DNA of 64,000 nt, from NCBI GenBank assembly GCA_040255465.1, contig JBDZVA010000002.1, positions 418,274 to 482,273 of the forward strand, in the 5' to 3' direction. Made by a program: the position numbers and the translations under genes. Shown one piece after another: positions 1 through 64,000 of this stretch. Source of the stretch: Planctomycetaceae bacterium. GTDB taxonomy: Bacteria; Planctomycetota; Phycisphaerae; Phycisphaerales; UBA5793. How positions within the stretch are numbered: the first letter of the stretch is position 1; each line of letters starts with the position of its first letter. The notes beneath the pieces were generated by a model that saw only the letters and a program-made list of their open reading frames with translations, made no database searches and had not been told where the DNA came from.

Positions 1-204
1 TTGGGCTTGAGGCATGAGCGATCCGATGGGGCGGGAATAATCGGGCTGGCTTGTGAGGTCGATGATAGCGGCGATGCAACGCCCGCCCCGCCGCGAGTTG
101 GCCGGATTGAATCGTTCGTCGCCGCCTATGATCTTCAAGTGAACAGCACGCCCGGGGGCCCATGGGCTGATGCCGCACTCGGCTTCACCCAAGGAGAGAA
201 GGGC

Positions 205-993
205 ATGACCGCTGCAGGACGCCGGCGACGCGGTTTTACATTGATCGAGCTGCTCGTCGTCATCTCCATCATCACGTTTCTGATCGGACTGCTTCTGCCC
301 GCGCTGTCGCGCGCCCGCGAGGCAGCGCGAACTGCGGCGTGCCTGAGCAACCTGCGTCAGCTCGCCGTGGGGGTGGGGTTGTATCTTGATGATCAGAACG
401 ATGGCCTGCCGGCGGGTGTGATGCTCGGCCCGACGTACCGGGGATTCACGTTTGGCGGCAAGTGGGTCAAGCCCGAGAGCCTGCTGCGAAACGGGCTCTT
501 TGCCGCGCCCAAGCCCTACGAGCGCCCGCTGAACCGCTACGTGCAGTCGGGCGCCAACCTCGGGCGCCCGGGCGACCCTGACGCGGTCATTGACGCGATC
601 GACCTGCCGGTCTTTGCGTGCCCGTCGGACAAGTCGTTCAATTACCAGGAGGCGTTCTATGCCCCCGAGGCGAAGTTCGGCCTGAGCGACTATGACGCCG
701 CGGGAACGAGCTACTCCTTCAACGTGTTCTGGAGCCTGGACTCAAACCCCAGCGAGGCGCGGCGGCGGGTCCGTTCGCTTATTCTCACCGACGCGAGTCG
801 CTACGTCTCGGTGCTCGACGACTCGGCGGAGTGGGCGCTGTGGTTCCACCGGACGAATTCGATCCCGCACCACGGCGTGGTTGATCGACACTCCATGCTC
901 TTTTACGACGGCCATGCGGGACAGATCGATATCAATCCGGCCAAGCTCGTAACGAGCCAGTACCTGGTCGTGTTCGAAGATGATCCGCGATGA
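205..993 (+). CDS. Prepilin-type N-terminal cleavage/methylation domain protein (DUF1559-like, H-X9-DG C-terminus)
   Basis: [39 protein letters not shown]; C-terminal [13 protein letters not shown]; ATG 205 preceded by AGGAGAG. Confidence 0.9.
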
Positions 994-1015
994 GTCGTCC
1001 GACGTCGAGGCGCTC

Positions 1016-1969
1016 CTACGCCAGTTCCGGGAACATGTCGCGGACGACTTTGACGAGATCCTTCACGTGGGTGATGGACTCGTTCATCAGCTTCTTTTCG
1101 CCCTCATTGAGATCAATCTCGATCACGCGCTCCACGCCGCCGGCGCCGAGCACGCAGGGGACGCCGACGAAGTAGCCGCCCACGCCGTATTCCTTGTCGC
1201 AGTAGCCGGCGCAGGGCAGGATGCGCTTCTTGTCCTTGATGATCGCTTCGGTCATCTGGATGACGCCGCTGGCCGGGGCGTAGTAGGCGCTGGTGCCCAT
1301 GAGTTTGACGATCTCACCGCCGCCGACCTTGGCCCGGTCAGTGATCTCCTGGAGCTTTGCTTCGCTGATGAACTGCGTGATGGGAATGCCGGCAATGTTG
1401 GTGAAGCGCGGCAGGGGGACCATGTCGTCGCCGTGGCCGCCGAGCAGCAGGGCGTTGATGTCTTCGACGCTGAAACCTGTTTCCATCGCGAGGAAGGTGC
1501 GGAAGCGCGCCACATCGAGGCAGCCCGCCTGGCCGACGATGCGGTTGGTCGGGAAGCCGGTCGTCTTCCACGCGGTGTAGACCATCGCATCGAGCGGGTT
1601 GGAGACGACGATGACGATCGAGTCGGGTGCGTACTCGCGGATGTTCTCGCTGACGCTCTTGACGATCTTGACGTTGGTCTGGATGAGGTCATCGCGGCTC
1701 ATGCCGGGCTTGCGCGGCAGGCCGGCGGTGACGACGACGACGTCGGAGTTGGCGATGTCCTTGTAGTCGGCGGTGCCGATGATATTGGCGTCGAAGCGCT
1801 CGATGGGCGAGCACTGGGCGAGGTCGAGCATCTTGCCCTTGACGAGGTTTTCGGCCTGTGGGATGTCGAGGACGACGATGTCGCCCAGTTCCTTGGACGC
1901 GGCCCAGAGGGCACAGGAAGCGCCGACGTTTCCACCACCGATGATTGAGATTTTCGCTCGTGCGGGCAT
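1016..1969 (-). CDS. mdh: Malate dehydrogenase (LDH-like)
   Basis: KISIIGGGNVG, TAGLPRKPGMSRDDL, VSNPLDAM, LGGHGDDMVPL, GGEIV..SAYYAP. Confidence 0.95.
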   Translation of the reverse strand: MPARAKISIIGGGNVGASCALWAASKELGDIVVLDIPQAENLVKGKMLDLAQCSPIERFDANIIGTADYKDIANSDVVVVTAGLPRKPGMSRDDLIQTNVKIVKSVSENIREYAPDSIVIVVSNPLDAMVYTAWKTTGFPTNRIVGQAGCLDVARFRTFLAMETGFSVEDINALLLGGHGDDMVPLPRFTNIAGIPITQFISEAKLQEITDRAKVGGGEIVKLMGTSAYYAPASGVIQMTEAIIKDKKRILPCAGYCDKEYGVGGYFVGVPCVLGAGGVERVIEIDLNEGEKKLMNESITHVKDLVKVVRDMFPELA

Positions 1970-2127
1970 GGTTGTGATCCTTCTCAGAGACGGACAATTG
2001 GGTGTCAAAGGCATGATAGGCGATCGCCGGATTCGGGCGGTCGATCGCGCCGACCCACATCCTAATTCGGGTAATCCACCGGCAGGGAGAATCCTGGCCA
2101 GATGTCCGAGCACCGAACGGAGAATGC

Positions 2128-3147
2128 CTACCGCTGCTCCAGGATCTTCTCCATCACCGCCTGATCATCCGTGAGCAGGCCGGCATCGACGAGGCGCGGC
2201 ACGAGATCGGCCCAGTTCTTCTCCTGCGCGAACACTCTCTTGAAAATCGGCAGCGACTCGTCGACTTTGCCGCTTGCGACCAGCGTTGTGGCGCGCCAGA
2301 ACGAGATCTCCACGATCTGCGGCTGCAACTGCTCGGCCTGTGAGTACTCTCGGTTGGCAAGGTCGAAATCGCCGTGCTCCATCGCGAGGTCACCGGCGTT
2401 CATGTGGTTGTAGGCCCGCTGCACGCCGACGAGTCTTCGCAGTTCCTTGAGCGGGTCAGGACTGTCTTCGACGCGCAGATCGAAGAGCCGATCGACCCAC
2501 GGCTTGCCGGTTGACTTGGGAGCGACGATCAGAATTGCAGCGGACTGGCGGCCGCGAATGTCGCCGCCTTCTGCCTGCGCGGCATCGAGCGCGGCGAGCA
2601 GACGATCCGCCAGATCACCCCTGGTGGTCAGGTACGCATCCGACATGGCGCGCCAGACGGTGTCCTTCTCCATGAGGTTTGCCTGGCAGGAGAACTGGTT
2701 GTCGGTATCGACGATGCAGCCGGCTGCGGCAATGCATTTGGCGCCGGTGTGGGCGGCGATGCCACCGGTGGCGTCCACCATCGCCACCTGCCGCACTTCG
2801 CGATTCTCATCGCTGGTCAGCAGGCCTGCGAGCGAGTCCGGTGCGCTCTTGCCGAGTCGCATCATCTCGAGGCCGAGCGAGCCGTAGGAGGGGTCGACGA
2901 ACGACTGCGTGGCCACGGCTCCCACCCCCGCCTCCGCCCACGGGACGATGGGTCCAACGGAGAACCAGTGCGACTGGACCGCCACTCCCATCTGCCCCGT
3001 CTGCGGATCGCGAGCGACGATGGAGTAGGTCGCGACGGGGCGACGGAGTTCCTCCGTGACGCGTGCTTCAGACTTTGGCGCTGTCGTAGCGCACCCGGCG
3101 ATCCACGAAAGCGGAACGGCAAGCAGCAGCAGGGAGAACAACTGCAT
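2128..3147 (-). CDS. DUF1028 (Ntn-hydrolase-like) protein with C-terminal TPR, probable lipoprotein
   Basis: TYSIVARDP.TGQMGVAVQSHWFSVG, GVGAVATQ, GGDIRGRQSAA, DLRVED; lipobox-like WIAGC; TPR-like tail. Confidence 0.85.
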   Translation of the reverse strand: MQLFSLLLLAVPLSWIAGCATTAPKSEARVTEELRRPVATYSIVARDPQTGQMGVAVQSHWFSVGPIVPWAEAGVGAVATQSFVDPSYGSLGLEMMRLGKSAPDSLAGLLTSDENREVRQVAMVDATGGIAAHTGAKCIAAAGCIVDTDNQFSCQANLMEKDTVWRAMSDAYLTTRGDLADRLLAALDAAQAEGGDIRGRQSAAILIVAPKSTGKPWVDRLFDLRVEDSPDPLKELRRLVGVQRAYNHMNAGDLAMEHGDFDLANREYSQAEQLQPQIVEISFWRATTLVASGKVDESLPIFKRVFAQEKNWADLVPRLVDAGLLTDDQAVMEKILEQR

Positions 3148-3204
3148 GGCTGATTTCCTTTCGATTGATTGTCTTCAGGATAGCGTCGAGGCGGTCGCCT
3201 GGGA

Positions 3205-3804
3205 TCAGCGGCGCAGCGTGTCGGCGACGGCGGCGAGGATCTCATCCGGCTCGCTCATGCGGCCCACACCGTCGGTGCGGCAGGCCTGCCAGCCCGAGTC
3301 GGGGCCGATCAACTGGAAGCCGTCGTCCTTGAGTTGGGCCAGGGCGCGTTGCGTCGCGGGCTGGTTCCACATCACCGCATTCATGGATGGCGCCAGCAGG
3401 CAGGGCTGTTTGCTGCGATCGACAGCGGAAGCGACCAATGACACGACATCATCGGTGCGGCCGGTGGCGAGTTTGGCCATCATGTCCATCGTGCACGGCG
3501 CAATGAGCATAAGAGCCGCGCCGCGGGCGAGGCTGATGTGTTGAGGATCCTGAGATTCCACGTGTTCCCACTGGCTCGTGTAGACCGGCCGGCCTGAGAG
3601 CGCCTGGAAGGTCAGGGGGGTGACGAAGCGCGTGGCGGCGTCGGTCATGAGCACCGAGACGCTGGCTCCAGCCTGAGCGAGGCGGCTGACGACGTGGGCG
3701 GTCTTGTAGCAGGCGATGCCGCCCGTGATGCCGACAACGATACTCTTCCCTGCGGCGAGGCGCGGCAGGTCGTCGAGGCCTGGTCTGGTCGGGCCGTCAC
3801 TCAT
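3205..3804 (-). CDS. coaC: Phosphopantothenoylcysteine decarboxylase (stand-alone CoaC flavoprotein)
   Basis: GITGGIACYK, FVTPLTFQALSG, HISLA, APSMNAVMW, GWQAC..G.GRMSEP; directly downstream of rpoZ. Confidence 0.85.
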   Translation of the reverse strand: MSDGPTRPGLDDLPRLAAGKSIVVGITGGIACYKTAHVVSRLAQAGASVSVLMTDAATRFVTPLTFQALSGRPVYTSQWEHVESQDPQHISLARGAALMLIAPCTMDMMAKLATGRTDDVVSLVASAVDRSKQPCLLAPSMNAVMWNQPATQRALAQLKDDGFQLIGPDSGWQACRTDGVGRMSEPDEILAAVADTLRR

Positions 3805-3843
3805 GGGTCACCAGCGACGGAGTACGGGAATCGTGAGAAGCGC

Positions 3844-4077
3844 CTAGAGCACCTCTGCGGGAGCGGCGCCAGTGGCGGCGAGGTCGATGTGCTCGTAGGT
3901 CAGCAAGCCGAGGCGGATTTCCTCGACCACGATCTCGAGGTCGGTGCGGCCGGCTCGCTCAACCATGGGGCGGGCGCCGTCCATGAGTTGGCACCAGCGG
4001 CGCTGGATCATCGCGGCGAGGCGAAACTTGCCGCCAACCTTGCGCATGAGTTCATCGTCTTTGAGCGCTTCGATCAT
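3844..4077 (-). CDS. rpoZ: RNA polymerase omega subunit
   Basis: MIEALKDDELMRKVGGKFRLAAMIQRR..LMDGARPMV..EEI; rpoZ-coaBC synteny. Confidence 0.85.
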   Translation of the reverse strand: MIEALKDDELMRKVGGKFRLAAMIQRRWCQLMDGARPMVERAGRTDLEIVVEEIRLGLLTYEHIDLAATGAAPAEVL

Positions 4078-4488
4078 GGGATCGGTTGACCTCCGGTAGC
4101 ATCCAGGGTGGGGGAGACTGGGGTGAACGCCACAGCACCTGCGAACTGGATAATAGGTGCCAAAGCGGCTGGCTTCCAATCGGGCTTGCACAGCCGCGCC
4201 AGGGCGTTCGGCAAAACTCCATCGCCTGGCGCGGCCGTTACCTGCACCGTTCGACCGCGACGGAGCGTGCTTGCGGACTTGTTATGGGGCTTTGGGGGGA
4301 GGGCAGAGCGGACGCGTGCGTCTCGAAGCAGGGGTGGTATTCTCGCATTCGTTCAACGGGGGGCATTTTTGACGCAAGTTTGTGTTTTCTGGCGAGCGGT
4401 CGCCGAAAATCGGGTTGATTAACCGCCTGAGCTGCGGCGCGGCCGTGGCGGCCCCATGCGACAGTGGATGAATACAAGGAGAGAGGCG

Positions 4489-5343
4489 ATGAGAAGAACG
4501 GCACTTCTGGCGTTGGCGATTTGCGGCGCTGCAGCGATTGCGAGCACTGGCCTGGCCCAGACCTACAACGAGAATTTTGACGATCCATTCGCCGACTGGA
4601 CCACGCGTTGGTTCTATCAGAACACCAACGCCGGCAACTACTACGTTGCGGCCGGGAACTGCGACGAGGGCAATCGCGGAAACAATCCCTGCGGACTTTG
4701 GATTACCGACACGCAGACTTGCGGCGCCGGCAACGGCGGTCCGACCAGCACGATTACGTTCGATCCGGCGTTCGGGGCGACGATCTCATCGTTTGCCTTT
4801 GACCTTTCGGCGTACATTGATCAGCGGCTGACGTTCTATGACATGAGCGGCAACATCGTGTTCGATGTGCCTTCCGTGACCCGCACGAGCAATATGTGCG
4901 CCGGCTTCCGGTACACGGCGACGAGCAACAACGGTATCTCGCGCATCGTGATGGATTCGACGAACAACGGTGGCGGTCAGATCGAGGGCAACACGGCGTG
5001 GGACAACATCGAAGTGATTGCCGGCCCGCCGGGTCTCTCGCTCGATGTGAGCGGCGACTGCCCGGGGCGCATCATCGTGGCCTGGAACAATGCCACTCCG
5101 AGCCGACCGATGGCCATCGTTCACGCCAATAACTCCGGAAGTTTTGTTGTGCCAGGGGGCCCGTGCGCGGGAACGCAGCTCGGACTCGGCACGTCGGGAA
5201 TCCAGATTGCCTACCGGGGCAACACCGGCTCTGGCTCCGGTCAGGTCGGAAGCTCGATCGGAACGGGCGTCTGCAGACACTTCCTGCAGATGGTCGTAGT
5301 CGACAGTCCTTGCGAAGCCAGCAACGTCGAGCAGATTCCGTAA
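4489..5343 (+). CDS. Secreted protein with conserved C-terminal Cys/Gly domain (family member 1)
   Basis: Signal peptide MRRTALLALA..GLAQ; SD AGGAGAG; tail GDCPGRIIVAWNNA..GPCAGTQLGLG..GVCRHFLQ..PCEASNVEQIP. Confidence 0.85.
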   Translation: MRRTALLALAICGAAAIASTGLAQTYNENFDDPFADWTTRWFYQNTNAGNYYVAAGNCDEGNRGNNPCGLWITDTQTCGAGNGGPTSTITFDPAFGATISSFAFDLSAYIDQRLTFYDMSGNIVFDVPSVTRTSNMCAGFRYTATSNNGISRIVMDSTNNGGGQIEGNTAWDNIEVIAGPPGLSLDVSGDCPGRIIVAWNNATPSRPMAIVHANNSGSFVVPGGPCAGTQLGLGTSGIQIAYRGNTGSGSGQVGSSIGTGVCRHFLQMVVVDSPCEASNVEQIP

Positions 5344-5380
5344 TCCAGTCGTTTGCGACTGAATTACGCGTGTCGATCTT

Positions 5381-5417
5381 GGGCAGCCCGGTCCTCAGCG
5401 GATGGGGCTGCCCTTTT
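5381..5417 (+). terminator. Intrinsic terminator
   Basis: GGGCAGCCC..GGGCTGCCC stem followed by TTTT. Confidence 0.7.
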
Positions 5418-5566
5418 CCTGCGCGATCGTGGCTGGCTCCGGTCTGGTGGACGATGTGGGAGCGGTCAAGGATGCCTCCGCCCCCCGAACGGGGGTCGGC
5501 AGAGGAGCTGCACGTTATCAAAAACACCCGGAAGTGACCTTTTAGTGCGGGAGTCAGGCTTCTCCC

Positions 5567-5595
5567 TTGCAACGCGAGTGAGAATCTGGTATAAA
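5567..5595 (+). promoter_or_regulatory. Sigma70-type promoter of family member 2
   Basis: TTGCAA-N17-TATAAA. Confidence 0.65.
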
Positions 5596-5695
5596 CAGAC
5601 CAGTCACTTTGCCGGCGGGTTCGCGACGGGGGCTCAGGCGAGTCCAACTGTTCCCGGCAGGAGCAAAACGATGTGAAGTACGAACAAGGAGAAGG

Positions 5696-6583
5696 ATGAT
5701 GAAGTCAAGCAAGATGTTTCTGGCTCTCGCCGGTGGTGCGTTGCTGGCCGCGGGCACCCTGGCCAACGGTCAGGTTACGTTTTATTCTGGCGCGACGCAG
5801 ATCGTGAACTCTGATGGGCAGTTGCCCTTCAGCGACATCACGACCAATGGCCAGACGCTCGTGAACTACATGGACGCCGGGCTGATCGTGAACGTCAACG
5901 ATTTCGCGTTCGTCACCACTTTCTGCGGATTCGCCAACCCCAATTGCTACTACCCCAATGGCGGAGTGAACGAGCGGATCGTCATCACCAAGCAGAGCGG
6001 CGCTGACTTCTCGATCCTTGAGACGCACGTTTCCCATGGCTTTGGTGGCTGCACGATCTACGTATGGGCAACGGCCTACCTCAATGGCAATCCTGTGGCC
6101 GATTTCGATATCGATGTGACCGGCGGCACGCTCATCGGATGCAGCGGCAACTTCGATGAGCTTCGAATCGGTTCCTACCAGGACGGCGCGACGCGCGACC
6201 AGCACAATCCCGCGCTTCTCAACGCCATCGCCCTGGATGACATGGAGCACGGCAACGACGGCAGCGGCGGCGGCTACACCTGCACGGTGACTGGCAACTG
6301 CCCCGGCAGTGTCAACGTGGCCTGGAGCGGCGCTCAGGCCAACAAGCAGCAGGCCATCGTGTTTGCGGGCAACACCGGCAGCTACGTCGTCCCCGGCGGC
6401 CCCTGCGCGGGAACCCAGCTCGGTCTGGGCACGCGGAACCTCCGCGTCGTCAACACCATCGGCACCGGCAGTGGCTCGGGTAACGTGAACGGCCAGGCCG
6501 GCAGCGGCGCGTGCGGCGGCTATCTGCAGCTCGTCACCGTGTCGAGCCCGTGCGAAACCAGCAACGTGGATCAGCTCCCGTAA
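5696..6583 (+). CDS. Secreted protein with conserved C-terminal Cys/Gly domain (family member 2)
   Basis: Signal peptide MMKSSKMFLAL..ANGQ; passenger QVTFYSGATQIVNSDG; linker GSGGGY; tail ends PCETSNVDQLP. Confidence 0.88.
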   Translation: MMKSSKMFLALAGGALLAAGTLANGQVTFYSGATQIVNSDGQLPFSDITTNGQTLVNYMDAGLIVNVNDFAFVTTFCGFANPNCYYPNGGVNERIVITKQSGADFSILETHVSHGFGGCTIYVWATAYLNGNPVADFDIDVTGGTLIGCSGNFDELRIGSYQDGATRDQHNPALLNAIALDDMEHGNDGSGGGYTCTVTGNCPGSVNVAWSGAQANKQQAIVFAGNTGSYVVPGGPCAGTQLGLGTRNLRVVNTIGTGSGSGNVNGQAGSGACGGYLQLVTVSSPCETSNVDQLP

Positions 6584-6618
6584 CCGCTACGCACGTTCAG
6601 CCGTTTCTCAGAATTCGC

Positions 6619-6654
6619 GCAGCCCCGTCCCGTCCGGACGGGGCTGCATTTTTT
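6619..6654 (+). terminator. Intrinsic terminator
   Basis: GCAGCCCCGTCC/GGACGGGGCTGC 12-bp stem followed by a T-run. Confidence 0.8.
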
Positions 6655-6864
6655 GCAGGCGCGCAGCGGCCCAGATCCTCAAAAGCACGGTGTCAATGGC
6701 AGAGCCCGGTACTTTCTTGTGGCCTCTCGGCAGATTCTCTGGTCTGCGCCGCCGCAGTACGGTATAACGATAGCAGCGGTCTTGATTGGCAATCGAAGCG
6801 GTGAAGGCGCCAGCTCGGTCGCCAATGGCTGGAAAATCCTGTCGTCAACCGAAGGAGAGAACGA

Positions 6865-7752
6865 ATGAAATCGACTCACCTATTTGCAACGCTCGCGGGT
6901 TGTTCACTTCTGGTCCTCGGAATCGCAGCGCAAGGTCAGGTCAGTTTTTACAATGGAGCAAGCCGGATCGGTATCTCCGACGGATTGCTGACGTTTTCCG
7001 ATATCACCGAGAATGGTCGATCGCTGCGGAATTACGTTGGCGAAGATCTGATCGTCGACGTCCAAGGTTCGTCGTACGTCTTCACGCCTTGTGGTTTCAA
7101 CAATGAAAACATCTACTACGCTTCAGGTGGTGGCGCCGGTCGCATTACGATCACACGAATCGACGGTCGTACCTTTGATACGCTCGAAATGCTGGTTTCC
7201 ACAGGCCGGAACGAGTGCACGGTCTACCTCTGGGTCGCGGCGTTTCTTGGCGGCAACCTCGTGGACGAATTCGACGCAGACTTGCCTGGCGGGATTCTTG
7301 TGGGACTCCAAGGGACCTTCGATAAAGTAGAGATTGGCGCATACGCGAACGCCGTCATCAGAGACGAGCACAATCGCGGGTACCTGAACTACCTCGCAAT
7401 CGACGACATGGAGTACGGTCGCGGTGGGGGCGGCGGGTATCAACTCTCCGTGACCGGCCAGTGCCCCGGAACGGTCACCGTTGGTTGGTCGGGCGCCAAT
7501 CCCAACTCTCAACAAGCCCTGGTCATCGGACAGAATCAGGGCCAAACCACGATTCCAAACAACCAGCCCTGCTCTGGGACCGTTCTGGGAATCCAGGGCC
7601 AGGTTCAACTTGTCAATCCGCCGGGTTTTTTCGGGACGGGGAACGGCAGCGGGTCCCTCAACGGAAATGCCGGCGCGGGGGCATGCGGGCGGTACCTCCA
7701 ACTGATCCAAGGCGGATCCTGCATTGTCAGCAACGTCGAGCAGATTCCGTAA
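6865..7752 (+). CDS. Secreted protein with conserved C-terminal Cys/Gly domain (family member 3)
   Basis: SD AAGGAG; signal peptide; passenger QVSFYNGASRI homologous to members 2 and 4; GRGGGGGY linker; tail ends SCIVSNVEQIP. Confidence 0.88.
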   Translation: MKSTHLFATLAGCSLLVLGIAAQGQVSFYNGASRIGISDGLLTFSDITENGRSLRNYVGEDLIVDVQGSSYVFTPCGFNNENIYYASGGGAGRITITRIDGRTFDTLEMLVSTGRNECTVYLWVAAFLGGNLVDEFDADLPGGILVGLQGTFDKVEIGAYANAVIRDEHNRGYLNYLAIDDMEYGRGGGGGYQLSVTGQCPGTVTVGWSGANPNSQQALVIGQNQGQTTIPNNQPCSGTVLGIQGQVQLVNPPGFFGTGNGSGSLNGNAGAGACGRYLQLIQGGSCIVSNVEQIP

Positions 7753-7796
7753 TCTGGACTCGTACGCGTGTCAAACTGGTCTCACATGAGATCTCT

Positions 7797-7830
7797 GCCT
7801 CGCCCCCACGTGGGGCGAGGCTTTTTTTTT
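7797..7830 (+). terminator. Intrinsic terminator
   Basis: GCCTCGCCCC/GGGGCGAGGC stem followed by T9. Confidence 0.85.
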
Positions 7831-7991
7831 CTGCGTCATCCGGACTCGCGGGAGGCGGACGGCGGTCAGCCTGAAAGCCAGTGGGACTTCCCGTCTGGAG
7901 GGCTTTGGCTTCTGGCGGCGCTGGTTGAGGTGTGTTCGTGACCCTTCGCCGTCGAAAAACGGCCGATCGCGCCGAGAATCGGCGATTTTGC

Positions 7992-8020
7992 TTGCACCGC
8001 AAGTCGCGATCCGGTATAAG
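7992..8020 (+). promoter_or_regulatory. Sigma70-type promoter of family member 4
   Basis: TTGCAC-N17-TATAAG, same form as the promoter at 5567. Confidence 0.6.
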
Positions 8021-8120
8021 TAGAGGATCATCCTGCCCGGGGCGATCGGCGAGTCGTTTGGGCTGCCGCACCGCAAGACCGGGCAAACCACCAACTGGAA
8101 CACTTCGAAGGAGCCGAAAG

Positions 8121-8993
8121 ATGAAACCAAGTCAGATGTACGGATTGGTCGCCGGTTGTGCTTTGCTCGCCGCAGGCGCCGCGACCAACGGTCAGGTCAC
8201 GTTCTACACCGGCGCAACCCAGATTGTGAATTCGGACGGGCAACTGCCGTTCAGCGACATCACTCAGAATGGCCAGTCGCTTGTGAATTACCAAAGCGCC
8301 GGTTTGACGGTCAATATCAACAACATCGCGTTCATCTTCACGCCCTGCGGATTCAATAACCCCAACATCTACTACCCCAACACCGGTACGCTTGATCGCA
8401 TCGAGATCACGCGCAACGACGGCCGCAACTTTGACATCCTCGAGATGCAGATCTCGCACGGCTTTGGTGGCTGCACGATGCCGGTGTGGGCTACGGCGTA
8501 CCTTGGCAACCAGGTCGTCGCGCACTTCGACGTGGATGTGTCGGGCGGCACGCTGCTCGGATGCCGCGGGACTTTTGACCGAATGCGCATCGGGTCATAT
8601 GCCGACGGCGCCACGCGCGACACGCACAATGAGTCCGCTCACAACGCAATCGCGCTGGACAACATGGAGTACGGGCGCGGCGGCGGCGGCGGATACACGC
8701 TGAATCTCTCCGGTCCCTGCCCCGGCTCCAAGCGACTTGCCTGGAGCGGCGCCACCCCCAGCGTTCAGCAGGGCATCGTGTTTGGCAATAACCTCGGCAA
8801 CACGACGATCCCCACCGGTCCGTGCTCGGGAACGGTCCTTGGCGTGTCGGGGAACGTCCACCTCGTCAACGTCATCGGGACGGGCAGCGGCAGCGGTTCC
8901 GTGAACGGCAATGCCGGCACCGGCGCCTGTGGACACTTCCTGCAACTCATCGAAGCCGGCTCGTGCAACACGAGCAACACGGCTCCGATCTGA
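8121..8993 (+). CDS. Secreted protein with conserved C-terminal Cys/Gly domain (family member 4)
   Basis: SD AAGGAG; signal peptide; passenger QVTFYTGATQIVNSDG; GRGGGGGY linker; tail ends SCNTSNTAPI. Confidence 0.88.
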   Translation: MKPSQMYGLVAGCALLAAGAATNGQVTFYTGATQIVNSDGQLPFSDITQNGQSLVNYQSAGLTVNINNIAFIFTPCGFNNPNIYYPNTGTLDRIEITRNDGRNFDILEMQISHGFGGCTMPVWATAYLGNQVVAHFDVDVSGGTLLGCRGTFDRMRIGSYADGATRDTHNESAHNAIALDNMEYGRGGGGGYTLNLSGPCPGSKRLAWSGATPSVQQGIVFGNNLGNTTIPTGPCSGTVLGVSGNVHLVNVIGTGSGSGSVNGNAGTGACGHFLQLIEAGSCNTSNTAPI

Positions 8994-9020
8994 TCGCTTA
9001 GCGGACTGAAGCGTCATCGC

Positions 9021-9056
9021 CGAAACGGGTGGGCCGGTCCCACCCGTTTCGTTTTT
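9021..9056 (+). terminator. Intrinsic terminator
   Basis: CGAAACGGGTGGG/CCCACCCGTTTCG 13-bp stem followed by TTTTT. Confidence 0.85.
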
Positions 9057-9309
9057 CTCAGACCATGCGGCTCAACGCGTTGTTATCGGTGTGAGCAAAA
9101 GGCTGAATCGTCGTCATTCAAGAGTTGATCGCTTGCACATCAGCGTGATTGCATTGTACATTTGATCGACTCGGCAGCGGATGAATCCATGCACGGGATC
9201 CGCGCCGCGTCACCGCCACGCACTGCGTCCAATCGCTGGTCACCAGACCACGACGACACCGGGCAGCGGTTGTTGCATCAGCAATTGATTTTCAATAGGA
9301 GAACAGCCC

Positions 9310-9951
9310 ATGCATCGCTCGATTCACGCCGCCATCGCCATTGGTGTTGCTGGTTTGCTCGGATCGCTCGCCAGCGCTGACGTCATCCGCGTTCAGGGAG
9401 ATCCCGATTTCAGCACCGAGAGGTTGGGGAACTTCTCGGGATCGATTCAGTACGACTATCAGTCCGGAAACGTGGGGCGTCTGGCCATCAGCCTCACCAA
9501 CACGACCGATCCCGTCATCGGGGGGTACATCACCGGATTCGTGTTCAACATCGGGACCCCGGAGCCCAGCGGGGCAGATACGGCCGCGCTGCTCTACTCC
9601 AGCTATCCGACACTCGTGAACATCCCGGGACCCGCGATCAACGGAGCGCCGTTCGGTCGCTTTGAGGCCGGCGCCGGCATCGGCGGGCAGTTTGAGGGTG
9701 GGGGCAATCCGACAACTGGCATCGGGATTGGCGCGACCGGGTTGTTTGAGTTCCAGGTGAACTCGGCGTTCGCGAGCGTCCTGAGCGCTTCGAGTTTCAT
9801 CGAAGGTCCCAACGACTTCAACTTTGTCGTGCGATTCCGTGGTCTGAGCAACGGCGGCTCGGACAAGGTTCCGATTCCGGTGCCCGGTTCAGTGGCGCTC
9901 ATGGGGATGGGCGCGATCGCGATCGGATCGCGTCGCCATCGCGGGCGCTGA
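9310..9951 (+). CDS. PEP-CTERM-like (exosortase target) surface protein
   Basis: Signal peptide; C-terminus IPVPGSVALMGMGAIAIGSRRHRGR (PxP motif + hydrophobic helix + Arg cluster); SD AGGAG. Confidence 0.8.
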   Translation: MHRSIHAAIAIGVAGLLGSLASADVIRVQGDPDFSTERLGNFSGSIQYDYQSGNVGRLAISLTNTTDPVIGGYITGFVFNIGTPEPSGADTAALLYSSYPTLVNIPGPAINGAPFGRFEAGAGIGGQFEGGGNPTTGIGIGATGLFEFQVNSAFASVLSASSFIEGPNDFNFVVRFRGLSNGGSDKVPIPVPGSVALMGMGAIAIGSRRHRGR

Positions 9952-10129
9952 TTCGCCGCCTGAGGTGTCTGTCTGCTTCATGCAGCGCGCTCCCGGCCCG
10001 GCCGGGGGCGCGTTGTTGTTTGGGGGTGGGGAACACCCGCTATTGCACCCGAACGGCACCCTGATTCATGGTCCATTCCCCGCTGCAGCCCTAGCATCGC
10101 CCACACGATTCGAGGGATCCGGCAGCACC

Positions 10130-11398
10130 ATGAGCACGACTGAACGCGAGATCGACTTCAAAGTACCCGCCGCGACCAGTTTCGAGGGCGAAACGCAGGG
10201 CCCGGGGCCCAACGGCTTCACGCCCAGCCACCAGGTGGCGGCGTCGGGCATCGAACTCGAAGACGTCCAGACGGAGGAAATGCTCGTCAACATGGGCCCC
10301 CAGCACCCGGCGACGCACGGCGTGCTGCGGGTGGTCCTGCGGACCGACGGCGAACTGGTCCTCGAGGCCGTGCCGCACCTGGGTTACCTCCATCGCTGTG
10401 CCGAGAAGATCGGCGAGAGTATTCCGTACTACAAGTACATCCCCTACACCGACCGCATGGATTACGTGGCGGGGATGAACGAAAACTGGGCGTTCTGCAT
10501 CGCGGTGGAGAAGCTGGCGGAGATCGAGGTGCCGCGCCGGGCGGAGTTCATCCGCGTGATCATCGGCGAACTCCAGCGCATCGCAAGCCACCTGGTGTCG
10601 TTCGGCACATACGGGCTGGACATGGGCGCGTTCACGCCGTTTCTGTATGCGTTCCGCGAGCGAGAGTACATCCTTGATCTGTTTGAGATGGTCTGCGGCG
10701 CGCGGCTGACGTATTCGTACTACACGATCGGCGGGCTGACGCAGGACGCGCCAGACGGCTGGCTTGACAAACTCACCGAGTTCCTCAACTACTTCGAGCC
10801 CAAGATCGAAGAGTACAACGCGCTGCTCAGCTACAACCGCATCTTTACGAACCGCACGGGCAACGTCGGCGTGCTGAGCAAGGAACTCGCGATCGCCTAC
10901 GCCTGCACCGGGCCCGTCATCCGCGGCAGCGGCATTCCCTATGACCTGCGGCGCGACAAGCCGTTCTCGGTCTATCCCGAACTCGATTTCAACGTGTGCG
11001 TCGGCAGCGGCGAGTATGGAACGGTCGGCGACTGCTGGGACCGCTACTGGGTGCGCATGCTGGAGATGAAGGAGTCGGTCAAGATCATCCGCCAGTGCCT
11101 GAAGATGATCCCTGATCCATCGGATGACAGCGCCACCGGCGGGCGGCACCGCGTCAAACTTCCCAAGAACTTCAAGCCCGACGCGGGCGAAGTCTACGTC
11201 GAGATGGACAACCCGCGCGGCGTGCTCGGCTTCTTCATCGAGAGCCAGGGGCAGACTCAGCCCTACCGCGTGAAAGCGCGCAGCGGCGCGTTCTGCAACC
11301 TGAGCGTGCTGCCGGAACTGTGCCACAATGTGCTGTTGGCGGACGTGCCGGCGATCATCGGCTCGATCGACATCGTGATGGGGCAGGTGGATCGGTAA
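10130..11398 (+). CDS. nuoD: NADH-quinone oxidoreductase subunit D
   Basis: NMGPQHPATHGVLR, GYLHRCAEK, DRMDY, ELQRIASHL, GSIDIVMGQVDR. Confidence 0.93.
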   Translation: MSTTEREIDFKVPAATSFEGETQGPGPNGFTPSHQVAASGIELEDVQTEEMLVNMGPQHPATHGVLRVVLRTDGELVLEAVPHLGYLHRCAEKIGESIPYYKYIPYTDRMDYVAGMNENWAFCIAVEKLAEIEVPRRAEFIRVIIGELQRIASHLVSFGTYGLDMGAFTPFLYAFREREYILDLFEMVCGARLTYSYYTIGGLTQDAPDGWLDKLTEFLNYFEPKIEEYNALLSYNRIFTNRTGNVGVLSKELAIAYACTGPVIRGSGIPYDLRRDKPFSVYPELDFNVCVGSGEYGTVGDCWDRYWVRMLEMKESVKIIRQCLKMIPDPSDDSATGGRHRVKLPKNFKPDAGEVYVEMDNPRGVLGFFIESQGQTQPYRVKARSGAFCNLSVLPELCHNVLLADVPAIIGSIDIVMGQVDR

Positions 11399-11406
11399 GC
11401 CTCGGC

Positions 11407-12255
11407 TTACGGTCCGCGCTGGAGAGCGCTCCACCCGGCGTCGCGACGGAACATCTTGCCCTTTGTCTCGAACACATCGAGATAGGTCATCTTGAGGGCA
11501 TGCCCGTCGCCGAACACCCATTGATTGGTCGCCGCCTCTTCCGGATACAACTCCCGGCCCGGCGGCGTGTCGCCGTGCGCCGTGTTCTGACACTGCGAGA
11601 AATAGCAGCCGTGGAACCCGATGCGGCGCACATCTGCTTCACGCCGGGTGTTGATGCCGACATTGTTCATGTCGCCGGCCATGGCAAACGTGTCGGGTCG
11701 TTTGACGTAGTCGGTGCGGCAGGGTGACATGTTCCGGCCTTCTGAGTTCTGGCCGTAGTTCAACCCCGGTTCGTGACTCAGCCCCATCGCGCCGGCGGGG
11801 GTGTCCCGGCCGTAATAGTTGAAGCCGAACGCGTAGACCGGCAGGCCGTAGTTCGCTTCTTTCCACTTCAGCTTTTCGAATCCGGGGATGACGTCGTTGA
11901 AGCCGGAGTAATTCGGATAGCGCTCGGGCGCGATGTCGCAATCCCACATGTACTCGTTGCCCGAGGTGAACTCCTTGAGCCCTCGGTACCACGAGTGGTC
12001 GAGAAGTTTGCTGCGGTCGTCGGTGAGATAGCCCGGCGCGAAGTATTCTTTGTAGAACGTCGAGTAGGCGTACTGCGCCTGGCCGATCTGACGGAGTTGC
12101 GAGAGGCACTTGGTTTCCTTGGCGGCGTACCGGGCGCGCTGAAGCGAGGGGAGCAGCAGGCCGATGAGCAGCGCGATGATGGAAATGACGACGAGCAGCT
12201 CGATCAACGTGAATGCGCGGCCGCTGAGTTGTGTCGTGGTGCGGCGGTGGAGCAT
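11407..12255 (-). CDS. Prepilin-type N-terminal cleavage/methylation protein (DUF1559-like)
   Basis: [35 protein letters not shown]; C-terminal [10 protein letters not shown]. Confidence 0.9.
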
Positions 12256-12480
12256 TTCGAGTCTCCCTGTGCAGGCGGCCGAGCGGCCGGTGGATGGCGG
12301 GCGGCCAACGGGACGCAGCCTCAAACCCGCCCAGCGATCCTGGATCGATCGCAGCATGTTGGACCACTAATCCTATCGAACGGGTCAAGGGTTTTCCCCT
12401 AGTAAATCGATGTTTGCTGTGGGGATATCGGCATCGATCGAGTCTGCTTGGTGGAATTGGGTGCAGGCCTAGACTGGCGT

Positions 12481-13341
12481 ATGGAATCTCCCGTCGAACC
12501 GCTGGCCGTGGATGACCTGACGTGGGCGGCGCTGCTGGGGCGCTGGCTGGACTTTGCGCGGGCGTCGGTTGCCTTGCCCGGCGATGCCGAGGGGCGGCGG
12601 TGGAACGCATCCGTTGCGCCGATCATCACGCTGCAGGCGGTGGCCTTTGCGCTGGGCCAGCTCAATGGACTGCCGGAGGATGAGCGGGCGCTGGGGCTGG
12701 ATCGGGCCGAGATTCTCCTGCGACAGGAATCGGGCCGACTGAACGCCACCTGGCGCGGAGAGCCGATGCCCGCGCTGCTGATTGAGCTCATGCAGGATGC
12801 TTCGCACGCGTTGCGCTCGGCTACGCTGGGGTGCTGCATCGAATTGCTCGTTGTCGATTCTCGCGAGTCGCTACGGCAGACGCCCGACTACCTCAGCGCC
12901 CTGCGTTCCATCGATCCGACACTGTTTGACGGTTCGATCCACCTTGTATGGCCGGGCACGCTGGCCGTTGAAGGTGAGTTGATCGGGTTCTTAGTCGGCC
13001 CCTCGCCGCGCGACTGGTGGCGTGAGCAGGTCAATGCGGCCGAGGCGGTTCAGCGGGCACTCCCCGAGTTGATTGAGTTGCTGAGCCCCGTGAGGGTGCG
13101 CTACGCGATGTCGCCGCGCCAGGTGTACCGGATCGTCGATGAGCAGGGGCGCATTGGGGAAGACGTGGCCGCGCCGCTCACTGATGATCCGCTGCCGGGC
13201 CAGCCACTGCTGCACTGCGTCTGGGATGCTGGTGCAGCGCTGCCGCCGACGATCGAGATCGATCGCTGGGTCAGGCAGCAACGGGCGGCATGGCCGACTC
13301 ATCGCCTCAGGTTTGTGGGAGCACCGGACGCATCCGCCTGA
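12481..13341 (+). CDS. Hypothetical protein
   Basis: Fills the gap between divergent and convergent genes; protein-like composition; 3' end overlaps mltA by 43 bp. Confidence 0.6.
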   Translation: MESPVEPLAVDDLTWAALLGRWLDFARASVALPGDAEGRRWNASVAPIITLQAVAFALGQLNGLPEDERALGLDRAEILLRQESGRLNATWRGEPMPALLIELMQDASHALRSATLGCCIELLVVDSRESLRQTPDYLSALRSIDPTLFDGSIHLVWPGTLAVEGELIGFLVGPSPRDWWREQVNAAEAVQRALPELIELLSPVRVRYAMSPRQVYRIVDEQGRIGEDVAAPLTDDPLPGQPLLHCVWDAGAALPPTIEIDRWVRQQRAAWPTHRLRFVGAPDASA

Positions 13342-14549
13342 AGCGACGACTCCTTGAGGAACAGGTAGTAGAGCCGGCCCTCCTGATACTGGCGACCGGC
13401 GATGAGGCCGGCGGCAGCGCCTTCGCCCATGTACAGATCACCCCGCCCCGGAGCTTTGATCGCCCCGCCGGTGTCCTGATCGAACATGAGTTGCGTGAAG
13501 GGCTGGAAGGTGCGGCCGAAGGTCGGAATGCGCGTATCGACAATCACCGCGCCGCCACGGGGAAACACGTCTTTGTCGGTGGCGATGGTGCGTTTCTCGG
13601 TGACGCGATAGCCCAACGATCCGGCGGGCCATTTGCTCGACTCATACGCGGTGAAGAAGACGTAGCGATCGTTCTCGCGGATCATGTCGAGCACTTCCTG
13701 CGGGTGGGCCTTGTAGTAGTCCTTGATGAAGGGCAACCCGACGCGACTGGGATCGACGATGCCGCGCTTGATCATCGTGGCGCCAAGCCCGGTGTACGGG
13801 CGGCCGTTCGTCCCGCTGTAGCCGAGGTACATGATGGTGTTGTCGTCAAGCCAGAGTTTGGCCGAGCCGTTGACCTGGATGAAATAGGCATCGAGGGGGC
13901 TGCGAACCCAGACGAGTTCGGTCCCCGCGAGCATGCCGCTTTCTTCGATCTCGCGGCGGGTGGGGTAGGGGCGGGTGGTGTTGCCGACGCGCTGGCCGAT
14001 GACTTTTCCGGTCTTCTCATCGACGACCAGGTCCGCCGGTCGGGTGTAGAGCGGGAAGTTGAATTCGCCGCTGCGTGTGCGGCTGGCGTCAAAGTCCATG
14101 GCGCAGTAGCCCGTGAAGAGCACCTCGCCGCTGCCGTCCCAGCCGACGGATTCGTACAGGTCGAAGCGGTCCATGACGCTGGCGATGTACTGCGATTGCG
14201 ACGGGCTGGTCTTGAGGATCTCGACGAGCGCATCGACGCTCGCCTGGGCTCGTTCAAAACTCACACCGGCCACCGGGAAGAACCCTTTGGCGGAAGGCTT
14301 GCGGAACCACTCGGCTGCCCGCTTGGCGGCTTCGACGAGCAGGGGATCATTGGGGGAGTAGGTCTGCTCGAGCAGCCGGCGGTACACCGCCGGGTTGTCC
14401 ACCTTGCGCAGCGGGTTGACGCCGGGCGGCAGTGGCCGGGTGTAGTCCTTGGTCGCGACCGGCGGAGCGATTTCGACCTTCTTCGTGGTCTTGCACCCCG
14501 CCAGAGCGAGCGAGGCGGCGCAGAGGATGGTGATGGCGAGTGTGCGCAT
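13299..14549 (-). CDS. mltA: Membrane-bound lytic murein transglycosylase A (lipoprotein)
   Basis: Lipobox LALAGC; VLFTGY, IQVNGS, Y.GTNGRPY, NDRYVFF, IATD, QDTGGAIK..GRGDLYMGEG (3D domain). Confidence 0.9.
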   Translation of the reverse strand: MRTLAITILCAASLALAGCKTTKKVEIAPPVATKDYTRPLPPGVNPLRKVDNPAVYRRLLEQTYSPNDPLLVEAAKRAAEWFRKPSAKGFFPVAGVSFERAQASVDALVEILKTSPSQSQYIASVMDRFDLYESVGWDGSGEVLFTGYCAMDFDASRTRSGEFNFPLYTRPADLVVDEKTGKVIGQRVGNTTRPYPTRREIEESGMLAGTELVWVRSPLDAYFIQVNGSAKLWLDDNTIMYLGYSGTNGRPYTGLGATMIKRGIVDPSRVGLPFIKDYYKAHPQEVLDMIRENDRYVFFTAYESSKWPAGSLGYRVTEKRTIATDKDVFPRGGAVIVDTRIPTFGRTFQPFTQLMFDQDTGGAIKAPGRGDLYMGEGAAAGLIAGRQYQEGRLYYLFLKESSLQADASGAPTNLRR

Positions 14550-14696
14550 GGGCAACTTCATTCCGTCAGCAGCGTTCAACATGCCGTTTCCTTTTTTGAG
14601 TCACGCCTTCGAGCACCGCTGGGGCGCATAACGTGGTATTGTTCATTCGAGATCGACCGTCCGCCTGTTTGTACAACAGTATTGTTGACCGCCGAA

Positions 14697-16034
14697 ATGA
14701 CTTCGCCAGCTTCCGCATCTTCTTCCTCCGACCCGGCCGGAAAGCCACTGCGCGACCGCCACGACGAGCCGTTGATCCGGGTGCTGGAAGTCGCTCGGCG
14801 ATTGGGGGGTACGTCTGACGTCCGGGAGATCCTTTCGCTGATCATTGATGCCCTGCGCGACCTGCTCGGGGCCGACCGGGCGACGGTTTTTCAATATGAC
14901 CCGGCCACCAACGAACTGTATTCGCGGGTGGCACATGGGATTGATGAGACGATGGCACGGGAGTTTCGCTTCCCGGTTGATAAGGGACTGGCGGGCGAGT
15001 GCTGTACGACGCGCAAGATCATCAACGTACCGGACTGCTACAGCGACCCGCGGTTCAGTGCCGAGGTCGATCGCCGCACCGGCTATCACACCCGCAACCT
15101 GCTTTGCATTCCGCTGGTCGCCACGGACGGCTCAACCGTCGGCGTGGCCCAGGTGCTCAACAAGCACCATGGGGTGTTTACGGATGACGATGAGTTCTTT
15201 TCCGAAGCGCTGGGCATGCAGGCCGCGGTGGCGCTCCAGAGGGCGACGCTCTTTGAGGCCAAACTGCGGCAGGAAAAACTCGACCAGGACCTCGCACTGG
15301 CCCAGCGCATGCAGAAAGCCACCTGGCCAACCCACGTGCCCCAGCCCGATGGCTACGAAATCGCCGTCTACCTCCAGCCCGCCGAGGAAACCGGCGGCGA
15401 CGCCTGTGATGTGTTTGCCGTGCCCGGTGCGGGAACGGTGCTGTTCATTGCCGATGCGACCGGCCACGGCATCGGCCCGGCCCTGAGCGTCACGCAGGCC
15501 CGCTCCATGGCTCGCGTGGCCATGCGCTGCGGCGTGGGGCTCGACCAGGCTATGCGGCACATCAACGCTCAACTCTGCGAGGACCTTCCCGCAGGTCGCT
15601 TCATCACCGCGTTCCTTGGGCGGCTCGACGCGGACGCTCACGTCATCGAGTTCCACTCCGCCGGGCAGGGGCCGCTGCTGCACTTCCATGCCGCCTCCGC
15701 AACGGGCGACTTCGCCGAGGCCAATGGCCTGCCGCTGGGGATCATGGAGTATGCCCCGGTGGAGGCGGTGGAGCTGGGCCTGGCTCACCTGGCGCCTGGG
15801 GATGTCTACGCCGTACTCTCGGACGGATTCTTCGAAGCCCAGAATCATGACGGAGAGCAGTTTGGCAATGAGGCGGTTCTTGAAGTGATCCGAGAGAGCA
15901 CGGACAAGAGTGCAGAGCAGATCATCCGCCGCCTGCTCCAGGTGCTCGCCGGTCATTGCGGCAGCCGCCTGCCCGATGATGATCGCACCGCGCTGGTTGT
16001 GCGCCGCAAGCCGGTGGAGCCGGTGGCCGAGTGA
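14697..16034 (+). CDS. GAF domain + PP2C/SpoIIE (RsbU-like) phosphatase
   Basis: GAF (VPDCYSDPRF..EVDRRTGYHTRNLLCIP..GVAQVLNK); TGGDACD, IADATGHGIG, RFITAF, SDGFFEA, DDRT. Confidence 0.9.
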   Translation: MTSPASASSSSDPAGKPLRDRHDEPLIRVLEVARRLGGTSDVREILSLIIDALRDLLGADRATVFQYDPATNELYSRVAHGIDETMAREFRFPVDKGLAGECCTTRKIINVPDCYSDPRFSAEVDRRTGYHTRNLLCIPLVATDGSTVGVAQVLNKHHGVFTDDDEFFSEALGMQAAVALQRATLFEAKLRQEKLDQDLALAQRMQKATWPTHVPQPDGYEIAVYLQPAEETGGDACDVFAVPGAGTVLFIADATGHGIGPALSVTQARSMARVAMRCGVGLDQAMRHINAQLCEDLPAGRFITAFLGRLDADAHVIEFHSAGQGPLLHFHAASATGDFAEANGLPLGIMEYAPVEAVELGLAHLAPGDVYAVLSDGFFEAQNHDGEQFGNEAVLEVIRESTDKSAEQIIRRLLQVLAGHCGSRLPDDDRTALVVRRKPVEPVAE

Positions 16035-16051
16035 ACGCCGACGGGAGGCAC

Positions 16052-17006
16052 ATGAGTCAGAGTCGACCGATTGTGATTCAGACCGAGCACCTCGATGCGA
16101 CCGCCGCAGCGTGGCTGGGTGAGCGGGCGAGCCTCGTGGTGTGCCGGTATGACGATCCTCAACTGGATTCGATGCTGGATCAGGCGGATGGCTTGATCGT
16201 CCGCACCTACACGCAAGTCGATGCGGCCCTGCTCGATCGGGCTCCGCGGCTCAAGGTCGTAGCCCGGGCGGGCGTGGGCGTGGACAACATCGATATCGAG
16301 GCGTGCGCCGGACGGGGCATCGTCGTCGTCAATGCACCCGACGCGAACACCGAAGCCGTCGTGGAGTACGTATTTGCGGCGATGCTTGATGCCCTTCGGC
16401 CGCGCGAGTGGCTGAGGCGGGCCGTGGATGGAACGCGGTGGCGAGAGCTTCGCGATGGGCTCGAAGCCGCCAAACAACTGGACGAACTGACACTGGGGAT
16501 CCTTGGTCTGGGGCGCATTGGCAAGCGCATTGCCGCGGTGGCCGTCGCCTTCGGCATGCCTGTCATCTACAACGACCTGCTCAATATTCCTGAGTCGATG
16601 CGGCATGGCGCCCGCCCGGTTGATCGCACGACATTGCTGCGCGAGTCAGATGTGCTGACCATCCACGTCGATGGGCGTCCGAGCAATCGTGGGCTGATTT
16701 CAACAAGCGAGTTGGCGCTCATGAGGGACGCGGCGACGATTATCAACTCGTCGCGCGGCTTTGTCATCGACCCGGCAGCGCTTGGGTTGTTTCTCAAGGC
16801 GAATGCGAAGGCGCAAGCGAGACTGGATGTCCATGAGCCTGAGCCGTTTGGTGCGGACTATCCGCTGCTGGGATTGCCCAATGCACACCTTTCGCCGCAT
16901 ATTGCCGGTCGCACGCACTCGGCTATGGCGCGGATGAGCGATGTGGTGCATGATGTGTGGGCGGTGTTGCAGGGGCATGAAGCAAAGTACCCCGTCCTGC
17001 CACTCA

Positions 17007-17014
<8 letters not shown>
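16052..17014 (+). CDS. D-2-hydroxyacid dehydrogenase (phosphoglycerate dehydrogenase-like)
   Basis: ARAGVGVDNID, LGILGLGRIG, INSSRG, LDVHEPEP, SPHIAG. Confidence 0.85.
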
Positions 17015-19261
<2,247 letters not shown>

Positions 19262-19285
19262 ATTGAGCGCCTTCGGGTGCGCGGT

Positions 19286-20356
19286 TCAGGGCTTGATGCC
19301 GGCTGGTTCAATGGCGGGTGGCTCGCCAACCAGTCGGGCGATCATCGCTTCCAGGCTGGCGATGCGCTCGGTCAATGCCTTGATCTGCACCTCGAGTTGC
19401 TGAATGTCGCCGGTCGCGTTCGGTATGCGACCAATCGCGAAGGTGGATGGGCCGCGCTGACCGGAATCAAGATTCGAAAAGCCTGGACGGGAGAAGACGA
19501 TGGCGTCGCCCTCCGGTCTGAATTGAATGACGGGTCGATCCGTGCCGCCGAATTGCCAACCGGACAAATCACCGCTGACGAACGAGTCGGGATCGATCTT
19601 GAGATCTTCCATTCCAACGGGTCCGCCAAAGAAAGGATCCAGGGCGGAAGGATCCAGCGGCTGAACTTCTTCAACCTCGACGGAGAGTTCGACGGGCTGT
19701 GAGCGGCGGATCAGGCGCAGCTGGATGGTCTGTCCCGGCTGCTTTCCAGAGACGACGCTTTTGAGCGTGTCCTGATTCACACGATCCTGATCATCTACGG
19801 CCGTGATGACGTCGAACTGGTGGACGCCAGACTTGAAGGCCGGCATGTTCTCCACCACACTCGTGACCAGCAGCCCCGAGTCAGGATCGAGTCCGAGTTG
19901 CGAGGCCAGCGGAGGTGAAATCGGATCGGTGTAGATGCCGATGGCGACGCGCGGGGCGTTGGCGCCGCGGTACTCCAGCCATGAGTTTGGACGGACGTAT
20001 TCGATGCGTCCCTTTTCACCCAGCGCCACCTCGAACTGGCGTTGACGCGACTCATCGATCAGCATGACGAGGTTGTTCGGTTGCCAGATGACTCGGTCAG
20101 AAGGGAGCAGCTTGTTGTTCAGCAGGACGCGCTTGCCATGGTCGTCAACGACGATGCTGAGTTTGCCGACCGGCGGAAGGTTTGCTTCCCACCGCCCCTT
20201 GGAGGGTTCGGCGGTGCTCAACTGCCGAGTGATAAAGAACTGACGCGTGACCGTCTGTTCCTGTTGATTTTCAGTTGCGGCAGGCGGGACCGACAGTGCC
20301 GCGACCGCAGCCATGGTCATCGCTCCCAGAGTGCCGCACATCATGATGCCGTTCAT
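19286..20356 (-). CDS. Secreted PDZ-domain protein (third gene of ECF module)
   Basis: Signal peptide; PDZ (IGI..LASQLGL..GLLVTSVVENMPA.KSG...DVITAVD); C-terminal coiled coil. Confidence 0.75.
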   Translation of the reverse strand: MNGIMMCGTLGAMTMAAVAALSVPPAATENQQEQTVTRQFFITRQLSTAEPSKGRWEANLPPVGKLSIVVDDHGKRVLLNNKLLPSDRVIWQPNNLVMLIDESRQRQFEVALGEKGRIEYVRPNSWLEYRGANAPRVAIGIYTDPISPPLASQLGLDPDSGLLVTSVVENMPAFKSGVHQFDVITAVDDQDRVNQDTLKSVVSGKQPGQTIQLRLIRRSQPVELSVEVEEVQPLDPSALDPFFGGPVGMEDLKIDPDSFVSGDLSGWQFGGTDRPVIQFRPEGDAIVFSRPGFSNLDSGQRGPSTFAIGRIPNATGDIQQLEVQIKALTERIASLEAMIARLVGEPPAIEPAGIKP

Positions 20357-20413
20357 CGCAAACCTCCAATCCGGTTCATCCAGCGGGGCGGGACGCGCTC
20401 GCTGGTGCCGGAA

Positions 20414-21043
20414 TCAATACAGGACCGACTGGGTACCGATGGGGCTGTTGACCCGCACCGCGCCGGGGCGGCCGTGCTCATCGGTGCTCAATTCGTACAG
20501 GTCGTTGACCGTGGCCTTCTCGACGAACTGGCGCAGGTAGGTCACTTCTGTGCTGCGCCCATCTGCCGCGAGATGCGACTCGACCATCACCTTGGGCAAC
20601 TCCTTGATAAACCGATCCTCGGCCTTGCTCGCTTTGATGTACTGCGCCAGCGCGTCGTCAGCGGTGAGTGAGACGTTCTGGATGCCCGCTCCGGGTAATG
20701 CGGTTCCGTTGCTGACCGGTCCACGACTCGAGACCGTCCATGCAAACACGACGGCCGCCGCGGCGGCCCAGCCCATCCAGCCCGTCCATCCCACAAAGCG
20801 ATATGGGCCGGCTGGCGCTTCCGTGTCGCGCATCGGTGCGGCGACGCCTTGGGCGACTGCGATTTCGCTTTCCACCGCCAGGCAGAGCGCCTCGCGATCG
20901 GCATCAGCCTCCGCGAGACGGTCCCAGACGGAACTGTCCGCGAGAGCGAGCGTCGAAAGTTGTCGCAGATCATCCGCACGGGCGTGCCCATCGATGATTC
21001 GACTGATCAGAATGTCCTCGTTGCTTTCCATTGGCTCCGTCAT
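20414..21043 (-). CDS. Putative membrane anti-sigma factor
   Basis: Downstream of ECF sigma; DILISRIIDG N-terminus and a single TM GWAAAAAVVFAW. Confidence 0.6.
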   Translation of the reverse strand: MTEPMESNEDILISRIIDGHARADDLRQLSTLALADSSVWDRLAEADADREALCLAVESEIAVAQGVAAPMRDTEAPAGPYRFVGWTGWMGWAAAAAVVFAWTVSSRGPVSNGTALPGAGIQNVSLTADDALAQYIKASKAEDRFIKELPKVMVESHLAADGRSTEVTYLRQFVEKATVNDLYELSTDEHGRPGAVRVNSPIGTQSVLY

Positions 21044-21068
21044 TTCTGTCTTTTCCCCTTTGAGTTCG

Positions 21069-21704
21069 CTAGGCTGGTCCGGCCTGGGAGATCGGTCCGG
21101 CCCGGCGCGTCTCCGGTATCGCATCTTCGCGCTGAATCTGTTCGCGAATCATGCGCCTCGCCCTTACCAGACGCGTTTCGACGGTGGTTTCCGGCAGATC
21201 CAGCACTTCTGCGACCTGCTTCTGCGACATTCCCCTTACAGCCCGCAGAATCAGGGGCTCCCGATAAGCGGGCGGAAGGGTCTGGGCCGCCTCCATGAGC
21301 CGCCTGCCTCGCGCCAAACGGGCCGCACGGTCCCTTTCGGCGGCGATCGACCCACCCTCGGCTCCGGACATCGTGTCCATGTCCTCTACCTCGCGCATGA
21401 GGCGCATTCGGACCTTGCGCTTGCGGCCGGCTGATCGAGAGGTGTTGATCGCAATCGTCCGCAGCCAGGGCCTGATGGCGTTGATGTCGTTGAGCGTATG
21501 GAGCGAACGGACCATGAGCAGGGCCACATCCTGCAAGAGATCTTCAAGATCCGCGTCGCGAGGCATGTGGGCCAGAATGACCGCTGCCACCCACCGTCGG
21601 TGTTCGCGCCAGAGCGCATCGATTTCCGTCTGACTCAGTCCGGATGACGAGCCATCCGTCCCTGACCCATCGGGAGGCGTCGGATTCGAATCCATTCGCT
21701 CCAT
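21069..21704 (-). CDS. ECF RNA polymerase sigma factor
   Basis: EDLLQDV..RPWLRTIAIN (region 2); LPPAYREPLILR..GMSQKQVAEVLDLPETTVETRLVRAR (region 4). Confidence 0.9.
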   Translation of the reverse strand: MERMDSNPTPPDGSGTDGSSSGLSQTEIDALWREHRRWVAAVILAHMPRDADLEDLLQDVALLMVRSLHTLNDINAIRPWLRTIAINTSRSAGRKRKVRMRLMREVEDMDTMSGAEGGSIAAERDRAARLARGRRLMEAAQTLPPAYREPLILRAVRGMSQKQVAEVLDLPETTVETRLVRARRMIREQIQREDAIPETRRAGPISQAGPA

Positions 21705-21813
21705 GCTGACGCTCCGTGGCCATGTTCCCGTCGCAAAACACCAGCAGACAGCCGCCTGCCCTTCCCGGACTACCGGGAGTGTAGGTGGACATGGGCCGCG
21801 GGCAGGAACGGGC

Positions 21814-22587
21814 CTAGTACGGGTGCGGGTGGTTCACCCAGCCGAACTGGTTGGCAGCGGAGCGGTAGAGATCGTCGTAGCTCTTGCCTCGCGTCAGCCA
21901 GAGTTTGAGGTGAATGGCTTTGAGGTCGGTGGCTTCTTCGGACTCAGGCAGCTTCCCCTTGGGGCTCTGGAAGGGACCGGCTGAACCGTCGAGGTACGAG
22001 AGATTGCACTTGCCGCCGTGGCGATCGCTGAACTGGTCGTACCACGCCCACGTGCCGTCCGGCACCCTCTGGTTGTACCAATACTCGTCTTCTTCAACGA
22101 GCAGCGGCATCGCCTGGAACCACTCGTAGCCTGCGGAGGGGTTGGAGGGATCCTTGGGGTAGCGCACCCTCCACTGGAGATCGGGGCGTGCGCCAGCCAT
22201 GCCTGCAACAAGGGTGTAGTCGAAGAACTGGTTGGCCAGGCGCTTGGCTTTGGGACACTCGACCGATTTTTCAGTTCCGCTGACATACGGAAAGATGCGG
22301 CCGGCGCGAAACGGGTGCGTGCCAAAGGGATGCGGGTTGCTGTAGCCGCACCAGTCGAGCTTGGTGAAGTACCCGCCGTGATTCGCTCCGCCGGGGATCA
22401 CGTCGTAGTCGCCGGCATAGAGGTTGAATGCGGCGGCAAGTTGCTTCTGATTCGACAGACATCCACCCGCCTGTGCTGCTTCGCGGGCCCGACTCAGGGC
22501 GGGGAGCAGCAGCCCAATCAGCAGCGCGATGATTGAGATCACCACCAGCAGTTCGATGAGCGTGAATGCGCGTCGGCGATCAGTCAT
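21814..22587 (-). CDS. Prepilin-type N-terminal cleavage/methylation protein (DUF1559-like)
   Basis: [30 protein letters not shown]; [14 protein letters not shown] (H-X9-DG). Confidence 0.9.
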
Positions 22588-22691
22588 GGCTGTGTCCTTT
22601 GCCAATCCGGGTCGGAGGGACTCCCGCACCGCGCTCAGAATAACAGATTAGCCGGCCACACGCAAGCCCAATTCCCGGGTTTTGCCGTCAA

Positions 22692-24047
22692 TCAGTTGCT
22701 GATTGCGACGGCGCCCGGCTTTGGTGACGCTGGCCGACGGGTCGCGCGGCCATCGCGGTCGAGCACGATTTGCCCTCCGACGAGTGCCATCACGGCCCGG
22801 CCGCGCACTTCCCAGCCTTCAAATGGCGTATTGCGCGACTTGCCGGGGAAGTCCGCGGATCGAATCGTCCACCTTACATCGGGATCGATGATGGTCACAT
22901 CGGCTGGTGAACCGATGGTCAGCGAGCCGAGCCCGTGCGAAGGACCGTCCAGATTGCACAGTTGCGCCGGGTTGATGGTCATCAACTTGATGAGTCGCGG
23001 CCAGTCGATTGTGTGTGTGTCGATGAGCGCCTTGATATAGAGCGCCAGGGCTGATTCGAGACCCACGATGCCAAACGGAGCGCGATCGAAGGGAAGGGCT
23101 TTGCGCTCGGCGGTATGCGGCGCATGATCGGTGGCGAGAATTGTGATCGTCCCATCCGCCACTCCGGCGCGAACCGCTTCGATGTCTGCCTCGCGGCGCA
23201 GCGGTGGATTCATCTTCGCCATCGTGTCATAGCCATCACATGCTTCATCAGTGAGCAGCAAATGGTGGGGCGATGCTTCGGCTGACACGGGCTGCCCCTC
23301 GGCGCGGGCCCGGCGAACGATCTCGACCGCACCGGCGCACGACAGGTGCTGAACGTGATAGCGACAACCAATGCTCCGATTGAGCCGAATGTCGCGCTCG
23401 ATGATGAGTTCTTCGGCCACGCTGGGCCAGCCGATCAGGCCGAGCCGCGTCGCGGTGGGCCCGGCGTTCATCACAGCGCCGCGCGTCAATGTGGGTTCCT
23501 GGCAGTGCTGCATGAGCGCCAGACCCGTGAGGCGAATCTGCGAGAGGGCCCGGCGCATCATCGCGGGCGATTCCACGACGTCACCATCATCACTGAACCC
23601 AACGGCGCCGGCGCGCGACATCAATCGAATCTCGGCCAACTCCTCGCCCTGTCGGCCAACGGTAACCGCTCCAACGGCAAACACCCTGCAACGGCCATGC
23701 AACTGCGCCTGGCGGTTGATGAATTCGATCATGACCCGGCTGTCCAGCGCGGGATTCGTATTGGGCATGCAGCAAAGCGTCGTGAAGCCGCCTTCGACCC
23801 CGGCGGCTGATCCCGTCGCAATCGTTTCCGCGTCCTCGGAACCAGGTTCGCGGAGGTGCACATGCGGATCAATGAGGCCGGGCGACACGATGCAGCCGGA
23901 GGCGTCGAGGCGCTCATCATCGGCCGTTGGCGAAAGCGGGGGGCCCACGTGGGTGACACGGCCGGACTCAATCACGACATCAGCTACACCATCCACGCCG
24001 TTGGCGGGATCGATCACGCGGCCGGCAGAGATGACAGTGCGACTCAC
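22692..24047 (-). CDS. pyrC: Dihydroorotase
   Basis: PGLIDPHVHLREPG, GGFTT..CMPNT.P, FSDDG, SPHHL, KMNPPLR, ATDHAPH, SRNTPF. Confidence 0.93.
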   Translation of the reverse strand: MSRTVISAGRVIDPANGVDGVADVVIESGRVTHVGPPLSPTADDERLDASGCIVSPGLIDPHVHLREPGSEDAETIATGSAAGVEGGFTTLCCMPNTNPALDSRVMIEFINRQAQLHGRCRVFAVGAVTVGRQGEELAEIRLMSRAGAVGFSDDGDVVESPAMMRRALSQIRLTGLALMQHCQEPTLTRGAVMNAGPTATRLGLIGWPSVAEELIIERDIRLNRSIGCRYHVQHLSCAGAVEIVRRARAEGQPVSAEASPHHLLLTDEACDGYDTMAKMNPPLRREADIEAVRAGVADGTITILATDHAPHTAERKALPFDRAPFGIVGLESALALYIKALIDTHTIDWPRLIKLMTINPAQLCNLDGPSHGLGSLTIGSPADVTIIDPDVRWTIRSADFPGKSRNTPFEGWEVRGRAVMALVGGQIVLDRDGRATRRPASPKPGAVAISN

Positions 24048-24100
24048 GGGTGGTGCGGCTCCTCTGGATTGACGGGATCATAGGACGGTGGCGGCAGGGA

Positions 24101-25150
24101 TCAGTTGGGTTGTTCGAGCAACTCCCTGCACGCGACGAGAACGGTCTCCAGGCCGATTTCACTCATCGGTTTGCCACCGGTGCTGATTTGCTTCTCGCGA
24201 TCATACTCAATCTGGGCCCAACGTGGGTCTGTGGGGCCAAAGAGCGAGACGATGCCGAGCGTCGACCTCGCATTGCCCGCCCATGGGGCTGATGCTGCTG
24301 CAATGTGGCGCGTGCCGGTGTCGTTGGTCACCAGCAGGCGCGCCTGCGAGGTGATGTGCTTGAGCGTGCCGAGCGTCACGCCAAGTTCGACCAGGTTGGC
24401 CGGGGTGGTTGCCGCGCTTTGGCACACTTCGTCGATGACCAGTCGCTCTGCCGGCGAGCCATTGATGAGCACCCTCAAACCGCTGCGGGTAGCGAGATCA
24501 TCGGCCAGTGCGGCGAAGCGCTCAGTCGGCCAGCGCTTCTCCGGTTTGCTCGCGCCCGGATTGAGGATCGCAAACGCGCTGCCCTCTTCTATGCCGGCTT
24601 GTCGGAGGATGGTCGTTGCCGCCTCTCGCTGCGTCGGTGATGCACAGACTTGCATGCGCCGGCCAACAGCGGGGATGCCGGTCGCGGTTGCGATCGCGAG
24701 GTAGTAATCGATGGCCGAAATCGGTTGCTTCCAGCCTCCGGTCGCGGGGCAGGGCAGGCGGTGCGTGAGCATCCAGCCGCGTCCGTTGCGGTGATAGCCG
24801 ATACGGCTGGGGATGCGAGCGAATCGGATGGTGGCGGCTAATCGCCAACTGTTGGGCAACAGAATGGCCGCGTCAAATCGGCCGGAGGCCAGTCTGTTTC
24901 CTTCCTTCCATGGACCAAGCGGGCCGGCCGGTCTGCCGACGATCATGTCATCGAGCAGATCGCAGCCATCGAGCAGTTGATCAAGGCCCGGTCGCATGTA
25001 GCCGGTGAAGTGCACACCGCGCAGGCGTTCGTCGCCGCGCAGCGAACTCAGAAACGGCGTGGCCATCGTTGCATCGCCCACCCACGACGGCAGCACGATG
25101 AGCAGGCGCCTGATCGAATCCCAGTCGACTGAGTGCACGCTGCGACTCAT
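24101..25150 (-). CDS. waaF: LPS heptosyltransferase II-like (GT9)
   Basis: PSWVGDATMATP, LLPNSW, NPGAS..KRWP, TNDTGTRHIAAA, LFGPT. Confidence 0.8.
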   Translation of the reverse strand: MSRSVHSVDWDSIRRLLIVLPSWVGDATMATPFLSSLRGDERLRGVHFTGYMRPGLDQLLDGCDLLDDMIVGRPAGPLGPWKEGNRLASGRFDAAILLPNSWRLAATIRFARIPSRIGYHRNGRGWMLTHRLPCPATGGWKQPISAIDYYLAIATATGIPAVGRRMQVCASPTQREAATTILRQAGIEEGSAFAILNPGASKPEKRWPTERFAALADDLATRSGLRVLINGSPAERLVIDEVCQSAATTPANLVELGVTLGTLKHITSQARLLVTNDTGTRHIAAASAPWAGNARSTLGIVSLFGPTDPRWAQIEYDREKQISTGGKPMSEIGLETVLVACRELLEQPN

Positions 25151-25473
25151 GTGTGCGGTTCACCCCAGAGCGTTTCCACGCCAAACTTGTGGCGGTACCA
25201 GCTGGTTGTAAGGCGGCGAAGTTCAGCGGCAAACCCGATGGCGACGATACGATCAGCAGCGATGGTGGCGGTAATGCTCGATTCATCAGCTTCCACCTCG
25301 ATGAGGCGCACTCCCTGGCGCTCGGCGAGCGCTTCGGCGGTGGCGACCACCATCGTACGAATGTTCTCGTGCTGGAGTGGTGTGCCCTCCAGCGCTCGCA
25401 AGGTCACGCGGGTTGTGGGAGTGGCGGTCATGAGCATGGGCGGCCGCAGCGGCCGATTCGGGGCGGCATTCAC
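25147..25473 (-). CDS. Small protein, probable inactive IS200/Y1-transposase-like fold
   Basis: Overlaps both neighbours by 4 bp; pattern resembles the TnpA core by eye but lacks HUH. Confidence 0.55.
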   Translation of the reverse strand: MNAAPNRPLRPPMLMTATPTTRVTLRALEGTPLQHENIRTMVVATAEALAERQGVRLIEVEADESSITATIAADRIVAIGFAAELRRLTTSWYRHKFGVETLWGEPHT

Positions 25474-26669
25474 CGTCGAAGGTTGAGCAGGACAAACGCG
25501 ATGACACTCAACTGCGCCACGATCGTCGCGCCAATCCAGGGCGTGGCGATCGTGGGCTCGAGGTAGACGCCCAGCAGCACTGCGAGAATCACAAGCGCGA
25601 TCGACGCCAGCGAGCCGAGCATCATTGGCGGAGTGAATTCGCGTTGGCTGTGTCGCCAGGATCGAAGTTCGCCGAGCACCTCGGTCAGCAGGCGGTCGGA
25701 AGTGGATTGACCCGAGTCTCGATCGGCGGACGGCCGCTCGACGCCCTGCACGCGGACGGGAATGTGGCGGAATGGGTCGCGGCGCGGGACCGAGGGGGCG
25801 GGGACGCCGGGTTGGGTGGACTCGATGTCCACCTCCTCGACATCCGCGTCCCTCGGGGCACTCGGCTCCTCGAATGCGTCGTCCTCTACCGCCACTTCGA
25901 CTTCTTCCTCCCTCACTTGGGTGACGGGTTCCTCTCGAAGCGTTGGTTGTGGCTCAACGGCGCGCCTCATCGGCGCGGCTTCCGCGATTACTCGCTCGAC
26001 GGGCTCCTCGGCGGTCACGACCGTGACTTGCGATTCTGCAACCAGCGCGGGCGGGGACTTGACCTCCGGCGCTACTTTCGGTGAAACAACAACGGTCGGC
26101 GCCGGAGGGATGACCTGGCGCGGCCGAACTCGATTCTGGGCGATGATGGCCGCCGCCTCCGCCAGTGACCCGGCCTGGAAGTCGGCTTTCGTGTTCATGC
26201 TCGTCTTGCGGGTAATCAGAATCGTCTGGCAACCGGCGGTCTGTCCCGCTTCGATATCACGCTCGTGATCGCCGACCATCCAGCACTCGCTGAGTTCCAG
26301 GTCGAGGCTTCGGGCGGCTTCGAGCAGCATCCCGGGCTGGGGCTTGCGCCAAGGGTGTTCTTTGGTGTATTCCTCGACGGTGCCGTCCGGATGGAATGGG
26401 CAATAGTAGAAACGGTCGATGATCGCTCCGGCTGAGTCGTGCACCATCTGGGCGATGCGTTCATGCACGGCATCGACATCGCGTTCGGTGTATCGGCCGC
26501 GCGCCACTCCGCCCTGGTTGCTCACGACGATGATGCGGTAGCCCAGTTGCCGAAGCGAACCGATGGCGTGGGCGGCCCCGCGAATGAGCCGCACGTCCTC
26601 AGGGTTGCCGAGGTCCCCGTCGTTCTGGATGATCGTGTTATCACGATCGAGGAAGATCGCCCGTTTCAC
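25470..26669 (-). CDS. gmhB: D,D-heptose 1,7-bisphosphate phosphatase with long C-terminal extension and two TM helices
   Basis: AIFLDRDNTI, VVSNQGGVARG, YYCPFHP, RKPQPGML, MVGD..DIEAG; Pro/Glu-rich linker; two terminal hydrophobic helices. Confidence 0.85.
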   Translation of the reverse strand: MKRAIFLDRDNTIIQNDGDLGNPEDVRLIRGAAHAIGSLRQLGYRIIVVSNQGGVARGRYTERDVDAVHERIAQMVHDSAGAIIDRFYYCPFHPDGTVEEYTKEHPWRKPQPGMLLEAARSLDLELSECWMVGDHERDIEAGQTAGCQTILITRKTSMNTKADFQAGSLAEAAAIIAQNRVRPRQVIPPAPTVVVSPKVAPEVKSPPALVAESQVTVVTAEEPVERVIAEAAPMRRAVEPQPTLREEPVTQVREEEVEVAVEDDAFEEPSAPRDADVEEVDIESTQPGVPAPSVPRRDPFRHIPVRVQGVERPSADRDSGQSTSDRLLTEVLGELRSWRHSQREFTPPMMLGSLASIALVILAVLLGVYLEPTIATPWIGATIVAQLSVIAFVLLNLRR

Positions 26670-26723
26670 GCGGTAAGTGTAGGAGCCGCAATGACGTTGT
26701 GGGACTGAAGCGGGGCGGGGCGA

Positions 26724-27710
26724 TCAGCGCTGTTCCGGTTGATTGATGGAGTTGGGGGGGCGCTCACCCCGGAGCACGGAAAGGATGTTGCGCTGGGCCA
26801 TGCGAGCCATTTCGGGACGGGCGCTTCGGGACGCGCTGCCCACGTGCGGCATCAGGCAGGTGTTGGGCAGTTCGGTGAGATCTGCCGCCTGCCTCGGCTC
26901 GTCTTCGTACACGTCCAGACCCGCGCCGGCAATCTCACCCGAGCGCAATGCTTCGACCAGCGCGTTTTCATCGACGACCGGGCCTCGCGCCGTGTTGATC
27001 AAATAGGCTGTCGGCTTCATCAGCGCCAGTTCGCGTCGGCCGATGAGGTGGCGCGTCTCGGGCGTGAGCGGGGTGTGCAGCGACACGTGGTCTGCCTCGC
27101 GCAATCCGGTCTCAAGATCGACGCGCTGTGCTTTGAACGGGGCCGATTCGAAATCCGGATGCACTTTGCGGGCCACGTAAAGCACCCTCATGCCCCAGCC
27201 GAGCGAGCGCATGGCTGTGGCGTATCCGATGCGACCTGCGCCGACGATCAGCAGCGTTCGGCCCTCAAAGTCGCCGCCGATGAGATGCCGTGGGTCGTAG
27301 CCCTTGCGCTGGCTGAACTCACCGCTTCGCACTTCGTGCTCACCTTCGTGCACGCGGCGGGCGACGGCCAGCATGAGCGCCCAGGCCATGTCAGCGGTGG
27401 GGGCGGTTACGGCATCGGGCGTGTTGGTGAGCCAGATTCCCCGCCGAGTTGCCTCAGCTACATCCATGTTGTCAAAACCGACGGCGTAGTTTGCCACCAC
27501 CTTGAGGTTTGTCCCGGCGGCATCGAGCAACTCAGCATTCACGGCCTCGTTGAACTGCGCGAGGATTGCGCTGGCACCGTCCACGCGCTCAAGCAACTCA
27601 GCGCGGCTCGGACCGATGCCCGGCGGCGCCACCCAGAGATCAGTGATCGACTTCTCCGCTTCGAGCAATCCCAGCCCACCGGCCAGCGTTCGCGTGACGA
27701 CAACTTTCAC
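26724..27710 (-). CDS. Glyoxylate/hydroxypyruvate reductase (D-glycerate dehydrogenase family)
   Basis: ANYAVGFDN, TNTPDAVT, GAGRIG, INTARGPVVDE, GLDVYEDEP, PHVGSA. Confidence 0.88.
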   Translation of the reverse strand: MKVVVTRTLAGGLGLLEAEKSITDLWVAPPGIGPSRAELLERVDGASAILAQFNEAVNAELLDAAGTNLKVVANYAVGFDNMDVAEATRRGIWLTNTPDAVTAPTADMAWALMLAVARRVHEGEHEVRSGEFSQRKGYDPRHLIGGDFEGRTLLIVGAGRIGYATAMRSLGWGMRVLYVARKVHPDFESAPFKAQRVDLETGLREADHVSLHTPLTPETRHLIGRRELALMKPTAYLINTARGPVVDENALVEALRSGEIAGAGLDVYEDEPRQAADLTELPNTCLMPHVGSASRSARPEMARMAQRNILSVLRGERPPNSINQPEQR

Positions 27711-28378
27711 GAAAGGTCTCCCAGCGCCTGTCGGCGCATCTGTTCGAGGACGGCTCTGGCCTGCTCTTGGTCTTCAATTCGCTCGGGTGCATCGATGCGG
27801 ATGATTCCCGCCTTGGCCCGAATGTCAAAGCCGGTGGGATCGACGCCCACGAGCAAGGCCTCATCGATCTCCACGCTATTGAACCGGAGGCTCATCGCCA
27901 TGAGGTCCGGACGGTGGTCAGTGTTCATCCACTTGCACAGCGCCGGCTCGACTGGCGCCAGCGGGTTGGACTGCATGAGATCTTCGCCCTCGAAGACATG
28001 GGTCCGCCATTTGCCGGCATCTACCAGCAGGCGATAGAAAGCCGGATCGTTTGATTTGCCGTGGTAGATGCGCCAGCGGTCAGCATCGGCGGATTCGCCG
28101 CTTTCGGCTTCGACGGTGACCAGCAGTTCGAGCACGTCGGGGACATCTGCGGGGACGAAGAGAACGGTCTGCTCGGCCGTGAGGAACCCGGCCGGGCCGG
28201 AGGTGACGGGCGCTCCGTCGGCTCCGAGCACGTAGCGGATGTTCGTGTAGACCCCGTCACACTCCAGCACGCCAGCGGTGTGCCGCCTGAGAAAGTCGCG
28301 TGCGGCGGTTGCCGTATGGTCCTGCTGGGTGTCACCGCTGTGCATGGTCGATTGTGGCCCGAAGTGTGGTGAATTCAA
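27707..28378 (-). CDS. HugZ-like split-barrel protein with DUF2470-like C-terminus
   Basis: C-terminal LCKWMNTDH..L..LVGVDPTGFDIR; start codon uncertain. Confidence 0.6.
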   Translation of the reverse strand: MNSPHFGPQSTMHSGDTQQDHTATAARDFLRRHTAGVLECDGVYTNIRYVLGADGAPVTSGPAGFLTAEQTVLFVPADVPDVLELLVTVEAESGESADADRWRIYHGKSNDPAFYRLLVDAGKWRTHVFEGEDLMQSNPLAPVEPALCKWMNTDHRPDLMAMSLRFNSVEIDEALLVGVDPTGFDIRAKAGIIRIDAPERIEDQEQARAVLEQMRRQALGDLS

Positions 28379-28457
28379 GGCGGATCGCGGCGAAGGTGTG
28401 CAGAACGGCTATCGTTGTGTCGATCATCGGTTCGTTTTTGCAGCGTAGGAAAACTCT

Positions 28458-28706
28458 GTGCCAACCCTCCGAGTCATCCTCTTTGCCGCGGCTGCGGATG
28501 CCGTGGGAGCTTCAAACATCGAAATTGAGGCGGATGAGGGTGTTCAGGTCGGCGAATTGCTTGACCGGTTGACAGCCGCGCATCCGTCCGCCGAGGCTGT
28601 TCTGAAGCGGGCCGCTGTTGCGGTGAACGAGCGCTACGCGCACCCGTCGATGGTCCTCTGCCAGAGCGACACCATCGCAATCATCCCACCGGTCAGCGGC
28701 GGCTAA
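28458..28706 (+). CDS. moaD: Molybdopterin synthase sulfur carrier
   Basis: LFAAAADAVG, VAVNERY, IAIIPPVSGG C-terminus. Confidence 0.9.
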   Translation: MPTLRVILFAAAADAVGASNIEIEADEGVQVGELLDRLTAAHPSAEAVLKRAAVAVNERYAHPSMVLCQSDTIAIIPPVSGG

Positions 28707-28716
28707 TGCCACGTGA

Positions 28717-29763
28717 TCAGAGCGGGGGACTGATCGCCTTCTTCAGCAGCTCGCGTGGCTCATCGGGATACATCTGCGCAACGAATTCGCCATAACCGTT
28801 GAAGATCGCGGTGTCGATGCGCGTGTCGGGATCATCGAGCAGCGTTTCCGTCGCCTGGCTCCAGCGCGGGTGCGGCGAATTGGGATTGACATTTGAGAAG
28901 AAGCCGTACTCGTTGGGCTCAGACTGATGCCAGAATGTCTCGGGTTGTTCGCGAAGCAACTCGATCTTGACGATGCTCTTGGGGTTCTTGTAGCCGTACT
29001 TCCACGGACAGATGATGCGCACGGGCGAGCCGTGCTGCTTGAGCAGGGGCTCGCCGTACACGCCGGTGACGACCATCGCCAGTTCGTTCATGGCTTCATC
29101 CATCCGAAGTCCCTCAAAGTAAGGCCACGGATACCAGCCGGATTGACGCATGCCCGGCATTTCTTTTGGACGATTGGCCGAGGTGAAGCGAACATACTTC
29201 GCGTGCGAAGTTGGCTCGACCAGAGCCAGCAGTTTGCTCAGTTGGAATCCGGTCCACGGCACCACCATGGCCCATGTTTCAACACAGCGAAACCTGTAGA
29301 CGCGCTCCTCGTGCTCAAGCCTGAACAAATCATCGAGATCGAATGTGCGCGGCTTGGCGCACTCGCCGGTCACCTCAACCGCCCAGGGGGTCACCTTGAA
29401 ATCATCAACATACTTGAAGACCGGTCCCGCCTGACCTCCGATGAACTCGTAGAAGTTGTTCTGCCTCGCAGCCTTGAGACGCGTGGTGATGGCCCGGCCG
29501 GGCTCGAAACCCGGATTGCGAACCGCCGGGAAAACGTCCGGCCGCTGGAACGGAACCTTGATCGGATTCTCGAGCAGGCTCGCGGCGCCGTCGACGGCCT
29601 TCATGGTGTCGAGTTTGCCGCGACGCTGGGCTTCGACAAGCGCGATGCCGCCGGCTCCCGCTGCGATCGTTCCCAGACCGAGTTTGGCCAGGAACGACCG
29701 CCGACACATGAAGATCTTCGGATCGGTTGGTTTCTCGTGCGGCAGTTCGTCGCGGATTGACAT
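28717..29763 (-). CDS. msrP: Protein-methionine-sulfoxide reductase catalytic subunit (Tat, Moco)
   Basis: Tat RRSFL; NNFYEF, EERVYRFRCVETW, WPYFEGLRMDEAMN, PWKYGYK..KSIVKI, EYGFFSNVNP..HPRWSQATE. Confidence 0.93.
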   Translation of the reverse strand: MSIRDELPHEKPTDPKIFMCRRSFLAKLGLGTIAAGAGGIALVEAQRRGKLDTMKAVDGAASLLENPIKVPFQRPDVFPAVRNPGFEPGRAITTRLKAARQNNFYEFIGGQAGPVFKYVDDFKVTPWAVEVTGECAKPRTFDLDDLFRLEHEERVYRFRCVETWAMVVPWTGFQLSKLLALVEPTSHAKYVRFTSANRPKEMPGMRQSGWYPWPYFEGLRMDEAMNELAMVVTGVYGEPLLKQHGSPVRIICPWKYGYKNPKSIVKIELLREQPETFWHQSEPNEYGFFSNVNPNSPHPRWSQATETLLDDPDTRIDTAIFNGYGEFVAQMYPDEPRELLKKAISPPL

Positions 29764-29918
29764 GACCACACCCCCAGAACGCTCTCTCCGTTGCCCACGA
29801 CCGACGCGCAATCACTCATTCTGCCCTTGACGCATTGTAACAAATCGGGAGAAGACGGGCGGGCAAAACCGAACCAATGCCGAAACTTCTCCACTACAAT
29901 CTGCCTCGACGGGGCTCC

Positions 29919-30290
29919 ATGACGCAGGAATCGACATCCATCAAGTTGTACTACGACGGGCAATGCGGCGTCTGTCGAGCCGGAGTACGGCGATTGCGCC
30001 GACTCGACTGGCTCGGGCGCCTCGACGCGGTCGACTACAATGCGCTGCCGCCCGATGATCGCCCCGTTGAAGAATCGATCTTCGCGCGTGGAATGCCGCT
30101 GCACACGCGTGATGGGCGACTGCTCGTCGGGTTTCCGGCGGTTCGCCACGCGCTTATTCACACGCCGGTTGGGCTGCTGGTGGGCTGGGTTCTGTATGTA
30201 CCGGGCTTCAGTCAAGTTGGACGATGGGCGTACGATGCATTCGCCCGACGTCGCAGGCGTGATGGCAGTTCGCCGGCGTGTCGCATCTGA
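29919..30290 (+). CDS. DCC1-like thiol-disulfide oxidoreductase (DUF393)
   Basis: LYYDGQCGVC, G..AV, Y..FARRR. Confidence 0.85.
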   Translation: MTQESTSIKLYYDGQCGVCRAGVRRLRRLDWLGRLDAVDYNALPPDDRPVEESIFARGMPLHTRDGRLLVGFPAVRHALIHTPVGLLVGWVLYVPGFSQVGRWAYDAFARRRRRDGSSPACRI

Positions 30291-30318
30291 TCGTTGTGCT
30301 CGTGGCGGACCGGCCGGG

Positions 30319-31926
30319 CTACTCTCGGGAATCGCGCTTCCAGGAAATGGAGATGCCCGTCTCGGTGCGTTCCGGCGTGCGTTGAGTGACGCGCCAGCGG
30401 ATATCGGATACGGCCGAGAGTAGTTCACCCAGAGCGGCCAGCTCCGCAAGGCCCTTGCTTTCTGCCGCCGCGTTTACCGCCGGCCACTGCTTGAGCAGTT
30501 CCGCCAATCGACTTCCGACGATCATGCCACGCGCCTGCGTCGACGAACTCTTTCGGCACTGGGGTGCAACGGACTGGAGCTTGCCAGCGATGCGGCGTTG
30601 ACAATCTTCATCGGTCGAAGCCACCCACCAGGTGCGGTCGTCACTGTGCACACTTGACCACACCACGCGCTCGGGCCATGTGCCGGATAAGCCGAGCTGC
30701 TCCAATTGCAATCCGGCACCGCGCCACTCTGCCACGCGCACGGCATTCGGCGACTCTCCCGTGAAGGAAACCGCGGGAGGCTGCGTCAGCGCGGCACGCT
30801 GCCGACGCGACTCGGACAGTCGCATTGTGGCACGCCCCATGAATTCATCGAGTTCCCCGACGGCGTCCGCCGGCTCGCGAAGCTCGATTCCGACGGTCAT
30901 CGCAGGAATGCCCGCGCCCGAAGATCCGGACGATTCGGGCATTTCGATCACGGTGAACATGGTGGGACCGAGGTGGTTGAGCAGGGATGGCTTGGCTCGC
31001 GCGATCGGGACCAGCACCAGCGGGCCGGGGCCAAAGCGGTTTTCGCAAGCCGGATCATCGGCCTCGGGCGTTCGCTCAATGCCGACATAAATGGCGTCTT
31101 CCGCGAGCGTGCTGAGCAATCCGAGATTGATGGCATCGCCTCGGTCGCGATCGCCGCCTCGCGCTGTGTGTTTCGAGGCGAAGTTGAGGGACAAGCGATC
31201 AGAGTGAACTCTTGCGGAGCCGGCCTGCCAATGACCGTTGGCCGATCCCCGCTTGAACATTCCGAAGTCGCCCGGACCGACGCCGCGAGCTTCTCGAAAC
31301 CCGACATCGTCTGCGAGCGCCGCGCCCATCGACCTGGCCAGCATTGATCGCAACAGCGCTTCGCCTTTGGACGCCGTCAGATAGAACCGCCCGTCCAGAT
31401 AGGCAAAGCGAAGCTCGCCGCTTCCCGCGACATAGAGCGGCGTGTCATCGACGAATTCGCGCACGCGCCCGTCAAGGATTCTGAGAAGGTCTTTGGCAAA
31501 AGGTTCATCCACTTTCGCCATGAGCACCCAACGGCTGAAATCCAGTGCTTCGTCGCGCCTGTCGCGCCGCTCCTGGTCCTGGTCCGTCACCAGCGTCACG
31601 CGCCGGCTCACCAGCATGTCGAAGAGTTTGGAAGACTCGACTCCGGTTGCAGCCGCCAGATCGCGCCAGGACTCTCCGCTCTGGCACTTCTCGTAGAAGG
31701 CTTTGAGCCCGGGCGCGAGCGAGGAACCCATCAATTCCCTCAGGCTCTCGCCCGCTTCGACGAAGCAGAAATACTGCGTCACTGTCGACGGCACATATCT
31801 CGCGTCCTCAAACGGATCCGGGTATGCCTCGCCCCCCCGGGCCAATGGCGCGACGCAAACAACGGCCAGCAACATGATCGCTGCAAGCGACGCCGCGCAT
31901 AGACGAAATGGGCGAAGTCGGCTCAC
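30319..31926 (-). CDS. Secreted hypothetical protein (third gene of ECF module)
   Basis: Signal peptide; 535 aa; 3 bp downstream of the anti-sigma candidate. Confidence 0.65.
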   Translation of the reverse strand: MSRLRPFRLCAASLAAIMLLAVVCVAPLARGGEAYPDPFEDARYVPSTVTQYFCFVEAGESLRELMGSSLAPGLKAFYEKCQSGESWRDLAAATGVESSKLFDMLVSRRVTLVTDQDQERRDRRDEALDFSRWVLMAKVDEPFAKDLLRILDGRVREFVDDTPLYVAGSGELRFAYLDGRFYLTASKGEALLRSMLARSMGAALADDVGFREARGVGPGDFGMFKRGSANGHWQAGSARVHSDRLSLNFASKHTARGGDRDRGDAINLGLLSTLAEDAIYVGIERTPEADDPACENRFGPGPLVLVPIARAKPSLLNHLGPTMFTVIEMPESSGSSGAGIPAMTVGIELREPADAVGELDEFMGRATMRLSESRRQRAALTQPPAVSFTGESPNAVRVAEWRGAGLQLEQLGLSGTWPERVVWSSVHSDDRTWWVASTDEDCQRRIAGKLQSVAPQCRKSSSTQARGMIVGSRLAELLKQWPAVNAAAESKGLAELAALGELLSAVSDIRWRVTQRTPERTETGISISWKRDSRE

Positions 31927-31929
31927 GGT

Positions 31930-32625
31930 TTAGACAATCCCCAGATCCTTGTAGATCGCTTTGAGGCTCTCGACATCAATCTCATCATCAAACACGCCTT
32001 CCAGATCGATGGCGGGCGGGTTGCCCTGCTTGAGCAACGCCCGTTTCGGCGCCGGGAGGGTCGTGGTGGGGGCGGGTAAAGGCGCCGGGACGAAAGCGGG
32101 GGCGGTCGAAGGTGGGAGCGAATCGGGATCTGCGAGCGTGGTTCCAACTTCGAGCATGAGGCCGCGCATGCGATCAAACGGGTCCATCTGGATGGGCAAC
32201 GACTCGATCACGCGTTCGAATCGATGGGCCGTCTCGACGGGCTGACTGCCGCCCACGCCGACGAGCGATGATCGCGCCCACATTCCGACAACAAACGCGA
32301 AGGCCAGCACGGCGGCGGTCGAGAGACGTCGAGTCAGCAGCGTGAACCGATGCTGGCGCCGGTTGAAGCGAGTGGGATCAAGTCCGAGTCGGTTGAGAAT
32401 GCAGATCGTCTGGTCCGGCGTGGGCGTGGAGTGGCGCACCTCATCGATCCATTCTTGATCGCGCGCCAGTTCATCGAGCACCGAAGCATCGCGCAGCACT
32501 TCGTTGAGCATGTCCTTCGCCGGCCGTCCTTTGCCGCGCGCATCGAAATAGGCGTCGACCGCCGGCGGCGACGAGGCGTCACGCCGAGGTTGGTCATCGC
32601 GATGTCGTCTGGTCGACTTGCTCAT
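31930..32625 (-). CDS. Putative membrane anti-sigma factor
   Basis: Overlaps the ECF sigma stop; VDAYFD motif; single TM AAVLAFAFVVGMW. Confidence 0.6.
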   Translation of the reverse strand: MSKSTRRHRDDQPRRDASSPPAVDAYFDARGKGRPAKDMLNEVLRDASVLDELARDQEWIDEVRHSTPTPDQTICILNRLGLDPTRFNRRQHRFTLLTRRLSTAAVLAFAFVVGMWARSSLVGVGGSQPVETAHRFERVIESLPIQMDPFDRMRGLMLEVGTTLADPDSLPPSTAPAFVPAPLPAPTTTLPAPKRALLKQGNPPAIDLEGVFDDEIDVESLKAIYKDLGIV

Positions 32626-33242
32626 GCGAATTGTCCCGCCACACTGCCGGCCGCCTCGTGCTTCGACCCGCCCGCGTCGGTTGCATCAAGCAATTCCGCC
32701 TGTTCGATCACTTCGCGCATCTTTCGGCGAGCTCGATGCAGGTGACTCTTGATTGTTCCTTCGGGCATGCTCAGGTAGAGGGAGATCTCGGAGATGGACC
32801 ATTCCTGCTGGTGGAACAAAAGGACGATTTCGCGCTGCGCATCGCCGAGGCTGGCGAGTCCCACCGCCACCGCCTGCCGGGCGCTGACGCGAGTCTCCAG
32901 GCCGACGGCGTCATGCTCGGGCGAGTTGCCGTCGCTGCGCCACGCGCTCACAATGTCCGTTTCGGCAATCGGGTGAAACTTCTGAACCCAGTTGACATAA
33001 AGCCGCTTGGCGATCGTGAACAGCCAGGTCGAGAAGCGATACCTGGGATCGAATCGATCGAGATTCTTGAGCACGCGCACAAACGCTTCCTGCACCACGT
33101 CTTCGGCGACCTCCGGCCGTCCCGACATGCGCAGCATGAATGCGTACAGCGAGTCCTGATGCGCCCGGATCAGTCCCGTGATGGCGTCGGCATCACCGGA
33201 CTTGGCTCGTTTGATGAGTTGCTGCTCTTGGGCGCGTAGCAT
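32622..33242 (-). CDS. ECF RNA polymerase sigma factor
   Basis: AEDVVQEAFVR..FSTWLFTIA; SISEIS..MPEGTIKSHLHRAR. Confidence 0.92.
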   Translation of the reverse strand: MLRAQEQQLIKRAKSGDADAITGLIRAHQDSLYAFMLRMSGRPEVAEDVVQEAFVRVLKNLDRFDPRYRFSTWLFTIAKRLYVNWVQKFHPIAETDIVSAWRSDGNSPEHDAVGLETRVSARQAVAVGLASLGDAQREIVLLFHQQEWSISEISLYLSMPEGTIKSHLHRARRKMREVIEQAELLDATDAGGSKHEAAGSVAGQFA

Positions 33243-33389
33243 GCGGTGCCTCTATGAGAAGAAGTCAACGTTCTTGATACCGCAGCCGACACCGGTCGTT
33301 GCGGCCTCAGGAGGATACCCGATGACCCCGCCTCAATGCAACCCCCATCTCCGGGGATAGAGTCACTTCCCTGAGAAATCCCATCCCCT

Positions 33390-33923
33390 TTGCCGCCGAT
33401 GCTTCCCCACTTTGACCACCCCCCTGGCGCTCCGACGAGGCGACTCGTGATCGGTTTGTCGGCGTCACGGCGGTTTCGTGGCCTTCAACAGCGCTGGCTT
33501 GCCTCGAGAACTCGTCGGGCCTGCGTGACCCTTGGTGTGCGCAGCGGAGACCTCTCGATTCGCCTGGCTGATGACCATGAAATGAGTCGGTTGCACAAGC
33601 GGCACAAGGGGAGATCCGGTCCCACGGACGTCCTCACCTTCGACTTCACCGATCCGGGTGATTCGCAACGGGGCCATCTCGAGGTGGAAATCATCATCGG
33701 GGCGGAAGTGGCGCAGCGCGAAGCGGTGAAGCGCGGCCACGCGCCTCGGATCGAGGCACTGCTTTACATCATTCACGGCCTGCTCCATTGCCTGGGGCAC
33801 GATGACCATGACCCGAGCCAGGCGGCTGCGATGCACCGCAGGGAAGATCAGGTACTCAAGGCGGTCGGGGTCGGCGCGGCGTATCGCACCGGAGGTCAAC
33901 GCCGGTCCCGCCGACGACTATGA
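33390..33923 (+). CDS. ybeY: rRNA maturation endoribonuclease YbeY
   Basis: PTDVLTF, IHGLLHCLGHDDH; upstream of a CorC/HlyC gene; start uncertain. Confidence 0.88.
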   Translation: MPPMLPHFDHPPGAPTRRLVIGLSASRRFRGLQQRWLASRTRRACVTLGVRSGDLSIRLADDHEMSRLHKRHKGRSGPTDVLTFDFTDPGDSQRGHLEVEIIIGAEVAQREAVKRGHAPRIEALLYIIHGLLHCLGHDDHDPSQAAAMHRREDQVLKAVGVGAAYRTGGQRRSRRRL

Positions 33924-34024
33924 TGCACTGTCGGCATGGCCCGTCGCAGAGGGCGATCGGGAACAAGCCGGAGGCTCCGCTCTGGTCGATCACGCGACCG
34001 GGCAGGAGTTGGATCGCTTGAGCC

Positions 34025-35335
34025 GTGAACGAGGTCCGCACTTCGGTGTCAGATCCCTGGATATGGTTGGCGCTCGTCTCGGCCCTGGGAGGCGGGTACT
34101 TGTCGGCTCTGCAACTTTGCCTCGAGGACTTCACGCGCGGGGAACTCGAAAGCCACCTCGGAAGCGGCAGGAGCGCCGCCCGGCTGGCGTGGCTGATGGA
34201 GCATCTTGACGACCTGATTCTCGCCGTCGCCATCTGGCGTCGGGCGTCCGCGGTCGTTCTCCTTGCAAGCGTGCTGGCGGCTTTTGCGCTGGATAGCACG
34301 CATCCAACGTGGGCGATCGTCGGTTGGTCCTTTGGCGTGTTCATCTGGATCTGGATTGCACACATCGGTCTGGCATGGGCCATTTCCGATCACATCGCGG
34401 CACCCGTCGTAGCCGGATCACTGCGCATTCTGCCGCTGCTGCACGTGTCCATGATTCCCCTCATCGCGCCGCTCAACTGGCTCAACGAGGTCGTCCGCCG
34501 CCTCGTCGGGGCGGAGCTGCGCGACGACCTTGAAGATGAACTGCGCCAGGTCATGGAAGAAGGAGAGCGCGAGGGGCACATCACCGGCACCGAGAAGGAG
34601 ATGATCGAGGCGATTGTCGACTTTCGCACCTGCACTGTCGGAGAGATCATGACTCCGCGCATCGATGTGGACGGGCTCGAACTCACCGACGACCTGCAGG
34701 CGGTCAAGCAAAAGGTGATCGAAGACGGACACTCGCGCTTTCCGGTGTACATCGACAGCCTCGATCACATCGTGGGGATCCTGTACGCCAAGGATCTGCT
34801 GCCGTTCGTCGGCGAGGACTCTTCGGACTTTCGCCTCAAGCCGCTGCTGCGACAGGCGATCCTTGTCCCCGAGTCGCGCCGCATCAGCGATCTGCTCGTT
34901 GAGTTCCGCAATGAGCAGGTTCACATGGCCATCGTCCTCGACGAGTACGGTGGGACGGCGGGTCTGGTCACGATCGAAGACATTGTTGAGGAGATCGTGG
35001 GAGAAATCCGAGATGAGCACGATATTGACGATCTCCCTGAACCTGAAGTCACGCGCAACGACGACGGAACTTCGGACGTTGACGGGCGCGTACGGGTCAG
35101 CGACCTGAACGACGAACTGTCGCTCAATCTCCCCGAAGATGAAGACTACGACACGGTGGCGGGGTGGGTGTTTGCCAGCCTTGGGCGCATTCCGGCTGCA
35201 GAAGAGGTTTTTCGCATCGGCTTGATCGAAGTAAAGGTTTTGGACGTCGAGCGCACCCGGCTGCGACGCATCCGAGTTCGGCTCCTCAGCGATGAAGAAT
35301 CGCCGGTCGCCGCCGATTCGAGTGGGCCCAAGTAG
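34025..35335 (+). CDS. HlyC/CorC family transporter-associated protein (CNNM-CBS-CorC)
   Basis: TM N-terminus; IMTPR, GHSRFPVY, HMAIVLDEYGGTAGLVTIEDIVEEIVGEIRDEHD. Confidence 0.9.
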   Translation: MNEVRTSVSDPWIWLALVSALGGGYLSALQLCLEDFTRGELESHLGSGRSAARLAWLMEHLDDLILAVAIWRRASAVVLLASVLAAFALDSTHPTWAIVGWSFGVFIWIWIAHIGLAWAISDHIAAPVVAGSLRILPLLHVSMIPLIAPLNWLNEVVRRLVGAELRDDLEDELRQVMEEGEREGHITGTEKEMIEAIVDFRTCTVGEIMTPRIDVDGLELTDDLQAVKQKVIEDGHSRFPVYIDSLDHIVGILYAKDLLPFVGEDSSDFRLKPLLRQAILVPESRRISDLLVEFRNEQVHMAIVLDEYGGTAGLVTIEDIVEEIVGEIRDEHDIDDLPEPEVTRNDDGTSDVDGRVRVSDLNDELSLNLPEDEDYDTVAGWVFASLGRIPAAEEVFRIGLIEVKVLDVERTRLRRIRVRLLSDEESPVAADSSGPK

Positions 35336-35494
35336 CGGGATTCGCCTCCATTTGTTGCCGAATCACAGGTTCGACCTCCCAGCCGAGTCGGAGATCGGTT
35401 ATGATCTGCATTGGCTCTTGAGAGTTCGCCGGGACATGGGCCGTTGTCCGGCCAATGGGCGAGCTGCGAATCACTTTCCCAAGGAGGGAATCAC

Positions 35495-36370
35495 ATGAAC
35501 CGATTCAGTTTGTTGGCTGCGGGTGCACTGATGGGCTTTGGCGGTTCGATGGCGTTGGCTCAGCCGATCAACATCGGCGATTTTTCCGGAAGTGAGCAGG
35601 TCATTACCTTCACTCCCGGGTTCGGGGGCCAGAGCGCACCATTCACATACGAAGGGGTGACCTTCTCCGAGAATGGGGGAGGAACGGGCGGGCCGGGATT
35701 CAACGCGAGTATCAACTGGGGTTCGTACTTTGCCAACATTCCAGGCTCCTCGCAAAGCAATGGGTTCAACGACCAGTGGGGTGACAGCCTCATCATCATG
35801 CAACTCCCCAGCGGGATTCGTCGCTTTGGGTGTCTGCTGTCGACGACGCCGATTACAACCTGGACGATGAACCTTTACGACTCGGGTAACAATCTCATTG
35901 GCAGTGACACTCGGACGATGCCGGGCACCAGCCAGGCCGTGTTCATCGGCTACCAGACCAGCGTTGACATCGCGCGCGTCGAGATCGACGAGACCAATGG
36001 CGAGAATGGCAACATTTCGCTGATGGATGATGTGCGACTCGAAGGTGTTGGCGGCGGCGGCTACACCTGTAACATCACGGGCGCCTGCCCCGGCAACATC
36101 AACGTCAACTGGGCCGGCGCTCAGCCCAACAAGACCCAGGGCATCGTCTTCGCCAGTAACACCGGCAGCTTCACGATCAGCAGCGGATCGTGCGCGGGAA
36201 CGCAGCTCGGCCTCGGCACCCGTAACCTCCAGCTGGTCCGCACCATCGGCACCGGCAGCGGTTCGGGCAGCATTGGCCGCGCCGTCGGCTCAGGCGCCTG
36301 TGGCGGTTTCGTTCAGCTCGTCACCGTGGGCAGCCCCTGCGAGACGAGCTCCGTTGGTCAGATTCCGTAA
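35495..36370 (+). CDS. Secreted protein with conserved C-terminal Cys/Gly domain (family member 5)
   Basis: SD AAGGAGG; signal MNRFSLLAAG..ALAQ; GGGGY linker; tail ends PCETSSVGQIP. Confidence 0.88.
   Translation: MNRFSLLAAGALMGFGGSMALAQPINIGDFSGSEQVITFTPGFGGQSAPFTYEGVTFSENGGGTGGPGFNASINWGSYFANIPGSSQSNGFNDQWGDSLIIMQLPSGIRRFGCLLSTTPITTWTMNLYDSGNNLIGSDTRTMPGTSQAVFIGYQTSVDIARVEIDETNGENGNISLMDDVRLEGVGGGGYTCNITGACPGNINVNWAGAQPNKTQGIVFASNTGSFTISSGSCAGTQLGLGTRNLQLVRTIGTGSGSGSIGRAVGSGACGGFVQLVTVGSPCETSSVGQIP
36050..36370 (+). repeat. Copy A of a ~320-bp inverted repeat (tail-coding region)
   Basis: Near-identical to the reverse complement of 38084-38404; encoded tails differ at 9 of 106 aa by my count. 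Confidence 0.9.
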
Positions 36371-36436
36371 CCGCTTCCATGATGGAGCAGCAACGCGGGG
36401 CCGGCGCCTCGCGTTCGACAGATCGTGATCAATGAC

Positions 36437-36468
36437 CGGGGCCCACGAAGATGACTTCGTGGGCCCCG
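36437..36468. terminator. Perfect hairpin between convergent genes (probable bidirectional terminator)
   Basis: CGGGGCCCACGAAG-ATGA-CTTCGTGGGCCCCG; no T-tract. Confidence 0.55.
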
Positions 36469-36497
36469 TGACATGACACGCTCCGCTTGGAGGTGGA

Positions 36498-38003
<1,506 letters not shown>

Positions 38004-38005
38004 TC

Positions 38006-38040
38006 AAAAAAAACCTCACCCCCATTTGGGGGTGAGGTTT
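38006..38040 (-). terminator. Intrinsic terminator of family member 6
   Basis: AAACCTCACCCCC/GGGGGTGAGGTTT stem with an A-run on + (T-run on -). Confidence 0.85.
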
Positions 38041-38083
38041 GTGGTCTCATATGAGATCTGAATTCGAATTCAGGCGAACCGAA

Positions 38084-38404
38084 TTACGGAATCTGACCAA
38101 CGGTGCTCGTCTCGCAGGGGCTGCCGACGGTGACGAGCTGGACGAAGCCGCCGCAGGCGCCGGAGTTGACCGAGCGACCGATGCTGCCCGAACCGCTGCC
38201 GGTGCCGATGGTGCGGACCAGCTGGAGGTTACGGGTGCCGAGGCCGAGTTGCGTACCCGCGCAGGCGCCACTGTTGATGGTGAAGCTGCCGGTGTTGCTG
38301 GCGAAGACGATGCCCTGCTGCTTGTTGGGCTGAGCACCGGCCCAGTTGACGTCGATGTTGCCGGGGCAGGTACCCGTGATGTCACAGGTGTAGCCGCCGC
38401 CGCC
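38084..38404 (-). repeat. Copy B of the ~320-bp inverted repeat
   Basis: Reverse complement matches 36050-36370. Confidence 0.9.
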
Positions 38405-39073
38405 GCTGCCGAGGCCAGTCACGGCGATGTCGTCGTAGTAGGTCGCGGTGCCAAGCGTGAAGAGGTCGATGTTGGCGATCTCGGGGACGCCCGCGTCAAC
38501 AAAGAGGATGCCGGTGGAGACTTCGACGTTGTTGTAGTAGGTGGTGATGGTGTCGTTGTCGATATCGACTTCGCAACGAATCTCGACCCACTGGTCAAAC
38601 GCGATGGGGGGGAAGTTGGTTTCGGTGCGGAGATCGTCCGCAACGGTTCCCGGACCGCCGCCCGCGTCACCCTCGAAGTCGAACTGCAGCTCGATGCACC
38701 AGTCGTACGGGCCGCCGTGGTTGTAGACGTTCTGGAAGATGAAGTAGGTATCGGAGATGAATGATCCGACGGGGATGTACACCCAGGCGGAGATCGTGCC
38801 CGAACCGCTCGTCAACCCGGTGAATGGGTGGATCGCGTCGTCGGCGCCTTCGGCGAGAATCGACCGGCTGCCCGTGTGGGCGAAAGCCGGCGACGCGCTG
38901 CCGCAGACCGCTTCGAGATCATCCCAGCCGGTCCAGCCGCCGACGTGGAAGAGAACCTGACCGTTGGAATAGCCTTCGAAACCATCACTCCAGTCCTGGC
39001 CGAGTGCGGTGTTGCAAAGTCCAGTCACTCCGAACGCCAGAGCCAGTCCAAGTCCTGTCAGTTTGCCTTTCAT
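38084..39073 (-). CDS. Secreted protein with conserved C-terminal Cys/Gly domain (family member 6)
   Basis: SD AAGGAG; signal MKGKLTGLGL..ALGQ; passenger QDWSDGFEGY..GGWTGWD (ConA/LamG-like by pattern); GSGGGGY linker; tail ends PCETSTVGQIP. Confidence 0.88.
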   Translation of the reverse strand: MKGKLTGLGLALAFGVTGLCNTALGQDWSDGFEGYSNGQVLFHVGGWTGWDDLEAVCGSASPAFAHTGSRSILAEGADDAIHPFTGLTSGSGTISAWVYIPVGSFISDTYFIFQNVYNHGGPYDWCIELQFDFEGDAGGGPGTVADDLRTETNFPPIAFDQWVEIRCEVDIDNDTITTYYNNVEVSTGILFVDAGVPEIANIDLFTLGTATYYDDIAVTGLGSGGGGYTCDITGTCPGNIDVNWAGAQPNKQQGIVFASNTGSFTINSGACAGTQLGLGTRNLQLVRTIGTGSGSGSIGRSVNSGACGGFVQLVTVGSPCETSTVGQIP

Positions 39074-40133
39074 AGATTCCGCTCCTTCTGAAAATGGTAA
39101 AAAACTCCCATCGGAGGTCGACGTCCGCCTCCGAACACCATGGCGCATCCTTGCGACGCATTTCAGCGCCCAACGGCCATGCACCGCGGCTCGCTCCGGG
39201 TACTCCCGGAGCGAGTTGTGGATCGTTTTAGAATCGGTCCCGAAACCTGTGCGGGAATGACTCTCCGTCCTACTTATCAAGATAACCGATTCTGAGCGGA
39301 AAGCGAAGCGCAATTCCGAAAAAGAACAGAAGTTACGGGTAGTTTTCCCCTGGCAAGGTTCGGCAGGGCCCCGCCAGCGGCCTGCGGAGGACGCGCGATG
39401 CGCCCGTCATCGCGGAACTGGGGGTCCGAAAACGCCGCCCCAGTCCGAGAACCCTGTCGGTTTGGATGATTTGCCTGTCTGCTGCAAATGCTGTTCTGGA
39501 AAAAGTCGGTATCACTGTCGCCTTGTTATGGTGTTTTTGCAGAAAAAACTGATTCTGATCCAGAGTTCCGTTGCATTTGGCTCAATCTCCTGTACACTGT
39601 GGATGGTAAATGATCGGTTGCTTGGCGCATCATGCGTTTGCGGTACGGAGAGATTCTCTCGCAGGGCAGCACCGATCAATCCACGATGTCTTTGCCGCGT
39701 TTGGTTGCGGATTGCATTGATCGGGAGAATGGCTGAGAGGGGAAAACGGGTGGTGAGACGGTCCTGCGGCTTCGGTCGCATGCGTTTCGCGATCCGAACG
39801 AGTCATGGCGGCAGATGCGGTTTCCACATCTGCCTGGTCTTGAGCCGGGAGTGACTCGCTCTGAGGCCACTGCGAAGGCTGGGCTCGTCTGGAGGGTTGA
39901 GTCTTGAGAGAGGGAGATCGGGGGGAGCAGATGAACAGCGCGTGTATTTCAGCCACCCGCGTGACCCAGCCGTTCGGTGAGCGGTCACACAGCGAATGTC
40001 ATCGGTTTCATGTTCCTTCGAGGCGCTTTGGCGCACGGCGAAGCGGATTCTAGTAGTTTTCCAGTTCTTGCTCGGAGCGGCGCGTTGTCGCTCATGAGTA
40101 TCACGTGTTCTTTCCTAACGGAGAAAAGAAGAA

Positions 40134-41132
40134 ATGACAAAGTCAACGACGAAGTTTTTCCTTGGTGCAGCAGCGGCAACTCTCGCCGTGACCGGTGCGG
40201 TCAACGCTCAGATCGCCTCAGTTGCTCCGTCCGCCAACGGAAACAACGGCATCATCGCTCAGGATGAGTACATGTGGGACGACGCCACCACCGAGAACCT
40301 CCTCGGCTGGACCGCCGGCGGCACCATGGCGTGGATTCAGTGGTTCGACGCCGCGGGCGGCAGCGACACCATCAGCGAAATCCGCATCATCAACGGTTCC
40401 GCGCTGTATCCGGGTTACGGTAACGGCAACGGTTCCCCCGTTTCGGTCGGCATCTGGTCCGATCCCAACGGCGACGGCGAGCCCAGCGATTCGGTCCTTC
40501 TGGCCCGCGTCGACACCACCGTGCAGAACATCGACACCGACACCTACCAGACCGTCGCGATCACTCCGACGGCCGTCACGGGTCGCTTCTTCATCGGGGC
40601 GTGGATTGAGCACGGCCCCGGCCAGTTCGTGGCTCCCATGGACCAGAGCTCGGGCAACATCATCGCCGGTCGCGCCTATGTCTTCGGCAACTACGTCGGC
40701 TACGGCGGATCGTTCAATCCGGACAACCCCGGCGATACGCTCAACAACATCATCTATGAAATGACCAGCATCGGTTTCCCGACGAACTTCTGCGTTCGCG
40801 CCAGCAGCGGCGGCGGCGGCGGCTACAGCCTCACCGTCGGCGGCAACTGCCCCGGTACGGTCAACGTCCGTTGGGCCGGCGCTCAGCCCAACAAGCAGCA
40901 GGCGATCGTCTTCGCGGCTAACACGGGCAGCTACGTTGTCCCCAGCGGCCCCTGCCAGGGCACGCAGCTCGGTCTCGGTACCCGTAACCTCCGCGTCGTC
41001 AACACCGTCGGCACGGGCAACGGCGCCGGTCAGGTCAACGGCAACGCCAGCAGCGGCGCTTGCGGCGGCTACCTCCAGCTCGTCACCATCGCCAGCCCCT
41101 GCGAGACCAGCAACGTGGACCAGCTCCCGTAA
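40134..41132 (+). CDS. Secreted protein with conserved C-terminal Cys/Gly domain (family member 7)
   Basis: Signal peptide; passenger YMWDDATTEN..WSDPNGDGEPSD; SSGGGGGY linker; tail ends PCETSNVDQLP. Confidence 0.88.
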   Translation: MTKSTTKFFLGAAAATLAVTGAVNAQIASVAPSANGNNGIIAQDEYMWDDATTENLLGWTAGGTMAWIQWFDAAGGSDTISEIRIINGSALYPGYGNGNGSPVSVGIWSDPNGDGEPSDSVLLARVDTTVQNIDTDTYQTVAITPTAVTGRFFIGAWIEHGPGQFVAPMDQSSGNIIAGRAYVFGNYVGYGGSFNPDNPGDTLNNIIYEMTSIGFPTNFCVRASSGGGGGYSLTVGGNCPGTVNVRWAGAQPNKQQAIVFAANTGSYVVPSGPCQGTQLGLGTRNLRVVNTVGTGNGAGQVNGNASSGACGGYLQLVTIASPCETSNVDQLP

Positions 41133-41178
41133 TCTGGTTCTCTCAGAGAATCTGACGGATCTCACCTGAGATCACCTG

Positions 41179-41211
41179 CCTCACCCCCGAAAGGGGGTGA
41201 GGTTCTTTTTT
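41179..41211 (+). terminator. Intrinsic terminator
   Basis: CCTCACCCCC-GAAA-GGGGGTGAGG followed by TTCTTTTTT; same stem as the terminator at 38006-38040. Confidence 0.85.
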
Positions 41212-41461
41212 CGCTCCCCGCGGCTCTGATCCAGGGAACGTTTTGCGAAAACGACTACTTCTCATTGTCCAATGTGCTGGCGCATCGCGAGGATAGTGGT
41301 GAAGCCGGAACTCGCAAGGCGGACTCACACGCTCTTCTTCGCCAACTCAGTCAGGAGTGATCCTCCTGTCCCGATTGTCCTGACGGTGTTCGCAGGATCG
41401 GATGGCGCTTCGTGGTCTCGCCGGCTCGCAGCAACCTCGGATCGAGGAAAAGGAGTTTGGA

Positions 41462-41851
41462 ATGAAGTACTCATGGATTATCGCCGCACTGATCGCCCTT
41501 CTGGGAAGCACCTCCGCCTTCGGACAGTGCAGCGACTACCAATTGTCCATTACCGGAACCTGTCCCGGAAGCGTCACGGTGTTCTGGGGCGGCGCGCCGC
41601 CGAGCAGCACGCAGGGGTTGATCATCGGCAACACCATCGGCTCGTTCACGATCCCGCCCGGCCCCTGTGCCGGCACCGTGATCTGCGTGCAGGGCGCCGT
41701 TTCGCTGATCACACCGACCTTTGGCACCGGCCCGGCCGGCGTCGGCTCGGTGAGTGGCTCCGTCTCGTCTGGCGCCTGCGGACGATACCTCGTGGCGGTG
41801 ACCAACTTTGGCTCGCCGTGCAAGGTCAGCAATCCCGTTCAGATCCCATAG
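41462..41851 (+). CDS. Signal peptide + stand-alone conserved Cys/Gly domain (family member 8)
   Basis: SD AAGGAG; MKYSWIIAALIALLGSTSAFGQ followed directly by YQLSITGTCPG..GPCAGT..GACGRYL..PCKVSNPVQIP. Confidence 0.85.
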   Translation: MKYSWIIAALIALLGSTSAFGQCSDYQLSITGTCPGSVTVFWGGAPPSSTQGLIIGNTIGSFTIPPGPCAGTVICVQGAVSLITPTFGTGPAGVGSVSGSVSSGACGRYLVAVTNFGSPCKVSNPVQIP

Positions 41852-41960
41852 CCACCCATCCACCCGCCTGTGCATTCGGGCGCTATCCAACGCTGGCCTC
41901 ACTCTTGCACTCCAAGAGTGGGGCCAGTTTCCATTGGCGGAGCGCCATGACCGGGCCATC

Positions 41961-44900
41961 TTAGTTGGATTGAAGCGTGGTCAGGAATTCGACAAGATCG
42001 CGGATCTGACGATGCGTGAGATGCGGCCCGACCGGGATCATTGCCGAGGGCGGCGTGAACCCATCAGCCAACACGGCGTTGGGGTCAAGCAGGGACTGAA
42101 CGATCTGTTCGCGCGACAGCCGCGAGCCGACCGTCGCGAGATCGGGGCCCGCCTCCCCGCCTGCTCCGTCGATGGCATGACACCGCATGCACGAAACCGC
42201 GGAACTGCCGGTGAATACGGCGCGGCCAGCTTCGGCGTCGCCTCCCACAAGCAGGGACTGTGCGGCGAGCGACGAGAGATCGACGTTTGGCGCTGCGCCG
42301 AGATCGGGGACGCGGTACTTTCGAAGCTCGATCGCGGGCGACGACTCCACCGCCTGGATCGTCTCGAGATACAGCTCGTGTGGAAGCTGTCCCGCCTGCA
42401 GGCGCCTCGCGAGGCCGGCGATTGCGTCGACCGCCTCGGGGGCGTCCATACCCGCCAGACCGCGGATCGCCGCCTGCTGTTCGATGATGGTGGAGCCGTC
42501 GAGCGCCGCAATGAACTCGCGTCGGGCGCGATCCGGATCAATGCGTGCAATGACATCGCGGGCCAGGGCGCGGAGCGCGGGTCGATCGGAGCTCAGAGCA
42601 GCGGCGAGCGCGGTGTCAAAAGTTCCATCGCGATCGCGACTCAATTGGAGCAGGGCCTGGCCGCGGTCCTGATCGGGCAGTGTCGGGTCGAGCACGGCCT
42701 TGAGATTGGCTCCGTTGTCCAACTGGATGGTGTACTGCGCCGCAAGTTTGCGGCCGGCGCTGGCGACCGGGGCGGTCGCGTGCGCAATGAGCCCCGGCAG
42801 TTTGCGCTCCAGCACGGGCACGATAGATGCCGGATCGCGCTTCGATTGATCGACCGGTCGGAAGAATCCATTCACTCGATCGCGCGGCGAGGGATCGGTC
42901 CAGTCCGCCAGCGCGCCCATGGCTTCGAGGCGCATTGAAAGAGGAACGCTCGGATCACGCGCCAGGTCGGCGAGAACGGCGGCATTGCGCGCCCGCCCGA
43001 GCCGCAGGTTGGCGTTGATGGCTCGGCGCAGGAGTGGTTCATTCCCTTTCACCTGTACGCCGGCGCCGATCGGCCGTTCGATCTTCCCATCCGGCAAGAT
43101 CCAGCCGACGGCGACATGGTCGCCACCCGAGCCCTCATAGTGGCGGATTTCGATCCGGTAGCTTCGACCCGCTTCAAGGTGAATCGGTTCAGAAGTCTGG
43201 GAGGGCTGTGCGTCCCATTGATTTTCACTCACCCAGCCGTCGATGAACGCAATTCGGCGCAAGTGAGCAGGGCTCTCATCGGTGCTCAGAGCCAGGACCG
43301 AGTCATCGTCACTGGCGATCTGGAAGCAGTAGTCGCCCGTCTGCGGCGCGACGATGGTTCCGGTGATGCGAGTGATGAAGTCTTCGGCAAAGTTCACCTT
43401 GCCGGCGAGTACGTCGGTTTCGTCTGTTTCATCGGCAGGGATGACGCCGACTAAGTCTAGCCTTTCCAGTGCATCCCTCACGCGGCCTGCGCCGGGAGTC
43501 AGCAGGCGCTTTGATGCGTTCCGGTACCATGTGCGGGTGAAGTGGTGCGGCGAGTGCGCCGCTTCATCCAGATCGAGCATCTCGGCCGACGCGGGCTTGA
43601 GCATCGCCGCGAGGGCCGGAGTTGCGGCGTCAATTTGCAGATCGTTGATGGCGCGGGCGGCCTCGGTGACGAGGCGTTCATCCTTGTCAGCGAGGAAGTC
43701 GGCGATTCGCGGGTCTTCCGCGCGGCGCAGCACGAGCAGGGCGGCAAGCCGAATCGCCGGTGAGTCATCTGCCACATACTTGAGCACGGCATCGAGATCG
43801 TTCATCCAGTACAGCGCCATCACGCCCGCGTGTCGGAGGTACACATCGCGATTGTCGTTCGTCCAGATGAGCGTGATCAGATCATCGATCGCGTTTCTGT
43901 ACTGCAGGTGCCCCAACGCCATGGCGGCAAAATACTTGACGCGCGGCGAGTCATCGAGCAGCGCCTGTTGAAGCGATTCAGCGGCGGGGGCGAACTTCAC
44001 ATCGCCTATGGTCCTGGCCAATTGCGCCCGAACCTCTGGGTCGGCGTCGTCGAGCAGGTCGGCGATGCGGGCGATGGGGAAGTCTGGATCAGTTCGTGGC
44101 AGGTCGCATTGCCGCGCGATGATTCCCAGGCCCCAGATGGCGTGCAGTCGCGCCAGTTGGTTGGCGCTCTGATGCGCCAGGTCGCACAGCAGATCGGCTG
44201 CAGGCAGACCGCGATCAGCCAGCGCGAACTCGGCTCGGAGTCGAACGCGCATGTCGGCATGTTCGAGCAGACGGCCCAGTTCGGCGTCACTCCGGTGTTT
44301 GAAGCCTTCGCGAAAGATCTTCTCGACTTCGCTGACCCGAGAGTCGGCCCGCGTCTGCGGATTCCAAACGGTGTAGATGCGACCTTCGCCATTGCCGGTC
44401 CAGCCGGCCCCCCAGTCGCTGATGTACATCTTGCCGTCGAAGCCGAAGTCAACATCCGTCGCGAGTACGTGCGAGACAAAGGTGTGCTGATCGACCATCC
44501 TGAACCCCGCGCCATCGGGTTGCACGCCAAAAGAGACGATCTGGCTGCTGTCATTGCCGCCGCGGAAGTCGCAGAGAAAGAAGTGGCCTTCATAGCGATT
44601 GGGCAAGCCGACGCCGGGGTAGTAGACGAACCCGGATGGCCCGCTGGTCACGTGCGCGACGGGAGGCAGTGTCCACGCCGGTTGTCCTTCGTGTGGCATC
44701 TCCCAGATGCCTTCCTGGCTCCATGGGCCGCGCAGGTTGGCGCCCTCAAGCGTCTGGTAGCTCATGTTCCAGCCGGTTTCGCCACCCTCGACGATGTAGA
44801 CGAGCCGAGCCCGGTCGCCGGCGTCGGAGTTATTGTCGCCGGTGAAGAGATTGCCGTATTTGTCGAATGCGAGTTCCTGCGGATTGCGCAGCCCGTGGTG

Positions 44901-45716
44901 CACGACTTCAAGGTCGGTGCCGTCGGGATTGCAACGGAACACGGCTCCGGCGCCGGGACTGTGCAGCACTTCACCATCGGGCAGCGTGAGGTGATACCCC
45001 CGATCGCCAATGGACCAGTAGAGCTTGCCATCGGGACCCCAGATCAGGCCGTGCATGTCGTGGCCGCGCAGAGTGACGCGCACGCCGAACCCAGTCTGCA
45101 GGACGGTCTTGAAATCAGCCTTGAAATCACCATCGCGGTCTCGCAGCAGCCAGAGGTTGGGAATGTTGGTGAGATAGACATCTCCGTCGCGTGCGATCAG
45201 GCCGGCAGCAGTTCCATCGAGCGGTTTGTTGAATCCGTCGGCAAAGATGTAAGACGCATCGGCATGGCCGTCGCCGGTCTGGTCAACCAGCATGCGCACG
45301 CGGTCTTCATGCTCGGTGTAGTAGGCCATGCCATTGGGCCGCTTGAACGCCCATTTCTTGTACATGGCCAGCCGATCCTGCACCGTCTGGGAGGCGATGT
45401 CATCCATCAGCCAGTAGGGCTGGCTGCGATTGTCTTCGATGCCCAGTTCCTGCCGGAACGACTCGGCGACGAAGATCCGACCCTGCTCGTCGATGCAGAA
45501 CGCCACCGGATCCATGACCAGCGGTTCGGCGGCCCAGAGAGCGGACTCGAAACCGTCGGGAATCGCCATGGCATGCAGCGCGCGAAGCGGAGCCGGGAGT
45601 TCTGAATCTGTCGTGGACGGTGAAGAGTCGATCGCCTGCCGCCAGCCCAATGAGGTTGATGTGGTCGCGCCGAGCGCGACAAGCGCGTACAGAATCAGGT
45701 GTTGAGAGTGGTTCAT
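41961..45716 (-). CDS. PVC-type heme-binding membrane-bound dehydrogenase-domain protein (beta-propeller, HEAT repeats, PA14, cytochrome c)
   Basis: WAAEPLV.DPVAF, GHDMHGL..GPDG, GLRNPQELAFD; HEAT repeats; SDDDS/HYEGSGGDH PA14; SCMRCH..GPDL. Confidence 0.88.
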   Translation of the reverse strand: MNHSQHLILYALVALGATTSTSLGWRQAIDSSPSTTDSELPAPLRALHAMAIPDGFESALWAAEPLVMDPVAFCIDEQGRIFVAESFRQELGIEDNRSQPYWLMDDIASQTVQDRLAMYKKWAFKRPNGMAYYTEHEDRVRMLVDQTGDGHADASYIFADGFNKPLDGTAAGLIARDGDVYLTNIPNLWLLRDRDGDFKADFKTVLQTGFGVRVTLRGHDMHGLIWGPDGKLYWSIGDRGYHLTLPDGEVLHSPGAGAVFRCNPDGTDLEVVHHGLRNPQELAFDKYGNLFTGDNNSDAGDRARLVYIVEGGETGWNMSYQTLEGANLRGPWSQEGIWEMPHEGQPAWTLPPVAHVTSGPSGFVYYPGVGLPNRYEGHFFLCDFRGGNDSSQIVSFGVQPDGAGFRMVDQHTFVSHVLATDVDFGFDGKMYISDWGAGWTGNGEGRIYTVWNPQTRADSRVSEVEKIFREGFKHRSDAELGRLLEHADMRVRLRAEFALADRGLPAADLLCDLAHQSANQLARLHAIWGLGIIARQCDLPRTDPDFPIARIADLLDDADPEVRAQLARTIGDVKFAPAAESLQQALLDDSPRVKYFAAMALGHLQYRNAIDDLITLIWTNDNRDVYLRHAGVMALYWMNDLDAVLKYVADDSPAIRLAALLVLRRAEDPRIADFLADKDERLVTEAARAINDLQIDAATPALAAMLKPASAEMLDLDEAAHSPHHFTRTWYRNASKRLLTPGAGRVRDALERLDLVGVIPADETDETDVLAGKVNFAEDFITRITGTIVAPQTGDYCFQIASDDDSVLALSTDESPAHLRRIAFIDGWVSENQWDAQPSQTSEPIHLEAGRSYRIEIRHYEGSGGDHVAVGWILPDGKIERPIGAGVQVKGNEPLLRRAINANLRLGRARNAAVLADLARDPSVPLSMRLEAMGALADWTDPSPRDRVNGFFRPVDQSKRDPASIVPVLERKLPGLIAHATAPVASAGRKLAAQYTIQLDNGANLKAVLDPTLPDQDRGQALLQLSRDRDGTFDTALAAALSSDRPALRALARDVIARIDPDRARREFIAALDGSTIIEQQAAIRGLAGMDAPEAVDAIAGLARRLQAGQLPHELYLETIQAVESSPAIELRKYRVPDLGAAPNVDLSSLAAQSLLVGGDAEAGRAVFTGSSAVSCMRCHAIDGAGGEAGPDLATVGSRLSREQIVQSLLDPNAVLADGFTPPSAMIPVGPHLTHRQIRDLVEFLTTLQSN

Positions 45717-45897
45717 AGCCCGGATTGTACCTGTTCGCGCGGCGGTGGTGCGCTAGTTTTATCACTGTTTGAGATCACGTTGTCCACATTGCCCGGAATC
45801 GTGCGGACTAGACTCGTCGTCAATCCTGAGAACAGGCACGCGGCGGGATCGGAGGAAATCGCGCAACTCCAACAGACACCAGAGCAGGAGACGCATT

Positions 45898-46644
45898 ATG
45901 GTCGGTCGTGTGGCGGCGATGAGTTACGGCATCGTGGCGTATTTGGTTTTCTTCTTCACGTTTCTCTATGCGATTGGATTTGTCGGCAACTGGGTCGTGC
46001 CGAAGTCGATCGACTCTGGTGAGTCCGGACCACTGGCGATGTCGCTGATCATTAACGCGCTTCTGCTGAGCGTGTTTGTCGTTCAGCACACGATCATGGC
46101 TCGGCCGGCATTCAAGAGATGGATCACGCAGTTCATCCCATCTGCGATCGAGCGCAGTACGTTTGTGCTGCTCGCGAGCCTCGCGCTGGCGCTTGTCTTC
46201 GCATTCTGGCGACCGGCCCCTTCGGTGCTGTATGACGTGAGCGCGACGTGGGCCAACTGGCCGCTCATCGCGCTGTCCCTGGCTGGCTGGGCCACCGTGC
46301 TTCTGTCGTCCTTCGTGATCAGCCACTTTGATCTCTTCGGCCTGAGGCAGGTGTACCTGTACTGGCGAGGACGAGCGTACCACTACCCGCCTTTTCGAAT
46401 CGCCGGCGTTTACAAACTGGTGCGCCATCCGCTGATGGTCGGCTTTATCATCGCGTTCTGGGCCACGCCGACGATGACCGTCGGCCATCTCTTTTTCGCG
46501 GTGATGACCACGGGCTACATCTTCATGGGCGTGTGGTTTGAAGAACGCGACCTGGTGAGCCACTTCGGCGAGAAGTACATCGCCTACCGGCGGCAGGTGC
46601 ACGGCATTCTCCCCATTCCGAAGAAGGGCTCGCGATCGGAGTAA
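45898..46644 (+). CDS. mddA: Methanethiol S-methyltransferase-like (ICMT/NnrU superfamily)
   Basis: FLYAIGFVGN..VPKSID, QHTIMARPAFK, IERSTFVL, HFDLFGLRQV, VRHPLMVGF..FWATPTMTVGHL, EERDL. Confidence 0.8.
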   Translation: MVGRVAAMSYGIVAYLVFFFTFLYAIGFVGNWVVPKSIDSGESGPLAMSLIINALLLSVFVVQHTIMARPAFKRWITQFIPSAIERSTFVLLASLALALVFAFWRPAPSVLYDVSATWANWPLIALSLAGWATVLLSSFVISHFDLFGLRQVYLYWRGRAYHYPPFRIAGVYKLVRHPLMVGFIIAFWATPTMTVGHLFFAVMTTGYIFMGVWFEERDLVSHFGEKYIAYRRQVHGILPIPKKGSRSE

Positions 46645-46778
46645 CGCCGGGCCGGCGCGTGAAGGGAAATCACCGCGAAGTGTGAAACCGAGGCCGTCGG
46701 AACAAGAACAACCCTCTGGCGGATGCATCGAGTTGGTACAATCGATCAGCCGACGCGAGCCGGCACATTTGAGGGTTC

Positions 46779-47183
46779 ATGCACGACAGCAACTTGATCT
46801 TCGCCTGGTTCTGGATTCTCACCGGTCTGGTTGCCGGCGCGATGCAGGGCATCGGCTTCCATCGCGACGACTGGATGGGGGGATACGACTCCTGGCGGCG
46901 ACGGCTGACGCGTCTGGGCCACATTGCGTTTCTCGGCACTGCGATGATCAACCTCGCTTTCGCATTCACCCTCCGCATCTTCAATCTGGAAGGCCCGATG
47001 CTGCCGTGGGTAGGTTGGCTTCTAATACTCGGCGCCGCCTCCATGCCCGTCGTGTGTTATCTTGCGGCGTGGCGCAAGTCCTTGCGCAATCTGTTCGTCG
47101 TTCCGGTTCTTTCGCTGATTGGCGGAGTCAGTCTGTTTGTGTTTGCGATCCTGAGCACTGATCTTCCCGGAGCGACGCCATGA
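46779..47183 (+). CDS. Four-TM membrane protein
   Basis: Hydrophobic helices; RRRLTRLGHIAF; overlaps the next gene by 4 bp. Confidence 0.7.
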   Translation: MHDSNLIFAWFWILTGLVAGAMQGIGFHRDDWMGGYDSWRRRLTRLGHIAFLGTAMINLAFAFTLRIFNLEGPMLPWVGWLLILGAASMPVVCYLAAWRKSLRNLFVVPVLSLIGGVSLFVFAILSTDLPGATP

Positions 47184-48511
47184 AGATCGGTCTGATCGCC
47201 ATGAGCGGTGTGCGGGCGTGTGACGAGGAACTGCTGCGGCTCGGATTGACGCTGCCCGGGTTCGTCGAGCGGAGTAAGACCATTGCGTCGCTGCCCAGCC
47301 TCGGTCTGCTGACGCTCGCGGCCCTGACGCCGCGCGGACATGAAATCGCCTACCGCGAGGTCGATGATGTCAACGCGCTCGGCCCTGATCTGGAGGCGTT
47401 TGATCTCGTGGCGATCTCGACCTTCACCGCACAAGTTGACGAAGCGTACGGGTTAGCTGATCGATATCGCGCAATGGGAATTCCGGTCGTCATGGGTGGC
47501 CTGCACGTGACGACGCTTCCTGACGAAGCCGCCGCACACTGCGATGCCGTCATCGTCGGCGAAGGCGAGGTCTGCTGGCCGCAGGTGGTGCTCGACGCGG
47601 CGAGGGGACGCCTTCGACCCATCTACCACAGTCGGCCGCGCGAGTTCGATCTGGCCGAAGCGCCCATGCCCGCGTTTGAGTTGCTTGACCTGGAAAAGTA
47701 CAACCGCCTGACGGTGCAGACGTCGCGCGGCTGTCCGCTGCGCTGTTCGTTTTGCGCCAGTTCGATTCTGTTGACGCCGAAGTACAAGCAGAAGCCTGTG
47801 GAGAAGGTGTTGGCGGAGATCGATCGCGTCCGTGAACTCTGGTCGCGACCGTTCATCGAGTTCGCCGATGACAACAGTTTCATCAACCGCGCCTACTGGA
47901 AGCGACTGCTGCCCGAGCTGGCAACACGGCAGGTGAAGTGGTTCACCGAATCCGACATCCGCATCGGCGAGGACGATGAACTGCTCGGCCTCATGCGCCG
48001 GGCCGGGTGCGCCGAGGTGCTCATCGGTCTGGAAAGCCCGATGGAGGATGGGTTGACGGGCCTGGAACTGCAAACCGATTGGAAGCACAAGCGATGGCCG
48101 CGCTACGAGCAAGCGGTGCGGAACATCCAGTCGCACGGCATCCGCGTCAACGGCTGCTTTATCGTCGGCCTCGACGGGCACACGCCGGAAATCTTTGACT
48201 CCATCTACCTGTTCGCGCAGCGGCTCAGTCTGTTCGACGTGCAGATCACGCTGCCTACGCCGTTTCCGGGTACAGCCCTCTACGAGCAACTGCGGCAGCA
48301 GGGACGCCTTTTTGAGGAGCGGCCGTGGCGCCAGTGCACTCTTTTTGATCTGACATTCGAGCCAACGCCGATGAGCGCTGCGGAACTCAGGGCGGGGTTT
48401 CACGAACTTGCCACCCGGCTCTACGGTGACGAGTTCACCCAACAGCGTCGAGCTGGGTTCCGGCGCCAGTACCGCGAATCAGCCCGACTTCGATCAAGGA
48501 GAGCGTCATGA
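47180..48511 (+). CDS. B12-binding radical SAM protein
   Basis: PSLGLLTLAA, VVMGGLH, GEGE, TSRGCPLRCSFC, FADDN, TPFPGT.LY. Confidence 0.9.
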   Translation: MKIGLIAMSGVRACDEELLRLGLTLPGFVERSKTIASLPSLGLLTLAALTPRGHEIAYREVDDVNALGPDLEAFDLVAISTFTAQVDEAYGLADRYRAMGIPVVMGGLHVTTLPDEAAAHCDAVIVGEGEVCWPQVVLDAARGRLRPIYHSRPREFDLAEAPMPAFELLDLEKYNRLTVQTSRGCPLRCSFCASSILLTPKYKQKPVEKVLAEIDRVRELWSRPFIEFADDNSFINRAYWKRLLPELATRQVKWFTESDIRIGEDDELLGLMRRAGCAEVLIGLESPMEDGLTGLELQTDWKHKRWPRYEQAVRNIQSHGIRVNGCFIVGLDGHTPEIFDSIYLFAQRLSLFDVQITLPTPFPGTALYEQLRQQGRLFEERPWRQCTLFDLTFEPTPMSAAELRAGFHELATRLYGDEFTQQRRAGFRRQYRESARLRSRRAS

Positions 48512-48921
48512 AGAACATCATGGTGGTTCGTGGCCTTCTCGGTCTTATGGCCCTGTACGACGGGCTGCTTGGGATCGCTTTCCTGTTCGCCGGTCCGAAG
48601 CTGTTTGATGCGATGGAGGTCACGCCGCCCAACCACTGGGGCTATGTCCAGTTCAGCGCGGCTGTGTTGCTCATCTTCGCGCTGATGCTCCTCGCTGCGG
48701 CCAAACGGCCCGTTGTGAATCGCGGCCTGCTGCCGTACTGCTTCCTGCTCAAGATCGCCTACAGCGGCGTGGTGTTCTACCACTGGTTTCTGGGCGACGG
48801 TTTGCCGGGGATCTGGAAGCCCTTCGCCATCGCCGACCTCGCCATGGCGGGGGTCCTCGCGTGGATGTACCTCGCCATCCGCCGCCTCGCCGCCCAGGCC
48901 CGTCTCGGACAGAGCTCATGA
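48508..48921 (+). CDS. Four-TM membrane protein
   Basis: Hydrophobic helices; SD AAGGAG; ATGA overlap with the upstream gene. Confidence 0.7.
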   Translation: MKNIMVVRGLLGLMALYDGLLGIAFLFAGPKLFDAMEVTPPNHWGYVQFSAAVLLIFALMLLAAAKRPVVNRGLLPYCFLLKIAYSGVVFYHWFLGDGLPGIWKPFAIADLAMAGVLAWMYLAIRRLAAQARLGQSS

Positions 48922-50180
48922 GAGCGCCGGTCCTGCTTCGGTACCTCGTTGGTGATCGCAAGGCCATCGAGGCCATCGCGCGCAGTCCGTGGTCGATCGC
49001 CTACGGCGCGGTCTTTGTTCTTTCCGCCGCGCTCGCGCGTGAGTACGACGGCCATGATCTCGTGCACGAGCCTTGGCGGCTGCTCGAGCCGTTCGGCGCG
49101 TCGCTCATCTCCGCAACGGTGCTTTTCATGCTGATCCACTTCATTGCTTGCTTTCGCGTTGACGCCGACCAGCGCAATTGGCCCAACCCATTACAGGCGT
49201 GGCGCGTATTCATGTCGCTGTTCTGGATGACAGCACCCCTGGCGTGGTTCTACGCCATCCCGTACGAACGATTCCTGTCCGCTCCCGGCGCGGTGGAGGC
49301 CAATCTCTGGACGCTGGCTGTCGTGGCGACGTGGCGCGTGCTGCTGATCACCCGTGCGATCAGCGTGCTCTACGGCGTCAACGTGATCGCCACCTTCTTC
49401 ATCGTCATGGTCTTTGCCGATGCCGTCGTCTTCACCGTGACGCAGATCGCTGCGGTCCCGGTGATCGACCTCATGGGCGGAATCAGATACACCACGCAGG
49501 AGCGATTGCTCGCCAGTGCCGCATTCCTCGTCACGACGCTCTCGGTGTTCTCGGCCCCCGTGTGGATCATTGGAGGATTGGCAAGCATCTCGTTTTTCAA
49601 GCCGCGATGGCTCGCGGATGCACAGGAGTCGCCCGTCCCGCATCACGGCGGTCTCGGCACGGTTGCCGCGCTGGCGATCATCGTGCCGCTTTTCGCCACC
49701 GCGTTCACACAGTCTGAGCAAATTCACAAGCGCGAGGCGGAGAGATTACTGCGCACTGGTCAGGTCGCGGAAGCGTTCGCCATGATGTCACGATTCGCGG
49801 AAGGTGAATTCCCGCCGCATTGGGATCCGCCGCCTCGTCTCGGACGCAACGATCGAATCCCTGACCTCGAGTCCGTACATCATGTGATGCTACAGCAGTG
49901 GCCCGCCGACTGGGTTGCGCGCATTTACCTCGACAAGATGCACCAGGCCGTGCTTCAGAACGTATTCCCCTATTCGCATCAATGGGGCTGGCCCGATATC
50001 GTAAAAGAAGAACTGGGAGAATCGCTGAGAGTCTACCAGGTAAAGCAGGTCGCCGCCCACAGTGAGATGATCGAGTTTCTGCGCGATCGTGATCCTGATT
50101 TGACCGCCGAGGATCGCCGCGCCATCGACTTGCTCCTGGCGCGAGTGCTACAGGATGCGGACGGCTCAGCCGATCATTGA
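48918..50180 (+). CDS. Multi-pass membrane protein
   Basis: About 7 hydrophobic helices plus a soluble C-terminus; ATGA overlap. Confidence 0.7.
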   Translation: MRAPVLLRYLVGDRKAIEAIARSPWSIAYGAVFVLSAALAREYDGHDLVHEPWRLLEPFGASLISATVLFMLIHFIACFRVDADQRNWPNPLQAWRVFMSLFWMTAPLAWFYAIPYERFLSAPGAVEANLWTLAVVATWRVLLITRAISVLYGVNVIATFFIVMVFADAVVFTVTQIAAVPVIDLMGGIRYTTQERLLASAAFLVTTLSVFSAPVWIIGGLASISFFKPRWLADAQESPVPHHGGLGTVAALAIIVPLFATAFTQSEQIHKREAERLLRTGQVAEAFAMMSRFAEGEFPPHWDPPPRLGRNDRIPDLESVHHVMLQQWPADWVARIYLDKMHQAVLQNVFPYSHQWGWPDIVKEELGESLRVYQVKQVAAHSEMIEFLRDRDPDLTAEDRRAIDLLLARVLQDADGSADH

Positions 50181-50216
50181 CGAACAGCATTCACATCCCC
50201 CATCCGAGATCCGCAG

Positions 50217-51317
50217 TCAGGAAATGCTCAACGTCGGCTGCGCCACCACGTTGCGCATCGTCGCCATCGAGACCTGCGCTGCAAGATTCTGGACCACCCT
50301 GGTGAGCGAATCGGCAAGCGGTCCGGGCGTCTCGAAGTTGGCCGTGGGGTTGCCGGTATCTCCGTTGACTCGAAGTTCGGGTGTAATTGGAATGCCGCCG
50401 AGGTAAGGCAGATTCATCTCCTGGGCCATGACCTCCGCGCCGCCGCGGCCGAAGATGTCGTATTCGGCGCCATGTTCGCAGATAAAGTAGCTCATGTTCT
50501 CAACCACTCCGAGGATGTGCACGCCCAGCTGCTGGAACATCCGCACGGCTCGCCGCGCATCATCCTGTGCCACGCGTTGCGGCGTGCAGACGATCACGGC
50601 GCCAGTAAGTGCGAGCATCTGCGCCAAGGTGAGCGGCACATCGCCGGTGCCCGGCGGCAGGTCGATGATGAGGTAGTCCAGTTCGCCCCAGTTGGTTTGG
50701 GTGGCGAGTTGCTTGAACGCACCGTGCGCCATGGGGCCGCGCCAGATGAGTGGTTTCTCAGGTTCGACGAGCACACCGATGGTCATTGAGACAATGCCGT
50801 GCGCTTGGAAGGGCTGGATGAGGTTGTTGTGGGCTTTGACCTCGGACGCTTTCAGGCCGAGCATCGTGGGCATCGATGGGCCGTAGATATCGCCATCGAG
50901 CAAACCGACGCGGGCGCCGAATCGAGCCAGGCCGACAGCGAGGTTGACCGCGACGGTGGACTTGCCCACGCCGCCTTTGCCGGCGCCGACCGCGATGATG
51001 TTGCGCACGTTGGGCAGCGGATTGTCCTTGCCGGCCACTCTCTCCTGTGGGCTGCGAACGTCGGCGGTAAAGTCAACATCGATGCGGCTGAGACGCTCGC
51101 CCTTGCTCGCCGCCTTGGCATGCACGGCCTTCTCGATGTCGCTGCGAATCTTGTCCTTGAGCGGGCAGGCCGGCGTGGTCAGTTCGACCGTGATGTCAAC
51201 GGCACTGCCGTCTACCGCCACGTTCTTGACCATGTTCAGCGTGACCAGGTCTTTGTGGAGGTCAGGATCGTTGACGGTGCGCAGGGCGTCGATGACATCG
51301 TCTTTATTCAGAGGCAT
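50217..51317 (-). CDS. mrp: Mrp/ApbC Fe-S cluster carrier ATPase
   Basis: DPDLHKDLV..LTTPACP, GKGGVGKST, DGDIYGPS, WRGPM, DLPPGTGD, ENMSYF. Confidence 0.93.
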   Translation of the reverse strand: MPLNKDDVIDALRTVNDPDLHKDLVTLNMVKNVAVDGSAVDITVELTTPACPLKDKIRSDIEKAVHAKAASKGERLSRIDVDFTADVRSPQERVAGKDNPLPNVRNIIAVGAGKGGVGKSTVAVNLAVGLARFGARVGLLDGDIYGPSMPTMLGLKASEVKAHNNLIQPFQAHGIVSMTIGVLVEPEKPLIWRGPMAHGAFKQLATQTNWGELDYLIIDLPPGTGDVPLTLAQMLALTGAVIVCTPQRVAQDDARRAVRMFQQLGVHILGVVENMSYFICEHGAEYDIFGRGGAEVMAQEMNLPYLGGIPITPELRVNGDTGNPTANFETPGPLADSLTRVVQNLAAQVSMATMRNVVAQPTLSIS

Positions 51318-51455
51318 GAATACGGCTCCATGAAGGGGCGAAGAGCAAGGTATGGATAATAGGGGAGAGGTGATCGTCTCGCCGCGACGGAGCCCAAAAG
51401 GAGGGTGATGCTGGAGGGGAGCGCGCTCCGGGTGTTCTGCGACTACCCTTTCCAC

Positions 51456-52883
51456 ATGACAGACCAACTGCACATCGACATCGCCAACTGCCTCACCGAT
51501 CGCGTCGGCGCCAAGCATGGGATCGCGGCTGCCGACTTGAACGCTGCTCAATCGCGCATGGGCGACCTGACCGACCGCCTCGCGGCCATGGATAGGGATG
51601 GTGACACGCGCTGGCGCGGCCTTTGCCACGACCCGATGCGCAAGGAACATGTCAGCGCCGTGAATCAGGTCGTGGCCGACACCAATGCCTACTTCGAGTC
51701 CAACTCCAAAGGCAAGCGGTGCAAGCATCTCATCGTGCTTGGGATTGGCGGCTCCGCGCTGGGCAACATCGCGCTGCAAGGCGCGCTCAAGGAGCACGTC
51801 CATAACCTCACGCCGTGTACGCATCGCGTTGGGCCCCGTCTGTACGTGCTCGACAACGTCGATCCCCATTTCGTCGGCGACACGATTCGGCATCTTGAGA
51901 CCAAGGATCCGGGCCTCAAGCACACCGCCGTCAATGTCATCTCCAAGTCGGGCGAGACGGCTGAGACGGCAGCGCAATTCATGATCTTCCGAGACTGGCT
52001 CAAATCGCACCTCGGCGATTCCTACCGCCAGCACATTGTCGCCATCACCGATCCGAGCCGGGGCACGATGCGATCCATCGTCGACGACGAGGGCTATGCC
52101 ACGTTGCCGGTACCTGATGGTGTCGGCGGGCGCTTCAGTGTCCTTTCGCCGGTTGGACTTTTCAGCGCCGCGATGTGTGGCATCGACATCAGCGCCCTGC
52201 TCGCCGGCGCCGCGGCCATGGACCTGCGCTGCCGTCTGCGCGAACTCAGAAGCAATCCCGCGGCGATGATCGCCTGGCTGCTGATGGAGTTCAATCTTCG
52301 CGGCAAGGGCAACCACGTGATGATGCCCTACTGCAACGCGCTCTACAGCCTGGCGGACTGGTACCGGCAGTTGTGGGCCGAGAGCCTGGGCAAGCGAGTC
52401 GACCTGCAGGGTCGCGAGGTCTTTGCCGGCGCGACGCCCATCAAAGCGCTGGGTACGACAGATCAGCACTCGCAGGTGCAACTCTATCGCGAAGGACCAA
52501 ATGACAAAGTCTTCGGGTTCGTCGACGTGGCGAAGTGGGATCGCGATGTTACGATCCCCAGCAACCTCAAGGTTGATGCGATCTCCTACCTCCAGGGCCA
52601 CACGCTCGGTGAGCTCATCGCAGCCGAGAAACGCGCCACGGAATACGCCCTTGTGGAGAGCGAGCGGCCGAACTTCACCATCACCCTGCCGCGATTGGGC
52701 GCCCATCACGTCGGTGAGTTCATCCAGTTGTGGGAAGTCATTACCGCATACGCCGGGCTGCTGCTCAACATCAACGCCTATGACCAACCGGCCGTGGAGA
52801 CAGGCAAAGTCGCGACGTTCGGCTTGATGGGCCGCAACGGCTATGCCGAGTGGAAAACGAAGGTGGAGACTCGGTTGGGGTAG
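51456..52883 (+). CDS. pgi: Glucose-6-phosphate isomerase
   Basis: LGIGGSALG, SKSGETAET, VGGRFSVLS, QLWAESLGK, DQHSQVQLY, YDQPAVE.GK. Confidence 0.95.
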   Translation: MTDQLHIDIANCLTDRVGAKHGIAAADLNAAQSRMGDLTDRLAAMDRDGDTRWRGLCHDPMRKEHVSAVNQVVADTNAYFESNSKGKRCKHLIVLGIGGSALGNIALQGALKEHVHNLTPCTHRVGPRLYVLDNVDPHFVGDTIRHLETKDPGLKHTAVNVISKSGETAETAAQFMIFRDWLKSHLGDSYRQHIVAITDPSRGTMRSIVDDEGYATLPVPDGVGGRFSVLSPVGLFSAAMCGIDISALLAGAAAMDLRCRLRELRSNPAAMIAWLLMEFNLRGKGNHVMMPYCNALYSLADWYRQLWAESLGKRVDLQGREVFAGATPIKALGTTDQHSQVQLYREGPNDKVFGFVDVAKWDRDVTIPSNLKVDAISYLQGHTLGELIAAEKRATEYALVESERPNFTITLPRLGAHHVGEFIQLWEVITAYAGLLLNINAYDQPAVETGKVATFGLMGRNGYAEWKTKVETRLG

Positions 52884-52926
52884 TGACGACGATCTTGAGA
52901 TGGGTAATTCTCACAGGAGAGTCTGC

Positions 52927-53481
52927 GTGGACCGTACCTGCTTCCTCATTCTGCTCGCCGGGTTTCTATTCACGGCATCGCTCACGATGACTGGCTGTGC
53001 GACGGCGCCCACCACCGATACTGCCAGAACGAGTCTCCGAAATGAGGCGCGTGCGACGGTCAGCGCCGCGCGTCGAAGTGATCCCTCGCTGTCGAGCGTC
53101 CTGAACAGATCGCGCGGCTACGCCGTGTTCCCGACGGTGGGCAAGGGAGCGATTGGCGTCGGTGGCGCCTACGGACGGGGCGTACTCTTCCAGAGTGGCT
53201 CTCCTGTCGGCTACTGCGACCTCAGCCAGGCCTCCATCGGATTCCAGATCGGCGGACAGTCGTATTCCGAGATTATCGTGTTCGAGACCAGGGCCGCCGT
53301 CGAAACCTTCAAACAAGGCAACTTTCACTTCGACGCCCAGGCAACCGCGGTCGCCCTGACCGCCGGCGCCGGCGCCAACGCCAGGTTCGCCGACGGCGTG
53401 ATGGTCTTCACTTTTGGCGAGGCGGGGCTGATGTACGAAGCCTCGATCGGTGGGCAGAAATTCAGTTACAGCCCGAGGTAG
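52927..53481 (+). CDS. Ysc84/SYLF lipid-binding domain lipoprotein
   Basis: SD AGGAGA + GTG; TMTGC lipobox; AVFP.VGKG..GGAYGRG, SIGFQIGGQ, GLMYEASIGGQKF. Confidence 0.85.
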   Translation: MDRTCFLILLAGFLFTASLTMTGCATAPTTDTARTSLRNEARATVSAARRSDPSLSSVLNRSRGYAVFPTVGKGAIGVGGAYGRGVLFQSGSPVGYCDLSQASIGFQIGGQSYSEIIVFETRAAVETFKQGNFHFDAQATAVALTAGAGANARFADGVMVFTFGEAGLMYEASIGGQKFSYSPR

Positions 53482-53516
53482 CGTCGGGATGACAGATAGC
53501 CGTGACTCCGTAGTTT

Positions 53517-54383
53517 TCACCGATCGAGAGCGACCGCGTTTCCGCTCACCGTGATGCCGCCGGCCGTGGGTACTTCAACGCGCAGTTGACTTGGACGGCC
53601 CATGGTTTCTCCCTGTCGAATCAGGAACGAGGCCGGAGCCGGCAGCAGCCCCGCATCGCGCAGGTATCCGCCCAGCGCCGCGGCCGAGGCGCCGGTTGCC
53701 GGATCCTCAACCACGCCTCCAACCGGGAAGGGATTGCGCGAATGGAACACGGTGCTATTCTCGCGCCAGATGAGTTGGATCGTGGTCAGACCTGCGTCGA
53801 GCATGATCGACTTGAGTTGATCAAAGTCATATTCCAACGTAACCAGGCGCTCCGATTCCCGGGCGGCGAGTATGAGGTGCGAAGCGCCTGCGTATGCGAC
53901 TGCGGGCGGGATCGAGTCATCAAGATCACCGAGCCGCCAACCCAGCACATCGAGCACCGCATTCAGCAATGCCGGCTGCGCCGGCTCGTGACGGGGAGGA
54001 ACAGAGGTCAGCGATGCTTCCAGCATGCCACCGCGCCGGCGCACGGCGACGGTCACATCGCCTTGCGTCGTCGCGAGCCGGTAGGTTCCTTCGCCCTCCA
54101 GTTCGCCCAGCAGCACTCCCGTGGCGATCGTGGCGTGACCGCAGAAGGAGACCTCCGCCTGCGGGCTGTAGTAGCGGATGGTGCGATATGCTCCGGAAGT
54201 CGGCGCGACGAACGCAGTCTCCGAAAAGGCGACTTCTGCGGCGATGCGCTGCATCTCTGGCGCAGATGGCAGTTCCGTTCCGATCCACACGCCTGCGGGA
54301 TTCCCGCCCGCCGGATCCGTGGTGAACGCGCTCAGACGCCGGAGCATCGGGAAAGATGGGGTTTGATCGGCCGGATGCTGCAT
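53517..54383 (-). CDS. PhzF family isomerase
   Basis: AFT..GGNPAGV, SETAF, EVSFCGHATIA, EDPATGAS, QGETMGRPS. Confidence 0.9.
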   Translation of the reverse strand: MQHPADQTPSFPMLRRLSAFTTDPAGGNPAGVWIGTELPSAPEMQRIAAEVAFSETAFVAPTSGAYRTIRYYSPQAEVSFCGHATIATGVLLGELEGEGTYRLATTQGDVTVAVRRRGGMLEASLTSVPPRHEPAQPALLNAVLDVLGWRLGDLDDSIPPAVAYAGASHLILAARESERLVTLEYDFDQLKSIMLDAGLTTIQLIWRENSTVFHSRNPFPVGGVVEDPATGASAAALGGYLRDAGLLPAPASFLIRQGETMGRPSQLRVEVPTAGGITVSGNAVALDR

Positions 54384-54480
54384 GAAGATTCGAGACTCCG
54401 ATAGACTCCGGTGCTCCCACACGCAATACGCTGCGGCGGTTGGCGCGGTTCGTATCGAGCGGAGCCCATTGCGGCCTCGC

Positions 54481-54509
54481 TTGTCGATGGTGCGCCAATT
54501 TACTAGACT
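54481..54509 (+). promoter_or_regulatory. Sigma70-type promoter of crcB
   Basis: TTGTCG-N17-TAGACT. Confidence 0.6.
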
Positions 54510-54515
54510 CGCCCC

Positions 54516-54620
54516 GGCGTGGAGTCCGCTTGGCACGGGCCGTGCGACTGCCTCTCAGCGTGAACACGCGAGGCGCCGGAGACTCCCTGGGCGCAAGACA
54601 GCATGCTGTGACAGGAGTCG
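54516..54620 (+). ncRNA. Fluoride (crcB-motif) riboswitch-like leader, variant
   Basis: GGCG-UGGAGUC-CGCU 5' hairpin; downstream GACUCC can pair with either the loop GGAGUC or the SD-overlapping GGAGUC; directly upstream of crcB. Confidence 0.55.
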
Positions 54621-54621
54621 C

Positions 54622-55014
54622 ATGGCGTACAACGCTCTACTCGTCTTTCTGGCGTCGGGCATCGGTGGACTGCTTCGCTATGCCGTCACGGGGGTCATGC
54701 AGGCGTGGTGGGGGCCGACCTTTCCGATCGGCACAATGACGGTCAACGTCGTCGGCTGCTTCATCATGGGATTCCTTGCCACCACGCTGACCGGACCGGT
54801 GATGATGCGCGAGGAGTACCGCATTGCAATCCTCGTCGGCCTGCTCGGCGGCTTTACGACTTTTTCGAGTTTTGGGCGCGAGACGATGACGCTGGTCGGC
54901 GACGGCAAATGGACACTGGCCGCAATCAACGTGGTGCTCAGCAACGTGCTCGGGCTCGCGGCCGTGTGGGCCGGTGCGGCGCTCTCCGTGAAGACCTATG
55001 GGACAGGCGCATGA
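54622..55014 (+). CDS. crcB: Fluoride channel Fluc/CrcB
   Basis: GGLLRY, FPIGTMTVNVVGCF..G, GLLGGFTTFSSF. Confidence 0.95.
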   Translation: MAYNALLVFLASGIGGLLRYAVTGVMQAWWGPTFPIGTMTVNVVGCFIMGFLATTLTGPVMMREEYRIAILVGLLGGFTTFSSFGRETMTLVGDGKWTLAAINVVLSNVLGLAAVWAGAALSVKTYGTGA

Positions 55015-55385
55015 TGACCAACTCACTCAAGCACGGCGTGTTCGCAATCCCCGAGCCGGCCCAGCGGCTGACGATCTACATCGGTGAGAACGACCGATGG
55101 CATGGTCAGCCGCTCTATGAGGCGATCGTCCTCAAGGCGCGCGAATTGCATCTTGCCGGAGCGACCGTGTTGCGCGGCCCGATGGGCTTTGGTGCGCAGA
55201 GCTGCATTCACACCGCCAAGATCCTGCGACTGTCCGAAGACCTTCCGATCGTCATCGAGATCGTGGACTGTGCCGAGAAGATCGCTGAACTGCGGCCTCA
55301 CCTCGAGGCGATGGTCGGAGGGGGATTGGTTACGCTTGAAGATGTGCAGATTCTCATCTACAACCCTGCCAACAAGGACTTATGA
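55011..55385 (+). CDS. DUF190 (PII-like) protein
   Basis: IYIGENDRWHGQPLYEAIV, AGATVLRG.MGFG, LSEDLPIVIEIVD; typical crcB partner. Confidence 0.9.
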   Translation: MMTNSLKHGVFAIPEPAQRLTIYIGENDRWHGQPLYEAIVLKARELHLAGATVLRGPMGFGAQSCIHTAKILRLSEDLPIVIEIVDCAEKIAELRPHLEAMVGGGLVTLEDVQILIYNPANKDL

Positions 55386-55458
55386 GGGATGAGTCGTCGG
55401 CGCGAGTTGGGGCCGCGGCTGCTAGAATACCGCTCCCAATCCATGTGGAGATCCGTTC

Positions 55459-56481
55459 TTGAGCACCACGGCCCGCAAACCGGCCCCTGAAAGGGATACG
55501 CCTGCCGCCTCCGAGCGAGAGTTCGTCCTGACGGCCCTGCGCGCGGAGTGCGCCGCCATCGAGCGGACGGCCGAATCGATCGGCGGCGAGCTGGCGGCGG
55601 CCATTGACCTGCTCGACGGCTGCACGGGACATGTCGCGGTCACTGGCATGGGCAAGAGCGGGTTAATCGCTCAGAAGATCAGCGCCACACTTTCCAGCGT
55701 CGGCGTTCCGAGCCACTTCATCCATCCGGCGGAAGCCCTCCATGGCGACTTGGGACGAGTTCGTCAGGGTGATGTGGTCTGGGCATTGAGTTACTCTGGT
55801 AACACAGATGAAGTTGTCCAACTTGGGCACGTGCTGCGCTCCGAGGGGCTGCCGATTCTTGCTGTGAGTTCGAATCCCGCCAGCCGCCTCGCGAAACTGG
55901 CAACGGTGCATCTCAACCTCGGCGACATCTCCGAAGCCTGCCCCCTCAACCTCGCGCCGACCGCCTCGACAACCGCAATGCTCGCGCTCGGCGATGCCCT
56001 CGCTCTGGCGGTCAGTCGACGAAGGCAATTCTCCGAGGCTGACTTCAGGCGGCGACACCCCGGCGGAATGCTCGGGGTGTTGCTCCAGCCTGTTACGGAA
56101 GTGCTGCGATTCAAGGCGGGAGAGAATCTGCCCCTGATCCCCGTAGGTTCGACGGTGCGGACCGCGCTGCAGCAGGCTGACGTGGGCCGGCGGCCGGGCG
56201 CGCTGCTGATCGTGAACGAAGCCGGCGAGTTGGCCGGACTTTTCACGGATGGTGATCTCAGGCGACTGGTGCTCCGTGACCCCGCAGCGCTCGATCAGCC
56301 CATCGCCTCGGTCATGACCAAAAAACCCCGTGTCCTCCGGCAGGATCAGATCGTGCGCGAAGCCGTGGAGATGGTGCAGGAGTTTCGCCCAGACGAGATT
56401 CCTGTCGTCGACAGAGCCGGTCGCCCGATTGGTCTGGTAGACGTGCAGGATCTCATTGCCCTGCGAATTATCCAGGAATGA
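55459..56481 (+). CDS. kdsD: Arabinose-5-phosphate isomerase (KpsF/GutQ)
   Basis: TGMGKSGLIAQKISAT, HPAEALHGDLG, EACPLNLAPTAST, HPGG.LG, CBS pair. Confidence 0.93.
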   Translation: MSTTARKPAPERDTPAASEREFVLTALRAECAAIERTAESIGGELAAAIDLLDGCTGHVAVTGMGKSGLIAQKISATLSSVGVPSHFIHPAEALHGDLGRVRQGDVVWALSYSGNTDEVVQLGHVLRSEGLPILAVSSNPASRLAKLATVHLNLGDISEACPLNLAPTASTTAMLALGDALALAVSRRRQFSEADFRRRHPGGMLGVLLQPVTEVLRFKAGENLPLIPVGSTVRTALQQADVGRRPGALLIVNEAGELAGLFTDGDLRRLVLRDPAALDQPIASVMTKKPRVLRQDQIVREAVEMVQEFRPDEIPVVDRAGRPIGLVDVQDLIALRIIQE

Positions 56482-56488
56482 AGCGGAC

Positions 56489-57028
56489 GTGAGCCAGCCG
56501 CCCGAATTGCAAGCCATCCGCCTGCTCGTCCTCGACGTGGACGGCGTCATGACGGATGGGTCCATCATCATCGATGATCTCGGCAACGAATCCAAACGGT
56601 TTCACGTCCGCGACGGTGCGGGTATTCGGATCTGGCAGAAGATGGGTGGCGAAGTGGCCATCATCACCGGCCGGGCAAGCCAGGTCGTGGCGCATCGGGC
56701 TGCGGAATTGAAGATCGAGCGCGTCATGCAGGCTGTGGTCGATAAGGGAACCGCACTTCGAACGATTCTGGACCAGACCGGCTTCAGATCGGATCAGGCG
56801 GCGGCCATCGGAGACGACGTGGTGGATTTGCCGCTGTTGAGGGGCGTCGGCTATCCTATGGCAGTGGCGGACGCCGTAGCTGAGGTCCGCGAAGTGGCCC
56901 GATTCGTGACCAGACAACCGGGCGGACGCGGCGCGGTTCGAGAGGCGATCGAGCATCTGCTCGCCGCACAGGGACGGTGGGACGAGGCCGTATCGCGGTA
57001 TGTCCCGTCCGGACACAAGGAGGTCTGA
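56489..57028 (+). CDS. kdsC: KDO-8-phosphate phosphatase
   Basis: LDVDGVMTDG, FHVRDG, ITGR, IGDDVVD, GGRGAVRE. Confidence 0.92.
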   Translation: MSQPPELQAIRLLVLDVDGVMTDGSIIIDDLGNESKRFHVRDGAGIRIWQKMGGEVAIITGRASQVVAHRAAELKIERVMQAVVDKGTALRTILDQTGFRSDQAAAIGDDVVDLPLLRGVGYPMAVADAVAEVREVARFVTRQPGGRGAVREAIEHLLAAQGRWDEAVSRYVPSGHKEV

Positions 57029-57032
57029 ACCC

Positions 57033-60000
57033 ATGCGACCACGACACGCCGCTATGGCGGATCGGCATCTTCTGTTTGTTGGCGTGGCCGGCGTCTGCGG
57101 TGCGTTGGTGCTGCTCGTTCTCATCTTTGCCGGGGCGCGAAACCGGGTGAAACAGGCCAACGGCGCCCCGGAGATTTCGGCCGACCTGCTCAAGAACGGG
57201 ACGGCGAATCGTGATCCCGCATCACGTGTCGTCATCGGGCAGAACCGCAAGGCCAGCGGCGATCCGCTCCAGTCTCTCCAGACCGGTCGCGGCGAACTGG
57301 AGTTCACCAACGATGAAGGGCTGCTCGCTTTTCGCTATCGATGGGACAAATCCGATCCGCTCGAGACGGGGTGGAATCGCTTTACGAATCCGCAGGCTTG
57401 GATCTATCGATCCGAGACGCAGTTGATCCGCTTGAGTGCTGATGAAGGAATGTTTCGGCTGGCCGAGAATCGTCAGCCCCAGGCCGGCGTGCTTCAGGGG
57501 CACGTCGTCGTATCACTGTACGAATCCAAAGAGCGGCGAGGCGCCTATTCGATCGACCCGGACAAGACACTGCCCGTTGCACAATTTGAGACTGACTCAC
57601 TCAATTTCGACGCGGTGCGGTTGAGCGGACGCACCGACGAGCGCGTGGTGGCGCGGACGCCGGAACTCATCATGATTGGCAAAGGCATGAGTTTGCTCTT
57701 CAACGAGCGGCTGGGTCGAATCGAAGAATTGGAGATCAACGAGCGCGAGCTGATCGCCTATCGACAGCCGCTGGTCGCAGCGCCGACGGCGGAATCCAGC
57801 GAGGTGACTCCGCCGCCAACTACCGCGGCGAATTCCGCGCCTGCGACGCCCACCCCGCGCGGACAAGCTCCAGCGCCCCAGCCGACGCCAACCGGATCGG
57901 TGTGGCAGGAGGTGACCGCCTACCACCTCACGCTGACGAAGGAAGTGGTGATCACCAAGGGCGAGGGCGATGATTCGCTCATGATTGTCGGTCACGACCT
58001 GGCCGCCGACTTCGCGCTTAGGCGCAGCTCTTTCAGCGGTCGATTGACAGGCGCGCCTTCGTCAAGTCTCCCCGAAATGCGGCGAAGTCCGGTCGCGGCG
58101 GTGCGACTGCCGCACGGCTCTGACTCTTCGAACCGCTGGGCTCAACTGGCTTTCATGCCCTTTGGATTCACTGGACCAGCGGTGACGTTCCTCGGAACGG
58201 ATGCCGCGCCGGGCGCCGATGACATTCTGATCACGGGTGAAGGTGGCTTGGTGCTGGTCCCGATCGACGGCACTCCGGCCACGCTGGCGAGCCCGGACGA
58301 CCTCTTCGCCACGCTGCAGGGAGATCCGCTCCGGATCGACTATGGAGACTTCTACGCCATCGGATCTGAACTGGAGTACTCCAGATCTGAGGCCCTGGCA
58401 AAGCTGAAGTGTGAGCGGGATCAGCCCATCGAAGCGGGTCTTCCAGGCGGCGCCAGGCTGACGTCTGTTGTCCCATTCGAGTATGACTTCAGGACGGGCG
58501 AGGGCACGCTGATGGGCGCTGGCACGATCGTCGGCCTGATTCCTAAGGAAGCTCAGTCGCAGCCTCCCGGTGTGGCACCGGAGGCAAGCACCTCGGCCAT
58601 GAAGGGCCTGCCAGAGGGGTTCTCGATCAACTGGCTCAACGATTTCGTCGTGGAGTTCAAAGGCGCCAATCAGGGCGGCGGACTCGGGAAGATCGCTGCG
58701 GCTGTCTTCAACGGAACCGTCCACGTGGACGATCCAAACGGGTACGCGCTGGATTCACAGCAACTGCGCATCGATTTCAAGGACAATGCAAACTCGAAGG
58801 AACAGGGCATCGACACCATCACCGCGACGGGCGACGCCAGATTGCAATCAGCCGACGGCAATGTCAGCGGCGACGAGCTGTTTGTGCAGTTCCACGAGAA
58901 CGCCAAGGGCTCGTCGTACCCGGGTCAGATGACGGTGACGGGCCACGGCCACGTCGTGAATGAGGGCAGTTCAATTGCCGCCCAGTACATCCAGGCGAAT
59001 CTGGTTGAACAGTCCATGGCGTCGGAGGAAGCGCTGCCGGCCAAGTTTGGCGGCTCATCGTCCTTTGCGGTCAGCGACATGCTCGCGCAGGGCGCCGTCG
59101 TCCTGACATTCGAAGACGGCGTCATGGCGATGGCGGATCGCCTGCAGGCAGACGCGCGGACGGATACCGCAATCCTCACAGGCGAGAACGTGATTGTCGG
59201 CGATCCATCGCTGAAAGTGATGGGTAAGCATGCCGAGATCACGAACATCTCGAGCAAGAATCAGGATCGCGTGGCCAAGTTCATCGGTGCCGGCACCCTG
59301 ACGTACTTCCAGCCAAGACCCGCCACACCCGCCGCGGATGGGGCGACTGAAGAGTGTCCAGTGACCACACCCGAGGAAATGCGAGAAGAACTGCGCCGCC
59401 GGCTCGAAGGTCAGCCAGACAGCAAACCAGCCAATGACGGCGCCGGGTCGTCTGATGCTCCGGCCCAGGCCGCCGGCTCCGTGCGCGTTGAGTGGGCGGA
59501 TCTGCTGACATTTGAAGAGCAGCAGGGACGCATCACGTTTGAAGGTCAGGTCAGCGCCGAATCAGAACCGACCGATCGCGAAGTGGACCGGCTCACGGGC
59601 AATTGGATGCAGATCGAACTGACCGAGCCCATTCCCACCCTCACCGCAACCGGCGAAGCAGGAAAGGCAACGAGGCGACTGCGCAAGATGACCATGCTCG
59701 GCAGTCACGATGAATCCGCCCAGGTTGAGGCCCAGCGCTTTACCGATGGGCTAAAGACCACGCGAGAATTGCTGCTCGCGGTTGCCGGCGAGATCATCGA
59801 GTACACCGAAGCCACTGAACTCTTTGAAGCCATAGGCGACGGGTGGATGCTTGTGGTTGATTCAAGCACGCCCAAACCCGAAGCGGAGCCGACTGATCGC
59901 GCACCGAGTTCCGCGGCCGTGCAGTTCTCAGGACCAGGAGAAACGGAGTTCACCTGGACGGGCCGGCTCTCACTCCGCGGCGGACCGGGCTTGCTCACGA

Positions 60001-60398
60001 TCTCCGATGATGTGATCATGCGACACCGCCCGACAAACGAACCGGTCATTCGAGTGGATTGCGACACGATGACCGCTTCGCTCAAGTCATCTCGATCGGT
60101 CGGCGCGTTGGATCTTTCGCAAAGCGAGGGTATGGATCTCACCAGCGCCGTCGCAGACGGTTCCGTCTTTGTGCGGAGTGAAGACCGCAGCATCTGGGCG
60201 GATCGCCTGACGTATGACCGCAAGACGCTGCTGGCAACCATTGAAGCGCTCGGCGACGACTATGTGGTCATGGAGGGCGAGGCGACGGGTGGAGCCGTGC
60301 AGGCCCGCCGCATTCTCTGGGATTTCTACACCAACGGCATCACCGTGGAAGGCGCCCGGATCGACGGGCCGATGCCCACGAACAATCCCGGCCGCTGA
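57033..60398 (+). CDS. Large membrane-anchored beta-rich protein, probable multi-jellyroll LptC/LptA-like
   Basis: Single N-terminal TM; follows kdsD-kdsC; repeated (A/T).G.V.. and ADRL.YD/AD.L.. OstA-like strands. Confidence 0.6.
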   Translation: MRPRHAAMADRHLLFVGVAGVCGALVLLVLIFAGARNRVKQANGAPEISADLLKNGTANRDPASRVVIGQNRKASGDPLQSLQTGRGELEFTNDEGLLAFRYRWDKSDPLETGWNRFTNPQAWIYRSETQLIRLSADEGMFRLAENRQPQAGVLQGHVVVSLYESKERRGAYSIDPDKTLPVAQFETDSLNFDAVRLSGRTDERVVARTPELIMIGKGMSLLFNERLGRIEELEINERELIAYRQPLVAAPTAESSEVTPPPTTAANSAPATPTPRGQAPAPQPTPTGSVWQEVTAYHLTLTKEVVITKGEGDDSLMIVGHDLAADFALRRSSFSGRLTGAPSSSLPEMRRSPVAAVRLPHGSDSSNRWAQLAFMPFGFTGPAVTFLGTDAAPGADDILITGEGGLVLVPIDGTPATLASPDDLFATLQGDPLRIDYGDFYAIGSELEYSRSEALAKLKCERDQPIEAGLPGGARLTSVVPFEYDFRTGEGTLMGAGTIVGLIPKEAQSQPPGVAPEASTSAMKGLPEGFSINWLNDFVVEFKGANQGGGLGKIAAAVFNGTVHVDDPNGYALDSQQLRIDFKDNANSKEQGIDTITATGDARLQSADGNVSGDELFVQFHENAKGSSYPGQMTVTGHGHVVNEGSSIAAQYIQANLVEQSMASEEALPAKFGGSSSFAVSDMLAQGAVVLTFEDGVMAMADRLQADARTDTAILTGENVIVGDPSLKVMGKHAEITNISSKNQDRVAKFIGAGTLTYFQPRPATPAADGATEECPVTTPEEMREELRRRLEGQPDSKPANDGAGSSDAPAQAAGSVRVEWADLLTFEEQQGRITFEGQVSAESEPTDREVDRLTGNWMQIELTEPIPTLTATGEAGKATRRLRKMTMLGSHDESAQVEAQRFTDGLKTTRELLLAVAGEIIEYTEATELFEAIGDGWMLVVDSSTPKPEAEPTDRAPSSAAVQFSGPGETEFTWTGRLSLRGGPGLLTISDDVIMRHRPTNEPVIRVDCDTMTASLKSSRSVGALDLSQSEGMDLTSAVADGSVFVRSEDRSIWADRLTYDRKTLLATIEALGDDYVVMEGEATGGAVQARRILWDFYTNGITVEGARIDGPMPTNNPGR

Positions 60399-60953
60399 TC
60401 ACGCGTCGTCGCGCTCCACAATGTTGTACATCTCGCGCTCGCCGCGACCGCGGAGCGGATAATCCTTGCGCAGCGGGAAAGCAGGATAATCGCGCCACAG
60501 CAGGATGCGCCGCAGGTCGGGGTGGTTGCTGAAGCGGATGCCGAACATGTCGTAGACCTCTCGCTCGGGCCACTCGGCTCCCGGCCAGATGTCGGTGACC
60601 GAATCCACGATTAGCGCGTGATCGTCTTCGTTGCCCGAAGTGTCGCCACTCGGATCAAGATAGGTCTTGACGATCAGGCGGCGATTGTAAATGGTGCTCG
60701 AGAGCACATAGACAACCGCAAAGCGGCCAGACATCTCGGCAGGGTAGTTCAGGTAATCGACGGCCGTGATATCGGAGAGGAAGTCGTAACGGCTCTCTTC
60801 GTCATCACGCAGAAACTGCATCATCGTGTGCAGCAGTTGCGTCGGAACCACGACTGCCGTCTGCCCGCGAAACTCGGTGGCCTTGAGTCCCGCCCCGGCG
60901 AACTGGGCTCTGAGTCGGGGCAGCGTGGGATGATCGAGATTGGGTCTGGTCAT
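60399..60953 (-). CDS. nuoC: NADH-quinone oxidoreductase subunit C
   Basis: LSDITAVDY, RFAVVY.L, SVTDIWPGAEWPEREVYDMFGI.F..HPDLRRIL, FPLRKDYPL. Confidence 0.93.
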   Translation of the reverse strand: MTRPNLDHPTLPRLRAQFAGAGLKATEFRGQTAVVVPTQLLHTMMQFLRDDEESRYDFLSDITAVDYLNYPAEMSGRFAVVYVLSSTIYNRRLIVKTYLDPSGDTSGNEDDHALIVDSVTDIWPGAEWPEREVYDMFGIRFSNHPDLRRILLWRDYPAFPLRKDYPLRGRGEREMYNIVERDDA

Positions 60954-60995
60954 GTCGGTGGCTCGAAGCGATCGTAAGACTACCGCGCGACGGAT

Positions 60996-61736
60996 TCAAC
61001 GCGACGATCCGGAGACGATGGCCCGCGCCAGCGAGTCCAGCAGCGACGCTGGTCCGGTGACCGGGCTCAACTGTCGCACGATGACCGGTGTTTCCAGCGG
61101 GAGACAAGGCAAGCAGGCCGTGAGCACGGCCGAGAGATCGAACACGCCTTCGCCCGGTTCGCTCGGTATCAGCCGCTCGGGCTGCTCATCGAGGCGGACA
61201 TTGCCCAGAATCAGCGCCTGGGCTCGAGGCGCCAGCGCCTCGGCGATCCGCTGCAGATGATCTTCGCGAACGGAGAGCATGCTCGGCTCGAACAATGCAG
61301 TGGGATTCAGCGCCAATCCGAAGGGCCCACCCGCAAACTGGTTGAGGTAGATGCCAGTAACTTGTGCGTCGTGGAGAATGTGCCGACTACAAGGTTCGAG
61401 CAGTAACTGCACCCCCGTAGCTCGGGCAGCGGCGTCGAGGGAATCCAGATGCTGAGCGAGGGCGGCCAGTCCAGGAGCCATCCAGTTTCGCGGATCGAGC
61501 GCTTCGAGGTCGTCGCTGAGCGAGCCGGAGTTGACGATCACTCGGCCGCCTTCAAAAGCGCCAATCTCCTCGGCAGTAAGTTTCAGGAGATTCCCCGACC
61601 AACGACGCGCAAGGGGTGGTTCCGAAGCCGACGGCTCAGCGCCGAGTCGTGCGGCCGTCGCGACCAGGCCAGTATCGGCACGTGTCGCGTCTGAAGCAAG
61701 ATCAGGCTTGGACGGAGTCTCGATGAACAGGTGCAT
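60996..61736 (-). CDS. Hypothetical protein, xylose-isomerase-like TIM barrel by pattern
   Basis: GVQLLLEP, GLALNP, PGEGVFD resemble the sugar-phosphate isomerase/epimerase fold with degenerate metal ligands. Confidence 0.5.
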   Translation of the reverse strand: MHLFIETPSKPDLASDATRADTGLVATAARLGAEPSASEPPLARRWSGNLLKLTAEEIGAFEGGRVIVNSGSLSDDLEALDPRNWMAPGLAALAQHLDSLDAAARATGVQLLLEPCSRHILHDAQVTGIYLNQFAGGPFGLALNPTALFEPSMLSVREDHLQRIAEALAPRAQALILGNVRLDEQPERLIPSEPGEGVFDLSAVLTACLPCLPLETPVIVRQLSPVTGPASLLDSLARAIVSGSSR

Positions 61737-61823
61737 GAGGGCAAAGGTTAGGATGGATTCTGGCCGCGCGTCGAGGTGGTTGATGCCGGGGCCCGGCTAG
61801 ACTCATTCAACGTCCCCGACTCG

Positions 61824-63401
61824 ATGTTTCCTACTCCAGTCAACTTCACATTCATCGCTGCGATCGGAGTGCCTCGTCTCGATGTGATTTGCTTCGCCGC
61901 ATATCTTGTGATCGTCCTGATGCTGGTCGTTTACGGACTGCATCGCTACTGGCTGGTTTACCTGTACTCGCGTCATGCGCGGGGAACGGTTACACCCAAC
62001 AGGCCAACGACGAAGGACATCGCCAGACTCTGGCCGCGCGTGACGGTTCAGCTTCCGATGTACAACGAGCGTGCCGTGGCGCAACGAGTTATCGACGCGG
62101 CGTGTGGGCTGGACTATCCGCAAGATCGCTTCGAGGTCCAGATCCTCGATGATTCGACGGATGCCACGCGAGCGATTACGGATCAAGCGTGTGCTCGTTG
62201 GCGAGATCGAGGCATCGACATTCACGTCGTTTGCCGAGGAGATCGCCAGGGCTACAAAGCCGGCGCGCTGCAGAACGGCCTGGCGACCGCAACCGGAGAG
62301 TTCATCGCTGTATTTGACGCCGATTTTGTACCGCCGGCCTCGCTGCTCAAGCGGGCGATGGCGCACTTTCGCAGTGATCGGATTGGTATGGTGCAGACGC
62401 GCTGGACTCATCTCAATCGCCGACGCAGTCCACTCACGCGAAGTCAGGCTGTTTTTCTGGATGGTCACTTCGTGGTGGAGCACACCGCCAGAAACCGATC
62501 AGGTCGATGGATCAATTTCAATGGTACGGCTGGCATCTGGCGACGAACGTGTATCGAAGACGCCGGCGGCTGGCAAGACGACACGCTGACCGAAGATGTC
62601 GATCTGTCGTATCGTGCCCAGACGCGCGGTTGGCAGTTCGTTTATGACCCAACCATCGAGTGCCCGGGTGAGTTACCACCCTCCATTTGCGCGTTCATGA
62701 CTCAACAGCATCGGTGGACGAAGGGATCGATTCAGACGGCAGTGAAGCTCCTGCCTTCAATCGCACAAAGTCGCGCGCCAATTGCCAACAAGATCGAGGC
62801 CTGGTTCCATCTCACCTGTCCAGCAGTGTCAGTTCTTATCGTACTGCTGACCATTCTGTTGCTTCCCGCCATGAGTTTCCGCGGCATCGCCGGATCATCA
62901 TTGATGCTCGGCGCATTGACCTCGGGCTTGACGCTCTTTGCGCTGGCCACAGTTTCGGCGGGGGCGTTTTATGTGCTATCACAGCGCGAGCAAGGGCGCG
63001 GGTGGCTGGCCTCGCTGGCTGAGCTGCCTGGCGTCATGGCGCTGGGAATCGGAGTGAGCGCGAACAACGCCCGTGGTGTGGTCGAAGCGATCGCCGGCCT
63101 CGACAGCGAGTTTGTCCGCACACCAAAGTTTGGTGCGTTGTCAGTTGATGCAGTCGGTGCATTGCCAAGGCGCCGAGTCGGCCTCGGATCCAGTGGCGCG
63201 ATCGAACTGACACTCGGCATGTTCTCACTGGCCTGTATCGTCTTCGCGTTGCCGACCGCGACCGGATGGCTCAGCGTGCCCTTCCTGCTGCTGTTTGCGT
63301 GCGGGTACTTGAGCGTGGGCATTGGGTCGCTGGCTGAATCACTTCGAGCCGAACCGGTATCGGGCATGGATACTGACGGTGCGCACCCAACCAGCCGATA
63401 G
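61824..63401 (+). CDS. Processive GT2 glycosyltransferase (cellulose synthase/glucomannan synthase-like)
   Basis: VTVQLPMYNE, LDDSTD, GYKAGAL, FDADF, FNGTAG, TEDVDL, QQHRWTKG; C-terminal TMs. Confidence 0.9.
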   Translation: MFPTPVNFTFIAAIGVPRLDVICFAAYLVIVLMLVVYGLHRYWLVYLYSRHARGTVTPNRPTTKDIARLWPRVTVQLPMYNERAVAQRVIDAACGLDYPQDRFEVQILDDSTDATRAITDQACARWRDRGIDIHVVCRGDRQGYKAGALQNGLATATGEFIAVFDADFVPPASLLKRAMAHFRSDRIGMVQTRWTHLNRRRSPLTRSQAVFLDGHFVVEHTARNRSGRWINFNGTAGIWRRTCIEDAGGWQDDTLTEDVDLSYRAQTRGWQFVYDPTIECPGELPPSICAFMTQQHRWTKGSIQTAVKLLPSIAQSRAPIANKIEAWFHLTCPAVSVLIVLLTILLLPAMSFRGIAGSSLMLGALTSGLTLFALATVSAGAFYVLSQREQGRGWLASLAELPGVMALGIGVSANNARGVVEAIAGLDSEFVRTPKFGALSVDAVGALPRRRVGLGSSGAIELTLGMFSLACIVFALPTATGWLSVPFLLLFACGYLSVGIGSLAESLRAEPVSGMDTDGAHPTSR

Positions 63402-63436
63402 AATCTCTCGGCTCCAACGCACCGCAAGCAACGACT

Positions 63437-64000
63437 GTGACATCAACACCACCCGACAATTCGAAGCCGAACTCCGGGCGTTGCGGCGGGCAGGTCGTGC
63501 ACCTCACCGTGGCGTCGTCGCCCGGGCCCGCGCCGGCAAATACGATCCGCGCCTCGAAGATGGGGCGGCGTCGGGCGGCTGTACTCGCCATCGTTCAATT
63601 GCTCATGGTGGCGCACGTTGTGCAGTGGTGGCTTAGTGGACACACTACGACACCGATCGAACCTTCCGAGTCGATGGAGTTCGTCAAGCGCGGCGTCATT
63701 AACGCAGGCCTGATCTTCTTTGCGATCGCAATGCTCTCGACGCTCGTGCTCGGGCGCTGGTTCTGTGGCTGGGGATGCCACCTGGTGATGCTTCAGGATC
63801 TTTGTGGCTGGATGATGAAGAAGATCGGCATTCGCCCCCGGCCGTTTCGCTCCCGCCTGTTGGCGTACGTCCCGCTAATTGTCGCGCTGTACATGTTTGT
63901 TTGGCCGCTGGTCTACCGCGTTGGACTGGCGCCAATCTTTGGCACAACCAGGCAACTGCCTGTGTGGCAGGTGCAGGCTCACCTGACCACGCCCGACTTC
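63437..64000 (+). CDS. 4Fe-4S-binding membrane protein (NapH/RdxA-like), runs off the window end
   Basis: Not in the ORF track; translated by hand: ..PIEPSESME..LVLGRWFCGWGCHLVMLQDLC..RPRPFRSRLL; open to the window end. Confidence 0.8.
   Translation, partial: MTSTPPDNSKPNSGRCGGQVVHLTVASSPGPAPANTIRASKMGRRRAAVLAIVQLLMVAHVVQWWLSGHTTTPIEPSESMEFVKRGVINAGLIFFAIAMLSTLVLGRWFCGWGCHLVMLQDLCGWMMKKIGIRPRPFRSRLLAYVPLIVALYMFVWPLVYRVGLAPIFGTTRQLPVWQVQAHLTTPDF

What the first reader, a model, noticed from the sequence alone, without database searches (positions are those of the whole stretch)
5696..41132. Passenger and tail relationships are incongruent: domain shuffling at a GGC-repeat linker
Seen: members 2 and 4 have closely similar passengers (QVTFY[S/T]GATQIVNSDGQLPFSDIT) but clearly different tails. 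The tail of member 2 instead matches member 7, 34 kb away (about 18 differences in 105 aa by my count, both ending SPCETSNVDQLP), although member 7 has an unrelated passenger. Members 5 and 6 have unrelated passengers and near-identical tails. Similarity switches at the poly-Gly linker, encoded by GGC runs at about 6262, 8678, 36050, 38393 and 40808. Inference: recombination or gene conversion at the linker mixes heads and tails as cassettes.
Basis: partly seen in the sequence, partly recalled or inferred. Interest (0 to 1): 0.75.

Follow-up and report, generated by a model that had tools for sequence, protein, structure and literature searches.

The report
Swappable tail domain on secreted proteins
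Eight genes in this stretch of an uncultured planctomycete genome encode secreted proteins ending in the same uncatalogued 100-residue domain, and this tail has been copied between otherwise unrelated genes, so heads and tails have different histories.

Summary
Tail identities are M2/M7 82% (18 of 102 residues differ), M5/M6 91% and M2/M4 54%; the M2/M4 heads are 67% identical, and the M2, M5, M6 and M7 heads are unrelated to one another. Five GGC-run linkers lie where stated.

The window has eight members, not seven. The genome, a Phycisphaerales MAG, has 114. Each is a signal peptide, a variable head and a ~102-aa four-Cys beta-sandwich at the extreme C-terminus. The tail has no Pfam or NCBIfam match. 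These are not autotransporters.

Tail exchange between paralogues is well supported:
- Orthologous, syntenic heads in sister genomes carry tails from different clades (M5, M1, M2; AU p 5e-5 to 0.002).
- Other paralogue pairs have 220-330 nt of identical tail DNA beside heads about 50% identical.
- Contigs from four independent studies bridge the M5 junction.

The linker hotspot is not shown. The two whole-tail swaps in the window do map to the linker. But that is the 5' edge of homology, recent tracts start at scattered positions, M1 breaks inside its tail, and only 28 of 110 members have a poly-Gly linker.

The tail's function is unknown; a sorting or anchoring tag is inferred.

This scan had already noted the module and its conversion on other DNA.

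The parts
4456..5343 (+). M1: signal peptide, head and tail (tail about 5035-5340). No poly-Gly linker (AGPPGLSL).
   Evidence: The head is 86-87% identical to the G005 and G003 orthologues but the tail only 51-57%. The break lies about 25 codons inside the tail. AU p=0.0016.
5696..6583 (+). M2: head of the M2/M3/M4 family, GGC linker at 6266-6274, and an M7-type tail at 6275-6580.
   Evidence: The head is 72% identical to the single 'M24' gene of G005 and G003. The tail is 55-60% identical to M24 tails but 80-82% to M7 tails. Quartet site patterns favour M7 by 49 against 6 and 5.
6865..7752 (+). M3: the most diverged paralogue of the M2/M3/M4 head family, with a clade-A tail.
8121..8993 (+). 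M4: head paralogue of M2 that keeps the ancestral (M24-type) tail. GGC linker at 8679-8690.
   Evidence: (tail 71-74% identical to G005 and G003 M24 tails).
35495..36370 (+). M5: head from an 8-member head family, joined at the GGC linker (36050-36061) to a copy of the M6-type tail (36062-36367).
36498..38003 (-). Glutamate dehydrogenase-like gene lying between the M5 and M6 tails, which form a ~320-bp inverted repeat of 91% identity.
   Evidence: A contig from run X4 carries the ends of both tails in opposite orientation.
38084..39073 (-). M6: head with a weak CBM_4_9 likeness, GGC linker at 38393-38404 and tail at 38087-38392. It is the inferred donor lineage of the M5 tail.
   Evidence: G0_M5 nests inside the tails of M6-head genes, support 100/100.
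40134..41132 (+). M7: unrelated head, GGC linker at 40809-40823 and tail at 40824-41129. It is the inferred donor lineage of the M2 tail.
41462..41851 (+).
   Evidence: It is conserved in G002, G005 and G003, with tails 93% and 79-81% identical.

Best explanation
Each gene encodes a Sec-exported protein built from a variable head, often a short Gly linker, and a ~102-residue four-cysteine beta-sandwich at the very C-terminus. This tail is an uncatalogued module carried by 114 proteins in this Phycisphaerales genome.

Because all tails are homologous DNA while most heads are not, homologous recombination (non-reciprocal gene conversion) between paralogues copies tail sequence from one gene into another. 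Tracts can span anything from part of a tail to the whole tail. They are bounded on the 5' side at or after the start of homology (the linker or first strand) and on the 3' side at the stop codon.

In the window, M5 received an M6-type tail, M2 received an M7-type tail, and M1 had most of its tail replaced.

Shown: the incongruence, the identical DNA tracts and the junction positions. Inferred: the mechanism (conversion rather than another form of recombination), the direction of transfer, and the tail's role as a shared sorting, anchoring or docking tag.
For: - Family size and position. A tail HMM hits 114 six-frame ORFs at domain E<1e-5, in 113 of them 0-6 residues from the ORF's end. The genome search found 113.
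- No Pfam or NCBIfam match at E<=0.1 for 8 of 8 window members.
- AlphaFold2 with a 45-row alignment gives pLDDT 97.2 and nine strands. C44 and C93 are invariant, and C9 and C80 are at least 90% conserved.
- Orthologue test, M5. The G003 M5 is syntenic (next to the same CBS-domain gene), its head is 84% identical, and its tail falls in the other major tail clade. The G0_M5 tail nests within the tails of M6-head genes with 100/100 support. AU p=1e-4.
- Orthologue test, M1, M2/3/4/M24 and M6: AU p=0.0016, 5e-5 and 0.001.
- Timing. M5/M6 third-codon-position identity is 82.4%, against 72.5% for the M6 orthologues of G000 and G002. They share a 68-nt exact tract.
- Tracts at DNA level:
  - C9_982746/983922: 332 nt with 1 mismatch, heads 59% identical.
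  - C5_676008/C7_17953/C14_129963: 248-274 nt with 0-3 mismatches, heads 49-65%.
  - C12_126284/135614: 221 nt exact in the tail and 603 nt in the head.
  - All end at the stop codon.
- Genome-wide coupling. Head-family labels need 31 changes on the tail tree; 12 would be full congruence, and shuffled labels give 45.9 +/- 1.8 with a minimum of 40 in 300 shuffles. One of 13 head families has monophyletic tails.
- For 85 of 114 proteins the nearest tail belongs to a protein with an unrelated head. In 13 of those 85 the partner lies within 10 kb (null mean 0.91, maximum 6 in 2000 draws).
- Not an assembly chimera. Contigs from four runs of four studies bridge the M5 head-tail junction at 36050 with 3-7 differences. 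The M2, M6, M7 and M8 pairings recur in G002 and G005.
Against: - For M2/M7 across G000 and G002, the orthology pattern dominates (22 sites, against 4 within-genome and 3 other). That swap therefore predates the species split, and ongoing homogenisation is not shown for this pair.
- G0_M5 shares more quartet sites with G2_M6 (9) than with G0_M6 (3). This does not fit a simple recent M6-to-M5 copy and needs later changes in G0_M6 or exchange between strains.
- All genomes compared are metagenome-assembled. Assemblers can collapse near-identical repeats, so '100% identical' may be slightly overstated.
- The tail trees rest on 102 columns, and 13 of 37 inner branches are unresolved.
- The AU groups were defined by head orthology, but the tests were run after I had seen the tree.
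- The maximum chi-square position at the linker is partly forced, because the tail donors' heads are not alignable.
- No partner or machinery for the tail was found, so its function is inference only.
Confidence: 0.8

Rival explanations
1. The (GGC)n linker is itself a recombination hotspot, through microhomology or slippage, and heads and tails are joined there as cassettes.
For: - The whole-tail swaps of M5 and M2 map to within about 20 nt of the linker.
- The C12_219831/C12_635320 tract (unrelated heads) starts 6 nt before the first tail codon, inside the GGC run.
- Swap candidates have a run of three or more Gly in 10 of 20 cases, against 18 of 90 for the rest (Fisher p=0.0095).
- GGC makes up 90 of 124 Gly codons in linkers, against 3863 of 6954 elsewhere in these ORFs.
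Against: - The linker is where homology begins, so any homology-limited exchange that replaces a whole tail ends there.
- Nine of the 11 recent tail tracts start more than 15 nt from it, and five tracts lie in heads.
- M1 (no linker) was replaced from about codon 25 of the tail.
- The pairs with fully identical tails have at most two consecutive Gly before the tail.
- 82 of 110 members have no run of three or more Gly.
- In M5 the extra Gly codons came in with the M6 tail: G003 M5 has AVGGY and G000 M5 has GVGGGGY.
- The Fisher test ignores relatedness.
Confidence: 0.2
2. There is no recent exchange. Heads and tails were fused independently long ago, and tails look more or less alike only because of different selective constraint.
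For: - The tail is a compact, conserved fold with invariant Cys and Gly.
- Some head-homologous pairs have tails less alike than their heads, for example C5_1223355/C5_584636 with head 87% and tail 50%.
Against: - Identity extends to synonymous positions, with exact tracts of 220-330 nt and sharp edges.
- Syntenic orthologues within one genus carry tails from different deep clades.
Confidence: 0.04
3. The pairings are artefacts of metagenome assembly or binning, with chimeric joins across a repeated tail.
For: - All genomes compared are MAGs (record titles).
- Contigs in public runs break inside the tail repeat at about 36127-36235.
Against: - Contigs from four runs of four studies bridge 36050 with at least 94 nt on the tail side. 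One 13.6-kb contig covers 35000-36144 with 4 differences.
- The M2/M7 and M5/M6 tails are only 82-91% identical in DNA, which is too different to be confused.
- The same M2, M6, M7 and M8 pairings occur in G002 and G005.
Confidence: 0.03
4. Tails are replaced mainly by recombination with DNA from other strains or species (allelic or horizontal replacement), rather than by conversion within the genome.
For: - G0_M5 shares 9 quartet sites with G2_M6 and only 3 with its own neighbour G0_M6.
- M5 is present in G000 and G003 but absent at the syntenic site in G002 (150-nt spacer) and in G005 (a different ORF).
Against: - Nearest-tail partners with unrelated heads lie within 10 kb far more often than chance (13 of 85 against 0.91).
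- Exact tracts link genes of the same genome.
- M5/M6 third-position identity exceeds that between the M6 orthologues.
Confidence: 0.1

Closest known systems
T9SS C-terminal domain (CTD; Por_Secre_tail TIGR04183 / type B TIGR04131) of Bacteroidota
   Same: A beta-sandwich of about 70-100 residues at the extreme C-terminus of many unrelated Sec-exported proteins of one genome. The CTD is described as a conserved C-terminal beta-sandwich export signal in the abstract of PMC4804311, seen in the listing. The cargo here is similar in kind: S8 peptidases, propellers and Ig-like modules.
   Different: - No sequence match.
- No CTD structure appears among the listed fold matches, which are generic FnIII/Ig domains (best Z 9.3; Foldseek E>=0.0066).
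- Four conserved Cys.
- The organism is a planctomycete.
- SprA was not found, but the control genomes were silent too.
- Cleavage and lipid attachment are untested.
PEP-CTERM / exosortase sorting signal (TIGR02595, PF07589)
   Same: A C-terminal tag on many secreted proteins of environmental bacteria. The same genome has two exosortase genes, and a PEP-CTERM protein lies next to the M1-M4 array at 9310-9951.
   Different: PEP-CTERM is a signal of about 25 residues: a motif, a transmembrane helix and a basic tail. This tail is a folded 102-residue domain with no transmembrane segment.
Segment-limited gene conversion between bacterial surface-protein paralogues (for example the Helicobacter pylori bab genes) and concerted evolution in prokaryotes
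   Same: Paralogues keep different functional parts while a shared segment is copied between loci. The abstract of PMC6053082 (listing) defines concerted evolution as paralogues in one species being more alike than orthologues. The abstract of PMC4552749 (same listing) describes variable presence and location of Bab paralogues. That conversion drives this in bab is my recollection, not read here.
   Different: Here the shared segment is a separate domain carried by 114 genes with at least 63 unrelated head types. Exchange therefore re-pairs unrelated heads and tails rather than varying one antigen. No link to phase or antigenic variation is known.
Type Va autotransporters (passenger plus beta-barrel translocator)
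   Same: A signal peptide, a variable N-terminal part and a conserved C-terminal part.
   Different: The tail is a nine-strand sandwich of 102 residues, not a 12-strand barrel of about 250-300 residues (barrel size is from general knowledge). There are no autotransporter Pfam hits.

Membership tests
T9SS C-terminal domain (Por_Secre_tail) | Sequence match to TIGR04183 / PF18962 or TIGR04131 | tested here: not met
   No Pfam or NCBIfam family at E<=0.1 on the tail of any of the 8 window members. TIGR04183 gave no match in the whole genome, but it rang in none of the 14 control genomes either.
T9SS C-terminal domain (Por_Secre_tail) | C-terminal beta-sandwich on many unrelated Sec-dependent cargo proteins | tested here: met
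   114 ORFs carry the tail, in 113 of them 0-6 residues from the end. The model has nine strands and pLDDT 97.2. Heads are diverse.
T9SS C-terminal domain (Por_Secre_tail) | T9SS machinery (SprA and others) in the genome | tested here: inconclusive
   TIGR04189 (SprA): no match in G000 (95% complete), but no control genome rang. Other components were not searched.
T9SS C-terminal domain (Por_Secre_tail) | Structural match to solved CTDs | tested here: inconclusive
   The listed matches are generic FnIII/Ig-like domains (Foldseek best E 0.0066; VIA Z up to 9.3, rmsd 2.4 over 77 residues). No CTD entry is listed, which does not exclude one.
PEP-CTERM / exosortase substrates | Short C-terminal PEP motif, transmembrane helix and basic tail matching TIGR02595 / PF07589 | tested here: not met
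   None of the 8 members matches. The neighbouring ORF at 9310-9951 does match (PF07589 E 0.0017; TIGR02595 16.6 bits against a cut-off of 16). Exosortase genes are present.
Type Va autotransporter | C-terminal 12-strand beta-barrel translocator domain | tested here: not met
   The tail is a 102-aa sandwich. There is no autotransporter family among the Pfam hits.
Gene conversion / concerted evolution limited to a module | A segment far more alike than its flanks, including at synonymous sites, with sharp edges | tested here: met
   M5/M6 are 91% identical over 321 nt from the linker to the stop codon, and the flanks are unalignable. There are 11 near-identical tail tracts of 60-332 nt.
Gene conversion / concerted evolution limited to a module | Orthologous genes in sister genomes carry non-orthologous copies of the segment | tested here: met
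   M5 (G000 against G003), M1 (G000/G002 against G005/G003), M2 against M24, and M6 (G005). AU p ranges from 5e-5 to 0.0016.
Gene conversion / concerted evolution limited to a module | Paralogues within a genome closer than orthologues between genomes | tested here: inconclusive
   Met for M5/M6 at third positions (82.4% against 72.5%). Not met for M2/M7 (22 orthology sites against 4 within-genome sites). Only a short 3' patch (SPCETS against NPCEAS) covaries within genomes.
   Two of the 3 swaps in the window lie at the linker, and M1's lies inside the tail. Two of the 11 recent tail tracts start near the linker (-6 nt and -36 nt); the other nine start 37-249 nt into the tail. The linker coincides with the edge of homology.

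The most novel reading that the evidence does not exclude
The tail is the recognition or anchoring tag of an undescribed export or surface-attachment pathway confined to one family of Phycisphaerales. It is found in 10 of 10 genomes of that family, with 17-142 matches per genome (81-142 within the genus), and in 0 of 20 genomes from other families of the order.

Conversion within the genome keeps more than 100 tags compatible with a common partner and lets whole tags, with their Gly linker, move onto unrelated cargo. This would be a domain-level analogue of cassette systems.
Probability: 0.3. Interest if true: 0.8.

Novelty: new variant of a known kind. Interest (0 to 1): 0.5.

Why it matters
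About one gene in forty of this genome ends in a domain that no protein-family library names, and the domain behaves as a unit of recombination. This has three consequences.

- It marks the tail as functionally autonomous and probably read by a shared partner. That gives a handle on how these planctomycetes, which have no known counterpart of the T9SS, place proteins at or beyond their surface.
- It gives a natural data set, with hundreds of copies per genus, for measuring gene-conversion tract lengths and homology requirements in an uncultured lineage.
- It warns annotators that orthology of these genes must be judged on heads and tails separately.

Tried and rejected
- Pfam and NCBIfam scans of all 8 members named nothing for the tail. 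The only hits were a weak CBM_4_9 on the M6 head (E 0.028, below cut-off) and PEP-CTERM on the neighbour.
- The first AlphaFold model, from 8 sequences, was mediocre (pLDDT 70.7) and was replaced by the 45-row model.
- Foldseek against the PDB gave no match at E<=0.001. VIA wide search gave only generic Ig/FnIII sandwiches.
- The ESM Atlas gave no usable hit.
- Cluster look-up of 10 family representatives found 9 unnamed and one 'hypothetical protein'.
- A search for relatives of the M7 head, to see whether they carry other C-terminal tags, found only 11 close relatives of similar length and no Pfam domains, so it was uninformative.
- The search for related loci with the tail alignment failed because no stretch was conserved enough. 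A single protein was used instead.
- A full-text search for a described Phycisphaerae/Planctomycetes C-terminal sorting domain listed nothing relevant among the 15 papers shown of 69 found. I read titles and abstract starts only.
- A BLAST-based tract finder merged tracts with homologous heads and picked up overlapping flanks. It was replaced by an ungapped diagonal scan.
- SprA and Por_Secre_tail searches of the genome were blank, but the controls were blank too.
- Parts of the M5 region without cover in run X8 are not interpreted.
- No GARD, RDP or GENECONV program was available. Maximum chi-square and quartet site counts were used in their place.

Full report
**What is there.** The window is G000:C9:418274-482273. 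The closest named relatives found are MAGs titled Phycisphaerales bacterium and Planctomycetota bacterium.

ORF listing and translation show eight genes of one family, not seven:
- M1 4456-5343+
- M2 5696-6583+
- M3 6865-7752+
- M4 8121-8993+
- M5 35495-36370+
- M6 38084-39073-
- M7 40134-41132+
- M8 41462-41851+, a tail-only gene

Each begins with a signal-peptide-like N-terminus and ends in a ~102-residue segment with four conserved Cys (CPG ... PC.GT ... GACG ... C.TSN) that runs to the last residue. In M2 to M7 a run of 3-5 Gly, mostly GGC codons, precedes the tail. M1 has AGPPGLSL there and M8 has none.

- Tail identities: M2/M7 82% (18 of 102 differ), M5/M6 91% (9 differ), M2/M4 54%.
- Head identities: M2/M4 67%, M2/M3 50%, M3/M4 53%. 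All other pairs are at the 20-25% background, with no significant local alignment.
- GGCGGCGGC occurs 14 times, against 3.69 expected and 0 of 100 shuffles reaching 14.
- M5/M6 DNA similarity (91% over 321 nt) starts at the first GGC and stops at TAA. The flanks are unalignable.

**The family is much larger than the window suggests.**
- An HMM of the eight tails finds 114 six-frame ORFs in the 4.55-Mb genome at domain E<1e-5. In 113 of them the match ends 0-6 residues from the ORF's end. The genome search counted 113.
- Heads fall into 13 multi-member families (64 proteins) plus 50 singletons.
- Of the 20 longest members scanned, heads include S8 subtilases (2), Kelch propellers (4), DUF7948+SBBP (2), FG-GAP (2), GSDH+CHRD, a beta-helix, other propeller repeats (DUF5122, LVIVD, Reg_prop) and 5 with no Pfam match. 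No Pfam model covers the tail.
- Pfam and NCBIfam give nothing for the tail in any of the 8 window members.
- The tail occurs in 10 of 10 other genomes of the same family (81-142 matches in the six of the genus, 17-54 in four other genera) and in 0 of 20 genomes from other families of the order.
- A profile search of 1.84 billion representatives finds 1558 at E<=0.001. Of the ten looked up, nine are unnamed and one is called 'hypothetical protein'.
- With a 45-row alignment, AlphaFold2 gives a nine-strand beta-sandwich at pLDDT 97.2.
- Fold searches return only generic FnIII/Ig-like domains (Foldseek best E 0.0066; VIA best Z 9.3).
- These proteins are therefore not autotransporters, and 'passenger' is the wrong word.

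**Are heads and tails really incongruent?** I fetched the syntenic regions of sister genomes G002, G005 and G003. A housekeeping neighbour is 96%, 88% and 92% identical to them at protein level. Four cases stand out.

1. **M5.**
   - It is absent at the syntenic site in G002, which has a 150-nt spacer, and in G005, which has a different ORF with CxxCH motifs.
   - G003 has it next to the same CBS-domain gene. Its head is 84% identical, but its tail is of the other major tail clade, ending SCNTSNVSQLP.
   - In the tail tree (40 rows, 102 columns) the two major clades are separated at 99/99. G0_M5 nests with 100/100 support among the tails of genes that have M6-type heads.

2. **M2.**
   - G005 and G003 have a single gene ('M24') where G000 and G002 have M2, M3 and M4.
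   - M2 has the head closest to M24 (72%), but its tail is 55-60% identical to M24 tails and 80-82% to M7 tails.
   - M4 keeps an M24-like tail (71-74%).
   - Quartet sites group M2 with M7 49 times, against 6 and 5 for the alternatives, all along the tail.

3. **M1.** Heads are 86-87% identical between G000 and G005 or G003, but tails only 51-57%, and they fall in different major clades.

4. **G005 M6.** Its tail is nearer to M7-type tails (77%) than to G000 M6 (69%).

AU tests reject tail monophyly for each of these head-orthologous groups: M5 p=0.0001, M1 p=0.0016, M2/M3/M4/M24 p=0.00005, M6 p=0.001. The groups were defined by head orthology, but I ran the tests after seeing the tree.

Genome-wide figures:
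- Head-family labels need 31 changes on a 114-row tail tree. Twelve would be perfect congruence, and shuffled labels give 45.9 +/- 1.8 with a minimum of 40 in 300 shuffles.
- Only 1 of 13 head families has monophyletic tails. The tree is a quick one on 106 columns, so some of this is noise.
- For 85 of 114 proteins the nearest tail belongs to a protein with an unrelated head.

**Mechanism.** Several paralogue pairs with homologous but diverged heads have tails identical at DNA level:
- C9_982746/983922: 332 nt with 1 mismatch, heads 59% identical.
- C5_676008, C7_17953 and C14_129963: 248-274 nt with 0-3 mismatches, heads 49-65%.
- C12_126284/135614: 221 nt exact in the tail, plus a 603-nt tract with 3 mismatches in the head.

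Identity falls to about 30-50% right after the stop codon. Selection on protein sequence cannot produce this. It is the signature of recent non-reciprocal copying.

Other points that bear on mechanism:
- M5/M6 share a 68-nt exact tract. Their third-codon-position identity (82.4%) exceeds that of the M6 orthologues of G000 and G002 (72.5%).
- Nearest-tail partners with unrelated heads lie within 10 kb in 13 of 85 cases, against 0.91 expected and a maximum of 6 in 2000 draws. Six of these 13 are tandem tail-only genes.
- The M5 and M6 tails form a 320-bp inverted repeat around a glutamate-dehydrogenase-like gene.

**Results against simple ongoing homogenisation.**
- For M2/M7 across G000 and G002, orthology sites (22) far outnumber within-genome sites (4). 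That swap predates the split. Only the last few codons (SPCETS in G000, NPCEAS in G002) covary within genomes across M2, M6 and M7.
- G0_M5 shares 9 quartet sites with G2_M6 and 3 with G0_M6. This needs later change in G0_M6 or exchange between strains.

**Is it an assembly artefact?** All the genomes are MAGs. I laid the contigs of four public runs from four different studies on 35000-36700.
- Each run has a contig that bridges the M5 head-tail junction at 36050. One is a 13.6-kb contig covering 35000-36144 with 4 differences.
- Separate contigs carry the M6 head end joined to the M6 tail.
- Contigs break inside the shared tract, as expected for a repeat.
- The M2, M6, M7 and M8 pairings recur in G002 and G005.

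**Is the GGC linker the breakpoint?** Evidence for:
- Maximum chi-square places the M5 break between -21 and -1 nt of the first tail codon. For M2, three parent triplets place it between -20 and +10 nt. Each had 0 of 1000 permutations reaching the observed value.
- One recent tract between genes with unrelated heads (C12_219831/C12_635320) starts 6 nt before the first tail codon.
- Swap candidates have a run of three or more Gly more often than the rest: 10 of 20 against 18 of 90, Fisher p=0.0095, uncorrected for kinship.
- GGC is 73% of linker Gly codons, against 56% elsewhere in these ORFs.

Evidence against:
- The donors' heads are not homologous to the recipients', so the linker is the furthest upstream a homology-dependent exchange can reach.
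- M1, which has no linker, switches about 25 codons into the tail.
- The other recent tail tracts start at -36, +37, +45, +54, +63, +87, +144, +243, +249 and +249 nt, and five tracts lie wholly in heads.
- The pairs with fully identical tails have at most two consecutive Gly before the tail.
- Only 28 of 110 members have a run of three or more Gly.
- In M5 the longer Gly run came in with the M6 tail: G003 has AVGGY and G000 has GVGGGGY.

I conclude that the linker is the edge of the cassette and may serve as a short 5' homology anchor. It is not shown to be a hotspot.

**Function (inference).** The features that point to a shared tag read by a common partner are these:
- A folded, probably disulfide-stapled sandwich at the extreme C-terminus of more than 100 unrelated Sec-exported proteins.
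- Conserved tail-only genes, such as M8 (93% identical in G002).
- Restriction to one bacterial family.

The closest analogy is the T9SS C-terminal domain, which the abstract of PMC4804311 (listing) describes as a C-terminal beta-sandwich export signal. Membership is not supported: there is no sequence match, and a search for SprA was blank with blank controls. The genome also has two exosortase genes, and a PEP-CTERM protein lies beside the M1-M4 array, so the tail stands alongside that system rather than being part of it.

**Earlier notes of this scan.** Notes e1-3576043 and e1-2393605 describe the same uncatalogued module. Note e1-2102896 describes the 314-bp identical tails that I found independently; the longest common substring is 314 nt. 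Note e1-2371617 describes a swappable tail in another genome. What this window adds is the orthologue evidence for dated, directional whole-tail replacements, and an explicit test of the linker idea.

**Verdict.** This is a real feature. The hotspot claim is unproven and probably reflects the edge of homology. It is a new variant of a known process (module-limited gene conversion and domain shuffling), acting on an unnamed domain of unknown function.

Noticed in passing
window 9310-9951 (+): A 213-aa PEP-CTERM protein lies immediately downstream of the M1-M4 array. It matches PF07589 (E 0.0017) and TIGR02595 (16.6 bits against a cut-off of 16), with a weak 'cistern family' likeness. Two kinds of C-terminal tag therefore sit side by side, and the genome has two exosortase genes.
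   Followed up: partly
window 36050-36370 (+) and 38084-38404 (-): The M5 and M6 tails form a ~320-bp inverted repeat of 91% identity flanking a glutamate-dehydrogenase-like gene (36498-38003). Recombination between them could invert that gene. No inverted form was looked for beyond the contigs.
   Followed up: partly
L001 7974-8857 (G002 counterpart of M3): In G002 the M3 orthologue is split into two overlapping frames (L001_7974_8765 and L001_8435_8857). The tail match is divided between them at HMM positions 28 and 22, which suggests a frameshift or an assembly error inside the tail.
   Followed up: no
G000 C5:889450-891347 and C12:179762-181987: There are tandem arrays of tail-only genes (signal peptide plus tail, 133-223-aa open frames), four in a row on C5. 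Their tails are only 49-56% identical to each other.
   Followed up: no
G000 C12:126284-128836 and C12:135614-138160: Two paralogues with DUF7948/SBBP-type heads share a 603-nt tract with 3 mismatches inside otherwise ~50% identical heads, as well as a 221-nt exact tail tract. Conversion is therefore not confined to tails.
   Followed up: partly
L015 (a Gemmatimonadota MAG contig): A tail-like segment 41% identical to residues 232-331 of M7 occurs in a contig titled as an uncultured Gemmatimonadota bacterium. This hints that the module exists outside Planctomycetota, or that the contig is misbinned.
   Followed up: no
L004 6185-6875 (G005, the site where G000 has M5): G005 has a different ORF of about 230 aa at the M5 position, with CxxCH-like motifs (KPCHTPH, CMGCHDG) and no tail.
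   Followed up: no
window 41961-45716 (-): A 1251-aa ORF whose C-terminus carries a CMRCH haem-binding-like motif. I only read the translation.
   Followed up: no
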